From NCBI RefSeq assembly GCF_964204865.1, contig NC_135261.1, positions 14,570,001 through 14,634,000 of the forward strand: a stretch of 64,000 bases of DNA, read 5' to 3'. Position 1 is the stretch's first letter. The number at the start of each line of letters is the position of its first letter. Source of the DNA: Styela clava. Its lineage: Eukaryota. The notes under the pieces are model-generated. The model did not search any database. It saw nothing but the letters and a program-made list of their open reading frames with translations, and had not been told where the DNA came from. Position numbers and translations under genes: made by a program. This document shows positions 1 through 64,000 of the stretch, in pieces.

Positions 1-3000
1 TGCACAAGTTTTTTTGTCGTTGTGTTTGCTTTCGTTTCCAGAACCAATGGTAAGAGCATGTTCATTATTATGTTTTGTTCATTTATTTGCTTTCAATATT
101 CCGTCTATATAAACATCATTTTTTTTATTTAAATTACTACCTTTCAGCATTAACATGTTATACGTGCTCTGATTCCAACTACAATGGTGAAGCAGCAGAA
201 ACATGTTTTTCAACGGTGTCCGGGACGACGTCCTCTGCAACCTGTACAGCTGATAGTGGAACAACCGTGTATTATTGTCGATCACAATTTACTATTACAG
301 ACGGTTTGTGATTTAGCATTTTTAACATTTTTATTGTCATTGTCTTCGAAAAAGATCTAGTATGAATTAACAGAAAACTTCAACATGCAAACAATAAAAA
401 GCATATTCACCAAAACAGTATAAAATGTATATGTTCAAATTTATTTTACTTAAAATCTGTTTAATTTTATTGGTAATTTTATTAACTTACCAAATACATC
501 AAATTCGCTGATTCTTACAATCTTGAGAAATTATTAGGTTTTACATTATCACGTTAACAATTTGGGCACTATCAAATCATTTTGGAACGATTTTTACGAA
601 AGATACCCTTGAGATCACTTCCATATCAAAACGGATACGCTAACAAAACTTTTGTTTTCGATCAAAATAGAAAAAAAGACAAGTGTGAGCATGGATTGTG
701 AACACTCTTCTTCAAAAATATAAATTGTAATAAAGAATACCATAATATTTGTTTGGAGTAGCGGTAATATTTTAAAATAGGAAACATAGTGCGCGAAGTT
801 GAATATAAAGTTGATATTGTGTGATTTTATTTCTAACAATTTTGCATACAGGAGTCACAACTGCAATCGCTAGGGCATGTGTTGCCAGTACAGGTGATGA
901 GGATGCTAATACAGAAGCGGTTCCTACTTCAGACAAGTGTACCACAGTTCTTGATGAAAGTGGAAATCCTACCGGCATTACGACTTGCTCCTTCCATTGT
1001 ACAACCGACAATTGCAATACCAAATCTACAAGTAAGTAGTCAAATGCACAGGAGTCGATGCTGTAAGTTTTCTAAGGTATATTTATGTGTCAAAAATAAC
1101 GTAAAAATCTGAATTGCAGTGTCATCAATATTAAACAAAATACACAATAAGCGCTATAATAAGACTTCGTATATACTGTATATAAAGGGTTGTAATCATT
1201 CACTTGAATCACAAGGGAATTGCCCACCCTTTGTGTATTTATTAGAGTGATTTAATTTATTAAAACATGATTTAGCCTCTCTGGTGCAATGTTCAACCAA
1301 TTGCAATAGTGGGAGTAGCGGAGGAAGTTGTAACTACATCACAGGAACATGCGTTTGCAAGAGTGGATTCAGTGGATCAGATTGTACGACTGCAAGTGAG
1401 ATTTTTTTATTCACTGTTTATATATTGGGAAGTAAGAATGAAAAAAAAAATGTTGAAAATATCATTCATTAATAACAATTCATTTTATTAAACATTTTTA
1501 GCTACAACCACCTCGACAGTATTAAGAAAATGTGTTCAGTGTAACTCAGAAACCGATAGTGGATGCAGTTCATCGACAACAAGCGTGGATTGCCCAGGAA
1601 GTGAAACTTTCTGTTCTACAACAACTTCCACTATCTATGACGCATGTGGGCAATATACTACTTTTTATTATTAAATATAATATCCTTTAATACGACAAAA
1701 TGATCATTGAGAAAAAAAAATTATTTTTTTAGCTGATGCGATTATCCGCACTGTCACAACCAGAGGTTGCACGACATTGTTCAAAGCTGTGGATGAATGT
1801 AGTTTTAATGATATTCATACCGATGCTCCAATCAGCGATTCAAGTGTAGGATACAAAGAGTTCAACTGTTTTTCTACTTGTGATACTGATGGCTGCAATA
1901 CTAATACAGGTGAGAGTTGTTAGAACTTTGCTTTTCGCGTAATCATTTCAGATAAATATATTTCAGACAAAATGTTGAATACTAAAGTTAGACAAGTTAT
2001 CTAGCAAATATACCTAAACACTACACTCTTAGATCAAAAATTCGCGGAGTAAAAATCGAGTTTACACCAGTAATTCTTCACCTTTTGAAGTGGATGTAAA
2101 TCCGTCGATGAAACTTTTACTATTGAGGGTTTATTTATTGCAGCCGATGGAGTGATCAATGGAAACGAAGCGATTGTATTGCAATGTGTTGTATGTAGTG
2201 ATACCACTGGTTCGGGAAGTTGTGACACAGCTACTGCAAGACAAGCTTGTGCCAGCGGTTCAACGCATTGTAAGGCCACAGCCATTTATTTGATTTCCGA
2301 CAGAACTGATTTATCGTACTCGGGTAAGTTAGAGTTTTCTGAATATGAACTTAAACATTGTATTCTGCTCTTCAGTCTTCACTGGCCATTTTATTTAGTG
2401 ATCGTATATGCATAATTGTTGAAATTGACTGAGCACATATTGCGTGTATCATATCTATCACAATTTTATTTAGTTCGAAAATATATATAGAAATAAATTT
2501 TTAGGCTTGTTTTCATTTTTTAGGTATTCATAGTATTTTTTTTTTATTCATTTTTTTACACTACTCTGAGCTGTCTCTTTGACGTAATACGGAGCAAGTC
2601 TCTGATAGCCGGTAGCTGATGACAATTTGTCAATGGTGATACACTCACTACAGCAGAGATCGCTTGCGAGTGTAGTCATTATGAAGATTTTTACTTATTG
2701 GCTAGTTTTGGGGGAATTTTGTCCGGATCCGAAATATAATAGATGAATTTGTAACAAAATCACTTTTTTTCAATACAGCCGCGCCAGGATATAAACTTGT
2801 TAGTCTTGTGCGTGAATGCGCAACGGCTTCTGTAACGACTGAATGTACGGAATCTTCAATCGGAAGTCTTAGCTTGAAAAAAGTTACTTGTGCTGAAACT
2901 TGCCAGGGTGACGGGTGTAACACAGGATGGCGTAAGTTCCATTCATAGTTTCAACTTTTATTACATCAGTATTGAATTTTGGGAACATGCATTGGATAAA

Positions 3001-4168
3001 CATTGGCTTTGAATATGATATAATGTTCATAAAAAATTATTTTTTTAAATATACAGTTAGTATCATTTTCACATGTTTTTTCGTTATCTGTAAATATAAT
3101 AGTTTATATTGCGTAAATAATTAATGTTTTTCAACGTTATTTCTTGTTGGATAAGAAGTTGATCGATTTGTTATTATGTTGTTGTTGTTCTTGCTCTGGT
3201 TGCTGTTCTTATTATTTTATTCTTACCGTTATTAAAAAAATCGCTTTTCATTTCAACTACCGTACTAATTGCTTGAAAGGTTCGGTGCTTGAAGATTGTA
3301 TTTTTTGGTAAAAGGCCATATATTTGAGCTCTTCTCAATTCTCTAAATTTCATAATTCAATGTGTTTCAGCTGCAAGACCCGAATGTATCACATGCTCGT
3401 CACATCTCGTATACGATACTGATGACTATGATCAATGCCTTGAAAATCCTCCTGTGGCTGCTGCTTGTACTTTTCCGTATGAAGCATACTGCGTGATCCA
3501 AGAAAGCGGAATACAAAAGGGAAACAGAAGTACGTAACTGGAACTCCCTATATCCATTTGTACAGTTGAGATATTAAAATACTGGTTTAGATTTTCAAAT
3601 TCGTTATCGTTACAGAAAGTGTTGAGGGATATCCTCGAAGAATAACTCGCGGTTGCTTCCATTCTGACATCGGAACTGCCTGCTCTACTTACACTCCTCG
3701 TGACACAGAAATGGAGTCATGCAATCGTACATGCACAACAGATGGATGTAATGTCGGTAAGTTATAGCTAATATAGAGATTTAAAAATGAGCAACTTCAT
3801 AAATATAAATGTTGTAACATTTGAGGAACTTATGGTTGTGTGTGTTCTATTTTTCTAATGAATATTTGAAGACATTTGATTACATCGTCACACAAAATAA
3901 TTGGTTGCTTCATAAATGTGAAATTGGTATCTTAAGTGCTGCAACTCATCTGCCATGTTCTGAATTTTCAACGTCTACGGTGTGGTATGAATATATTTAC
4001 GATAAATGAAAACTTTAAAAACTAACGAAACATATCTTTAACCTAATTATGTACACATTTTAAAGTTGTATATATCATAATATTTCAGGCAGTGGAAGCT
4101 CTATTCCGTTCCAGACGATGATCACCGTCGTAGCATTTGCTCTTCTTGGAAAGCTAACACAAATATAA
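1..4168 (+). CDS. Array copy 1: GPI-anchored LU-EGF-LU-LU-LU (Ly6/uPAR multidomain) protein, ATG just 5' of window; divergent 5' part, A-type 3' end
   Basis: Exons <1-49 (signal peptide ..CTSFFVVVFAFVSRTN), 148-303, 852-1031, 1276-1395 (EGF), 1502-1645, 1733-1909, 2144-2323, 2779-2931, 3371-3529, 3616-3756, 4089-4168. All introns are GT-AG and phase 1; the frame is open to TAA 4166-4168. Tail GSGSSIPFQTMITVVAFALLGKLTQI. Confidence 0.85.
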
Positions 4169-4670
4169 GTTCTTATACTCGTGATTATATCAAATATTTA
4201 TCTAAATACCAGTATTGTTTTATGCAGATTTCATTTTATTGTTACTATGTTACAACGTTATAAAAAAATTTAATTTTATTCAAAGATAAATTTGTATTGA
4301 GAAATTGTTTTATTCATTTTCACGTTTTTAACAACAAATCCCACTTCAAGCGTGTCAATTATCATTCCCTCATGCTTGATCATGTACAAAATGATGTTTC
4401 CTGACCCGGTTCAGTAGTTAGATCTGTATATCGATGTGTAATTAATGTCACGTGCGAAATATTTTTAGAATTGTTTGTGTGTTTTACATGCATGCTGATT
4501 TTCATTCTCATTGTTAGGTCTAAAAACCGTTCAAATTTTCATGATAACACTGCAACATTATGTTATAATTTTGTTCATACGTAGTTCATTCAGCGACGAT
4601 GACTCTTTATTAATACATCAGAAAAAGTGATTTCACAAATATGTATGTAATCTTGACGAGTCGCCATAAA

Positions 4671-4676
4671 AATAAA
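4671..4676 (+). terminator. Candidate polyadenylation signal of A-type 3' UTR (repeated after copies 2-5)
   Basis: AATAAA about 500 nt after the stop, directly after the conserved CTTGACGAGTCGCCATAA block and followed by GT/T-rich sequence. Confidence 0.5.
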
Positions 4677-5265
4677 TATAGTCCAACAGTACAGCGTGTT
4701 ATATTATTTTTTGTACAGAAAAGTAGTCAGAACTAGTAGTAACGCTTCGATATATGTTACGATTTACAATTTTAAGGATGAGGGTTGTGCTGCTTTGTAC
4801 CAGTGAATCCCTCAAAATACGGCGCGGAAACAGTTCATTCACACTATCAGAAATTTCAAGTAATTTAATATTTTTTTTCAATTTTACGATCAAGCCCTAC
4901 AACGCATGTTTTGAACTGACCGAAGAATTTGATGAAAAATTTGCATGAACAATTGAGTAATGAAATTGATAATTTTGATTAAATTGAAATATTTAACAAA
5001 CATATTTCATCGTTTATTGCGTTGCTGTTTCTTTCATAGCCATGAGCTATAGATGAATATTCAGCGGAAACGAGAGTGAGAACGCACTGTATGATTTTAA
5101 ATACGTCTGGAATTTAATTAAAAAAGTTTCACATCCAGTTATGGGGAAAATATACGCGAGATCATGTTTAAAGTGGAAACAATAGATTTTTAAATCATAG
5201 CATACCACCGTTATAGTTACAATATACACACTGTAAACTGTATAAACTATATACCCTATATTCAC

Positions 5266-5273
5266 TATATAAA
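5266..5273 (+). promoter_or_regulatory. A-type TATA box (also 11039, 16819, 22590)
   Basis: TATATAAA at the position homologous to the B-type TATA; followed by TTCAGG about 25 nt later and a candidate donor GGTAG|GTAGG at ~5320. Confidence 0.55.
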
Positions 5274-5524
5274 TCAAAAGCACAAAAATATTCAGGTCAA
5301 TTTACTTTGCTGGTGGTAGGTAGGATGTGGCTGGAACGGTTCGTAATTGTTTTGGTCGTTCAATCCAATCATATGTGGTGTAACAGGCGCATTAGTTTGA
5401 GAAACTTAGATTTGTATACTTTCATCGACGAAGTTGATTTTTTATACGATGCTTACTCGAGACTTTCGCTCCGAACAAGGCCACGTACAATCAGCTGCTG
5501 CATTTAAAAACATGTGTAAACTAA

Positions 5525-5683
5525 TGTTTATTTAAATGGCCTGGAATCTTCCGGTTTGGCATTTGCTTGCCCTATTTACCAAACCCTGGGTGAGGTGGTG
5601 AGGATGAGATTTGAACTCAAGATTTCTAATTTACGATGCTAACATAGCTGATTCTAACGCATCAACTGCCATGTCAGCGCGGC
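5525..5683 (-). mobile_element. tRNA(Ser/Leu)-derived SINE-like element in A-type 5' region (also 11298-11456, 17078-17236, 22852-23010, 28133-28291)
   Basis: Minus strand of the copy-6 version: GCCGCGGTGACCTGGCGGTTGATGCG (A-box-like) ... TGAGTTCAAATCTCA (B box in a T-stem-loop) TCCCCACCA, followed by non-tRNA body and an A-rich end. Confidence 0.6.
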
Positions 5684-6109
5684 AACTGAAATATTCACGT
5701 ATTACCTAAATATATGTTTGTATGAGTGGGATAATTTGGGAATTAATTTTGAGTTAAGTATATTTAGCAAATGATTATAGTCTTAAAACTTTTAAATCAG
5801 ACTCGTATTGTAGTATCATGCTCGGCCAATCGTTGAAGCGGAATTTTATTATATTAAAAAATGATTTTAATAACTTATTGAAATACTCGACTGAAAATAT
5901 TTCATTGAATATCTTATATACATTTTCCAGTATATTTAAAAATTATGATTTATTTGTAATCTGAGAAATTTTCAGTAACTTAATTTTTCTAATTTAATAT
6001 ATGAAATCTTTAAACTTCCTAATGTTTTAATACGAGATTTTTTTTCAAATTTGAGTGATGTTATTATTTACAGTTATAAAACTCAAATTTCATTTTACAT
6101 CAAATAATC

Positions 6110-9100
6110 ATGAAACTATTCACGTCTTTCTTCGTGATGTTCTATACTTTTGGCTGCACATACGGTAAGTTCGATGAGAGGTGTTTTTGAAAATTTCGAA
6201 GCAATCGGCGTAGACGAAAAATTATACAAAAAGTTTAGCCTTCAACATATACATTGCTTTTATCCAGTTTGAAATAGATATTAAGTATGACACATAAAAA
6301 ACGACTAATATTGAGCACATCAAATTGAATTTGTCATTTCGATAAAGTTAATTTACATGACCTCTATGATTTATACTGATTTGTAAACAAGATAAACCCG
6401 GTTCTTTTATGCTTGTGCTTAACTTCAGATCACTTATACCTCTTGAACAATATTTATGAAAATTTATTATTTTAGGTTTGAATTGCTACACCTGCACAGA
6501 TACTAGTTATGATGGAGAGGCAGCAGAAACTTGTTTCACTACTGTATCAGGGACAACACCTTCTACTGCTTGTACAGCTGATTCGGGAACAACTGTGTAT
6601 TACTGTAGTACAAAATTCACAGTTGATGATGGTAAAGTTAAACTTTTCTGTTTTTCAACTAAAAGTTGCTCTGATATCAAAAAGCAATAAAACCATATTT
6701 CTGCTATCGATATTGTTAAGGTGTCACTACGGGTGTTGTGCGAGGCTGTGCTGCGAGTACTTCTGATGAAGACACTCACTCCGACGCAGTTCCAACCGCA
6801 GATAGATGCATAACTGCACTTGATGCTATCGGCAATCCAACCGCGACCACAGAATGCTACTATCATTGCAGCACACCTGACAACTGTAACACTGAAAATA
6901 CAGGTTTGCATTTAGGATTGATTGTTTGTATTGTACAAGATGAGAAGAAAAGAATGTATGATATGATATTTTTTTCAGCCTCGTTGAAACAATGCCCAAA
7001 TGATTGTAACATAGGAAGCTCTCAAGGAAGCTGCAACTATATTACCGGAGTATGCGTTTGTGCCTCAGGATGGTCTGGTACTGATTGCAACACGGCAGTT
7101 AGTAAGTAAATTTCTTATGTACTGATTCTTACAAACATTTCCTGTGGTATTGCGTGTTGTACTGAACAAAAATCAATTTTAGCTACAGAGAATAAAAGTG
7201 CAAGTACCATGCATTTATACTATATATTTATACTGGAGCTCCAGAAGTATGTGCACCAAGATGACGTACAACATAGTATGTGTATCAGATTATAGTTCAG
7301 TTTGTGCGCCATCTTGGTGCTCTTACTTTGGGAGCGCCTTTATACTTTATATTTCGAGATGTCCCAAAACGGGTGGTACAGAAAAATATGACAGGGCTAA
7401 TCACGTTCAAAAATATTACTATAAGTAATAATACTAATTTTTCAGAACGAAAGATAAAAAATGACACAAACAAGTTCAATTCGAAAGTTTCTCAGAGATG
7501 ACCATATATCTAGAAATAGGACGAAACGTTTTTATTAGAGTTGAACATGTAATGTAAAATCTACCCAGAGTAATAATATAAAAAATGTGTAAACATTTTT
7601 ATTAAAATAAGTAAATTTATTGAATATTCTATGTTTTCCTAGCTTCAACCTCAAGCGGGGCCTCCAGAAAATGTGTTCAGTGTAACTCGGAAATTGATAG
7701 CGGATGTACTACATCAACAACAAGTGTAGATTGTCCAGGGACTCAAGCATATTGCTCTACAAGAACATCAACCATTTTTGACGGATGTAGGTAGAATTGT
7801 TATATTTAACGGAAATTGAGAAGCGGAAAAAAACTGTATATATTATTTCATATTCAGCCGATGCAGTTATCCGCACTGTCACCACTAAAGCTTGCACATC
7901 TGATTTCAAAGCTGTTGATCAATGTGTATTCAACGATATTTACACTGACTCACCAATTAGCGATACAAGTGTTGGTTACAGCGAGTTTAACTGTTTCTCT
8001 ACCTGCGATACCGATGATTGCAACACCAACACAGGTTTGATTTTTAACATTGATATATTTTTTTCATACCGTTTTGTTATAAAACAGTGAAATGTTCTAA
8101 TTGGAATTTAAATATTTTTTTGGACAGTTTGGTAGAATAGGAAATTGATAACCGACATGATACTAATATTTGTGCTTCAGCTGATGGAGTGATCAACGGT
8201 AATGAAGCAGTTGTGCTCCAATGTGTCGTTTGTAGTGATACCACAGGAGCCGGTACCTGCAACACGGCAACAGCAAGACAAGCTTGTCCGAGCGGATCAA
8301 CTCATTGCAAACATACAGCAATATACCTTATATCTGACAGAGTTGATCTTTCTTACGCAGGTGGAAAAATTATATTTGTACAAAATATACCTGTAGGGCA
8401 AAATTAGTAATTTGTTCAAATTTCTTTCAAAATTTTGGCTGTTTTCTAATAAATTATATTGTAATAAGTATAAGCATTCATAGAGTGGCTATAATATTTA
8501 CGAAGCACAACTACAAGCAAATAATGATTAATATAATATTCCGAAAATGCAGATATTTGCAGAGTAGACATTTCATTTTTTACATTAATATATACAAATC
8601 TTTCATTTTTGAGAAAGGTTAAGGTTAAACTATCACTAACGCAAATAAACCTATAACAGCCGATCCAGAATTTAAACTTGTTAGTGTTGTACGTCAGTGC
8701 GCCACTGCTGCCGTGACAAGCCAATGCACTGAAGCTTCAGTTGGAAGTCTCAGTTTCAAGAAAGTTACTTGCACTGAAACATGCCAGGGTGACGGATGTA
8801 ACGTTGGATGGCGTGAGTTCTATTTTACATTTATTCAACCTGAAGTTTAGTGTGTTTGAAACATATTTAAGATTCATTTTTTTTCATCAATGTTAAATAC
8901 TGGAAGTACGTAATAATAAAATAAACACTGGATTTGAATATGATAAAATGTTTGAAAAATCCACTTATTAAAAGATACAGTTATTAATATTTTCACGCCA
9001 CTAGTAGTTTCTTCGTTGTCCAAAATTGATGCATACTCAAATTCCAATAATTACGATTAATTCATATTACGTCAATAGATGATGTTTTCTACGTTATTTC

Positions 9101-9929
9101 TCGCTAATTTTATAATTCGATGCGTTTTAGCTGCAAGACCCGAATGCATCACATGCTCGTCACATCTCATATACGATACTGATGACTATGATCAATGCCT
9201 TGAAAATCCTCCTATGGCTGCTGCTTGTACTTATCCGTATGAAGCATACTGCGTGATCCAAGAAAGCGGAAAAAAAAAGGGAAGCAGAAGTACGTAACTG
9301 GAACTCCCTATATCCATTTGTACAGTTGAGATATTAAAATATTGTTTTAGATTTTCAAATTTGTTATCGTTACAGAAAGTGTTGAGGGATATCCTCGAAG
9401 AATAACTCGCGGTTGCTTCCATTCTGACATCGGAACTGCCTGCTCTACTTACACTCCTCGTGACACAGAAATGGAGTCATGCAATCGTACATGCACAACA
9501 GATGGGTGTAATGTCGGTACGATATAGCTAATCTAGAGATTTTAAAATTGAGCAACTTCATAAATATAAATGTTGTAACATTTGAAGAACTTATGGTTGA
9601 GTGTGTTCTATTTTTCTAATGAATATATGAGAACATATGATTACATCGTCACACAAAATACTTGGTTTCTTTATAAATGTAAAATTGGTATCTTGAGTGC
9701 TGCAACTCATCTGCCATATTCTGAATTTTCAACGTCTACGGTGTGGTATGAATATATTTACGATAAATGAAAACCTAAAAAACTAACGAAACATATCTTT
9801 AACTTAATTTTTTACACATTTTAAAGTTGTACATATCATAATATTTCAGGCAGTGGAAGCTCTATTCCGTTCCAGACGATGATCACCGTCGTAGCATTTG
9901 CCATTCTTGGAAAGCTAACACAAATATAA
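6110..9929 (+). CDS. Array copy 2: intact 516-aa signal peptide-LU1-EGF-LU2-LU3-LU4-GPI protein (A-type)
   Basis: Exons 6110-6164 (MKLFTSFFVMFYTFGCTYG), 6476-6631, 6721-6903, 6979-7101, 7643-7786, 7858-8034, 8181-8360, 8660-8812, 9131-9289, 9376-9516, 9850-9929, total 1551 nt with no internal stop. Four domains have 10 Cys, start CxxC and end C-x3-C-x4/5-CN. EGF: CPNDC..GSCNYITGVCVCASGWSGTDC. Confidence 0.9.
7235..7338. mobile_element. MITE in intron 4 of copy 2, 8-bp TSD
   Basis: Imperfect TIRs GGAGCTCCAGAAGTATGTGCACCAAGATG / CATCTTGGTGCTCTTACTTTGGGAGCGCC flanked by TTTATACT (7227-7234, 7339-7346); absent from copies 5-10. Confidence 0.88.
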
Positions 9930-11882
9930 GTTCTTATACTCGTGATTATATCAAATATTTATCTAAATACCAGTATTGTTTTACGCAGATTACATTTTAT
10001 TGTTACTTTGTTACAACGTTATACAAAAATTTAATTTTATTCAAAGACAAATTTGTATTGAGAAATTGTTTTATTCATTTTCATGTTTCTAACAACAAAT
10101 CCCACTTCAAGCGTGCCAATTATCATTCTCTCATGCTTGATCATGTACAAAATGATGTTTTCTGACCCGGTTCAGTAGTTAGTAGTTAGTTCAGATCTTT
10201 ATATCGATGTGTAATAAATGTCACGTGCGGAATATTTTTAGAATTGTTTGTGTGTTTTACACGCATGCTGATTTTCATTCTCACAGTTAGGTCTAAAAAC
10301 CTTTGAAATTTTCATGATAACACTGCAACATTGTGTTATAATTTCGTGTATGCGTAGTTCATTCAGCGACGATGACTCTTTATTAATACATCTGGAAAAG
10401 TGATTTCACAAATATGTATGTAATCTTGACGAGTCGCCATAAAAATAAATATAGTCCAACAGTACAGTGTGTTATATTATTTTTTGTACAGAAAAGTAGT
10501 CAGAATTAGTAGTAACGCTTTGATATACCTTACGATTCACAATTTTAAGGATGAGGATTGTGCTGCTTCGTACCAGTGAATCCCTCAAAATACGGCGCGG
10601 AAACAGTTCATTCACACTATCAGAAATTTCAAGTCATTTAATATTTTTTTTCAATTTTACGATCAAGCCCTACAACGCATGTTTTGAACTGACCGAAGAA
10701 TTTGATGAAAAATTTGCATGAACAATTGAGTAATGAAATTGATAATTTTGATTAAATTGAAATATTTAACAAACATATTTCATCGTTTATTGCGTTGCTG
10801 TTTCTTTCATAGCCATGAGCTATAGATGAATATTCAGCGGAAACGAGAGTGAGAACGCACTGTATGATTTTAAATACGTCTGGAATTTAATTAAAAAAGT
10901 TTCACATCCAGTTATGGGGAAAATATACGCGAGATCATGTTTAATGTGAAAACAACAGATTTTTAAATCATAGCATACCACCGTTATAGTTACAATATAC
11001 ACACTGTAAACTGTATAAACTATATACCCTATATTCACTATATAAATCAAAAGCACAAAAATATTCAGGTCAATTTACTTTGCTGGTGGTAGGTAGTATG
11101 TGGCTGGAACGGTTCGTAATTGTTTTGGTCGTTCAATCCAATCATATGTGGTGTAACAGGCGCATTAGTTTGAGAAACTTAGATTTGTATACTTTCATCG
11201 ACGAAGTTGATTTTTTATACGATGCTTACTCGAGACTTTCGCTCCGAACAAGGCCACGTACAATCAGCTGCTGCATTTAAAAACATGTGTAAACTAATGT
11301 TTATTTAAATGGCCTGGAATCTTCCGGTTTGGCATTTGCTTGCCCTATTTACCAAACCCTGGGTGAGGTGGTGAGGATGAGATTTGAACTCAAGATTTCT
11401 AATTTACGATGCTAACATAGCTGATTCTAACGCATCAACTGCCATGTCAGCGCGGCAACTGAAATATTCACGTATTACCTAAATATATGTTTGTATGAGT
11501 GGGATAATTTGGGAATTAATTTTGAGTTAAGTATATTTAGCAAATGATTATAGTCTTAAAACTTTTAAATCAGACTCGTATTGTAGTATCATGCTCGGCC
11601 AATCGTTGAAGCGGAATTTTATTATATTAAAAAATGATTTTAATAACTTATTGAAATACTCGACTGAAAATATTTCATTGAATATCTTATATACATTTTC
11701 CAGTATATTTAAAAATTATGATTTATTTGTAATCTGAAAAATTTTCAGTAACTTAATTTTTCTAATTTAATATATGAAATCTTTAAACTTCCTAATGTTT
11801 TAATACGAGATTTTTTTTCAAATTTGGGTGATGTTATTATTTACAGTTATAAAACTCAAATTTCATTTTACATCAAATAATC

Positions 11883-14800
11883 ATGAAACTATTCACGTCT
11901 TTCTTCGTGATGTTCTATACTTTTGGCTGCACATACGGTAAGTTCGATGAGAGGTGTTTTTGAAAATTTCGAAGCAATCGGCGTAGACGAAAAATTATAC
12001 AAAAAGTTTAGCCTTCAACATATACATTGCTTTTATCCAGTTTGAAATAGATATTAAGTATGACACATAAAAAACGACTAATATTGAGCACATCAAATTG
12101 AATTTGTCATTTCGATAAAGTTAATTTACATGACCTCTATGATTGTTTACTGATTTGTAAACAAGATAAACCCGGTTCTTTTATGCTTGTGCTTAACTTC
12201 AGATCACTTATACCTCTTGAACAATATTTATGAAAATTTATTATTTTAGGTTTGAATTGCTACACCTGCACAGATACTAGTTATGATGGAGAGGCAGCAG
12301 AAACTTGTTTCACTACTGTATCAGGGACAACACCTTCTACTGCTTGTACAGCTGATTCGGGAACAACTGTGTATTACTGTAGTACAAAATTCACAGTTGA
12401 TGATGGTAAAGTTAAACTTTTCTGTTTTTCAACTAAAAGTTGCTCTGATATCAAAAAGCAATAAAACCATATTTCTGCTATCGATATTGTTAAGGTGTCA
12501 CTACGGGTGTTGTGCGAGGCTGTGCTGCGAGTACTTCTGATGAAGACACTCACTCCGACGCAGTTCCAACCGCAGATAGATGCATAACTGCACTTGATGC
12601 TATCGGCAATCCGACCGCGACCACAGAATGCTACTATCATTGCAGCACACCTGACAACTGTAACACTGAAAATACAGGTTTGCATTTAGGATTGATTGTT
12701 TGTATTGTACAAGATGAGAAGAAAAGAATGTATGCTATGATATTTTTTTCAGCCTCGTTGAAACAATGCCCAAATGATTGTAACATAGGAAGCTCTCAAG
12801 GAAGCTGCAACTATATTACCGGAGTATGCGTTTGTGCCTCAGGATGGTCTGGTACTGATTGCAACACGGCAGTTAGTAAGTAAATTTCTTATGTACTGAT
12901 TCTTACAAACATTTCCTGTGGTATTGCGTGTTGTACTGAACAAAAATCAATTTTAGCTACAGAGAATAAAACTGCAAGTACCATGCATTTATACTATATA
13001 TTTATACTGGAGCTCCAGAAGTATGAGCACCAAGATGACGTACAACCTGAACATAGTATGTGTATCAGATTATAGTTCAGTTTGTGCGCCATCTTGGTGC
13101 TCTTACTTTGGGAGCGCCTTTATACTTTATATTTCGAGATGTCCCAAAACGGGTGGTACAGAAAAATATGACAGGGCTAATCACGTTCAAAAATATTACT
13201 ATAAGTAATAATACTAATTTTTCAGAACGAAAGATAAAAAATGACACAAACAAGTTCAATTCGAAAGTTTCTCAGAGATGACCATATATCTAGAAATAGG
13301 ACGAAACGTTTTTATTAGAGTTGAACATGTAATGTAAAATCTACCCAGAGTAATAATATAAAAAATGTGTAAACATTTTTATTAAAATAAGTAAATTTAT
13401 TGAATATTCTATGTTTTCCTAGCTTCAACCTCAAGCGGGGCCTCCAGAAAATGTGTTCAGTGTAACTCGGAAATTGATAGCGGATGTACTACATCAACAA
13501 CAAGTGTAGATTGTCCAGGGACTCAAGCATATTGCTCTACAAGAACATCAACCATTTTTGACGGATGTAGGTAGAATTGTTATATTTAACGGAAATTGAG
13601 AAGCGGAAAAAAACTGTATATATTATTTCATATTCAGCCGATGCAGTTATCCGCACTGTCACCACTAAAGCTTGCACATCTGATTTCAAAGCTGTTGATC
13701 AATGTGTATTCAACGATATTTACACTGACTCACCAATTAGCGATACAAGTGTTGGTTACAGCGAGTTTAACTGTTTCTCTACCTGCGATACCGATGATTG
13801 CAACACCAACACAGGTTTGATTTTTAACATTGATATATTTTTTTCATACCGTTTTGTTATAAAACAGTGAAATGTTCTAATTGGAATTTAAATATTTTTT
13901 TGGACAGTTTGGTAGAATAGGAAATTGATAACCGACATGATACTAATATTTGTGCTTCAGCTGATGGAGTGATCAACGGTAATGAAGCAGTTGTGCTCCA
14001 ATGTGTCGTTTGTAGTGATACCACAGGAGCCGGTACCTGCAACACGGCAACAGCAAGACAAGCTTGTCCGAGCGGATCAACTCATTGCAAACATACAGCA
14101 ATATACCTTATATCTGACAGAGTTGATCTTTCTTACGCAGGTGGAAAAATTATATTTGTACAAAATATACCTGTAGGGCAAAATTAGTAATTTGTTCAAA
14201 TTTCTTTCAAAATTTTGGCTGTTTTCTAATAAATTATATTGTAATAAGTATAAGCATTCATAGAGTGGCTATAATATTTACGAAGCACAACTACAAGCAA
14301 ATAATGATTAATATAATATTCCGAAAATGCAGATATTTGCAGAGTAGACATTTCATTTTTTACATTAATATATACAAATCTTTCATTTTTGAGAAAGGTT
14401 AAGGTTAAACTATCACTAACGCAAATAAACCTATAACAGCCGATCCAGAATTTAAACTTGTTAGTGTTGTACGTCAGTGCGCCACTGCTGCCGTGACAAG
14501 CCAATGCACTGAAGCTTCAGTTGGAAGTCTCAGTTTCAAGAAAGTTACTTGCACTGAAACATGCCAGGGTGACGGATGTAACGTTGGATGGCGTGAGTTC
14601 TATTTTACATTTATTCAACCTGAAGTTTAGTGTGTTTGAAACATATTTAAGATTCATTTTTTTTCATCAATGTTAAATACTGGAAGTACGTAATAATAAA
14701 ATAAACACTGGATTTGAATATGATAAAATGTTTGAAAAATCCACTTATTAAAAGATACAGTTATTAATATTTTCACGCCACTAGTAGTTTCTTCGTTGTC

Positions 14801-15709
14801 CAAAATTGATGCATACTCAAATTCCAATAATTACGATTAATTCATATTACGTCAATAGATGATGTTTTCTACGTTATTTCTCGCTAATTTTATAATTCGA
14901 TGCGTTTTAGCTGCAAGACCCGAATGCATCACATGCTCGTCACATCTCATATACGATACTGATGACTATGATCAATGCCTTGAAAATCCTCCTATGGCTG
15001 CTGCTTGTACTTATCCGTATGAAGCATACTGCGTGATCCAAGAAAGCGGAAAAAAAAAGGGAAGCAGAAGTACGTAACTGGAACTCCCTATATCCATTTG
15101 TACAGTTGAGATATTAAAATATTGTTTTAGATTTTCAAATTTGTTATCGTTACAGAAAGTGTTGAGGGATATCCTCGAAGAATAACTCGCGGTTGCTTCC
15201 ATTCTGACATCGGAACTGCCTGCTCTACTTACACTCCTCGTGACACAGAAATGGAGTCATGCAATCGTACATGCACAACAGATGGGTGTAATGTCGGTAC
15301 GATATAGCTAATCTAGAGATTTTAAAATTGAGCAACTTCATAAATATAAATGTTGTAACATTTGAAGAACTTATGGTTGAGTGTGTTCTATTTTTCTAAT
15401 GAATATATGAGAACATATGATTACATCGTCACACAAAATACTTGGTTTCTTTATAAATGTAAAATTGGTATCTTGAGTGCTGCAACTCATCTGCCATATT
15501 CTGAATTTTCAACGTCTACGGTGTGGTATGAATATATTTACGATAAATGAAAACCTAAAAAACTAACGAAACATATCTTTAACTTAATTTTTTACACATT
15601 TTAAAGTTGTACATATCATAATATTTCAGGCAGTGGAAGCTCTATTCCGTTCCAGACGATGATCACCGTCGTAGCATTTGCCATTCTTGGAAAGCTAACA
15701 CAAATATAA
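11883..15709 (+). CDS. Array copy 3: intact, protein apparently identical to copy 2
   Basis: Same 11 exons offset +5773 to +5780 from copy 2; the only exonic change I saw is synonymous (CCA>CCG, exon 3). Confidence 0.9.
13009..13118. mobile_element. Same MITE, intron 4 of copy 3
   Basis: Same TIRs and TTTATACT TSD; 6 nt longer than in copy 2. Confidence 0.88.
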
Positions 15710-17662
15710 GTTCTTATACTCGTGATTATATCAAATATTTATCTAAATACCAGTATTGTTTTACGCAGATTACATTTTATTGTTACTTTGTTACAACGTT
15801 ATACAAAAATTTAATTTTATTCAAAGACAAATTTGTATTGAGAAATTGTTTTATTCATTTTCATGTTTCTAACAACAAATCCCACTTCAAGCGTGCCAAT
15901 TATCATTTCCTCATGCTTGATCATGTACAAAATGATGTTTTCTGACCCGGTTCAGTAGTTAGTAGTTAGTTCAGATCTTTATATCGATGTGTAATAAATG
16001 TCACGTGCGGAATATTTTTAGAATTGTTTGTGTGTTTTACACGCATGCTGATTTTCATTCTCACAGTTAGGTCTAAAAACCTTTGAAATTTTCATGATAA
16101 CACTGCAACATTGTGTTATAATTTCGTTTATGCGTAGTTCATTCAGCGACGATGACTCTTTAATAATACATCTGGAAAAGTGATTTCACAAATATGTATG
16201 TAATCTTGACGAGTCGCCATAAAAATAAATATAGTCCAACAGTACAGTGTGTTATATTATTTTTTGTACAGAAAAGTAGTCAGAATTAGTAGTAACGCTT
16301 TGATATACCTTACGATTCACAATTTTAAGGATGAGGATTGTGCTGCTTCGTACCAGTGAATCCCTCAAAATACGGCGCGGAAACAGTTCATTCACACTAT
16401 CAGAAATTTCAAGTCATTTAATATTTTTTTTCAATTTTACGATCAAGCCCTACAACGCATGTTTTGAACTGACCGAAGAATTTGATGAAAAATTTGCATG
16501 AACAATTGAGTAATGAAATTGATAATTTTGATTAAATTGAAATATTTAACAAACATATTTCATCGTTTATTGCGTTGCTGTTTCTTTCATAGCCATGAGC
16601 TATAGATGAATATTCAGCGGAAACGAGAGTGAGAACGCACTGTATGATTTTAAATACGTCTGGAATTTAATTAAAAAAGTTTCACATCCAGTTATGGGGA
16701 AAATATACGCGAGATCATGTTTAATGTGAAAACAATAGATTTTTAAATCATAGCATACCACCGTTATAGTTACAATATACACACTGTAAACTGTATAAAC
16801 TATATACCCTATATTCACTATATAAATCAAAAGCACAAAAATATTCAGGTCAATTTACTTTGCTGGTGGTAGGTAGTATGTGGCTGGAACGGTTCGTAAT
16901 TGTTTTGGTCGTTCAATCCAATCATATGTGGTGTAACAGGCGCATTAGTTTGAGAAACTTAGATTTGTATACTTTCATCGACGAAGTTGATTTTTTATAC
17001 GATGCTTACTCGAGACTTTCGCTCCGAACAAGGCCACGTACAATCAGCTGCTGCATTTAAAAACATGTGTAAACTAATGTTTATTTAAATGGCCTGGAAT
17101 CTTCCGGTTTGGCATTTGCTTGCCCTATTTACCAAACCCTGGGTGAGGTGGTGAGGATGAGATTTGAACTCAAGATTTCTAATTTACGATGCTAACATAG
17201 CTGATTCTAACGCATCAACTGCCATGTCAGCGCGGCAACTGAAATATTCACGTATTACCTAAATATATGTTTGTATGAGTGGGATAATTTGGGAATTAAT
17301 TTTGAGTTAAGTATATTTAGCAAATGATTATAGTCTTAAAACTTTTAAATCAGACTCGTATTGTAGTATCATGCTCGGCCAATCGTTGAAGCGGAATTTT
17401 ATTATATTAAAAAATGATTTTAATAACTTATTGAAATACTCGACTGAAAATATTTCATTGAATATCTTATATACATTTTCCAGTATATTTAAAAATTATG
17501 ATTTATTTGTAATCTGAAAAATTTTCAGTAACTTAATTTTTCTAATTTAATATATGAAATCTTTAAACTTCCTAATGTTTTAATACGAGATTTTTTTTCA
17601 AATTTGGGTGATGTTATTATTTACAGTTATAAAACTCAAATTTCATTTTACATCAAATAATC

Positions 17663-20600
17663 ATGAAACTATTCACGTCTTTCTTCGTGATGTTCTATAC
17701 TTTTGGCTGCACATACGGTAAGTTCGATGAGAGGTGTTTTTGAAAATTTCGAAGCAATCGGCGTAGACGAAAAATTATACAAAAAGTTTAGCCTTCAACA
17801 TATACATTGCTTTTATCCAGTTTGAAATAGATATTAAGTATGACACATAAAAAACGACTAATATTGAGCACATCAAATTGAATTTGTCATTTCGATAAAG
17901 TTAATTTACATGACCTCTATGATTGTTTACTGATTTGTAAACAAGATAAACCCGGTTCTTTTATGCTTGTGCTTAACTTCAGATCACTTAACTCCTGAAC
18001 AATATTGTAACAACCATTCATTATTTTAGGTTTGAATTGCTACACCTGCACAGATGTAGATTATGATGGAGAGGCAGCACAAACTTGTTTCACTACTGTA
18101 TCAGGGACCACAACTTCTGCTACTTGTACAGCTGATTCAGGAACAACTGTGTATTATTGCCGTACAAAATTCACAGTTGAGGATGGTAAAGTTAAACTTT
18201 TCTGTTTTTCAACTAAAAGTTGCTCTGATATCAAACAGCAATAAAACCATATTTCTGCTATCGATATTGTTAAGGTGTCACTACGGGTGTTGTGCGAGGC
18301 TGTGCTGCGAGTACTTCTGATGAAGACACTCACTCCGACGCAGTTCCAACCGCAGATAGATGCATAACTGCACTTGATGCTATCGGCAATCCAACCGCGA
18401 CCACAGAATGCTACTATCATTGCAGCACACCTGACAACTGTAACACTGAAAATACAGGTTTGCATTTAGGATTGATTGTTTGTATTGTACAAGATGAGAA
18501 GAAAAGAATGTATGCTATGATATTTTTTTCAGCCTCGTTGAAACAATGCCCAAATGATTGTAACATAGGAAGCTCTCAAGGAAGCTGCAACTATATTACC
18601 GGAGTATGCGTTTGTGTCTCAGGATGGTCTGGTACTGATTGCAACACGGCAGTTAGTAAGTAAATTTCTTATATACTGATTCTTACAAACATTTCCTGTG
18701 GTATTGCGTGTTGTACTGAACAAAAATCAATTTTAGCTACAGAGAATAAAAGTGCAAGTACCATGCATTTATACTATATATTTATACTGGAGCTCCAGAA
18801 GTATGTGCACCAAGATGGCGTACAACCTGAACATAGTATGTGTATCAGATTATAGTTCAGTTTGTGCGCCATCTTGGTGCTCTTACTTTGGGAGCGCCTT
18901 TATACTTTATATGTCGAGATGTCCCAAAACGGGTGGTACAGAAAAATATGACAGGGCTAATCAGGTTCAAAAATATTACTATAAGTAATAATACTAATTT
19001 TTCAGAACGAAAGATAAAAAATGACACAAACAAGTTCAATTCGAAAGTTTCTCAGAGATGACCATATATCTAGAAATAGGACGAAACGTTTTTATTAGAG
19101 TTGAACATGTAATGTAAAATCTACCCAGAGTAATAATATAAAAAATGTGTAAACATTTTTATTAAAATAAGTAAATTTATTGAATATTCTATGTTTTCCT
19201 AGCTTCAACCTCAAGCGGGGCCTCCAGAAAATGTGTTCAGTGTAACTCGGAAATTGATAGCGGATGTACTACATCAACAACAAGTGTAGATTGTCCAGGG
19301 ACTCAAGCATATTGCTCTACAAGAACATCAACCATTTTTGACGGATGTAGGTAGAATTGTTATATTTAACGGAAATTGAGAAGCGGAAAAAAACTGTATA
19401 TATTATTTCATATTCAGCCGATGCAGTTATCCGCACTGTCACCACTAAAGCTTGCACATCTGATTTCAAAGCTGTTGATCAATGTGTATTCAACGATATT
19501 TACACTGACTCACCAATTAGCGATACAAGTGTTGGTTACAGCGAGTTTAACTGTTTCTCTACCTGCGATACCGATGATTGCAACACCAACACAGGTTTGA
19601 TTTTTAACATTGATATATTTTTTTCATACCGTTTTGTTATAAAACAGTGAAATGTTCTAATTGGAATTTAAATATTTTTTTGGACAGTTTGGTAGAATAG
19701 GAAATTGATAACCGACATGATACTAATATTTGTGCTTCAGCTGATGGAGTGATCAACGGTAATGAAGCAGTTGTGCTCCAATGTGTCGTTTGTAGTGATA
19801 CCACAGGAGCCGGTACCTGCAACACGGCAACAGCAAGACAAGCTTGTCCGAGCGGATCAACTCATTGCAAACATACAGCAATATACCTTATATCTGACAG
19901 AGTTGATCTTTCTTACGCAGGTGGAAAAATTATATTTGTACAAAATATACCTGTAGGGCAAAATTAGTAATTTGTTCAAATTTCTTTCAAAATTTTGGCT
20001 GTTTTCTAATAAATTATATTGTAATAAGTATAAGCTTTCATAGAGTGGCTATAATATTTACGAAGCACAACTACAAGCAAATAATGATTAATATAATATT
20101 CCGAAAATGCAGATATTTGCAGAGTAGACATTTCATTTTTTACATTATTATATACAAATCTTTCATTTTTGAGAAAGGTTAAGGTTAAACTATCACTAAC
20201 GCAAATAAACCTATAACAGCCGATCCAGAATTTAAACTTGTTAGTGTTGTACGTCAGTGCGCCACTGCTGCCGTGACAAGCCAATGCACTGAAGCTTCAG
20301 TTGGAAGTCTCAGTTTCAAGAAAGTTACTTGCACTGAAACATGCCAGGGTGACGGATGTAACGTTGGATGGCGTGAGTTCTATTTTACATTTATTCAACC
20401 TGAAGTTTAGTGTGTTTGAAACATATTTAAGATTCATTTTTTTTCATCAATGTTAAATACTGGAAGTACGTAATAATAAAATAAACACTGGATTTGAATA
20501 TGATATAATGTTTGAAAAATCCACTTATTAAAAGATACAGTTATTAATATTTTCACGCCACTAGTAGTTTCTTCGTTGTCCAAAATTGATGCATACTTAA

Positions 20601-21487
20601 ATTCCAATAATTACGATTAATTCATATTACGTCAATAGATGATGTTTTCTACGTTATTTCTCGCTAATTTTATAATTCGATGCGTTTTAGCTGCAAGACC
20701 CGAATGCATCACATGCTCGTCACATCTCGTATACGATACTGATGACTATGATCAATGCCTTGAAAATCCTCCTATGGCTGCTGCTTGTACTTATCCGTAT
20801 GAAGCATACTGCGTGATCCAAGAAAGCGGAAAAAAAAGGGAAGCAGAAGTACGTAACTGGAACTCCCTATATCCATTTGTACAGTTGAGATATTAAAATA
20901 CTGGTTTAGATTTTCAAATTCGTTATCGTTACAGAAAGTGTTGAGGGATATCCTCGAAGAATAACTCGCGGTTGCTTCCATTCTGACATCGGAACTGCCT
21001 GCTCAACTTACACTCCTCGTGACACAGAAATGGAGTCATGCAATCGTACATGCACAACAGATGGATGTAATGTCGGTAAGTTATAGCTAATATAGAGATT
21101 TAAAAATGAGCAACTTCATAAATATAAATGTTGTAACATTTGAGGAACTTATGGTTGTGTGTGTTCTATTTTTCTAATGAATATTTGAAGACATTTGATT
21201 ACATCGTCACACAAAATAATTGGTTGCTTCATAAATGTGAAATTGGTATCTTAAGTGCTGCAACTCATCTGCCATGTTCTGAATTTTCAACGTCTACGGT
21301 GTGGTATGAATATATTTACGATAAATGAAAACTTTAAAAACTAACGAAACATATCTTTAACCTAATTATGTACACATTTTAAAGTTGTATATATCATAAT
21401 ATTTCAGGCAGTGGAAGCTCTATTCCGTTCCAGACGATGACCACCGTCGTAGCATTTGCTCTTCTTGGAAAGCTAACACAAATATAA
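17663..21487 (+). CDS. Array copy 4: converted exon 2; 1-nt deletion in exon 9 A-run predicts a truncated, anchorless protein (or a sequencing error)
   Basis: All 11 exons are present. A8 replaces A9 at 20830-20837; splicing to exon 10 (20935) then reads KVLRDILEE-stop (TAA 20962-20964). Confidence 0.7.
18789..18898. mobile_element. Same MITE, intron 4 of copy 4 (best-preserved, ~45-bp TIR)
   Basis: The inverted repeat extends through ATGGCGTACAACCTGAAC / GTTCAGTTTGTGCGCCAT; TTTATACT TSD. Confidence 0.88.
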
Positions 21488-23440
21488 GTTCTTATACTCG
21501 TGATTATATCAAATATTTATCTAAATACCAGTATTGTTTTATGCAGATTTCATTTTATTGTTACTATGTTACAACGTTATAAAAAAATTTAATTTTATTC
21601 AAAGATAAATTTGTATTGAGAAATTGTTTTATTCATTTTCACGTTTTTAACAACAAATCCCACTTCAAGCGTGTCAATTATCATTCCCTCATGCTTGATC
21701 ATGTACAAAATGATGTTTCCTGACCCGGTTCAGTAGTTAGATCTGTATATCGATGTGTAATTAATGTCACGTGCGAAATATTTTTAGAATTGTTTGTGTG
21801 TTTTACATGCATGCTGATTTTCATTCTCATTGTTAGGTCTAAAAACCGTTCAAATTTTCATGATAACACTGCAACATTATGTTATAATTTTGTTCATACG
21901 TAGTTCATTCAGCGACGATGACTCTTTATTAATACATCAGAAAAAGTGATTTCACAAATATGTATGTAATCTTGACGAGTCGCCATAAAAATAAATATAG
22001 TCCAACAGTACAGTGTGTTATATTATTTTTTGTACAGAAAAGTAGTCAGAATTAGTAGTAACGCTTTGATATACCTTACGATTCACAATTTTAAGGATGA
22101 GGGTTGTGCTGCTTCGTACCAGTGAATCCCTCAAAATACGGCGCGGAAACAGTTCATTCACACTATCTGAAATTTCAAGTTATTCGAACATTTTTTTTTT
22201 TTCAATTTTACGATCAATTCCTACAACGCATGTTTTGAATTGACCGAAGAATTTGATGAAAAATTTGCATGAGCAATTGAGTAATGAAATTGATAATTTT
22301 GATTAAATTGAAATATTTGAGAAACATATTTCATCGTTTATTGCGTTGCTGTTTCTTTCATAGCCATGAGCTATAGATGAATATTCAGCGGAAACGAGAG
22401 TGTGAACGCACTGTATGATTTTAAATACGTCTGGAATTTAATTAAAAAAGTTTCACATCCAGTTATGGGGAAAATATACGCTAGATCATGTTTAATGTGA
22501 AGACAATAGATTTTTAAATCATAGCATACCACCGTTATAGTTACAATATACACACTGTAAACTGTATAAACTATATACCCTATATTCACTATATAAAACG
22601 AAAGCAAAAAAAATATTCAGGTCAAATTACTTTGCTGGTGGTAGGTAGGATGTGGCTGGAACGGATCGCAGTTGTTTTTGGTCGTCCAATCCAATCATAT
22701 GTGGTGTAACAGGCGCATTAGTTTGAGAAACTTAGATTTGTATACTTTCATCGACGAAGTTGATTTTTTATACGATGCTTTATCGAGACTTTCGCTCCGA
22801 ACAAGGCCACGTACAATCAGCTACTGCATTTAAAAACATGTACGGAACTAATGTTTATTTAAATGGCCTGGAGTCTTCCGGTTTGGCATTTGCTTGCCCT
22901 ATTTACCAAACCCTGGGTGAGGTGGTGGGGATGAGATTTGAACTCAAGATGTCTAATTTACGATGCTAACATAGCTGATTCTAACGCATCAACTGCCATG
23001 TCAGCGCGGCAACTTGAATATTCAGGTATTGCTTAAATGTACGTTTGTATGAGTCGAATAATTTAGGAATTAATTTTGAGTTAAATATATTTTGCAAATG
23101 ATTATAGTCTTAAAACTTTTAAATCAGACTCGTATTGTAGTATCATGCTCGGCCAATAGTTGAAGTGGAATTTTATTATATTAAAAAATGATCTTAATAA
23201 TTTATTGTAATACTCGATTGAGAATATTTCATTGAATATCTTATTATACATTTTCCAGTATATTTAAAAATTATGATTTATTTGTAATCTGAGAAATTTT
23301 CAGTAACTTAATTTTTCTAATTTAATATATCAAATCTTTAAAATTCCTAATGTTTTTATACGAGATTTTTGTTCAAATTTGGGTGATGTTGTTATTATTT
23401 ACAGTTATAAAACTCAAAGTTCATTTTACATCAAATAATC

Positions 23441-26400
23441 ATGAAACTATTCACGTCTTTCTTCGTGATGTTCTATACTTTTGGCTGCACATACAGTAAG
23501 TTCGATGAGAGGTGTTTTTGAAAATTTCGAAGCAATCGGCGTAGACGAAAAATTATACAAAAAGTTTAGCCTTCAACATGAACATTGCTTTTATCCAGTT
23601 TGAAATAGATATAAAGTATGACACATAAAAAACGACTAATATTGAGCACAACAAATTGAATTTGTCATTTCGATAAAGTTAATTTACATGACCTCTATGA
23701 TTGTTTACTGATTTGTAAACAAGATAAACCCGGTTCTTTTATGCTTGTGCTTATCGTCAGATCACTTACCTCTTGAACAGTATTGTAACAACCCTTTATT
23801 ATTTTAGGTTTGAATTGCCACTCCTGCACAGATACTAATTTTGATGGAGAGGCAGCAGAAACTTGTTTCAATACTGTATCAGTGACAACAACTTCTGCTA
23901 CGTGTACAGCTGATTCAGGAACAACTGTGTATTATTGCCGTACAAAATTTAGAGTTCATGATGGTAAAGTTAAACTTTTCTGATTTTCAATTAAATGTTG
24001 CTCTGATATCAAACAGCAATAAAACCATATTACTGCTATCGATGTTGTTAAGGTGTCACTACGGGTGTTGTGCGAGGCTGTGCTGCGAGTACTTCTGATG
24101 AAGACACTCACTCCGACGCAGTTCCAACCGCAGATAGATGTATAACTGTTCTTGATGCTACCGGCAATCCAACCGCGGCCACAGAATGCTACTATCATTG
24201 CACACCCGACAACTGTAACACTGAAAAAACAGGTTTGCATTTAGGATTGTTTGCATTGTACAAGATGAAAAGAAAAGAATTATTGCTATAAAAAAATTTT
24301 CAGCCTCGTTGAAACAATGCCCAAATGATTGTAACTCAGGAGCTAGTCCTCGTCAAGGAAGATGCAACTATATCACCGGAGTATGCGTTTGTGAATCAGG
24401 ATGGTCTGGTACTGATTGCAACACGGCAGTTAGTAAGTAAATTTCTTAGGTACAGATTCTTACAAACATTTCCTGCGGTATGGCGTGTTGTATTGAACTG
24501 AAATCACGTATTATTTGCTACGAAGAATAAAAGTGCAAGTGCCATGCCTTTTATTATTATTTCTAGATGTCCTGAAAAGTGGTCGTGCCACAGCAAAAAA
24601 TATGCTACTCAAGTTCATAAAAAAATGACTTTACCAAAAAAGTGTTGCTAATAGTATGATATTACTTTTTCGGAACGAAAAAGAATAATATGCCACAAAG
24701 ATGTTCAATTTGGAAATTTCTCAGAGATGACTATATATATAGAAATAGGTCGGAACGTTTCAATCAGAGTTGAACATGTAAAGTAAAATCTGCCCAGAGA
24801 AAAATACGAAAAAGGTATTAAGATTTTTTAATAAAATAGGTAAACTTATTGAATATTTTATGTTTTCCTAGCTTCAACCGCAAGCGGGGCCTCCAGAAAA
24901 TGTGTTCAGTGTAACTCAGAAATAGATAGCGGATGTAGTACATCAAGAACAAGTGTAGATTGTCCAGAGACTGAAGCATATTGCTCTACAAGAACATCAA
25001 CCATTATTGACGGATGTAAGTAGAATTGTTATAATTACCGGAGATTGAGAAGCTTAAAAATAGTTTGAAAAATCAATTTGTATATATTATTTCATATTCA
25101 GTCGATGCAGTTATCCGCATTGTCACCACCAAAGCTTGCACATCTGCTTTCAAAGCAGTTGATCAATGTGTATTCAACGATATTCACACTGACTCGCCAA
25201 TTAGCGATGCAGCTGTTGGTTACATCGAGTTTAACTGTTTCTCTACCTGTGATACCAATGATTGCAACACCAACACAGGTTTGATTTTCGATTTTCAACA
25301 TAGAAATAATTTTTTCATACAGTTTCATTATAAAACATTGAAAATTTTAATTTGGCATTTGAAATATTTAACTAAACGGCAGTTTGGGAAATTGATAACC
25401 GACATGATAATATTATTTGTGCTTCAGCTGATGGAGTGATCAACGGCAAAGTTAGTAATCTGTTTGAATTTCGGCTGTTTTCTAATAAATTATATTGTAA
25501 TAGATATACGCATTCATAAAGTGGCTATGATATTTACGAAGCACAACCACAAGCAAATAATGATTAATATAATATTCCGAAAATGCAGATATTTGCAGAG
25601 TAGACATTTTATTTTTTACATCAATATCAACAAATCTTTCATTTTTGAGAAAGGGTTAAGGTTAAACTATCACTAACGCAAATAAACCTATAACAGCCGA
25701 TCCAGGATTTAAACTTGTTAGTGTTGTACGTGAGTGCGCCACTGCTGCCGTGACAAGCCAATGCACTGAAGCTTCAGTTGGAAGTTTGAGTTTCAAGAAA
25801 GTTACTTGCACTGAAACATGCCAGGGTGACGGATGTAACGTTGGATGGCGTGAGTTCTTTTTTACATTTGTTCAAGTTAAAGTTTAGTTTGTTTGAAAAA
25901 TATTCAGTATTCCTTTTTTTTTTATCATTGTTAAATATTGGGAGTATGTATTATTCAAATAATCACTGGATTTGAATATGATATAATGTTTGAAAAATTC
26001 ATTTAAAAAATTATACACTTATTATCATTTTCACGCCGCTAGTAGTTTCTTCGTTGTCCAAAATTGATGCATGCTCAAATTCCAATAATTACGATTAATT
26101 TATATCACGTCAATAGATGATGTTTTCTTCGCTATTTCTTGCTAATTTTATAATTCGATGCGTTTTAGCTGCAAGACCCGAATGCATCACCTGCTCGTCA
26201 CATCTCGTATACGATACTGATGACTATGATCAATGCCTTGAAAATCCTCCTATGGCTGCTGCTTGTACTTATCCGTATGAAGCATACTGCGTGATCCAAG
26301 AAAGCGGAATACAAAAAGGAAACAGAAGTACGTAAATGGAACTCCCTATATTCATTTTTTTTTTGAGATATTAAAATATTGTTTTAGATTTTCAAATTTG

Positions 26401-26965
26401 TTATCGTTACAGGAAGTGTTGAGGGATATCCTCGAAGAATAACTCGCGGTTGCTTCCATTCTGACATCGGAACTGCCTGCTCTACTTACACACCTCGTGA
26501 CACAGAAATGGAGTCATGCAATCGTATATGCGCAACAGATGGATGTAATGTCGGTACGTTATAGCTAATATAAAAATTTAGTAATGAGCAACTTCATAAA
26601 TATAAATGTTGTAACATTTGAAGAACTTATGGTTGTGTGTGTTCTATTTTTCCAATGAACATTTGAGAGGTTATGATTACATCGTCTCACAAAATAGTTG
26701 GTTGCTTTATAAATGTAAAATTGGTATCTTAAGTGCTGCAACTCATCTGCCATGTTCTGAATTTTCAACGTCTACGGTGTGGTATGAATATACTTACGAT
26801 AAATGAAAACTTTAAAAACTAACAAAACATATCTTTAACTTAATTATTTACACATTTTAAAGTTGTATATATCATAATATTTCAGGCAGTGGAAGCTCTA
26901 TTCCGTTCCAGACGATGATCACCGTCGTAGCATTTGCTCTTCTTGGAAAGCTAACACAAATATAG
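23441..26965 (+). CDS. Array copy 5: A-type gene lacking most of exon 7 (N-half of LU3); other exons intact
   Basis: Exon 1 at 23441-23495, exon 2 from 23808. Exon 7 breaks at 25446 (..ATCAACGG|CAAAGTTAG), about 199 nt deleted versus copy 2. Exons 8-11 are open; stop TAG 26963-26965. May be a pseudogene. Confidence 0.6.
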
Positions 26966-28406
26966 GTTCCTATACTCGTGATTATATCAAATATTTATCT
27001 AAATACTAGTATGGTTTTATGCAGATTTCATATTATTGTTACTATGTTACAACGTCATACAAAAATTTGATTTCATTCAAAGATAAATTTGTATTGCGAA
27101 ATTGTTTCATTCATTTTCATGTTTTTAACAACAAATCCCACTTCAAGCGTGCCAATTATCATTCCCTCATGCTTGATAGTGTACAAAATGATGTTTCCTG
27201 ACTCGGTTCAGTAGTTAGATCTGTATATCGATGTGAAATAAATGCCACGTGCGAAATATTTTTAGAATTGTTTGTGTGTTTTACACGCATGCTGGTTTTC
27301 ATTCTCACAGTTAGGTCTGAAAACCGTTGAAATTTTCACGATAACACTGCAACCTTGTGTTATACTTTTGTTTATACGTATAGTTCATTCAGCGACGATG
27401 ACTCTTTATTTAATACATCTGGAAAAGCGATTTCACAAATATGTATGTAATCTTGACGAGTCGCCATAAAAATAAATATAGTTCAACAGTACAGCGTGTT
27501 ATATTATTTTTTGTACAGAAAAGCAATCAGAATTAGTAGTAACGCTTTGATATACCTCACGATTCACAATTTTAGGAATGAGTGTTGTGCTGTTTCTGAA
27601 ATTTCAAGTCAAGCCCTAAACGCATGTTTTGAATTGACCGACGAATTTGATGAAAAATTTGCATGAGCAATTGAGTAACGAAGATAATAATTTTGATTAA
27701 ATAGAAATATATAAGAAACATATTATCACCGTTTATTGTGTTGCTGTTTCTTTCATAGCCATGGGCTAGATGAATGTTTGACGAAAACGAGAGTGTGAAC
27801 GCACTGTATGCTTTTGATTAGGTCTGCAATTGAATTAAAACAGCGTTACATCCATTTATGGGGAAAATAGACGCGAGATCATGTTTAATGTAAAAACAAT
27901 AGATTTTCAAAACATAGCATATCACCGTTACAGTTAAAAAATTAAGAAAAATTACTTTGCTGGTGCTAGGTAGGATCATATGTGGTGTAACAGGCGCGTT
28001 AGTTTGAGAAACTTAGATTTCTCTACTTTCATCGACGAAGTTGATTTTTTATACGATGCTTACTCGAGACTTTCGCTCCGAGCTAGGCCACGTACAATCA
28101 GCTACTGAATTAAAAAACAGGAACGGAACTAATGTTTATTTGAATGTCTTGGAGTCTTTCGGTTCGGCATTTGCCTGCCCTATTTACCAAACCCGGAGTG
28201 AGGTGGTGGGGATGAGATTTGAACTCAAGATGTCTATTTTACGATGCTAACATAGCTGAGTTCAACGCATCAACCGCCAGGTCACCGCGGCAACTGAAAT
28301 ATTATCGTTTTACCTAAATATATGTTTGTATGAGTGGGATAATTTGGGAATTAATTTTGAGTTGAATTTGTTTTGCGAATGAGTATAGTCTTAAAACTTT
28401 TAAATC

Positions 28407-31400
28407 TGCAATGCAATGCAATGCAAAATATACAGTTGTTGATGGTAAAGTTAAACTTTTCTGGTTTTTCATAAAAATGTTGTACTGATATCAAACGACT
28501 ATAAAATCATATATGTGTTGTCAATGTTGTTAAGGTGTCACTACGGCTGTTGAGCGAGCTTGTGCTGAGAGTGATAATGATGAAGACACTCACTCCAACG
28601 CAGTTCCAACCGCAGATAGATGTATAACTGTTATTGATGCTACCGGCAATCCGACCGCGATCACAGAATGCTTCTATCATTGCAGCGCACCCGACAACTG
28701 TAACACTGAAAATAGAGGTTTGCATTTAAGATTGAATATTAAGCACAAGCTAGAAAGAAAAGAGTTATTAGGATAATTTTTTTTCAATCTCATTGAAGCA
28801 ATGCCAAAATGATTGTAACGCAGGAGCTAGTCCTGCTCGAGGAAGCTGCAACTATATCACCGGAGTATGCGCTTGTACCTTAGGATGGTCTGGTACTGAT
28901 TGCAACACGGCAGTTAGTAAGAAAACTTCTTAAGTACATATTCTTACAAACATTTCCTGCGGTATGACGTGTTATATCGAATTGAAATATTTTTTTTGCC
29001 ACATAGAATCAAAATGCAAGTACTAATTGTTTATATTATTAATATTTCCAGATGTCCCAAAATGAGGGTGATACAGAAAAATATGTTACACACGTTCGCA
29101 CAAATAATCACTTGATCAAAAAAGTATTACTAACTGTAGTGATACTAATTAATTAAAACGAATTAGGAATACATGCCACAAACAAATTCAAATCGGAAGT
29201 TTCTCAGAGATTACTTTGAATTTAGATAGGTCAAAACGTTCTAATTAGTTTAATTGAGTGGAACTTGTAATGTATGGTTCTCCCGGTGTGTAATAAAATT
29301 AAAAAAAAGTATAAAAGATTTTTCATGAAATTGTCAAATATTCTATGTTTTCCTAGCTTTCACGGCCTCCATAAAATGTGTTCAGTGTAACTCTGAAATT
29401 GATAGCGGATGCATTTCATCAACAACAAGTGTAGATTGTCCATGGACTCAAGCATATTGCTCTACAAGGACATCGACCATTTTTGACGGATGTAAGTAGA
29501 ATTGTTATAATTAACGAAATTGAGAAGCTTAAAAAAATTTTTGAAAAAATAAATTTGTATATAATATTCCTTGTTTAGCCGATTCAGTTATCCGCGCTGT
29601 CACCACCAAAGCTTGCACATCTGTTTTCAAAGCTGTTGATCAATGTGTATTCAACGATATTCACACTGACGCACCAATTAACGATGCAAGTGTTGGCTAC
29701 AGCGAATTCAACTGTTTTTCTACCTGCGATACCGATGATTGCAACACCAATACAGGTTTGATTTTTGATTTCTAACATTAAACTAATTTTTTCATCCAGC
29801 TTGGTAACAAAACATTAAAACATTCTAATTTGACATTTAAAATATTTAAATTGGCTGCCGTTTGTAATATTAATATCCGACATGAAAATATTATTTGTGC
29901 TTCAGCTGATGGAGTGATCAACGGTGATGAAGCAGTTGCGCTTCAATGTGTCGTTTGTAGTGATACCACAGGAATAAGTTTCTGCAACACAGAAACAGCA
30001 AGACAAGCTTGTCCGAGCGGATCAACTCATTGCAAACATACAGCAATATATCTTATATTAGACAGAGTTGATCTTTCTTACACAAGTGAAAAAATTACTT
30101 TTGCACACAAATTACTTTACCTTTGCACGTGAATTACTAATATACCTGTAGATCAGAGTTAGGTACTTTGTTTGAATTGCTCTAAAATTGTGGCTGTTTT
30201 TTAATAAATGATTTTGTAATAAATATAATCTATTCGTAGAATGACGATAAACTTTACGAAGCACAACCACAAGCAGATAATGATTGATATAATTTTTCGA
30301 AATGCAGATATTTGCAAAAATTTTATTTTTTTTCAATAATATATACAAATCTTTAAATTTGAGGAAGGGATACGGTTAAACTATCACTTATACGAATAAA
30401 CTTACAACAGCCGATCCACAATATAAACTTGTTAGTATTGTACGTGAGTGCGCCAGTGCTGCCGTGACAAGCCAATGCACTGAAGCTTCAGTTGGAACTT
30501 TCAGTTTCAAGAAAGTTACTTGCACAGAAACATGCCAGGGAGACGAATGAAAAGTTGGGTGGATTAAGTTCTACTTTGCATTTGTTAAACCTAAACTTTA
30601 GTTTGTTTAAAACCAAAATTGATAAATTCATAAATTCTATTAAGTACCATTTGTTTATTTTACGTAAATAGATGATGTTTTTTACTTTATTTCTTGTTAA
30701 TTTTATAATTCGATGCGTTTTAGCTGCAAGGCCCGAATGCATCACATGCTCGACAAGCACCGGTGCCATAGTTAAGGATTACGATACTGATGGCTATGAT
30801 GAATGCCTTGAAAATCCACTAATGCCAGCTGCATGCAGTCATCCATACCACTCAAGTTGCATAATCCACAAGAGCGGGCTCGAGAAGGGAACTAGAAGTA
30901 TGTGAACCAATATTCTTTTTGTAAATTCACTTTACAAAATTGAACAATTTAAACAATTTTAAACATATTCTTTAAAATATATATTCCCATTGTTATTATA
31001 ACAGAAAGTGTGGAGGGATATCCTCGTAGAATTATTCGCGGTTGTTCCTATGCTGGAATAGGAAATGGATGCACATCTGCGCAACCCCGTGACACTGAAA
31101 TTGAGACATGCAATCGCACATTCACTACTGATGGATGCAACGTTGGTAAGATGTCATTTGAATTAAAATTGTTTTGTGCTATTATAACACGAAACCTATC
31201 TCAAGATAGTACTATAGCGTAAGGTCTACCTCAGTATTTTTTCATTCGTCATTCATATCGCTTATTTATATGCTTTAATTAATTTGGTGAAGAACTCTTA
31301 TTTTGTACATATACTAGGAATTAATTAAATAGACAAATGAACATACTAATTTCATCATATTATAGGAAGAAAAGTTAAATACAACATGTTATAATATTTT

Positions 31401-31796
31401 CATATAATATATATATTTTTGAATTTCTTTCGTACTACCTACCGACAAATTGCTTCCGTTTATACAAGCAGCGGGTGACGCGGTAGATATCATGCTATAA
31501 TAGCATATAGTAGTATTGTATGTTTGAAATAATAGAAAGTTCAAAATCGAATCATATACGTTATATCCAGTCATGACTGCCATAGTAGTTTATTTCATTG
31601 ATAATGAGCATTTGAAGCTAAAGGCCTGAAATCTAGAAAACTACAATATAAATAATAATACATATGAACAATAAAACTGGGTCTTAAGTATTACCCATTC
31701 TTAATTTCAGGAAGCGGATGTTTCATGCCAGTCATTACTCTACTGGCATTCTTTCTTCCAGCAGCCTTTGGATTGCTCACACAACGTTATTTTTAA
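28407..31796 (+). pseudogene. Array copy 6: 5'-deleted pseudogene with B-type LU4/tail
   Basis: Signal-peptide exon and most of exon 2 are deleted (junction 28406). TATA lost near 27935; exon 4 acceptor CAG>CAA; TGA at 30548 replaces the last Cys of LU3 and that donor is lost; Cys>Phe in LU4; terminal exon 31711-31796. Confidence 0.9.
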
Positions 31797-33411
31797 ACTA
31801 AACTTCCAGAGTAATTTTATTTCTATGAACATTGATGTTATTACTCTCATTTATATTAACAAAAGTACAGGATTAAATTTGAGTATTGGCGTGAAAATTG
31901 TTACCAAGAAGTGATTTTCACTTTTTTGTAGTTTGAACGACGATGAATTATTAAGCCATAACTTCTGTTACAAAAGTATTAGATCTATTAAGGCCCTAAT
32001 TAGTCCTGACTATTGAATAAAGTTTCATGAAGTTCATTGTCTGCGTTATATGATTTTAGGAAATAAGAAATACAGAAACGATGATTGGCGTATAAGCTAA
32101 GATGTACCCCACTCCCTCAGTGCTTCATGCTGGGTATTTATGAATAACAAAAAATTTTGACTACAAAGAAGGGGATCTTGGTGTTCAATATAACTTTCTA
32201 CGCGCAATGATCTCACGAAATAGATGCTATAGCACGCTATCTATTGCTCTTCAATAAAAGCTATCACAAATATGAGTTCTTATGCTCGTGAATTTATCAA
32301 ATATTTACTTAAATACCAGTATTGTGTTATGCAGAATTCATTTTATTGTCACTTTGTTATAACGTTACTCATAAATTAAGTTTCAATTAAAGATAGATGT
32401 GTATCGAGAAATTGTTTTATTCATTTTCATGTTTTTACCAACAAAAACCACTTCAAGCGTGCCAATTATCATTCCCTCATGCTTGATTATGTACAAAATG
32501 ATGTTTCCTGACCCGGTTCAGTACTTAGATCTGTATATCGATGTGTAATAAATTCCACGTGCGAAATACATTTAGAGTTGTTTGTGTTTTACACGCATGC
32601 TGATTTTCATTCTCACTGTTAGGTCTAAAAACCGTTGAAATTTTCATGATAACACTGCAACATTGTGGTATTATTTTTGTTTATAACCACTTCATTTCGC
32701 GACGATGACTCTTAATAAATATGTAAAACTGACTCGGCAAATATTTTTGTCGCCTTCATGCTTGACGAGTCGCCATAAGTGAAATAAATATAATCCAACA
32801 ATGAAAACCTACTCTATCGTTTATTGTACAGAGAAATAGTCAGGATTGAGAGTAACATCTGACGGTATGATCAAATATGCGAGTTGGTGCCACGATTTGC
32901 GGCTATAACATAATTTGTGATATTACAAGCCTGTATTTTGCACAATGTCTCAGCCATACTTTTTGAAATTTGATAACGGATAACTTAAAATGTATTTGAT
33001 TTCACAATACCAACAATATATGTGAGAGGGTGAACTTAAGTGAAACTTTTATATCAGTGCTGAAATCTATGGTTCGAATCAAATTTTGATAAGGGTGAAA
33101 TGTAATTATGTTTTTATCTTTTATCATGTTAGTGATTTCCTATCTTGAGCTAGGAAGAATGAGAACGAGAACACTGAATAGGAAGCTTCTTTTAGACATT
33201 CATTAGAAATTTTACCAACCCGTTGCTAAGTTACGAGAGTAAAGAAAGTTTTCCAAATGGCTTGCACGTATCAAATTCGATGAACGTTGCTAAGGAGGTT
33301 TTAAAATGAAAAGAACGTTTTACACCATTCAATGTAGATAAGAGACTCGAGATATCGTTTAACATAAAACAATAGAAATTGAAAAATAGCGCGCCATTGT
33401 TACCGTTACCC

Positions 33412-33446
33412 TATATATAAAGAGTACACAAGGAAAATTTTCAGTT
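33412..33446 (+). promoter_or_regulatory. B-type core promoter: TATA box plus TCAGTY initiator (also 39544-39578, 45766-45800, 52113-52147)
   Basis: TATATAWA with TCAGTT/TCAGTC about 29 nt downstream, conserved in copies 7-10, roughly 600 nt upstream of the ATG. Confidence 0.7.
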
Positions 33447-34025
33447 GAGTTAATTCGCTCGCATTTGATTCGAATTATAGTGTGATCTCTAATGTGTTAT
33501 GAATTATGACTTTTGGGTACCTATACTTATAATCGCTACAGTTTTAAACGGCAATCATATGAATTAACAGGTGATCAGAAAAACTTCACACGATGTTTCA
33601 GCACATGAGTTGTAGTTCACACTACGATAAAATTAGGCAACATGTAAAAATAGTTTTAGATTTGTTTATTCTGGAAAAATATAGAAACAATGTCGATTTT
33701 TCGTTACTCATCTAGATGCAAGGTTCAAGTTTATTACATTGAATATTGGTCCCATTAAATTATTATACATAGAAAAATCGTTTTATTCGAGACTATAATT
33801 CACCTTTAAAGGCATAATTATTTGATCTATAAAAAATCAGTAATTACTCAAGATATTTTCGAAGTAGTTTTTCGTAAATTTAGGATCAATATAAGAAATT
33901 TTTGTTTAAATTTGGGTAAAGTCGTTGTTTTGTTCTTTATAACAAACGTACAATAATAATAATAATAACAACGATAATCTTATTTACAGTTTTAAAAATC
34001 AAAGTTTATTCACTTGAACGTAAAG

Positions 34026-37000
34026 ATGAAATATTTAACATCTTTTCTTGTGATCTTTGGTATCCTTGGCCGTACATACGGTAAGTTTGAGAAGAGGCAT
34101 TGATGCATTTAATTTATAAAAGTGAAAATTCGAATATCAATGAAAAAATTATACCAACAATGTATGTAGACGAAACGTGTTACAAATTGTTTGTCCCCTA
34201 AGCACGTTGTTATATACACTTTCAGACTTTGAAATATTCAAAGTATGAAAAGCCAATAACGTGCAACCAAACTTGGATAATTACCAATTGAATTTCTTAT
34301 TTCAATAACAAAGTTTATTTTACGATTTTGCTATGATTGTTTCACGCTTGCTAAACACGATAAAACCTATTTTTTATGCTTATCTTCAGAACACTTACGT
34401 CTTGAACAATTTGGTAACAACCATTTATTATTTTAGGCTTGAATTGTTACGTTTGCATGGATGCTCAATATGATGGAGAGGCAGAGGAAACTTGTTTCAC
34501 TACTGTATCAGGGACAACAACTTCTAATGCTTGTACAGCTGATTCAGGAACGAAAGTGCATTACTGCAATGCAAAATTTACAGTTCAAGACGGTAAAATT
34601 AAAAATTTTTTTTTTTTTCACAAAAATGTTGCACTGATATCATCAACTATAAATCATAGATTTGTTGCCAATGTTGTTAAGGTGTCACTACGGCTGTTGA
34701 GCGAGCTTGTGCTGAGAGTGATAATGACGAAGATACTCACTCCAACGCAGTTCCAACCGCAGATAGATGTACAACTGTTCTTGATGCTTCCGGCGATCCA
34801 ACCGGGATAACAACTTGCTACTATCATTGCACAACCGACAACTGTAACACTGAAAATACAGGTTTGCATTTAGGATTGATTATTTTGTACAAGATAAAAA
34901 AAAGAGAATTATTTATATAATTTTTTTTTCAGCCTCATTGAAACAATGCCCAAATGATTGTAACATAGGAACTACTCAAGGAAGCTGCAACTATATCACC
35001 GGAGTATGCGTTTGTGCCTCAACATGGTCTGGTACTGATTGCAACACGGCAGTTAGTAAGTAATATTCTTAGGTACAGATTCTTACAAATATTTCCTGCG
35101 GTATGGCGTGTTGTATTAGAATTTCTATTTGGTACAGAGAATCAAAGTGCAAGTACCATGCGTTTTATTAATATTTCTGGATAACCTAAAATGGTCGTGG
35201 TACGGAAAATATGCTACTCACGTTCGAAAAAAAATACTTGATCAAAAAAGTGTTATTAATAGTAATGATACTAATTTTTCGGAACGAAAAAAAAATATAT
35301 GCCACAAAGATGTTCAACTCGTAACCCAGAGTAATAATATGAAAAAGGTGCTACGATTTTTAATAAACTAAGTAAACTAATTAAATATTCTATGTTTTCC
35401 TAGCTTCAACTTCAAGCGGGGCCTCCAGAAAATGTGTTCAGTGTAACTCAGAAATTGATAGCGGATGTAGTACATCAACAACAAGTGTGGATTGTCCAGG
35501 GACTGAAGCATATTGCTCTACAAGAACATCAACCATTTTTGACGGATGTAAGTAGAATTGTTATAATTAACGGAAATTGAGTAGCTTAAAAATAGTTTGA
35601 AAAATCAATTTGTACATAATATTTCATATTCAGCCGATGCAGTTATCCGCACTGTCACCACCAAAGCTTGCACATCTGATTTCAAAGCTGTTGATCAATG
35701 TGTATTCAACGCTCTTCACAGTGACTCACCAATTAGCGATACAAGTGTTGGTTACAGCGAGTTTAACTGTTTCTCTACCTGCGATACCAATGATTGCAAC
35801 ACCAACACAGGTTTGATTTTTGATTTCTAACATTAAAATATTTTTTTCATATAGTTTTGTTATAAAACATTGAAATATTCTAATTTAACATTCAAAATAT
35901 TTAATTGGACAGTTTGGCAGTTTGGAAATTGATAACGGACATGATAATATTATTTGTGCTTCAGCTGATGGAGTGATCAACGGTAATGAAGCAGTTGCGC
36001 TTCAATGTGTCGTTTGTAGTGATACCTCAACCTGCAACACAAAAACAGAAAGACAAGCTTGTCCGAGCGGATCAACTCATTGCAAACATACAGCAATATA
36101 TCTTATATCTGACAGAGTTTATCTTTCTCACACAGGTGGATAAATTGCTTTTATACAGAATATACCTGTATGGCAAAGTTAGGTACTTTGCTTGAATTTC
36201 TTCAGAATTTTTGGCTGTTTTCTGATAAATTATTTTGTAATAAATATAAGCATTCATAGGAAGTTTATATAATTTACGAAGCACAACCACAAGCAGATAA
36301 TGATTAATATAATATTACAATAATGCAGATACTTGCAGAGTAGACATTTTATTTATTTCCATTAATATATACAAATCTTTCATTTCGGGCAAAAGGATAG
36401 ATTTAAATTTTCACTTATACGTATAAACCTATGACAGCCGATCCAGAATATAAACTTCTTAGCGTTGTACGTGAGTGCGCCACTGCTGCCGTGACAAGAG
36501 AATGCACTGAAGCTTCAGTCGGAAGTCTCAGTTTCAAGAAAGTTACTTGCACTGAAACATGCCAGGGTGACGGATGTAACGTTGGATGGCGTAAGTTCTG
36601 CTTTACATTTATTTAGCCTATGGTTTAGTTTGTTTAAAACATAGTTGAGTTTCGTTTTTTTTTTATCGATGTTACGTTTTAGGATATGAATTAATTAAAC
36701 ACTGGATTTGAATAAGATATAATGTTTGAAAAATTAATTTATTAAAATATACACTTATTGATATTTTTACGTCGCTAGCAGTTTTTTCGTTATCCAAAAT
36801 TGATGAATACTTTAATTCCAATAATTGCCATTAAATTATATTACGTCAATAGATGATGCTTTCTACTTTATTTTTTGCTAATTTTATAATTCGATGCGTT
36901 TCAGCTGCAAGACCCGAATGTATCACATGCTCGTCACATATCGCATACGATATGGATGACTATGATCAATGCCTTGAAAATCCTCCAATGCCAGCTGCAT

Positions 37001-37949
37001 GCAGCCATCCATACCACTCAAGTTGCATAATCCACGAAAGCGGGCTCGAGAAGGGAACTAGAAGTATGTGAGACAATATTCTTTTTGTAAAATTCACTTT
37101 ACAAAACTGAACTCGAACTATTTAAACAATTTTAAACATATTCTTCAAAATATTTCCATTTTTAACAGAAAGTGTGGAAGGATATCCTCGTAGAATTACC
37201 CGCGGTTGTTCCTATGCTGGAATAGGAAATGGATGCACATCTGCGCAACCTCGTGACACAGAAATTGAGACATGCAATCGCACATGTACTACTGATGGAT
37301 GCAACGTTGGTAAGATGTCATTTGAAGTAAAATTGTTTCGTGCTAATATAGCATAAAACCTATCTCAAGATAGTACTATAGCGTGAGGGTTACCGCTGTA
37401 TTTTCCATTCGTCATTCATATCACTTATTTACATCCTTCAATTTGACACTTTTCATTTGTACATATCCTAAGAATTATTTTGAATAGACAATTGAGCATA
37501 CTAATTCCATCATATTAAAGGAAGACAGGTTAAATACAACATCTTATATTATTTTTTAAATTTTATTTCATCGATTTCAATAATATATATTTTGAATTCG
37601 TTCTCACTACCTATCAACAAATTGCTTTCTTTTATACGAGCACCGGGTGACGCGGTAGACCTTGGACCGCACCTTAGTAGACAATATATCGCGGTAGACA
37701 TCATTTTATAGTAGCATAGTAGTATAGTATGTTTGAAATAATAGAAAAGTCCTAAATCGAATCATATACGTTATGTCCAGCCATGACTGCCATAGCAGTT
37801 TTTCAATGATTATAGGCATGAGGAGCAAACTGGGTTTTAATTATTACTTATTCTTAATTTCAGGAAGCGGAGGTTTGATGCCTGTCGTTACTCTTCTGAC
37901 ATTCCTTCTACCAGCAGCCTTTGGATTGCTCACACAACGTTATTTTTAA
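34026..37949 (+). CDS. Array copy 7: intact 514-aa protein, B-type promoter and tail, chimeric exon 9
   Basis: Exons 34026-34080 (MKYLTSFLVIFGILGRTYG), 34437-34592, 34682-34861, 34933-35055, 35404-35547, 35634-35810, 35965-36135, 36438-36590, 36905-37063, 37169-37309, 37864-37949, total 1545 nt. Tail GSGGLMPVVTLLTFLLPAAFGLLTQRYF. Confidence 0.88.
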
Positions 37950-40146
37950 ACTAAATTTCAAGAGTAATTTTCCTTCTATGAACATTGATGTTATTCCTTT
38001 TCTTTATATTAACAAAAGTGCAGAATTTAATTTGAGTATTGCCGTGAAAATTATTATCAATAAGTGATTTTCATTTTTTTGTAGTTTTAACGACGATGAA
38101 TTAAGCCATTACATCTGTTACAAAAGTATTTTATTTATTCAAGACTTAATGAGTCGTGACTATTGAATAAAGTTTCGTGAAGTTTATTGTTTGTGTTATA
38201 TTATTTCAGGAAATAATAAATACAGAAACGATGATTGGCATATAGTTTAAGATGTACTCCCACAGTCCACTCGGTCTCTTCATCAATACCTAAATATTTT
38301 TACTACAAAGAAGTTGATCTTGGTGTTTAATATAACTTTCTACGAGCAGTGATATCAAGAAATAGATGATATAGCATGCTATCTATTGCTATTCTTGGAA
38401 AGCTATCACATATATGAGTTTTTAGGCTCGTGATTTTATCAAATATTTAACTAAATACCAGTATCGTGTTATGCAGATTTCATTTTATTGTTACTTTGTT
38501 ACAACGTTATACAAAAATTTAGTTTCAATCAAAGATAGATCTGTATTGAAAAAATGTTTTATACATTTTACGTTTTTACCAACAAATCCCACTTCAAGCG
38601 TGATAAATATCATTTCCTCATGTTTGAATATGTACAAAATGATGTTTCCTGACCCGGTTCAGTAGTTAGATCTGTATATCGATGTGTAATAAATGTCACG
38701 TTCGAAATACATTTTGAGTTGTTTGTGTTTTACATGCATGCTGATTTTTTATTCTCATTGTTAGGTCTGAAAGCCGTTGAAATCACGATAACACTGCAAC
38801 ATTGTGTTATTATTTTTGTTTATACCCTGTTCATTTCGCGACATTGACTCTTAATGAATATGGAAAACTGATTCAGCAAATATTTTTGTTATCTTCATGC
38901 TTGACGATTCGCCATAAGTAAAGTAAATATAATCCAACAATGAAAGCCTACCTCATCATTCATCGTACAGAGAAATAGTCAGGACTGAGAGTAACACCAG
39001 ACGACGCAATTTAATCTGCATGGTGGTGCAACGATTTGAAGCTTTAACATAATTTGCGATATTCCTAGCCTGCTTTTTGCACAAGGCCTCAGCTAGACTT
39101 TTTGAAATTTGGTAAACGGATTACTCACAATGTATTTGATTTTACAATGTCAACAATATATGTGTGATGTTTACCCTGAATGAAACTTTTATATTAATGC
39201 TGAAATTCATAGCTTGCATCAAATTCAGGAAAGGGTGAAATGTAAATATGTTTTGATATGTTAGTGATTTCCGACATCAATCTAGAAAGAATGAGAACGA
39301 GAACACAGAATAGGGAGTTTCCTTCAGACATTCATTTGAAACTTTACAAACCCGTTGCTACGTTGCGAGAGTAGAGACAGTATTCCAAATGGCTTGCACG
39401 TATCAAATTCGATAAACGTTGCTAAGGAGGTTTTAAAATGAAAAGAATGTTCAACACCATTCAATGTAGATGAGAGTCTCGAGATATCGTCTAACATAAT
39501 ATCAATAGAAATTGAAAAATAGCGCGCCATTGTTACCGTTTCCTATATATATGGAGCACACAAGGAAAATTATCAGTTGAGTTAATTCGCTCGCACTTGA
39601 TTCGAACTATCGTCTGATCTCTAATGTGTTATGGATTCTGACTTTTATGTACCTATACTACTAACGCTACAGTTGAATTAACAGGAGATCAGAAAAACTT
39701 CACACGATGTTTCAGCACATGAGTTGTAGTTCACTACGATAAAATTAAGCAATATTCCGAAAGTGTTAGATTTGTTTAATCAGGAAAATATAAGACGGTT
39801 TTTATTCAATTATTTTTTGTAACTTATCTAGATGCAAGGTTCACATCCAATTTTTATCGAGGTTATTCATTAATTACATTGAATACTGGTCTTATTAAAT
39901 TATTATTCAGATGAAAAATCGTTTTATTTGAGATTATATTGTACATTTTAAGGCATAATTATTTGAGGGAATAAGTATTTATTCAAGATATTTTCGAAGC
40001 AATTTTTTTGTAAAGTTAGGATGTTACTATAAGAGATATTTGTTCAAATTCAGGCAAAGTTGTTGTTTTGTTCTTTCTAACAAACGTACAACGATAATAA
40101 TAACTACGATATTTTTATTTACAATTTTAAAATCTTGAACATAAAG

Positions 40147-43100
40147 ATGAAATATTTAACATCTTTGCTTGTGATCTTTGGTATCCTTGGCCGTACATAC
40201 GGTAAGTTTGATAACAGGCATTTATGCATATAACTTATAGAAGTGTAAATTAGAATATCAAAGCAAAAGTTGTACTAACCTCGTTCTTGGAAATTTTTGA
40301 ACCATGTATGTGGACGAAACATATTGCAAATATTTTATCCCCTAAGTACGTTGTCATATACACTTTAAAATATTCGAAGTATGAAAATTTACTGATGTGC
40401 AACACCACTTGGATATTTGCCAGTTGCCTCATTTCTACTGCATAACAAAGTTTATTTTACAATTTCGATATCAATATTTATTGTTTTGTAAACACGATAA
40501 ACCCGTTTCTTTTATGCTTACCTTCAGATCACTTATACCTCCTGAACAATATTGTAACAACCATTTATTATTTTAGGTTTGAATTGCTACACCTGCACAG
40601 ATAATAATTATGATGGAGAGACAGCACAAACTTGTTTCACTACTGTATCAGGGACAACAGCTTCTAATGCTTGTACAGCTAATTCGGGAACAACTGTGTA
40701 TTACTGTAGTACAAAATTTACAGTAATTGATGGTAAAGTTAAACTTTTCTGATTTTGAAATAAATGTTCCTCTGATATCTAACAGCTATAAAACCATATT
40801 TCTGCTATCGGTATTGTTAAGGTGTCACTACGGTTGTTGTGCGAGGCTGTGCTGCGAGTACTTCTGATGAAGACACTCACTCCGACGCAGTTCCAACCGC
40901 AGATAGATGTATAACTACTCTTGATGCTACTGGCAATCCAACCGCGACCACAATATGCTATTATCATTGCAGCACACCTGACAACTGTAACACTGAAAAA
41001 ACAGGTTTGCATTTAAGATTGAATTTTAAACACAAGCTAGAAAAAGGAGAGTTATTATGATTATTTTTTTTTCAGACTCGTTGAAACAATGCCCAAATGA
41101 TTGTTCGTCCGGATCTAGTCAAGGGAGCTGCAACTATATCACCGGAGTATGCGTTTGTGCCTCAGGATGGTCTGGTACTGATTGCACCACGGCAGTTAGT
41201 AAGTAAATTTTTTAAGTACAGACTCTTACAAACATTTCCTGCGGTATGGCGTGTTGTATTGAACTGAAATCAATTTTTATTTGCTACAGAGAATCGAATT
41301 GCAAGTACCATGCGTTTTATTAATATTTTTTGATGTCCCAAAACGGTCGTGTTACAGAAAAATATGCTACTCACGTTCAAAATTAATGATTTTATCAAAG
41401 AAGTGTTACTAATAGTAATAATACAAATTTTTCGGAACAAAAAATGAAATATGAGCCACAAAGATGTTCAATTTGGAAGTTTCTCAGAGATGACGATATA
41501 TTTAGAAATAGGTCGAAACGTTCTAATTAGAGTTGGACATGTAAAGTAAAATCTACCCAGAGTAAAAAGACGAAAAAGATATCAAGAATATTCATAAAAT
41601 AAGTAAACTTATTGAATATTTTATGTTTTCCTAGCTTCAACCTCAAGCGGGTCCTCCAGAAAATGTGTTCAGTGTAACTCAGAAATTGATAGCGGATGTA
41701 GTACATCAACAACAAGTGTGGATTGTCCAGGGACTGAAGCATATTGCTCTACAAGAACATCAACCATTTTTGACGGATGTAAGTAGAATTGTTATAATTA
41801 ACGGAGATTGAGAAGCATAAGAATAGTTTGAAAAATCAATTTGTATATATTATTTCATATTTAGCCGATGCAGTTATCCGCACTGTCACCACGAAAGCTT
41901 GCACAGCTGATTTCAAAGCTGTTGATCAATGCGTATTCAACGATATTCACAGTGACTCACCAATTAGCGATACAAGTGTTGGTTACAGCGAGTTTAACTG
42001 TTTCTCTACCTGCGATAGCAATGATTGCAACACCAACACAGGTTTGATTTTTGATTTCTAATATTGAAATTTTTCATACAGTTTCGTTATAAAACCTTGA
42101 AATATTTTAATTTGACATTTAAAATATTTAATTAGACGGCAATTTGGGAAATTGATTACCGATAATGATAATATTATTTGTGCTTCAGCTGATGGAGTGA
42201 TCAACGGTAATGAAGCAGTTTTGCTTCAATGTGTCGTTTGTAGTGATACCACAGGATCCGGTACCTGTAACACAGATACAACAAGAAAAGCTTGTCCGAG
42301 CGGATCAACTCATTGCAAACATACAGCAATATACCATATATTTGACAGAGTCGACCTTTCTTACACAGGTGGATAAATTACTTTTGCACAGAATATACCT
42401 GTAGGGAAAGTTAGGTAATTTGTTTAAATATATTTAAAATTTTTGGCTGTTTCCATTAAACTATATTGTAATAAATATAAGCATTCATAGGAAGGCTATA
42501 CAATTTACAAAGCACAACTGCAAGCAGGTATGATAATACAGATATTACCAGAATAGACATTTTATTTTTTTCCCACTAATATATACAAATCTTTCAATTT
42601 GGGCAAAGGGATAAGTTTAAACTTTCACTTATATGAATAAACCTATAACAGCCGATCCAGGATATGATCTTGTTAGTGTTGTACGTGAGTGCGCCACGGC
42701 TGCTGTGTCAAGCGGATGCACTGAAACTTCAGTTGAAAGTCTCAGTTTTAAGAAAGTTACTTGCACTGAAACATGCCAGGGTGACGGTTGTAACGTTGGA
42801 TGGCGTGAGTTCTATTTTACATTTATTCAACCTAAACTTTAGTTTGTTTGAAACATATTTAGGATTAATTTTTTTTAATAATGTTTAATATCGGGAGTAT
42901 GTATTAATTAAATAAATACTGGATTTGAATATGATAGAATGTTCGAAAAATTCACTTCCTGAAATATGCACTTATTATCATTTTCACACCGCTTGTAGTT
43001 TCTTCGTTATCCAAAATTGATGCATACTCCAATTCCAATAATTACGATTAATTTATATTACGTCAATAGATGATGTTTTCTTCGCTATTTCTTGCTAATT

Positions 43101-44090
43101 TTATAATTCAATGCGTTTTAGCTGCAAGACCCGAATGCATCACATGCTCGTCACATCTCGTATACGATACTGATGACTATGATCAATGCATTGAAAATCC
43201 TCCTATGGCTGCTGCTTGTACTTATCCGTATGAAGCATACTGCGTGATCCAAGAAAGCGGAATACAAAAAGGAAGCAGAAGTACGTAACTGGAACTCCCT
43301 ATATCCATTTGTACAGTTGAGATATTAAAATACTGTTTTAGATTTTCAAATTTGTTATCGTTACAGAAAGTGTTGAGGGATATCCTCGAAGAATAACTCG
43401 CGGTTGCTTCCATTCTGACATCGGAACTGCCTGCTCTACGTACACTCCTCGTGACACAGAAATGGAGTCATGCAATCGTACATGCACAACAGATGGATGT
43501 AATGTCGGTACGTTATAGCTAATATAAAAATTTAGTAATGAGCAACTTCATAAATATAAATGTTGTAACATTTGGAGAACTTATGGTTGTGTGTGTTCTA
43601 TTTTTCTAATGAATATTTGAGGACATATGATTACATCGTCACACAAAATAATTGGTTGCTTTATAAATGTTAAATTGGTATCTTAAGTGCTGCAACTCAT
43701 CTGCCATGTTCTGAATTTTCAACGTCTAGGGGTGGTATGAATATATTTACGATAAATGAGAACTTTATGGCGGTAGACATCGTATCATAACATAGTAGTA
43801 TATTATGTTTGAAATAATAGAATAGTTCCAAATCGAATCATATACGTTTTATCCAGTCATGATTGCCTTAATAGTTTATTTCATTGATAATGAGCATTTG
43901 AAGCTATAGCACGAAATCAAGAAAACCAAAATATAAATAATAATACATATGAACAATAAAACTGGGCCTTAATTATTACCCATTCTTAATTTCAGGAAGC
44001 GGAGGTTTGATGCCAGTCGTTACTCTTTTGACATTCTTCCTTCCATCCAGCAGCCTTTGGATTGCTCACACAACGTTATTTTTAAACTAA
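40147..44090 (+). CDS. Array copy 8: B-type promoter, A-type LU4, B-type terminal exon with 4-nt duplication giving a new tail
   Basis: Exons 40147-40201, 40577-40732, 40822-41004, 41076-41198, 41635-41778, 41865-42041, 42189-42368, 42652-42804, 43122-43280, 43367-43507, 43996-44090. Tail GSGGLMPVVTLLTFFLPSSSLWIAHTTLFLN. Confidence 0.8.
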
Positions 44091-45400
44091 TTTTCCAGAG
44101 TAATTTTTATTTTTATCAACATTGATGTTAGTACTTTTATTTATATTAACAAAAGTAGAGGACTAAATTTGAGTATTGCCGTGAAACTTATTATCAAGAA
44201 GTGATTTTCACTTTTTTGTAGTTTTAACGACGATCAATTAGGCCATAACTTCTGTTACAGAAGTATTTTATTTATTCAAGCCTTAAGGAGTCGCGACTTT
44301 TGAACAAATTTTCATGAAGTTTGTGTTATATGAATTTAGGAAATAAGAAATGCAGAAACGATGATTAGCGCATAAGCTAAGATAAACTCCCACAGTGTTT
44401 CCATGCTGGCTATTTTTAATAACAACATTTTTTGGTTACAAAGAAGTTGATCTTGGTGTTCAATATAACTTTCTACGCGCAATGATCTCACAAAACAGAT
44501 GCTATAGCATGCTATCTGATGCTCTTCTTGGAAAGCTATCACAAATACGAGTTCTCATGCTCGTGACTTTATCAAATATTTATCCTGATACCAGTATCGT
44601 GTTATGCAGATTTCTTTTTATTGTTACTTTGTTATATTGTTACACAAAAATTTAGTTTCAATTAAAGATAGATTTGTGCTGAGAAATTGTTTTATTCTTT
44701 TTCATGTTTTTAACAATAAACCCCACTTCAAGCGTGCCAATCATCATTCTCTCATGCTTGATTGTGTACAAAATGATGTATCCTGACCCGGTTCAGTAGT
44801 TAGATCTGTATATTGATGTGTAATAAATTCCACGTGCGAAATACATTTATAATTGTTTGTGTGTTTACATGCATGCTGATTTCATTCTCATTGTTAGGTC
44901 TAAAAACCTTTGGAATTTTCATGATAACACTGCAACATTGTGTTATTATTTTGTTTATACCCTGTTCATTTCGCGACATCGACTCTTAATGAATATGAAA
45001 AACTGATTCAGCAAATATTTTTGTTGCCTTCATGCTTGACGAGTCGCCATAAGCCTACTTTATCATTCATTGTATAGAGAAATAGTCAGAACTGAGAGTA
45101 ACACCAGAAGACACGGTTTAATCTGCATGGTGGTGCAACGCTTTGAAGCTATAACATAATTTGCTATATTACTAGCCTGTTTTTTGCACAGCGCCTCAGC
45201 TATACTTTTTGAAATTTGGTAAACAGATTACTCACTGTATTTGATTTTAGAATGTCAGCAATATTTGTTTGAGGTTTACCCTGAATGAAACTTTTATATT
45301 AATGCTGAAATTTATAGCTTGCATCAAATTCAGGAAAGGGTGAAATGTAAATATGTTTTGATATGTTAGTGAGAGACTCGAGATATCGCCTAACATAAAA

Positions 45401-45725
45401 AAGGAGAATATCGGTCAGAGACCGAAGACTTATCGATCGGAGGTTAGGGGATCCCCAAAACAGCGCTCTTACTCCATAGTGACACCTTGTGTCCCATCAC
45501 TAATTAATTAATAACTCGCTAATTATTCGACATAATTTGCCCAAAATCAATAGGCTTCTGGTCCGAGATAAGATGAATGCGCATGCAAAATCTGGAGCAG
45601 ATTAAATCTCGCTTTCGTGAGATATCGCGTGCATCTAACAGACAAACAGACATACAGACAGACAAATACCTATCAACATACTTACCGATTAAAATCGATA
45701 AGTAACCATTAAAATCGATAAGTAA
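45401..45725 (-). mobile_element. Non-autonomous Helentron-type (HINE/DINE-1-like) element in copy 9 promoter
   Basis: Absent at the homologous site of copies 7, 8 and 10. Subterminal inverted repeats ACTTATCGAT (45428) / ATCGATAAGT (45694, 45714), terminal hairpin TCGGTC-AGA-GACCGA (45411-45425), (CAGA)n tract ~45639-45664, inserted in an A/T run with no clear TSD. Confidence 0.8.
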
Positions 45726-46389
45726 CATATAAATTGAAAAATACCACGTCATTGTTACCGTTTCCTATATATAATAAGCACACAAGGAAAATTTTCAGTC
45801 GAGTTGATTCGCTCGCACTTGATTCGAACTATCGTGTGATCTCTAATGTATTATGAATTCTGACTTTTATGTACCTATACTAATAACGCTACAGTTGAAT
45901 TAACAGGTGATCAGAAAAACTTCACACGGTGTTTCAGCACATGAGTTGTAGTTCACTACGATAAAAGTAAGCAATATTTCAAAGGTTTTAGATTTGTTCA
46001 ATCGGGAAAATATAGAAACAGTTTTTATTCAATTATTTTTTGTAACTTATCTAGATGGAAGGTTCAAATTTAATTTTTATCGAGGTTATTTATTTATTAC
46101 ATTGAATACTGGTCTTATTAAACTATTATACGGATGAAAATCGTTTTCTTTGAGACTTTATTGTACATTTTAAGGCATAATCATTTGATCTATATAGAAT
46201 CAGTAATACTTCAAGATATTTTTCGTAGCAGTTTTTTTGTAAATTTAGGATGTTACTATAGAAGATTTTTGTTCAAATTTAGGTAAAGTCGTTGTTTTGT
46301 TCTTTTTAACAAACATACAACGATAATAATACCAACGATATTTTTATTTCCATTTTTCAAAATCAAAGTTTATTCACTTGAACACAAAG

Positions 46390-49300
46390 ATGAAATATTC
46401 AACATCTTTTTCTGTAATCTTTAGTATCCTTGGCCCTACGGTAAGTTTAATAAGAGGCATTTATGCATCTAATTTATAGAAGTGTGAATTACAATATCAA
46501 AGCAAAAGTTATACTAACCTTGTTCTTGGAAATTTTTGAACCATGTATGTGGACGAAACATATTGCAAATAGTTTATCCCCCAAGTACGTTGTCAAATCC
46601 ACTTTGAAATATTCGAAATATGAAAATTTATTAATGTGCAACACCACTTGGATAATTGCCAATTTAATTTTCCAATTCTATAACAAAGTTAATTTTAAAA
46701 TTTTGATATCATTATTTACTGTTTGGAAACACGATAAAACCGACTCTTTTATGCTTATGCTTATCTTGAGATAACTTACCTCTTGAACAATTTTGTAACA
46801 ACCATTAATTATTTTAGGTTTGGATTGCAACACCTGCACAGATACTAATTATCATGGAGAGGCAGCAGAAACTGTTTCACTACTGTATCAGGGACAACAA
46901 CTTCTACTGCTTGCACTGCTGATTCGGGAACTACTGTGTATTACTGCAGTACAAAATTTACAGTAACTTTAAAATAAAGCTGAACTGATATCAAACAGCT
47001 ATAAAACCATATTTCTGCTCTCGATATTGTTAAGGTGTCACTACGGGTGTAGTGCGACGCTGTGCTGCGAGTACGTTTGATGAAGACACTCACTTCGACG
47101 CTGTTCCAACCGCAGTATAACTGCTCTTGATGCTATCGGCAATTCTACCGCGACCACAGAATGCTACTATCATTGCAGCACACCTGACAACTGTAACACT
47201 GGAAATTAAGGTTTGCATTTAAGATTGAATTTTAAGCACAAGCTAGAAAAAGGAGAATTATCATGATAAATTTTTTTCAGCCTCTTTGAAACAATGCCCA
47301 AATGATTGTACCTCCATAGTCAAGGGAGCTGCAACTATATCACCGGAGTATGCGTTTGTGCCTCAGGATGGTCAGGTACTTATTGCAACACGGTAGTTAG
47401 TAAGTAAACTTCTTAAGTACAGATTCTTACAAACATTTCTTTTGGTATGGCGTGTTGTATTGAACTGAAATCATTTATTTTTTCTACAGAGAATCATAGT
47501 GCAAGTACCAGGCGTTTTAATAATATCTCTAGATGTCCCAAAACAGTCGTGGTACAGAACGATATTGTACTCATGTTCGGAAAAAATGACTTGATCCCAA
47601 AAGTGTTACTTATAGTATTAATGATAATTTTTCCGAACGAAAAAAAATATATGCCACAAAGATGTTCAATTCGAAAGTTCTTCAAATATTAGTATATATT
47701 TAGAAATTGGTCGAAACGTTCTAATTAGAGTTGAACACATAATGTAAAATCTACCCAGAGTAATAATAGGAAAAAAGACTTAAGATTTATAATAATATAA
47801 GTAAACCTATTTAAAATTCTATGTTTCCCTAGCTTCAACGCTAATCTGGGCCTCCAGAAAATGTGTTCAGTGTAACTCAGAAATTGATAGCGGATGTAGT
47901 ACATCAACAAGTGTAGGTGTAGACTGTCCAGGGACTGAAGCATATTGCTCTACATGAACATCAACCATTTTTGACGGATGTAAGTAGAATTGTTATAATT
48001 AACGAAGATTGAGAAGCTTAAAAATAGTTTGAAAAATCAATTTGTATATATTATCCCATATTCAGCCGATGCAGTTATCCGCACTGTCACCACCAAAGCT
48101 TGCTCAGCTAATTTCAAAGCTGTTCATAAATGCGTATTCAACGATATTTACAGTGACTCACCAATTAGCGATACAAGTGTTAATTACAGCGAGTTTAACT
48201 GTTTCCCTACCTGCGATACCGATCATTGAAAAACCAACACAGGTTTGATTTTTGATTTCTAGCATTGAAATATTTTTTTCATACCGTTTTGTTATAAAAC
48301 ATTGAAATATTCTAATTTGACATTTGAAATATTTAATGAGAAAGCAGTTTGGGAAGTTTATAACCGACATGATAATATTATTTGTGCTTCAGCTGATGGA
48401 ATGATGAACGGTAATGAAGCAGTTGCGCTTCAATGTGTCGTTTGTAGTGATACCACAGGGGGCGGTGGTTGCAAAAAAGTAACAGCAAGACAAGCTTGTC
48501 CGAGCGGATCAAATCATTGCAAACATACAGCAATATACCATAAAGCTGACAGAGTCGATCTTTCTTACACATATGAATAAATTACTTTTGCACAGAATAT
48601 GCCTGTGGGCAAAGTTAGGTACATTGTTTGAATTTCTTTAAAAAATTTGGCTGTTTTCATTGAATTATTTTGCAATAATTATAAGCATTCGTAGGAAGGC
48701 TATAAAATTTACGAAGCACAACTGCAAGCAGATATGATAATGCAGATATTCCCAGAATAGACATTTTATTTTTTTCCCACTATTATATACAAATCTTTCA
48801 TTTTAGGCAAAGGAATAAGTTTAAACTTTCACTTATATAAATAAATCTATAACAGCCGATCCGGGATATAAACTTGTTAGTGTTGTACGTGAGTGCGCCA
48901 CTGCTGCCGTGACAAGCGGATGCACTGAAGTTTCAGATGGAAGTCTCAGTTTCAAGAAAGTTACGTGCACTGAAACATGCCAGGGTGACGGATGTAACGT
49001 TGGATGGCGTGAGTTCTTTTTTACATTTAATCAACTTAAAGTTTAGTTTGTTTGAAACATATTTAGAATTCATTTTTTTAGAATTGTTATATATTGGGTG
49101 ATTATATTAATTAAATAAACACTGGATTTGAATATGATATAATGTTTGGAAAATTCACTTATGAAATTATACACCTATTATTATTATTTTTACGCCGCTA
49201 GTAGTTTCTTCGTTGTCCAAGATTAATGCATACTCGAATTCCAATGGTTACCATTAGTTTATCTTACGTCAATAGATGATATTTTCTACTTTATTTCTGG

Positions 49301-50393
49301 CTAATTATGTAATTCAATGCGTTTTAGCTGCAAGACCCGAATGTATCACATGCTCGACAAACACTGGTGCCACAGTTAATGATTACGATACTGATGGCTC
49401 TGATCAATGCCTTAAAAATCCACCAATGCCAGCTGCATGCAGTCATCCATACCACTAAAGTTGTGTAATCCACGAAGGCGGGCTCGAGAAAGGATATAGA
49501 AGTATGTGAACCAATATTATTATTTTTTTAAATTTAATTTACAAAACTTAACTCGATTAATTTAAACAATTTTAAACATATTCTTTAAAATATTTCCATT
49601 TTCATTATAACAGAAAGTGTGGAGGGATATCCTCGTAGAATTACTCGCGGTTGTCCCTATGCTGGAATAGGAAATGGATGCACATCTGCGCAACCCCGTG
49701 ACACTGAAATTGAGACATGCAATCGCACATGCACTACTGATGGATGCAACGTTGGTAAGATGTCATTTGAAGTAAAATTGTTTTGTGCTATTAGACCACG
49801 AAACCTATCTCAAGATAGTACTATAGCGTAAGGGTTACCGCTGCATTTTCCTTTTGCCATGCATATCGCCTATTTATATGCTTTAATTTTGCTATGAACG
49901 CTTAATTTGTACATATCCTAGGAAATAATCAAATATAAAATTGAATTAGTCACCATTTTAAGGGAAGAAAGGTTAAATACAACATGTTATAATATTTTCA
50001 TCTATTCGTTCCATCAATGACAATAATAGATATTTTTAATTCTTTCCTGGTACCTACCAACAAATTGCCTCCTTTTATACGAGCAGCGGGTGACGAGGTA
50101 GACCTTGGACTGCACCTTAGTAGGCAATATATCGCGGAAGACATCATGCTATAATAGCATAGTAGCATAGTATGTTTGAAATAATAGAAAAGTTCCAAAT
50201 CGAATCCTATACGTTATGTCAATCCATGACTGCCATAGCAATTTTTTCAATGATTATAGGCATGAGGAGCAAACTGGGTCTCAAGTATCACTTATTCTTA
50301 ATTTCAGGAAGCGGAGGTTTGATGCCAGTCGTTACTCTTCTGACATTCCTACTTCCAGCAGCCTTTGGATGGCTCACACAACGTTACTTTTAA
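46390..50393 (+). pseudogene. Array copy 9: full-length pseudogene (B-type)
   Basis: Frameshifts in exons 1 (-4), 2 (-1, donor deleted), 3 (-7) and 4 (-4). TGA in exon 5 (~47955) and exon 6 (48227), exon 7 donor lost, TAA in exon 9 (49456). Transposon in the promoter. Confidence 0.92.
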
Positions 50394-50789
50394 ACTAAAC
50401 TTCGAGAGTAATTTTATTTCTATGAATATTGATGTTATTACTTTTCTTTATATTAACAAAAGTGCAGGATTTGATTTGAGTATTTCCGTGAAAATTATTA
50501 TCAAAAAGTGATTTTTAAGTTTTTGTAGTTTTAACGACGATGAATTAGGCCATAACATCTGTAACAGAAGTATATTATTTATTCAAGCCTTAATGAGTCG
50601 TGACTATTGAATAAAGTTTCATGAAGTTTATTATTTGTGTTATATGATTAGCGTATGAGTTAAGATGTACTCCCACGGTGCTCATGCTTTTTTTTCAATA
50701 CCAAAATTTTTTGACTACAAAGAAGTTGATCTTGGTGTTCAATATAACTTTTACGCGCAATAATATCAAGAAATGGATGAAATAGCATG

Positions 50790-51900
50790 CTATCTAACAT
50801 AATAAAAAATGAAACACTTTTATGTAAAATGATATTGCGCAATACAAAGAATAATATTGCAGCAAACTCAGAAATTCGCATTATTAAATAGGAATTGGAA
50901 TAATGGTCAGGCATTCCCAGTTGTTGTCAAAAATAACTGCAAAAGGTAAATAACAATTTCAGTTTGTGTTTAGACAAATATATAGTGATATCGCATGAAT
51001 GCCAATAATGAAATGTGACCTATTATTCGATTAATATAACGGGACGAGAAATTCAACATCGGAGAAATCGTGCCCTTCTCGAGACTTTAGGAAGTTTGCT
51101 ATTTTTTAGTAGGTTCATGTTGGTAAAGGTTGTCATTAGACTTTTCATCTTCACTAAATTTATGGTCAAGCCTTTCATAACAATAATAATGATCCCGTGA
51201 GCAAAATAGTTTAAACTTTAACACCCATTTTTCCACCTAGGACTCAATAATTTTTAATTTAAATTCCTCTTTACATTGTCTGAAGAATATTTGGAATATC
51301 AAGGTTGATTTAAACCATTCAAGGTCCCAAGGATAGTTATTTGATGTTACAAACTAATCTTATATACTATAGTAACCGATATTTACTCAATATCGAGTGC
51401 TTACTTATGTGTGCCAATTTACATAGCCAATAAATACGAATAACAGAAAGATTACAGAGAGTTATTTATGTTGACGCAGCAATAATTTTTTTGTCGTAAT
51501 CGACAATCGGGAAATTTGTGAATAATTTTAAAGAAAACTGACATCACAATTCAGCACAAAGGAATCATCTGTCAAAATATAAATAATATATACAAACACA
51601 TTCTCTATTTAAAAACAATCACATTCCCGGTACAAATTACTGAAAAAACAATTGAGGAATTAATAATTTTTCTAAGAGTATTTTCAAAGAATGAGCGGAA
51701 ATTTCTGGAGATGTGGCAAGTAATCAAATTAACGACAAGAATATCAAAGTATTTCCCGAGATACTCCTATAGATATGCAGCTAGACATAAATGAGTACCA
51801 CAACATATGTTGTCCTAAAGCGCACACTTGCAAATGGTTCGATATACATTTTTTCAAGCAATGCAAATCGTTGGTAGGCATTGCATTCATTTACTATTGT
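50790..51900 (+). repeat. Internal duplicate of the array's right flank (matches ~57070-58182)
   Basis: Colinear high similarity ending at CATTCATTTACTATTGTG, after which 51900 joins B-type promoter-upstream DNA. Confidence 0.9.
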
Positions 51901-52738
51901 GTGATATATTAGTATTTTCCGACATCAATCTAGAAAGAATGAGAAAGAGAAAACAGAATAGATAGTTCCCCTCAGACATTCATTAGAAATTTTACAAACC
52001 CGTTGCTACGTTACGAGAGTAGGGAAACTTCAATGTAGATGAGAGACCCGAGATATCGTCCAACATAAAAACAATAGAAATTGAAAAATAGCGCGCCATT
52101 GTTACCGTTTCCTATATATATGGAGCACACAAGGAAAATTATCAGTTGAGTTAATTCGCTCGCACTTGATTCGAACTATCGTCTGATCTCTAATGTGTTA
52201 TGAATTCTGACTTTTATGTACCTATACTACTAACGCTACAGTTGAATTAACAGGTGATCAGAAAAACTTCACACGATGTTTCAGCACATGAGTTGTAGTT
52301 CACTACGATAAAATTAAGCAATATTTCAAAAGTTTTAGATTTGTTTAATCAGGAAAATATAAAAACAGTTTTTAGTCAATTATTTTTTTTAAAATCTTAT
52401 CTAGATGAAAGGTTCAAATCCAATTTTTATCGAAGATATTTATTTATTACATTGAATACTGGTCTTATTAAATTATTATACAGATGAAAATTGTTTTATT
52501 CGAGAGTATATTGTACATTTTAAGGCATAAACATTTAATCTATAAAGAATCAGTATTTATTCAAGATATTTTTCGAAGCAGTTTTCCGTAAATTCAGGAT
52601 GTTACTATAGGAGATTTTTGTTCAAATTTAGGTAAAGTCGTTGTTTCGTTCTTTTTAACACACGTACAACGATAATGATAACAACGATATTTTTATTTAC
52701 AGTTTTGAAATTCAAAGTTTATTCACTTGAACATAAAG

Positions 52739-55700
52739 ATGAAATATTTAACACCTTTTTTTGTGATCTTTGGTATCCTTGGCCGTACATACAGTAAGTT
52801 TGACAAGAGGCATTGATGCTTCTAATTTGTAAAAGAGAAAATTAGAATATCACAGGAAAAATTATACCAACCTTTTTTAAACAATGTATTTAATTAAGCG
52901 AAACGTGTTACAAATTGTTTGTCCCTTAATTACGTTGTTATATCCACTTTTAGACTTTGAAATATTCAAAGTATGAAAAGCCAATAACGTGTAACCAAAC
53001 TTGGATAATTACCAATTTAATTTCTTATTTCAATAACAAAGTTTATTTTACGATTTCGCTATGATTGTTTCATGCTTGCTAAAAACGATAAAACCTATTT
53101 TTTTTATTTTTATCTTCAGATCACTGACGTCTTGAACAATTTTGTAACAACCATTTATTATTTTAGGCTTGGATTGTTACGTTTGCAATGGTGCTCAATA
53201 TGATGGAGAGGCAGCGGAAACTTGTTTTACTATTGTAACAGGGACAACAGCTTCTGCTACTTGCGCTGCCGATGCCGGAACGAAAGTGCATTACTGCAAT
53301 GCAAAATTTACAGTTGTTGACGGTAAAGTTAAACTTTACTGATTTCTCAAAAAAATGTTGCACTGATATCAAACGAATATAAAATCATATATGTTTTGTC
53401 AATGTTGTTAAGGTGTCACTACGGCTGTTGAGCGAGCTTGTGCTGAGAGTGATGATGACGAAGACACTCACTCCAACGCAGTTCCAACCGCAGATAGATG
53501 TATAACTGTTATTGATGCTACCGGCAATCCGACCGCGATCACAGAATGCTTCTATCATTGCAGCGCACCCGACAACTGTAACACTGAAAATACAGGTTTG
53601 CATTTAGGATTGATTATTTTTGTACAAGATAAAAAGAAGAGAATTATTTGTATAATTGTTTTTCAGCCTCATTGAAACAATGCCCAAATAATTGTAACAG
53701 AGGAAGCTGCAACTATATCACCGGAGTATGCGTTTGTGACTCAGGATGGTCTGGTACTAATTGCAGCACGGCAGTTAGTAAGTAAATTCCTAATGTACAG
53801 ATTTTTACAAACATTTCCTGTGGTATGGCGTGTTGTATTGGACTGAAATTAATTTTTATTTGCTACAGAGAATCAAAGTGCAAGTACCATGCGTTTTATT
53901 AATATTTCTAGATGTCCCAAAATAGTCGTAGTACAGAACAATATGGTACTCTCGTTCGAAAAAAAAAATGAATTGATCAAAAAAGTGTTACTAATAGTAA
54001 TAAATCTATTTTTTCGGAACGAAAAAGAAAATATGCCACAAAGATGTTCAATTGGAAAGTTCTTCAGATATGACTATATATTTAGAAATAGGTCGAAACG
54101 TTCTGAATAGAGTTGAAACATGTAATTTAAAATCTACCCAGGGTAATAATATGAAAAAAGAATTAGGATTTATATTAATATAAGTCAACTTATTAAATAT
54201 TCTATGTTTTCCTAGCTTCAACCTCAAGCGGGGCCTCCAGAAAATGTGTTCAGTGTAACTCTGAAATTGATAGCGGATGTAGTACATCAACAACAAGTGT
54301 GGATTGTCCAGGGAATGAAGCATATTGCTCTACAGGAACATCAGCCATTTTTGACGGATGTAAGTAGAATTGTTATATTTAACGTAAATTGAGAAGCATA
54401 AAAATAAGTTGAAGAATCAATTTGTATATATTATTTCATATTCAGCCGATGCAGTTATCCGCACTGTCACCACTAAAGCTTGCACATCTGATTTCAAATC
54501 TGTTGATCAATGTGTATTCAACGAAATTCACACTGACTCACCGATTAACGATGTTGGTTACAGCGAGTTTAACTGTTTCTCTACCTGTGATACCAATGAC
54601 TGCAACACCAACACAGGTTTGATTTTCGATTTTTAACATAGAAATAATTTTTTCATTCAGTTTCATTATAAAATATTGAAAATTTCAATTTGACATTTGA
54701 AATATTTAACTACACGGCAGTTTGGGAAATTGATTACCCACATGATAATAGATAATATTATTTGTGCTTCAGCTGATGGAGTGATCAACGGTAATGAAGC
54801 AGTTGTGCTCCAATGTGTCGTTTGTAGTGATACAACAGGGGACGGTAGCTGCAACACAGCAACAGCAAGACAAGCTTGTCCGAGCGGATCAACTCATTGC
54901 AAACATACAGCAATATACCATATATCTGACAGAGTTGATCTTTCTTACACAGGTGGATAAATTACTTTTGTACAAAATATACCTGTAACGCAAAGTTAGT
55001 AATTTGTTTAAATTTCTTATTTTAGCTGTTTTCCAATAAATTATATTGTAATAAATATAAGCATTCATAGAGTGGCTATAATATTTACGAGGCACAACCA
55101 CAGCAAATAATGACTAATATATTATTCAGATAGTGCAGATATTTGCAGAGGAGACATTTTATTTTTTACATTAATATATACGAGTACATATATTTCATTT
55201 TTGAGAAAGGGTTTATGTTAAACTATCACTAACGCAAATAAACCTATAACAGCCGATCCAGGATATAAACTTGTTAGTGTTGTACGTGAGTGCGCCACTG
55301 CTGCCGTGACAAGAGAATGCGCTGAAGCTTCAGTCGGAAGTCTCAGTTTCAAGAAAGTCACTTGCACTGAAACATGCCAGGGTGACGGATGTAACGTTGG
55401 ATGGCGTGAGTTCTTTTTTACATTTTTTCAACTTACATTTAGTTTGTTTGAAACATATTTAGGATTCATTTTTTTGTTATCATTGTTTAATATTGGGAGT
55501 ATGTATTAATTAAATAAACACTGGATTTGAATATGATATTATGTTTCAAATATTCATTTATAAAATTATACACTTATTATTATTTTCACGCCGCTAGTAG
55601 TTTCTTCGTTATCCAAAATTAATGCATTCTCGAATTCCAATGGTTACCATTAGTTTATCTTACGTCAGTAGATGATATTTTCTACTTTATTTCTTGCTAG

Positions 55701-56773
55701 TTATATAACTCAATGCGTTTTAGCTGCAAGACCCGAATGTATCACATGCTCGTCACGTGCCACATACTATACTGATAGCTATGATCAATGCCTTGAAAAT
55801 CCACCAATGCCAGCTGCATGCAGTCATCCATACCACTCAAGTTGTGTAATCCACGAAAGCGGGCTCGAGAAAGGAACTAGGAGTATGTGAACCAATATTC
55901 TTTTTTTTTAAATTCACTTTACAAAATTGAACTCGATCAATTTAAACAATTTTAAACATATTCTTTAAAATAGTTCCATTTTCATTATAACAGAAAGTGT
56001 GGAGGGATATCCTCGTAGAATTACTCGCGGTTGTTCCTATGCTGGAATAGGAAATGGATGCACATCTGCGCAACCCCGTGACACTGAAATTGAGACATGC
56101 AATCGCACATGCACTACTGATGGATGCAACGTTGGTAAGATATCATTTGAAGTAAAATTGTTATATGCTATTACAGCACGAAACCTATCTCAAGATAGTA
56201 CTATAGCGTAAGGGTTACCGCTGCATTTTCCATTCGTCATGCACATCGCTTATTTATATGCTTTAATTTTGCTATGTACGCCTAATTTGTACATATCCTA
56301 GGAAATAATTAAATAGAAAATTAAATTAGTCACCATATTGAAGGAAGAAAGGTTAAATACAACATGTTATAATATTTTCATGTATTCATTCCATCAATGA
56401 CAATAATAAATATTTGGAATTATTTCCTGGTATCTACCAACAAATTGCTTCCTTTTATACGAGCAGCGGGTGACACGGTAGACCTTGGACCGCACCTTAG
56501 TAGGCAATATATCGCGGTAGACATCATTTTATAATAGCATAGTAGTATAGTATGTTTGAAAAAATAGAAAAGTTCAAAATCGAATCATATACGTTATGTC
56601 CAGCCATGACTGCCATAGCAGTTTTTTTAATGATTATAGGCATGAGAAGCAAACTGGGTCTCAAGTATCACTTATTCTTAATTTCAGGAAGCGGAGGTTT
56701 GATGCCAGTTGTTACTCTTCTGACATTCCTTCTTCCAGCAGCCTTAGGATTGCTCACACAACGTTATTTTTAA
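52739..56773 (+). CDS. Array copy 10: intact 512-aa protein, B-type
   Basis: Exons 52739-52793, 53167-53322, 53413-53595, 53667-53777, 54216-54359, 54446-54616, 54773-54952, 55253-55405, 55724-55882, 55994-56134, 56688-56773, total 1539 nt, open. Confidence 0.88.
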
Positions 56774-59700
56774 ACTAAACTTCAAGAGTAATTTTATTTC
56801 TATAAACATTGATGTTATTACTTTCATTTTTAATAACAAAAGTGCAGAATTTAATTTTAGTATTGCCGTGAAAATTATTATCAAGAAGTGATATTTACGT
56901 TTTTGTAGTTTTAACGACGATGAATTAAGTCATAACATCTGTTACAGAAGTATTTTATTTATTCAAGCTTTAATGAGTAAAATTTTTGACTACAAAGAAG
57001 TTGATCTTGGTTTTCAATATAACTTTTACGAGCAATGATATCAAGAAATGGATGCTATAGCACGATATAATTAACGTAATGAAAAATGAATCACACTTAT
57101 GTAAAATGGTATTGCGCAATACAAAGAATAACATTGCAGCAAACTCAGAACTCATTCGCAAAATTAAATCGGAAATGGAATAATTGTCAGGCATTCCCAG
57201 TTGTTCTCAAAAATAACTGCAGAAGATAAATAACATTTTCAGTTGGTGTTTAGACAAATATATAGTGATATCGAATGAATGCCAATAATGAAATGTGACC
57301 TATTATTCGATTAAATATCACGGGACGCAAAATTTAACGTCGGAGAAATCGCGCCCTTCTTGACACGTGAGGAAGTTTGCTATTTTTTAGTAGGTTCATA
57401 TTGGTAAATGTTGTTATCAGACTATTCATCTTGACTAAATTTATGGTCAAGCCTTTCATAACAATAATAATGATCCCGTGAGTAAAATAATTCAAATTTT
57501 AATACCCATTTTTTCACCAAGGACTCAATAATTTTTAATTTAAATTCATGTTTACATTGTCTGAAGAATATATGGAATATCAAGATTGATTTAAACCATT
57601 CAAGGTCCCAGGGATAGTTATTTGATGTTACAAACTAATCTTATATACTATAGTAACCGATATTTACTCAATATCGAGTGCTTACTTATGTGTGCCAATT
57701 TACATAGCCAATAAATACGAATAACAGAAAAATGACAGAGAGTTATTTATATTGACACAGCAATAATTTTTTTGTCGAAATCAACTATCGGGAAATTTGT
57801 GAATAATTTTAAAGGAAACTGACATCACAATTCAGCAAAAAGGAATCATCTGACGAAATATAAATGAGATATGCAAATACATTCTCTATTTAAAAACAAC
57901 CACATACCCGGTATGAATTACTGAAAAAACAATTGAGGAATTAATAATTTTCCCAAGACTATTTTCAAAGAATGAGCGGAAATTTTTGAAGATGTGGGAA
58001 GTAATCAAATGAACGACAAAAATACCAAAATATTTTCCGAGATACTTCTATAGATATGCAGCTAGACATAAATGAATACCACAACATATGTTGTCCTAAA
58101 GAGCACACTTGCAAATGGTTCGATATACATTTTATCAAGCAATGCAAATCGTTGGTAGCCATTGCATTCATTTACTATTGTGCGTATTCTCATGATCTGA
58201 ATTTGTTCGAAAGAGTTAATGGTAATTTGGATCACCTTTTTTTAAAATAGGTTACTTTTGATATAGACTATATCGTGTTTGCTGTTTAGTATTTTATGTA
58301 CTAATTCGGTTTTGCTTTTGACAAATTTACTAGTTGTTCAACGGGAATAAACAGTTTGTACCATATGGTATATTGGCTGAAGTCTTGGCTAGTTCAAGCC
58401 TACATCTAATAGCGTTCTGATTTTTATATAGAACTCTTATTGACATGTTTTGGGGACTTTGTTTGAAATTTCATCTTGTTTGTAATAAAATAAAACGCTT
58501 GCATATAAAACACTACTAAACCAGAAAAAATATCCATAATGGCAATTTTACTACTTTTTAGTAATATCGAATACATGAATGAAAAATATAAATTTTAAGA
58601 TAATTTTTCATCCCATTCAATGCTCAGCCATTTTTAAGACAAGTGTATTTTCTATTTACATTAGTTCAAAATTACAAAATCTATAATTCCACAAAACGCA
58701 CACACAAGAACTAAACTATCGGAGTTGGGTTGGTAACGTGATGTATATATACAGCTATTTAAGTGATGAACATGCAAGCCTATGCAATAAACTATATATA
58801 CAGCCAGATGAATATATAAAAGTCAATGTCATAAGCATATATCTTGTATTCAAATGAAAAAATATACAACAATTCAAGTTATAGTATGCCTGGTCAACGC
58901 AATATACAGCTATAGACTATTATTTGATGTTGATACAGAATTCAAAGCCATATGCATATACGACCAGCTTACTATACGTATACAACTACTGTTTAGAAAT
59001 TCGTTGTAAACTGTGGACAAACCTATCGGAGTTTGCTGCAGACTATCATTTCTCGCAGTATTTATTTTTAACTATTACGTTATTTTCACTAATTTTAAAA
59101 AACGTATCTTTTTGACGTATCGTTACGATTGCATAAAGGAGATTACTTATACCAAGTGTAAAGTAGATATATTTAAATTCATTGTATCTTTGCACAAAGC
59201 CCCTGCCATCGATGCAAAAATGTAAAATTAAAGAAAAAATGTCAAGTTCAAAATAACGAATTTGTGATTATACAGTTAGGATTATGGTTAGGTTTAGAAA
59301 TGAGTCGACAATTTGAATTTACAACGAATTCTGCATTCCTAGTCAAAACTCTAACTAGATAATTAATAATTTTCTTATTTTGAGCGTTGGCGGGTTTTTT
59401 TTCTTGGTGAGCTTTGTACAGAAAATCCGTATCATTCAGCGGTATCAACGTGTTGTTTACGCACCACGATGCATACACATTTAGACGCTCATAGTAGATA
59501 AGTACGTTAAGGAGGTTGTAAGGTATTTTGTCATAATACTCCAAACCACCTGGTGGGTATGCTGGTGACAACAACGACATTAAGATATTCTTTGCAATGA
59601 ACTTATTGTTTGGCACTTTTAAGTATCATTTTTATTTACGTATTCATGTACCACGAGCGGCTGAATTTGTATGTGTGCATCGTTATGCGCTAATAACGAA

Positions 59701-60326
59701 GAAAAATGGAGGAAAAAGAAATGGATTGGCTGTTCATGTTCATTAACATAAAATGGCTGTATATGTGTATGAGGTGGCGGTATATGCATATTTTGGCTCG
59801 ATATGTATGGCACCTTACCTACCTATCAAATCAAAACAACTAAAAATTAAAAGGAAATAATAACGAAATACCGACATCGAAATTTTAATTATATGTACAC
59901 GAAAAAATACAGAATCGTTTCACATGGAAATCAACGTACTCATTCACTACAAGCACGTTATGGTAAAAAGTGGTATTGCGTTTGAATGACTGAGTATTAG
60001 ATTTCCTTCGATCTGGACCAGAGGTTACCACGATCAGCCATATGGAGGATTTTGTGCAACTTTAAAATAAAACTGTAAAAAGCATCTTGATATTTTTTTC
60101 AGTAGCTCTGCCCCGTGTAAAAATTGATTTTGCAACAAACGCTATTTTATAGTGCAAATCGCAAAATATTCCATAATTATTAGTCACCAACAATAACGAT
60201 AACATATATACACAAAAAACGCATAACTCATTTACCCTCGTCGCAGGTTTTAAAGCTAATTATTCCGGATCATGATGAAATAAAATCGAATGTATTCAAT
60301 AAATTTTATATATTTTTTTTCATATC

Positions 60327-60575
60327 ATGGGAGAAAATGGGAGAGTGTTTCGTCTTGACACTGATAAAAACACACGGAAATAAATGGCAAAAATGGGAAC
60401 TGAACATGGAGACCGTCGTGCCGCAGTATTAGATGGAATGGTATATGTCAGCGGAGGCACTGTTTCAGAGCATAACATCTATTTATATCAATCGACATTC
60501 CAGAGATTGTATAGTTGGGGTAAAAGCGTTATTACTTCATCAAGTTGTCCGTTTACCAAACGCGTTAATATTTAA
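60327..60575 (+). pseudogene. Kelch-repeat gene relic
   Basis: GRVFRLDTDKNTRK*MAKMGTEHGDRRAAVLDGMVYVSGG matches the kelch blade pattern (M..aav.dG.vYv.GG) and carries an in-frame stop at 60381. Confidence 0.6.
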
Positions 60576-60918
60576 CTAAGTCGCGATTTAACTGAAATTG
60601 GTATGGAATTTTAAAGCTTATATTACCGAACGTGGGATTGTATATTTTCTGCAACAAAAATAAATTTCGACTGAACAATATAAAGTCAAAACAATAAAAT
60701 TCTGTGTAATTTTAGGACTAGCATATTTTATAATTTTTATTTATTATTTTATACAACCTGATAGTATCATAAACGCTAGCCTACTATCTTTATCTTTGCC
60801 CCCTTTAACGAAATGTGGCAATTGGTGACAGTGAAACAATGGCGATAAAGACTATTGTATCATAAATCGAGCACGACTTTTATACATATTTTGAATCAAA
60901 ATTACTTCCCGCCCGAAT

Positions 60919-60944
60919 CCGGCCCGCGGGCCGTATGTCTGACA
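60919..60944. mobile_element. hAT (Charlie/Buster-like) terminal relic
   Basis: Palindromic CGGCCCGCGGGCCG followed by TATGTCTGACA, typical of Charlie-group subterminal sequence. Confidence 0.45.
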
Positions 60945-61887
60945 TAAAACCGCAATTTTGTTGCTACCATCACGATATAATGTATTGCAATGTGCGCCAC
61001 TGCAGTTTACATATTCTCATATTCTATCGCGTGGAGTTTGATTCTTGAACTTTTGATTCTTTCCGATATAAAGGGGGTATTTTACAATTACCTAAATAGT
61101 GTTATTTACAACGTATTAACACACTTATGCACGAAATTTATCAACAGATTTTTTTATTGAGTGTCTAGAGAGCCCAGAGAGCCTGAAATGCTCTAAAATA
61201 AACAATATTTATATAGGTATATAAATTTCTTTATAGATAGATGGAAATTGAAGGGGAAATCCATCCTCAATAATTCAGCGAGTATAGAGAGCTTCGTCCG
61301 TTATACATTATGGTGAATCGGTAGGAAAGAATCTCCTCAATTCAGAGAGCTGCATGTATGGCTGTTTAGCAATTCGACTAATTTACCACAAGCGCACAAT
61401 GTTTATTATTTTTGGTAATTCCAAGAAGCTCGATTGCAACTGCTTTTGAATTTTTTCCCACCTGGTTCTGGATTTTCATATTCAGCATGTTTTTGATGCT
61501 AAAAAAGCTTTGGCGCATGACCAGTATTGGAATTCAACGGGTCGCTCAATATCGCCCAAACTTGTTCTTGAGCCGTGAGAAACATAAATGTTTGTAAATA
61601 AGATACATGTTGTTCAATACAAAAGAGAACCGCTTAAAATTTTAAAAATCCAAAATAATAAAACTTGAACAATCGTATAATTCTTACGGATGCATATAAC
61701 TCGGACAGACAGATAGAGCTATGTCTAATATTTCATTGAGGCCCATATTTCATCATTTATTTCGTAGAGTAACTTGTATTTATGGTGCAATTAAGTATGT
61801 CCCAGTGAGAGAAGAAGGTTTTTATGTTGCAAAATTGAAATCTTAAAACCATTAGGCTTATGAATAATGTTAATGAATCCATTAGAT

Positions 61888-61952
61888 CAGTGATTCTCAA
61901 ACTAGGGCTTGAAAGCCGCATGCGGCTCTCAACAACCTTTCCTGCGGCTCTT
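61888..61952. mobile_element. hAT (Charlie/Buster-like) element end
   Basis: CAGTGATTCTCAAACT TIR-like start followed by AGCCGCATGCGGCT and a second TGCGGCTC motif. Confidence 0.55.
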
Positions 61953-62406
61953 GTTGATGCTTTAAAAATTAATTACTTTCAAAACAAATGTTCATTGAAA
62001 ACTAATCATTGACCTGAAATTAAAATGCGGAAGTCTATTTGTAAGTCTAATGTTTATTAGCGTAGTGTTGACTAATCTACAAGATGCAATAGTGACGCAA
62101 CAGTAAGCGTTTTTGCGGCCACTAGAACACTTTTTACTTGCAAAGATTTTAGGCATGGCTGTAATCATTGGCTTGTTTCTGTGGATTTTCAGTTTTTGTC
62201 GCATTTCCGAATATTATGTATAAATCAAATAATTCAATGATTATTTTAATTTTTAGAGCATTTTAATTTTTTTTCCAGAAATCTAAAATAGTACCGAAAT
62301 ATCTGGTGATCATCTCAAGCAGTTACTGCACCTTGCATCCTCCACGATTACGACCCGCTTTGACAAACTTATTAGAAATCAAAGCCAAATCAGATGGCTG
62401 TTAGTC

Positions 62407-62490
62407 TAGGGTGGGCAAAATCGAATCTTTTTTCGAATCGAATAATTTGAATATTTATAACGAATACCGAATAGTCGAATAATGAATATT
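62407..62490. mobile_element. hAT-like element end with CGAAT subterminal repeats
   Basis: TAGGGTGGGCA followed by multiple CGAAT(A) units. Confidence 0.45.
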
Positions 62491-63241
62491 TTTATACATA
62501 ACAGGGATCCAAAACGTCGGAGGTATATGCTCCATTTGAAAACTAAAAAAAACATTGAAAAGACGGCAATAAAGCGTTTTCCACTGCATGGTTAATGGTT
62601 AATTTCATCATAATCGCTGATTGCCTTTGTCACCGCGATCGTTTCGGCTGCGATATCCTAAAGTTGGTGTTCTATATTCCCGCCCTTTCTCGTTTTTTGC
62701 AAGAATAAGGGGTCGCCGGATATCGAAGTTTCATATTTCCAGTATACCCTTGCGTTCACATCAGCGACAGCTGTTGAATACATTAAGGGCTGATTTCAAA
62801 ACCAAATTAATTTTATTCTGAGTTTTATCCTCTGCCTTGGATTTGATCACCGCTTCCCTTATCACCGCTTGTAAATTAACTGTGCCTGTTTAAAGTGAAC
62901 GGTAACCGAGACCGGTAAGTGAGTTTCTCATGCTTTTCTATGATGTTCGTGTTATTTTAGTATTAGATAGATAAACCTAGCAAATTTACGATTGCGTGAA
63001 TCCTGAATGTTGATTTAAAATAGCGATTGAATAAATTGTCAATAAATGCATTTCTAGGCTATTGTGCCTAATAAAGGGTCAGACGCTAATTATAACTAAT
63101 TCCTTAAAGTTTTAACCTTTTTTTTTTTCAACAAAACAACACCCCGATGGTTTTTATAGCTAAAATACTTTTCTTTACGGAATTTGCAAATTCAGCACTT
63201 CACTTGATGATTTTGATTATGTCATGCCGTAAGGCTTAATT

Positions 63242-63307
63242 CAGCGTTTCCCAACCCGAGTCCGCGGTCTCAAATGGGTCCGCGTAGCGTTTGAATGCGT
63301 CCGCAAG
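63242..63307. mobile_element. hAT-like element end
   Basis: CAGCGTTTCCCAAC TIR-like start followed by three GTCCGC motifs. Confidence 0.5.
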
Positions 63308-64000
63308 GTCGCAAACGTTTTTGCGAAAGTTAACTATCAGCCAAGTTACGATTTACGTTAAAATTCACATAAAATATAAAAAGCAAGTTTATTCACATAA
63401 TATTAATCAAGTCAATTATTACTAGTTACTGAGTATGGCTGTGCATATATTCGAATATTCAACTATTAGAATAGCAATTCACTATTCCAAAATTTGGTAA
63501 CAGGTGAGGCGACAGGTCAAAACGATTGGATTTCACAACTCACTTGCGAATTTCCGACGAAAACTCGAGCACACGCGTGGTGTTTCTCGCGAGTTCGAAC
63601 TACGAGGAATAAATTTATTCTAGTACTTGCGAATGGTGGCAACCCAAATTTTCTGAATTGAAAAGCGGCAATACAAAATACTAAAAATAAAACGAAGTAC
63701 ACCGTAACTTTTGTTTTATGATTGTACGCGACCGATAAAAAACGCTTCGTTAGACATTGCAAATCGCAAAAATTCGGGTGATACTGTAGTTGTGTAGTAT
63801 ATGTACCAGGACATTTTCCCTTAGGCCTCCACATTGGTACGTACAGTACCGAAGCGCCGTAAGTGTCGTACGAACAGCTCAGACTTGTTGAATAATGAAT
63901 TCACAAAAATGTGATCAAAACAAAATATAATCTGGCACTTTACTACGCATTTATGTGTCCACGGATTGTCATGATATTTTCTGATTAGTATTGCTTTTAT

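What the first reader, a model, noticed from the sequence alone, without database searches (positions are those of the whole stretch)
1..56773. Ten-copy array of a GPI-anchored 4xLy6/uPAR + EGF protein: candidate undescribed diversified cell-surface recognition family
Seen: manual splicing yields SP-LU-EGF-LU-LU-LU-GPI in ten tandem copies (5 intact, 3 altered, 2 dead). Known: multi-LU GPI proteins exist (uPAR with 3 LU, CD177, C4.4A/LYPD3, TEX101), and LU proteins act in immunity, channel modulation and gamete recognition (Bouncer). I do not recognise a described family with an EGF module between LU1 and LU2. Inference: birth-and-death plus mosaicism fits an immune, allorecognition or gamete-recognition locus, with LU1 as a membrane-distal variable head.
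Basis: partly seen in the sequence, partly recalled or inferred. Interest (0 to 1): 0.85.

Follow-up and report, generated by a model that had tools for sequence, protein, structure and literature searches.

The report
Sea-squirt array of four-LU surface proteins
The sea squirt Styela clava carries ten tandem copies of a gene for a lipid-anchored surface protein built from four three-finger (Ly6/uPAR) domains and one EGF domain; this layout is shared with Ciona and I found it in no paper, and its function is unknown.

Summary
The window (Styela clava, chromosome piece C16) holds ten head-to-tail units of 4.5-6.4 kb. Each unit carries an 11-exon gene whose introns are all phase 1 and GT-AG. The gene encodes signal peptide, LU1, EGF, LU2, LU3, LU4 and a GPI-type tail, 516 aa in all.

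The three-finger fold is supported by an AlphaFold model whose best structural matches are CD177, uPAR, C4.4A and TEX101. RefSeq already predicts these genes, but calls them uncharacterized or gives EGF-based misnomers. Full-length relatives exist in Ciona intestinalis and C. savignyi. I found none outside ascidians and no paper on the family.

The copies are mosaics made by gene conversion or unequal crossing-over. Proteins predicted from an older S. clava assembly are not encoded in this one, which suggests that array content differs between individuals.

LU1 is the most variable domain, but no exon has pooled pN/pS above 1. Old splits show purifying selection (0.08-0.25).

An immune, allorecognition or gamete role therefore remains a guess. 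I class this as a new variant of a known kind, of moderate interest.

The parts
1..4168 (+). Copy 1 (RefSeq LOC120330145, P0026, 516 aa), intact. Exon 1 begins 11 nt upstream of the window; window 1-49 holds the rest of it. The 5' part is an old, diverged lineage. The 3' part from about 3346 is 96% identical to copy 2.
6110..6164 (+). Copy 2 exon 1: start codon and signal peptide (MKLFTSFFVMFYTFGCTY), GT donor
6476..6631 (+). Copy 2 exon 2: first half of LU1 (5 Cys); the most variable exon among copies
6721..6903 (+). Copy 2 exon 3: second half of LU1 (5 Cys, ends C-x5-CN)
6979..7101 (+). Copy 2 exon 4: EGF-like module (6 Cys). Pfam EGF_2 scores 22.9 bits against a cut-off of 22.1.
7643..8034 (+). 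Copy 2 exons 5 (7643-7786) and 6 (7858-8034): LU2
8181..8812 (+). Copy 2 exons 7 (8181-8360) and 8 (8660-8812): LU3. Exon 7 alone hits Pfam UPAR_LY6 at E 1.9e-5.
9131..9516 (+). Copy 2 exons 9 (9131-9289) and 10 (9376-9516): LU4, 3' module type A
9850..9929 (+). Copy 2 exon 11: small residues (GSGSS), then a hydrophobic tail and the stop codon. This is the GPI-type signal, type A.
11883..15709 (+). Copy 3, intact. Its protein is identical to copy 2's (P0044). The whole unit is 99.67% identical to unit 2.
17663..21487 (+). Copy 4, altered. A 1-nt loss in the A-run of exon 9 (20691-20848) shifts the frame. Exon 2 is replaced by a conversion-like patch.
23441..26965 (+). Copy 5, altered. Exon 7 (first half of LU3) is reduced to its first ~22-47 nt (25403-25449). 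All other exons are open.
28424..31796 (+). Copy 6, dead. No exon 1 or 2, exon 4 acceptor is AA, exon 8 has a stop and a TT donor, and one Cys is changed to Phe in exon 10. Tail is type B.
34026..37949 (+). Copy 7, intact, with in-frame deletions in exon 3 (180 nt) and exon 7 (171 nt). It has the 5' type II signal peptide and the 3' module type B (tail SGGLMPVVTLLTFLLPAAFGLLTQRYF).
40147..44090 (+). Copy 8 (LOC120330144, P0011, 521 aa), altered. Exons 9 and 10 are type A, followed by a type-B tail exon with a frameshift that changes the last ~15 residues.
46661..50393 (+). Copy 9, dead. Frameshifts or stops in exons 3, 4, 5 and 6, and an AT donor at exon 7.
52739..56773 (+). Copy 10 (LOC120330427, P0024, 512 aa), intact, with in-frame deletions in exon 4 (111 nt) and exon 6 (171 nt). 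3' module is type B.

Best explanation
The locus is a young, still changing tandem expansion of an ascidian-specific gene family. Each gene encodes a secreted-pathway protein with four 10-cysteine Ly6/uPAR three-finger domains and one EGF-like module between LU1 and LU2. The C-terminal signal most likely leads to a GPI anchor.

Shown here: the gene structure, the domain content, the fold, conservation between Styela and Ciona, long-term purifying selection, and growth of the array by unequal crossing-over and gene conversion, which leaves mosaics and pseudogenes.

Inferred: by analogy with the only other multi-LU GPI proteins (uPAR, CD177, C4.4A, TEX101), the products sit on the outer leaflet of the membrane as protein-binding ectodomains. 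They have no cytoplasmic part, so they would act through a ligand and a transmembrane partner in cis or in trans. Neither the ligand nor the tissue is known.
For: - Ten units are present.
- The 11-exon, all-phase-1, GT-AG model holds in every non-dead copy.
- RefSeq protein P0044 is identical to the copy 2/3 model.
- Pfam finds EGF_2 and UPAR_LY6 on single exons, and QVR on paralogues.
- The AlphaFold model has mean pLDDT 69, with domains mostly at 75-85.
- Foldseek's best matches are CD177, uPAR, C4.4A and TEX101, at E 5e-8 to 1e-3 and probability 0.99-1.0.
- The VIA re-alignment gives: LU3 to C4.4A at Z 10.2 (rmsd 2.5 A over 87 residues) and to uPAR at Z 9.8; LU2 to the TGF-beta type II receptor ectodomain at Z 7.7; LU4 to three-finger toxins at Z 7.5.
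- All 46 structural Cys are invariant or nearly so across 13 Styela and Ciona proteins. None varies among the non-dead copies.
- The proteins have an N-terminal hydrophobic signal, no internal membrane segment, and a hydrophobic stretch at the extreme C-terminus after G-S-G-S/G.
- dN/dS is 0.08-0.25 across old splits: copy 1 against the rest in LU2-LU3, and type A against type B in LU4.
- Mosaicism is direct: the 3' 2.3 kb of copy 1 is 96% identical to copy 2, while the 5' part aligns only in exons at 70-79%. Differences between copies 3 and 4 cluster at exon 2 and in the 3' part.
- The family was found only in Styela clava, Ciona intestinalis and C. savignyi, with separate expansions in each lineage.
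Against: - There is no direct evidence of transcription in S. clava.
- No GPI or signal-peptide predictor was available, so the anchor rests on rule-of-thumb features. The type A tail has only about 11 strongly hydrophobic residues.
- LU1 is modelled with lower confidence (pLDDT about 50 over residues 86-111).
- Pfam LU models do not reach E 0.1 on the full-length array proteins.
- Ligand binding and the need for a partner are analogy only.
Confidence: 0.65

Rival explanations
1. The array is a diversified recognition locus for immunity, allorecognition or sperm-egg recognition. Variation in the membrane-distal LU1 (and EGF) sets specificity and is kept by diversifying or balancing selection.
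For: - LU1 is the most variable domain: 41% of sites vary and 14 sites have three or more states. Exon 2 varies at 53% of sites.
- Young copies have raised dN/dS of 0.35-0.9, against 0.08-0.25 for old splits.
- Exon 2 was swapped on its own in copy 4.
- Proteins predicted from an older S. clava assembly (P0001, P0027, P0042) are not encoded in this assembly. P0001 and P0027 match no LU or EGF exon exactly, and P0042 differs in exons 2-6. This suggests that array content differs between individuals.
- Birth-and-death with pseudogenes is typical of such loci.
Against: - Pooled pN/pS is below 1 for every exon (0.26-0.77) and is 0.62 for exon 2.
- Synonymous divergence in LU1 is raised in parallel, so older or less homogenised sequence explains the variability as well as selection does.
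- Copies 2 and 3 encode identical proteins, and copy 4 is nearly the same. That is amplification, not diversification.
- There is no expression or tissue information.
- The differences from the older assembly may partly reflect chimeric gene models.
Confidence: 0.2
2. Amplification for dosage. The protein is an abundant surface or shed component, for example of epidermis, tunic, egg coat or blood cells. Copy number rises simply to raise output, and sequence differences are by-products.
For: - Units 2, 3 and 4 are 97.3-99.7% identical over 5.8 kb, with identical or near-identical proteins.
- Cysteines and the domain frame are fully conserved.
- The composition is rich in Ser and Thr (22-29%), as in heavily glycosylated surface proteins.
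Against: - The other intact copies differ by 12-25% in protein sequence.
- There are two distinct 5' types and two distinct 3' types.
- Half of the copies are altered or dead, which a dosage demand would not favour.
Confidence: 0.1
3. Largely neutral segmental duplication. One or two copies carry the ancestral function and the rest are drifting towards pseudogenes.
For: - Five of the ten copies are altered or dead.
- dN/dS among young copies is 0.35-0.9, which fits relaxed constraint.
Against: - No cysteine column varies among the eight non-dead copies.
- All deletions in copies 7 and 10 are in frame.
- Splice sites are kept in all open exons.
Confidence: 0.05

Closest known systems
CD177 (NB1), vertebrate GPI-anchored multi-LU protein
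   Same: GPI-anchored with four LU domains (as stated in PMC6337849). It is the best Foldseek match (9igp_A, E 4.8e-8). A vole CD177 was one of the few non-tunicate hits in the exhaustive sequence search (E 4.9e-5) and shares the motif C-P-x-G-S-T-H-C with LU3.
   Different: CD177 has no EGF module. In vertebrate multi-LU proteins the first LU domain lacks one disulfide (8 Cys; PMC6337849), whereas here all four have 10. Identity is about 14-24%. Orthology was not tested.
uPAR (PLAUR), C4.4A (LYPD3), TEX101
   Same: GPI-anchored proteins made of two or three consecutive LU domains. Domain-level structural matches are Z 9.8 (uPAR D1), 10.2 (C4.4A) and 9.0 (TEX101). From general knowledge of this family, each LU domain is encoded by two exons, as it is here.
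   Different: They have two or three LU domains and no EGF module. Their C8 and C9 are an adjacent Cys-Cys pair, whereas here they are spaced C-x3-C. PMC6337849 places three-LU genes only after coelacanths, so the ascidian family is either older or independent.
Ciona intestinalis LOC100177378 (XP_002129979, misnamed 'G surface protein, allelic form 156'), LOC100182096, LOC100184585, LOC108949271, LOC100177746; C. savignyi H2ZC24
   Same: Same family. They are 38-47% identical over the aligned part; the full-length models span 99-100% of the query and the shorter models 60-82%. The full-length models keep the SP-LU-EGF-LU-LU-LU-tail order, all cysteines and the tail.
   Different: They form a separate clade from all Styela genes, with support 87/94. 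I could not look at their genomic arrangement. None has a described function in the papers searched.
Single-LU GPI proteins of invertebrates (Drosophila Quiver/QVR family) and Bouncer/SPACA4
   Same: Pfam QVR is the LU model that recognises paralogues best: 34.7 bits for P0004 and 32.5 bits for P0023. These proteins are GPI-anchored and have 10 Cys. Bouncer shows that an LU protein can set gamete specificity (bioRxiv 10.1101/354688).
   Different: They have a single domain, no EGF module and no such tandem multi-domain array.

Membership tests
Ly6/uPAR (LU, three-finger) superfamily | 8-10 Cys per domain, in a fixed order, ending in C-N | tested here: met
   All four units have 10 Cys, begin C-x2-C and end C-x3-C-x4/5-C-N. 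These Cys are invariant or nearly so across 13 Styela and Ciona proteins. One deviation: C8 and C9 are three residues apart instead of adjacent.
Ly6/uPAR (LU, three-finger) superfamily | Three-finger beta fold | tested here: met
   AlphaFold model. Foldseek's top 26 hits (E <= 0.001) are all multi-LU proteins. VIA gives Z 10.2 for LU3, 7.7 for LU2 and 7.5 for LU4. LU1 is covered only within the multi-domain CD177 alignment and by its identical Cys pattern.
Ly6/uPAR (LU, three-finger) superfamily | Match to Pfam UPAR_LY6 or QVR above the gathering score | tested here: inconclusive
   Exon 7 alone scores 25.5 bits on UPAR_LY6 against a cut-off of 24.8. Paralogues P0004 and P0023 pass QVR (34.7 and 32.5 bits against 27.3). 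The full-length array proteins P0001 and P0011 give no LU hit at E <= 0.1.
Ly6/uPAR (LU, three-finger) superfamily | Each LU domain encoded by two exons, with phase-1 boundaries | tested here: met
   Exons 2+3, 5+6, 7+8 and 9+10 are all phase 1-1. That vertebrate LU genes share this layout is from my own knowledge and was not tested here.
GPI-anchored proteins | C-terminal signal: small omega residues, a short spacer and a hydrophobic tail at the very end; release by PI-PLC | not testable with these tools
   The sequence features fit: G-S-G-S/G followed by a hydrophobic end (Kyte-Doolittle mean over 15 residues 1.9-2.3) with no cytoplasmic tail. No GPI predictor and no experiment were available.
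Vertebrate multi-LU gene cluster (uPAR, CD177, C4.4A, Haldisin, TEX101, PINLYP) | First LU domain lacks one consensus disulfide (8 Cys), as stated in PMC6337849 | tested here: not met
   LU1 has 10 Cys, like LU2-LU4.
Vertebrate multi-LU gene cluster (uPAR, CD177, C4.4A, Haldisin, TEX101, PINLYP) | Orthology or conserved neighbourhood with the vertebrate cluster | not tested
   No vertebrate or other tunicate genomes could be reached with these tools.
EGF-like domain | Six Cys in the EGF spacing, and a match to an EGF profile | tested here: met
   Spacings are 3-8-6-1-8. Pfam EGF_2 gives 22.9 bits against a cut-off of 22.1 on the window ORF 6720-7106. It scores below the cut-off on P0001 (18 bits).

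The most novel reading that the evidence does not exclude
The array is a polymorphic self/non-self or gamete-recognition locus of a solitary ascidian. Haplotypes differ in copy content, exon-sized conversion shuffles the LU1 fingers, and the EGF module of one molecule is bound by the LU assembly of another, as uPAR binds the EGF-like domain of urokinase. That would be a recognition system built on three-finger domains, of a kind not yet known in tunicates.
Probability: 0.12. Interest if true: 0.8.

Novelty: new variant of a known kind. Interest (0 to 1): 0.5.

Why it matters
Multi-domain Ly6/uPAR proteins are treated as a late vertebrate invention. PMC6337849 finds three-LU genes only after coelacanths. 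The 2026 survey of invertebrate three-finger proteins (PMC13719153) did not include tunicates and lists no LU+EGF layout.

A four-LU plus EGF family shared by Styela and Ciona shows that the sister group of vertebrates has long-standing multi-LU surface proteins. They are largely invisible to Pfam, and databases name them after their single EGF module.

The Styela array also gives a compact, readable case of birth-and-death and exon-scale gene conversion. It is a candidate, so far without functional support, for a variable surface receptor family in an animal group where recognition molecules are of long-standing interest.

Tried and rejected
The source of P0032 therefore stays unknown. P0032 is a 515-aa relative on a 1,875-base Logan contig, too short to hold the introns that the Styela genes carry, so it is most likely a spliced transcript of another tunicate.
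- A database search with exon 7 alone, meant to catch short transcript fragments, found no candidates.
- A profile of the family against PDB sequences gave only a weak EGF hit.
- The joined spliced model was never sent to any tool. Exons were searched by reference. For whole-protein work I used RefSeq proteins returned by the searches, after checking exon by exon that P0044 equals copies 2 and 3.
- LU1 and EGF could not be folded alone, because a two-exon domain has no single reference.
- Rfam found nothing in the window.
- Pfam found nothing in five longer non-exon ORFs from inside unit 2 and from 59-64 kb.
- ESM Atlas gave only weak look-alikes (score 0.79 or less), mostly LU-type families.
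- Rejected, assembly artefact: units 2 and 3 differ at 19 positions, so they are two separate copies, not one sequence entered twice.
- Rejected, whole-domain positive selection on LU1: pooled pN/pS is below 1.
Full report
WHAT IS THERE

The window has 33% G+C and no N. It lies at G000:C16:14570001-14634000 of a 377-Mb genome. Proteins recovered from public databases name the organism as Styela clava. Earlier notes of this scan had given that lead.

A repeat search finds ten head-to-tail units with spacings of 4.5-6.4 kb.

I read copy 2 base by base and checked it by script. It has eleven exons. Every internal exon is flanked by AG and GT, and every intron is phase 1. The coding sequence is 1,551 nt, giving 516 aa.

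| Exon | Coordinates | Encodes |
|---|---|---|
| 1 | 6110-6164 | hydrophobic signal peptide |
| 2, 3 | 6476-6631, 6721-6903 | LU1 |
| 4 | 6979-7101 | EGF-like module |
| 5, 6 | 7643-7786, 7858-8034 | LU2 |
| 7, 8 | 8181-8360, 8660-8812 | LU3 |
| 9, 10 | 9131-9289, 9376-9516 | LU4 |
| 11 | 9850-9929 | G-S-G-S-S, a hydrophobic end, and the stop codon |

Each LU unit has 10 Cys, begins C-x2-C and ends C-x3-C-x4/5-C-N. The EGF module has 6 Cys with spacings 3-8-6-1-8.

THE TEN COPIES

I mapped every exon in every unit.

- Intact: copies 1, 2, 3, 7 and 10.
  - Copy 1's start codon lies 11 nt before the window, and window 1-49 holds the rest of exon 1.
  - Copies 2 and 3 encode the same protein.
  - Copies 7 and 10 have only in-frame deletions.
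- Altered:
  - Copy 4 lost one A in the A-run of exon 9.
  - Copy 5 lost most of exon 7.
  - Copy 8 has a frameshift in its tail exon.
- Dead:
  - Copy 6 has no exon 1 or 2, has lost one splice acceptor and one donor, and carries one stop and one Cys-to-Phe change.
  - Copy 9 has stops or frameshifts in four exons and a lost donor.

There are two signal-peptide types: copies 2-5, and copies 7, 8 and 10. There are also two 3' modules:
- Type A (exons 9-11) in copies 1-5.
- Type B in copies 6, 7, 9 and 10, with the tail SGGLMPVVTLLTFLLPAAFGLLTQRYF.
- Copy 8 joins type A exons 9-10 to a type B tail exon.

IS IT AN LU PROTEIN?

Single exons already hit Pfam:
- EGF_2 at 22.9 bits (cut-off 22.1).
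- UPAR_LY6 at 25.5 bits (cut-off 24.8) for exon 7.
- The C-terminal half of QVR for exons 8 and 10.

An exhaustive HMMER search with exon 7 returned a 516-aa S. clava protein and a 524-aa Ciona protein. This gave me legitimate full-length sequences. P0044 (XP_077974387 and XP_077974794) equals my copy 2/3 model exon for exon. I did not send a joined model of my own to any tool.

An AlphaFold model of P0001, built with a 13-sequence family alignment, has mean pLDDT 69. Most domain cores are at 75-85.
- Foldseek ranks CD177, uPAR, C4.4A and TEX101 first, at E 5e-8 to 1e-3.
- The second-look aligner matches LU3 to C4.4A (Z 10.2, 2.5 A over 87 residues) and to uPAR D1 (Z 9.8).
- It matches LU2 to the TGF-beta type II receptor ectodomain (Z 7.7) and LU4 to snake three-finger toxins (Z 7.5).
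- LU1 is less well modelled. It has the same cysteine frame, and it aligns within the multi-domain CD177 match.

The termini fit a signal peptide and a GPI-type signal, and there is no internal membrane segment. No predictor was available, so the anchor is an inference.

WHERE ELSE IT OCCURS

Word-indexed searches with the protein and with the family profile found only:
- S. clava, at 14 or more loci.
- Ciona intestinalis, at five loci.
- C. savignyi.
- One unnamed Logan contig.

The exhaustive search added only a vole CD177, at E 4.9e-5. It shares C-P-x-G-S-T-H-C with LU3.

RefSeq names for these proteins are 'uncharacterized', 'cell death abnormality protein 1-like', 'draper-like', 'comC' and 'G surface protein'. 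These are misnomers driven by the EGF module.

In a maximum-likelihood tree all Ciona genes fall on one side (support 87/94). The array copies form a recent, well-supported Styela clade.

The cluster extends beyond the window:
- A 58%-identical gene lies 3 kb upstream (L005).
- A distant gene lies further upstream (L001).
- Two more lie 17-31 kb downstream, one of them without the EGF exon (L006, L003, L007).
- Another lies at 10.14 Mb (L004).

HOW THE ARRAY EVOLVES

Units 2 and 3 are 99.67% identical over 5,780 bp and differ at 19 positions. Units 2 and 4 are 97.3% identical.

Copy 1 is a mosaic. Its last 2.3 kb is 96% identical to copy 2, while upstream only the exons align, at 70-79%. In line with this, dS between copies 1 and 2 is about 0.03 in LU4 but above 1.4 in LU2 and LU3.

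Differences between units 3 and 4 are clustered: 23 lie around exon 2, none lie over the next 1.8 kb of exons 5-8, and many lie from exon 10 onward. This agrees with the scan's separate note on exon 2 of copy 4.

Three proteins from an older S. clava annotation (P0001, P0027, P0042) are not encoded in this assembly. P0001 matches its best copy in only 42 of 51 residues of exon 2 and 52 of 60 of exon 3. A whole-genome search finds nothing better than 94% for any LU or EGF exon. This points to different array content in different individuals. The old gene models could be partly chimeric, so I treat this as suggestive only.

SELECTION

Across old splits dN/dS is 0.08-0.25, so the proteins have been kept by selection. 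Among the young copies it is 0.35-0.9.

LU1 is the most variable domain: 41% of sites vary, and 53% in exon 2, against 21-23% in LU2 and LU3. No Cys column varies.

Pooled pN/pS is below 1 in every exon (0.26-0.77), and it is 0.62 for exon 2. Synonymous divergence in LU1 is raised as well. The 'variable head' is therefore a fair description, but diversifying selection is not shown.

WHAT IT MOST LIKELY DOES

The only well-studied proteins of this build are the vertebrate GPI-anchored multi-LU proteins. They bind extracellular proteins (uPA and vitronectin for uPAR, PR3 for CD177) and signal through partners. By analogy, I read the Styela proteins as lipid-anchored binding ectodomains that need a ligand and a transmembrane partner.

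Immune, allorecognition or gamete roles stay open, because I could not examine expression. The Logan protein P0032 is a 515-aa open frame on a 1,875-base contig, too short to hold the introns seen in the Styela genes. It is indirect evidence that a relative is transcribed and spliced in some tunicate.

COMPARISON WITH WHAT IS KNOWN, AND NOVELTY

The family meets the LU superfamily criteria that I could test. It fails one feature shared by the vertebrate multi-LU cluster, the 8-Cys first domain described in PMC6337849. I therefore do not file it there.

That paper places three-LU genes after coelacanths. The 2026 survey of invertebrate three-finger proteins covers no tunicate and never mentions EGF (PMC13719153). 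Nine literature searches found no description of an LU-EGF-LU-LU-LU protein or of any of the Ciona or Styela loci. The library lacks most subscription journals, so this is absence in what I could search, not proof.

VERDICT

This is a real, well-defined, ascidian-specific variant of the Ly6/uPAR family, in a dynamic tandem array. The genes are predicted in RefSeq but are functionally uncharacterised. Interest is moderate.

Noticed in passing
window 20691-20860: In copy 4 the 1-nt loss in the A-run of exon 9 could be offset by a GT donor 4 nt further downstream (exon end 20852). That keeps the frame and changes only the last six residues or so of the exon, so copy 4 may still be functional.
   Followed up: partly
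window 23441-24432 joined to 35404-37949: RefSeq protein P0025 (LOC144430351) is a chimera. It takes exons 1-4 from copy 5 and exons 5-11 from copy 7, skipping dead copy 6. This is either a read-through transcript or an annotation artefact.
   Followed up: partly
window 32257-32300, 38386-38442, 44525-44575: Units with a type-B tail exon still carry a remnant of the 3' part of the type-A tail exon a few hundred bases downstream. The ancestral unit may therefore have held both alternative last exons.
   Followed up: no
L006:6934 to L003:1460 (G000:C16:14650934-14655460): A downstream paralogue (LOC120330428, P0004, 467 aa) has the four LU domains but lacks the EGF exon. This is a natural EGF-less variant of the family.
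   Followed up: partly
P0001, P0027, P0042 (older S. clava RefSeq proteins): P0001 and P0027 match no LU or EGF exon of the present assembly exactly, although they clearly belong to this array. P0042 matches copy 10 exactly in exons 7-10 but differs in exons 2-6. This hints at structural haplotypes.
   Followed up: partly
window 8250-8300 (exon 7) and paralogues: The motif C-P-x-G-S-T-H-C in LU3 is shared with the LU domains of rodent CD177 (P0005). It is the only sequence-level link to a vertebrate protein that the exhaustive search found.
   Followed up: no
window 56800-64000: I recognised no gene after the last copy. There is no Rfam hit, and the three longer ORFs tested in 59-64 kb gave no Pfam hit. 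The next family member lies about 7.6 kb beyond the window (G000:C16:14641575).
   Followed up: partly
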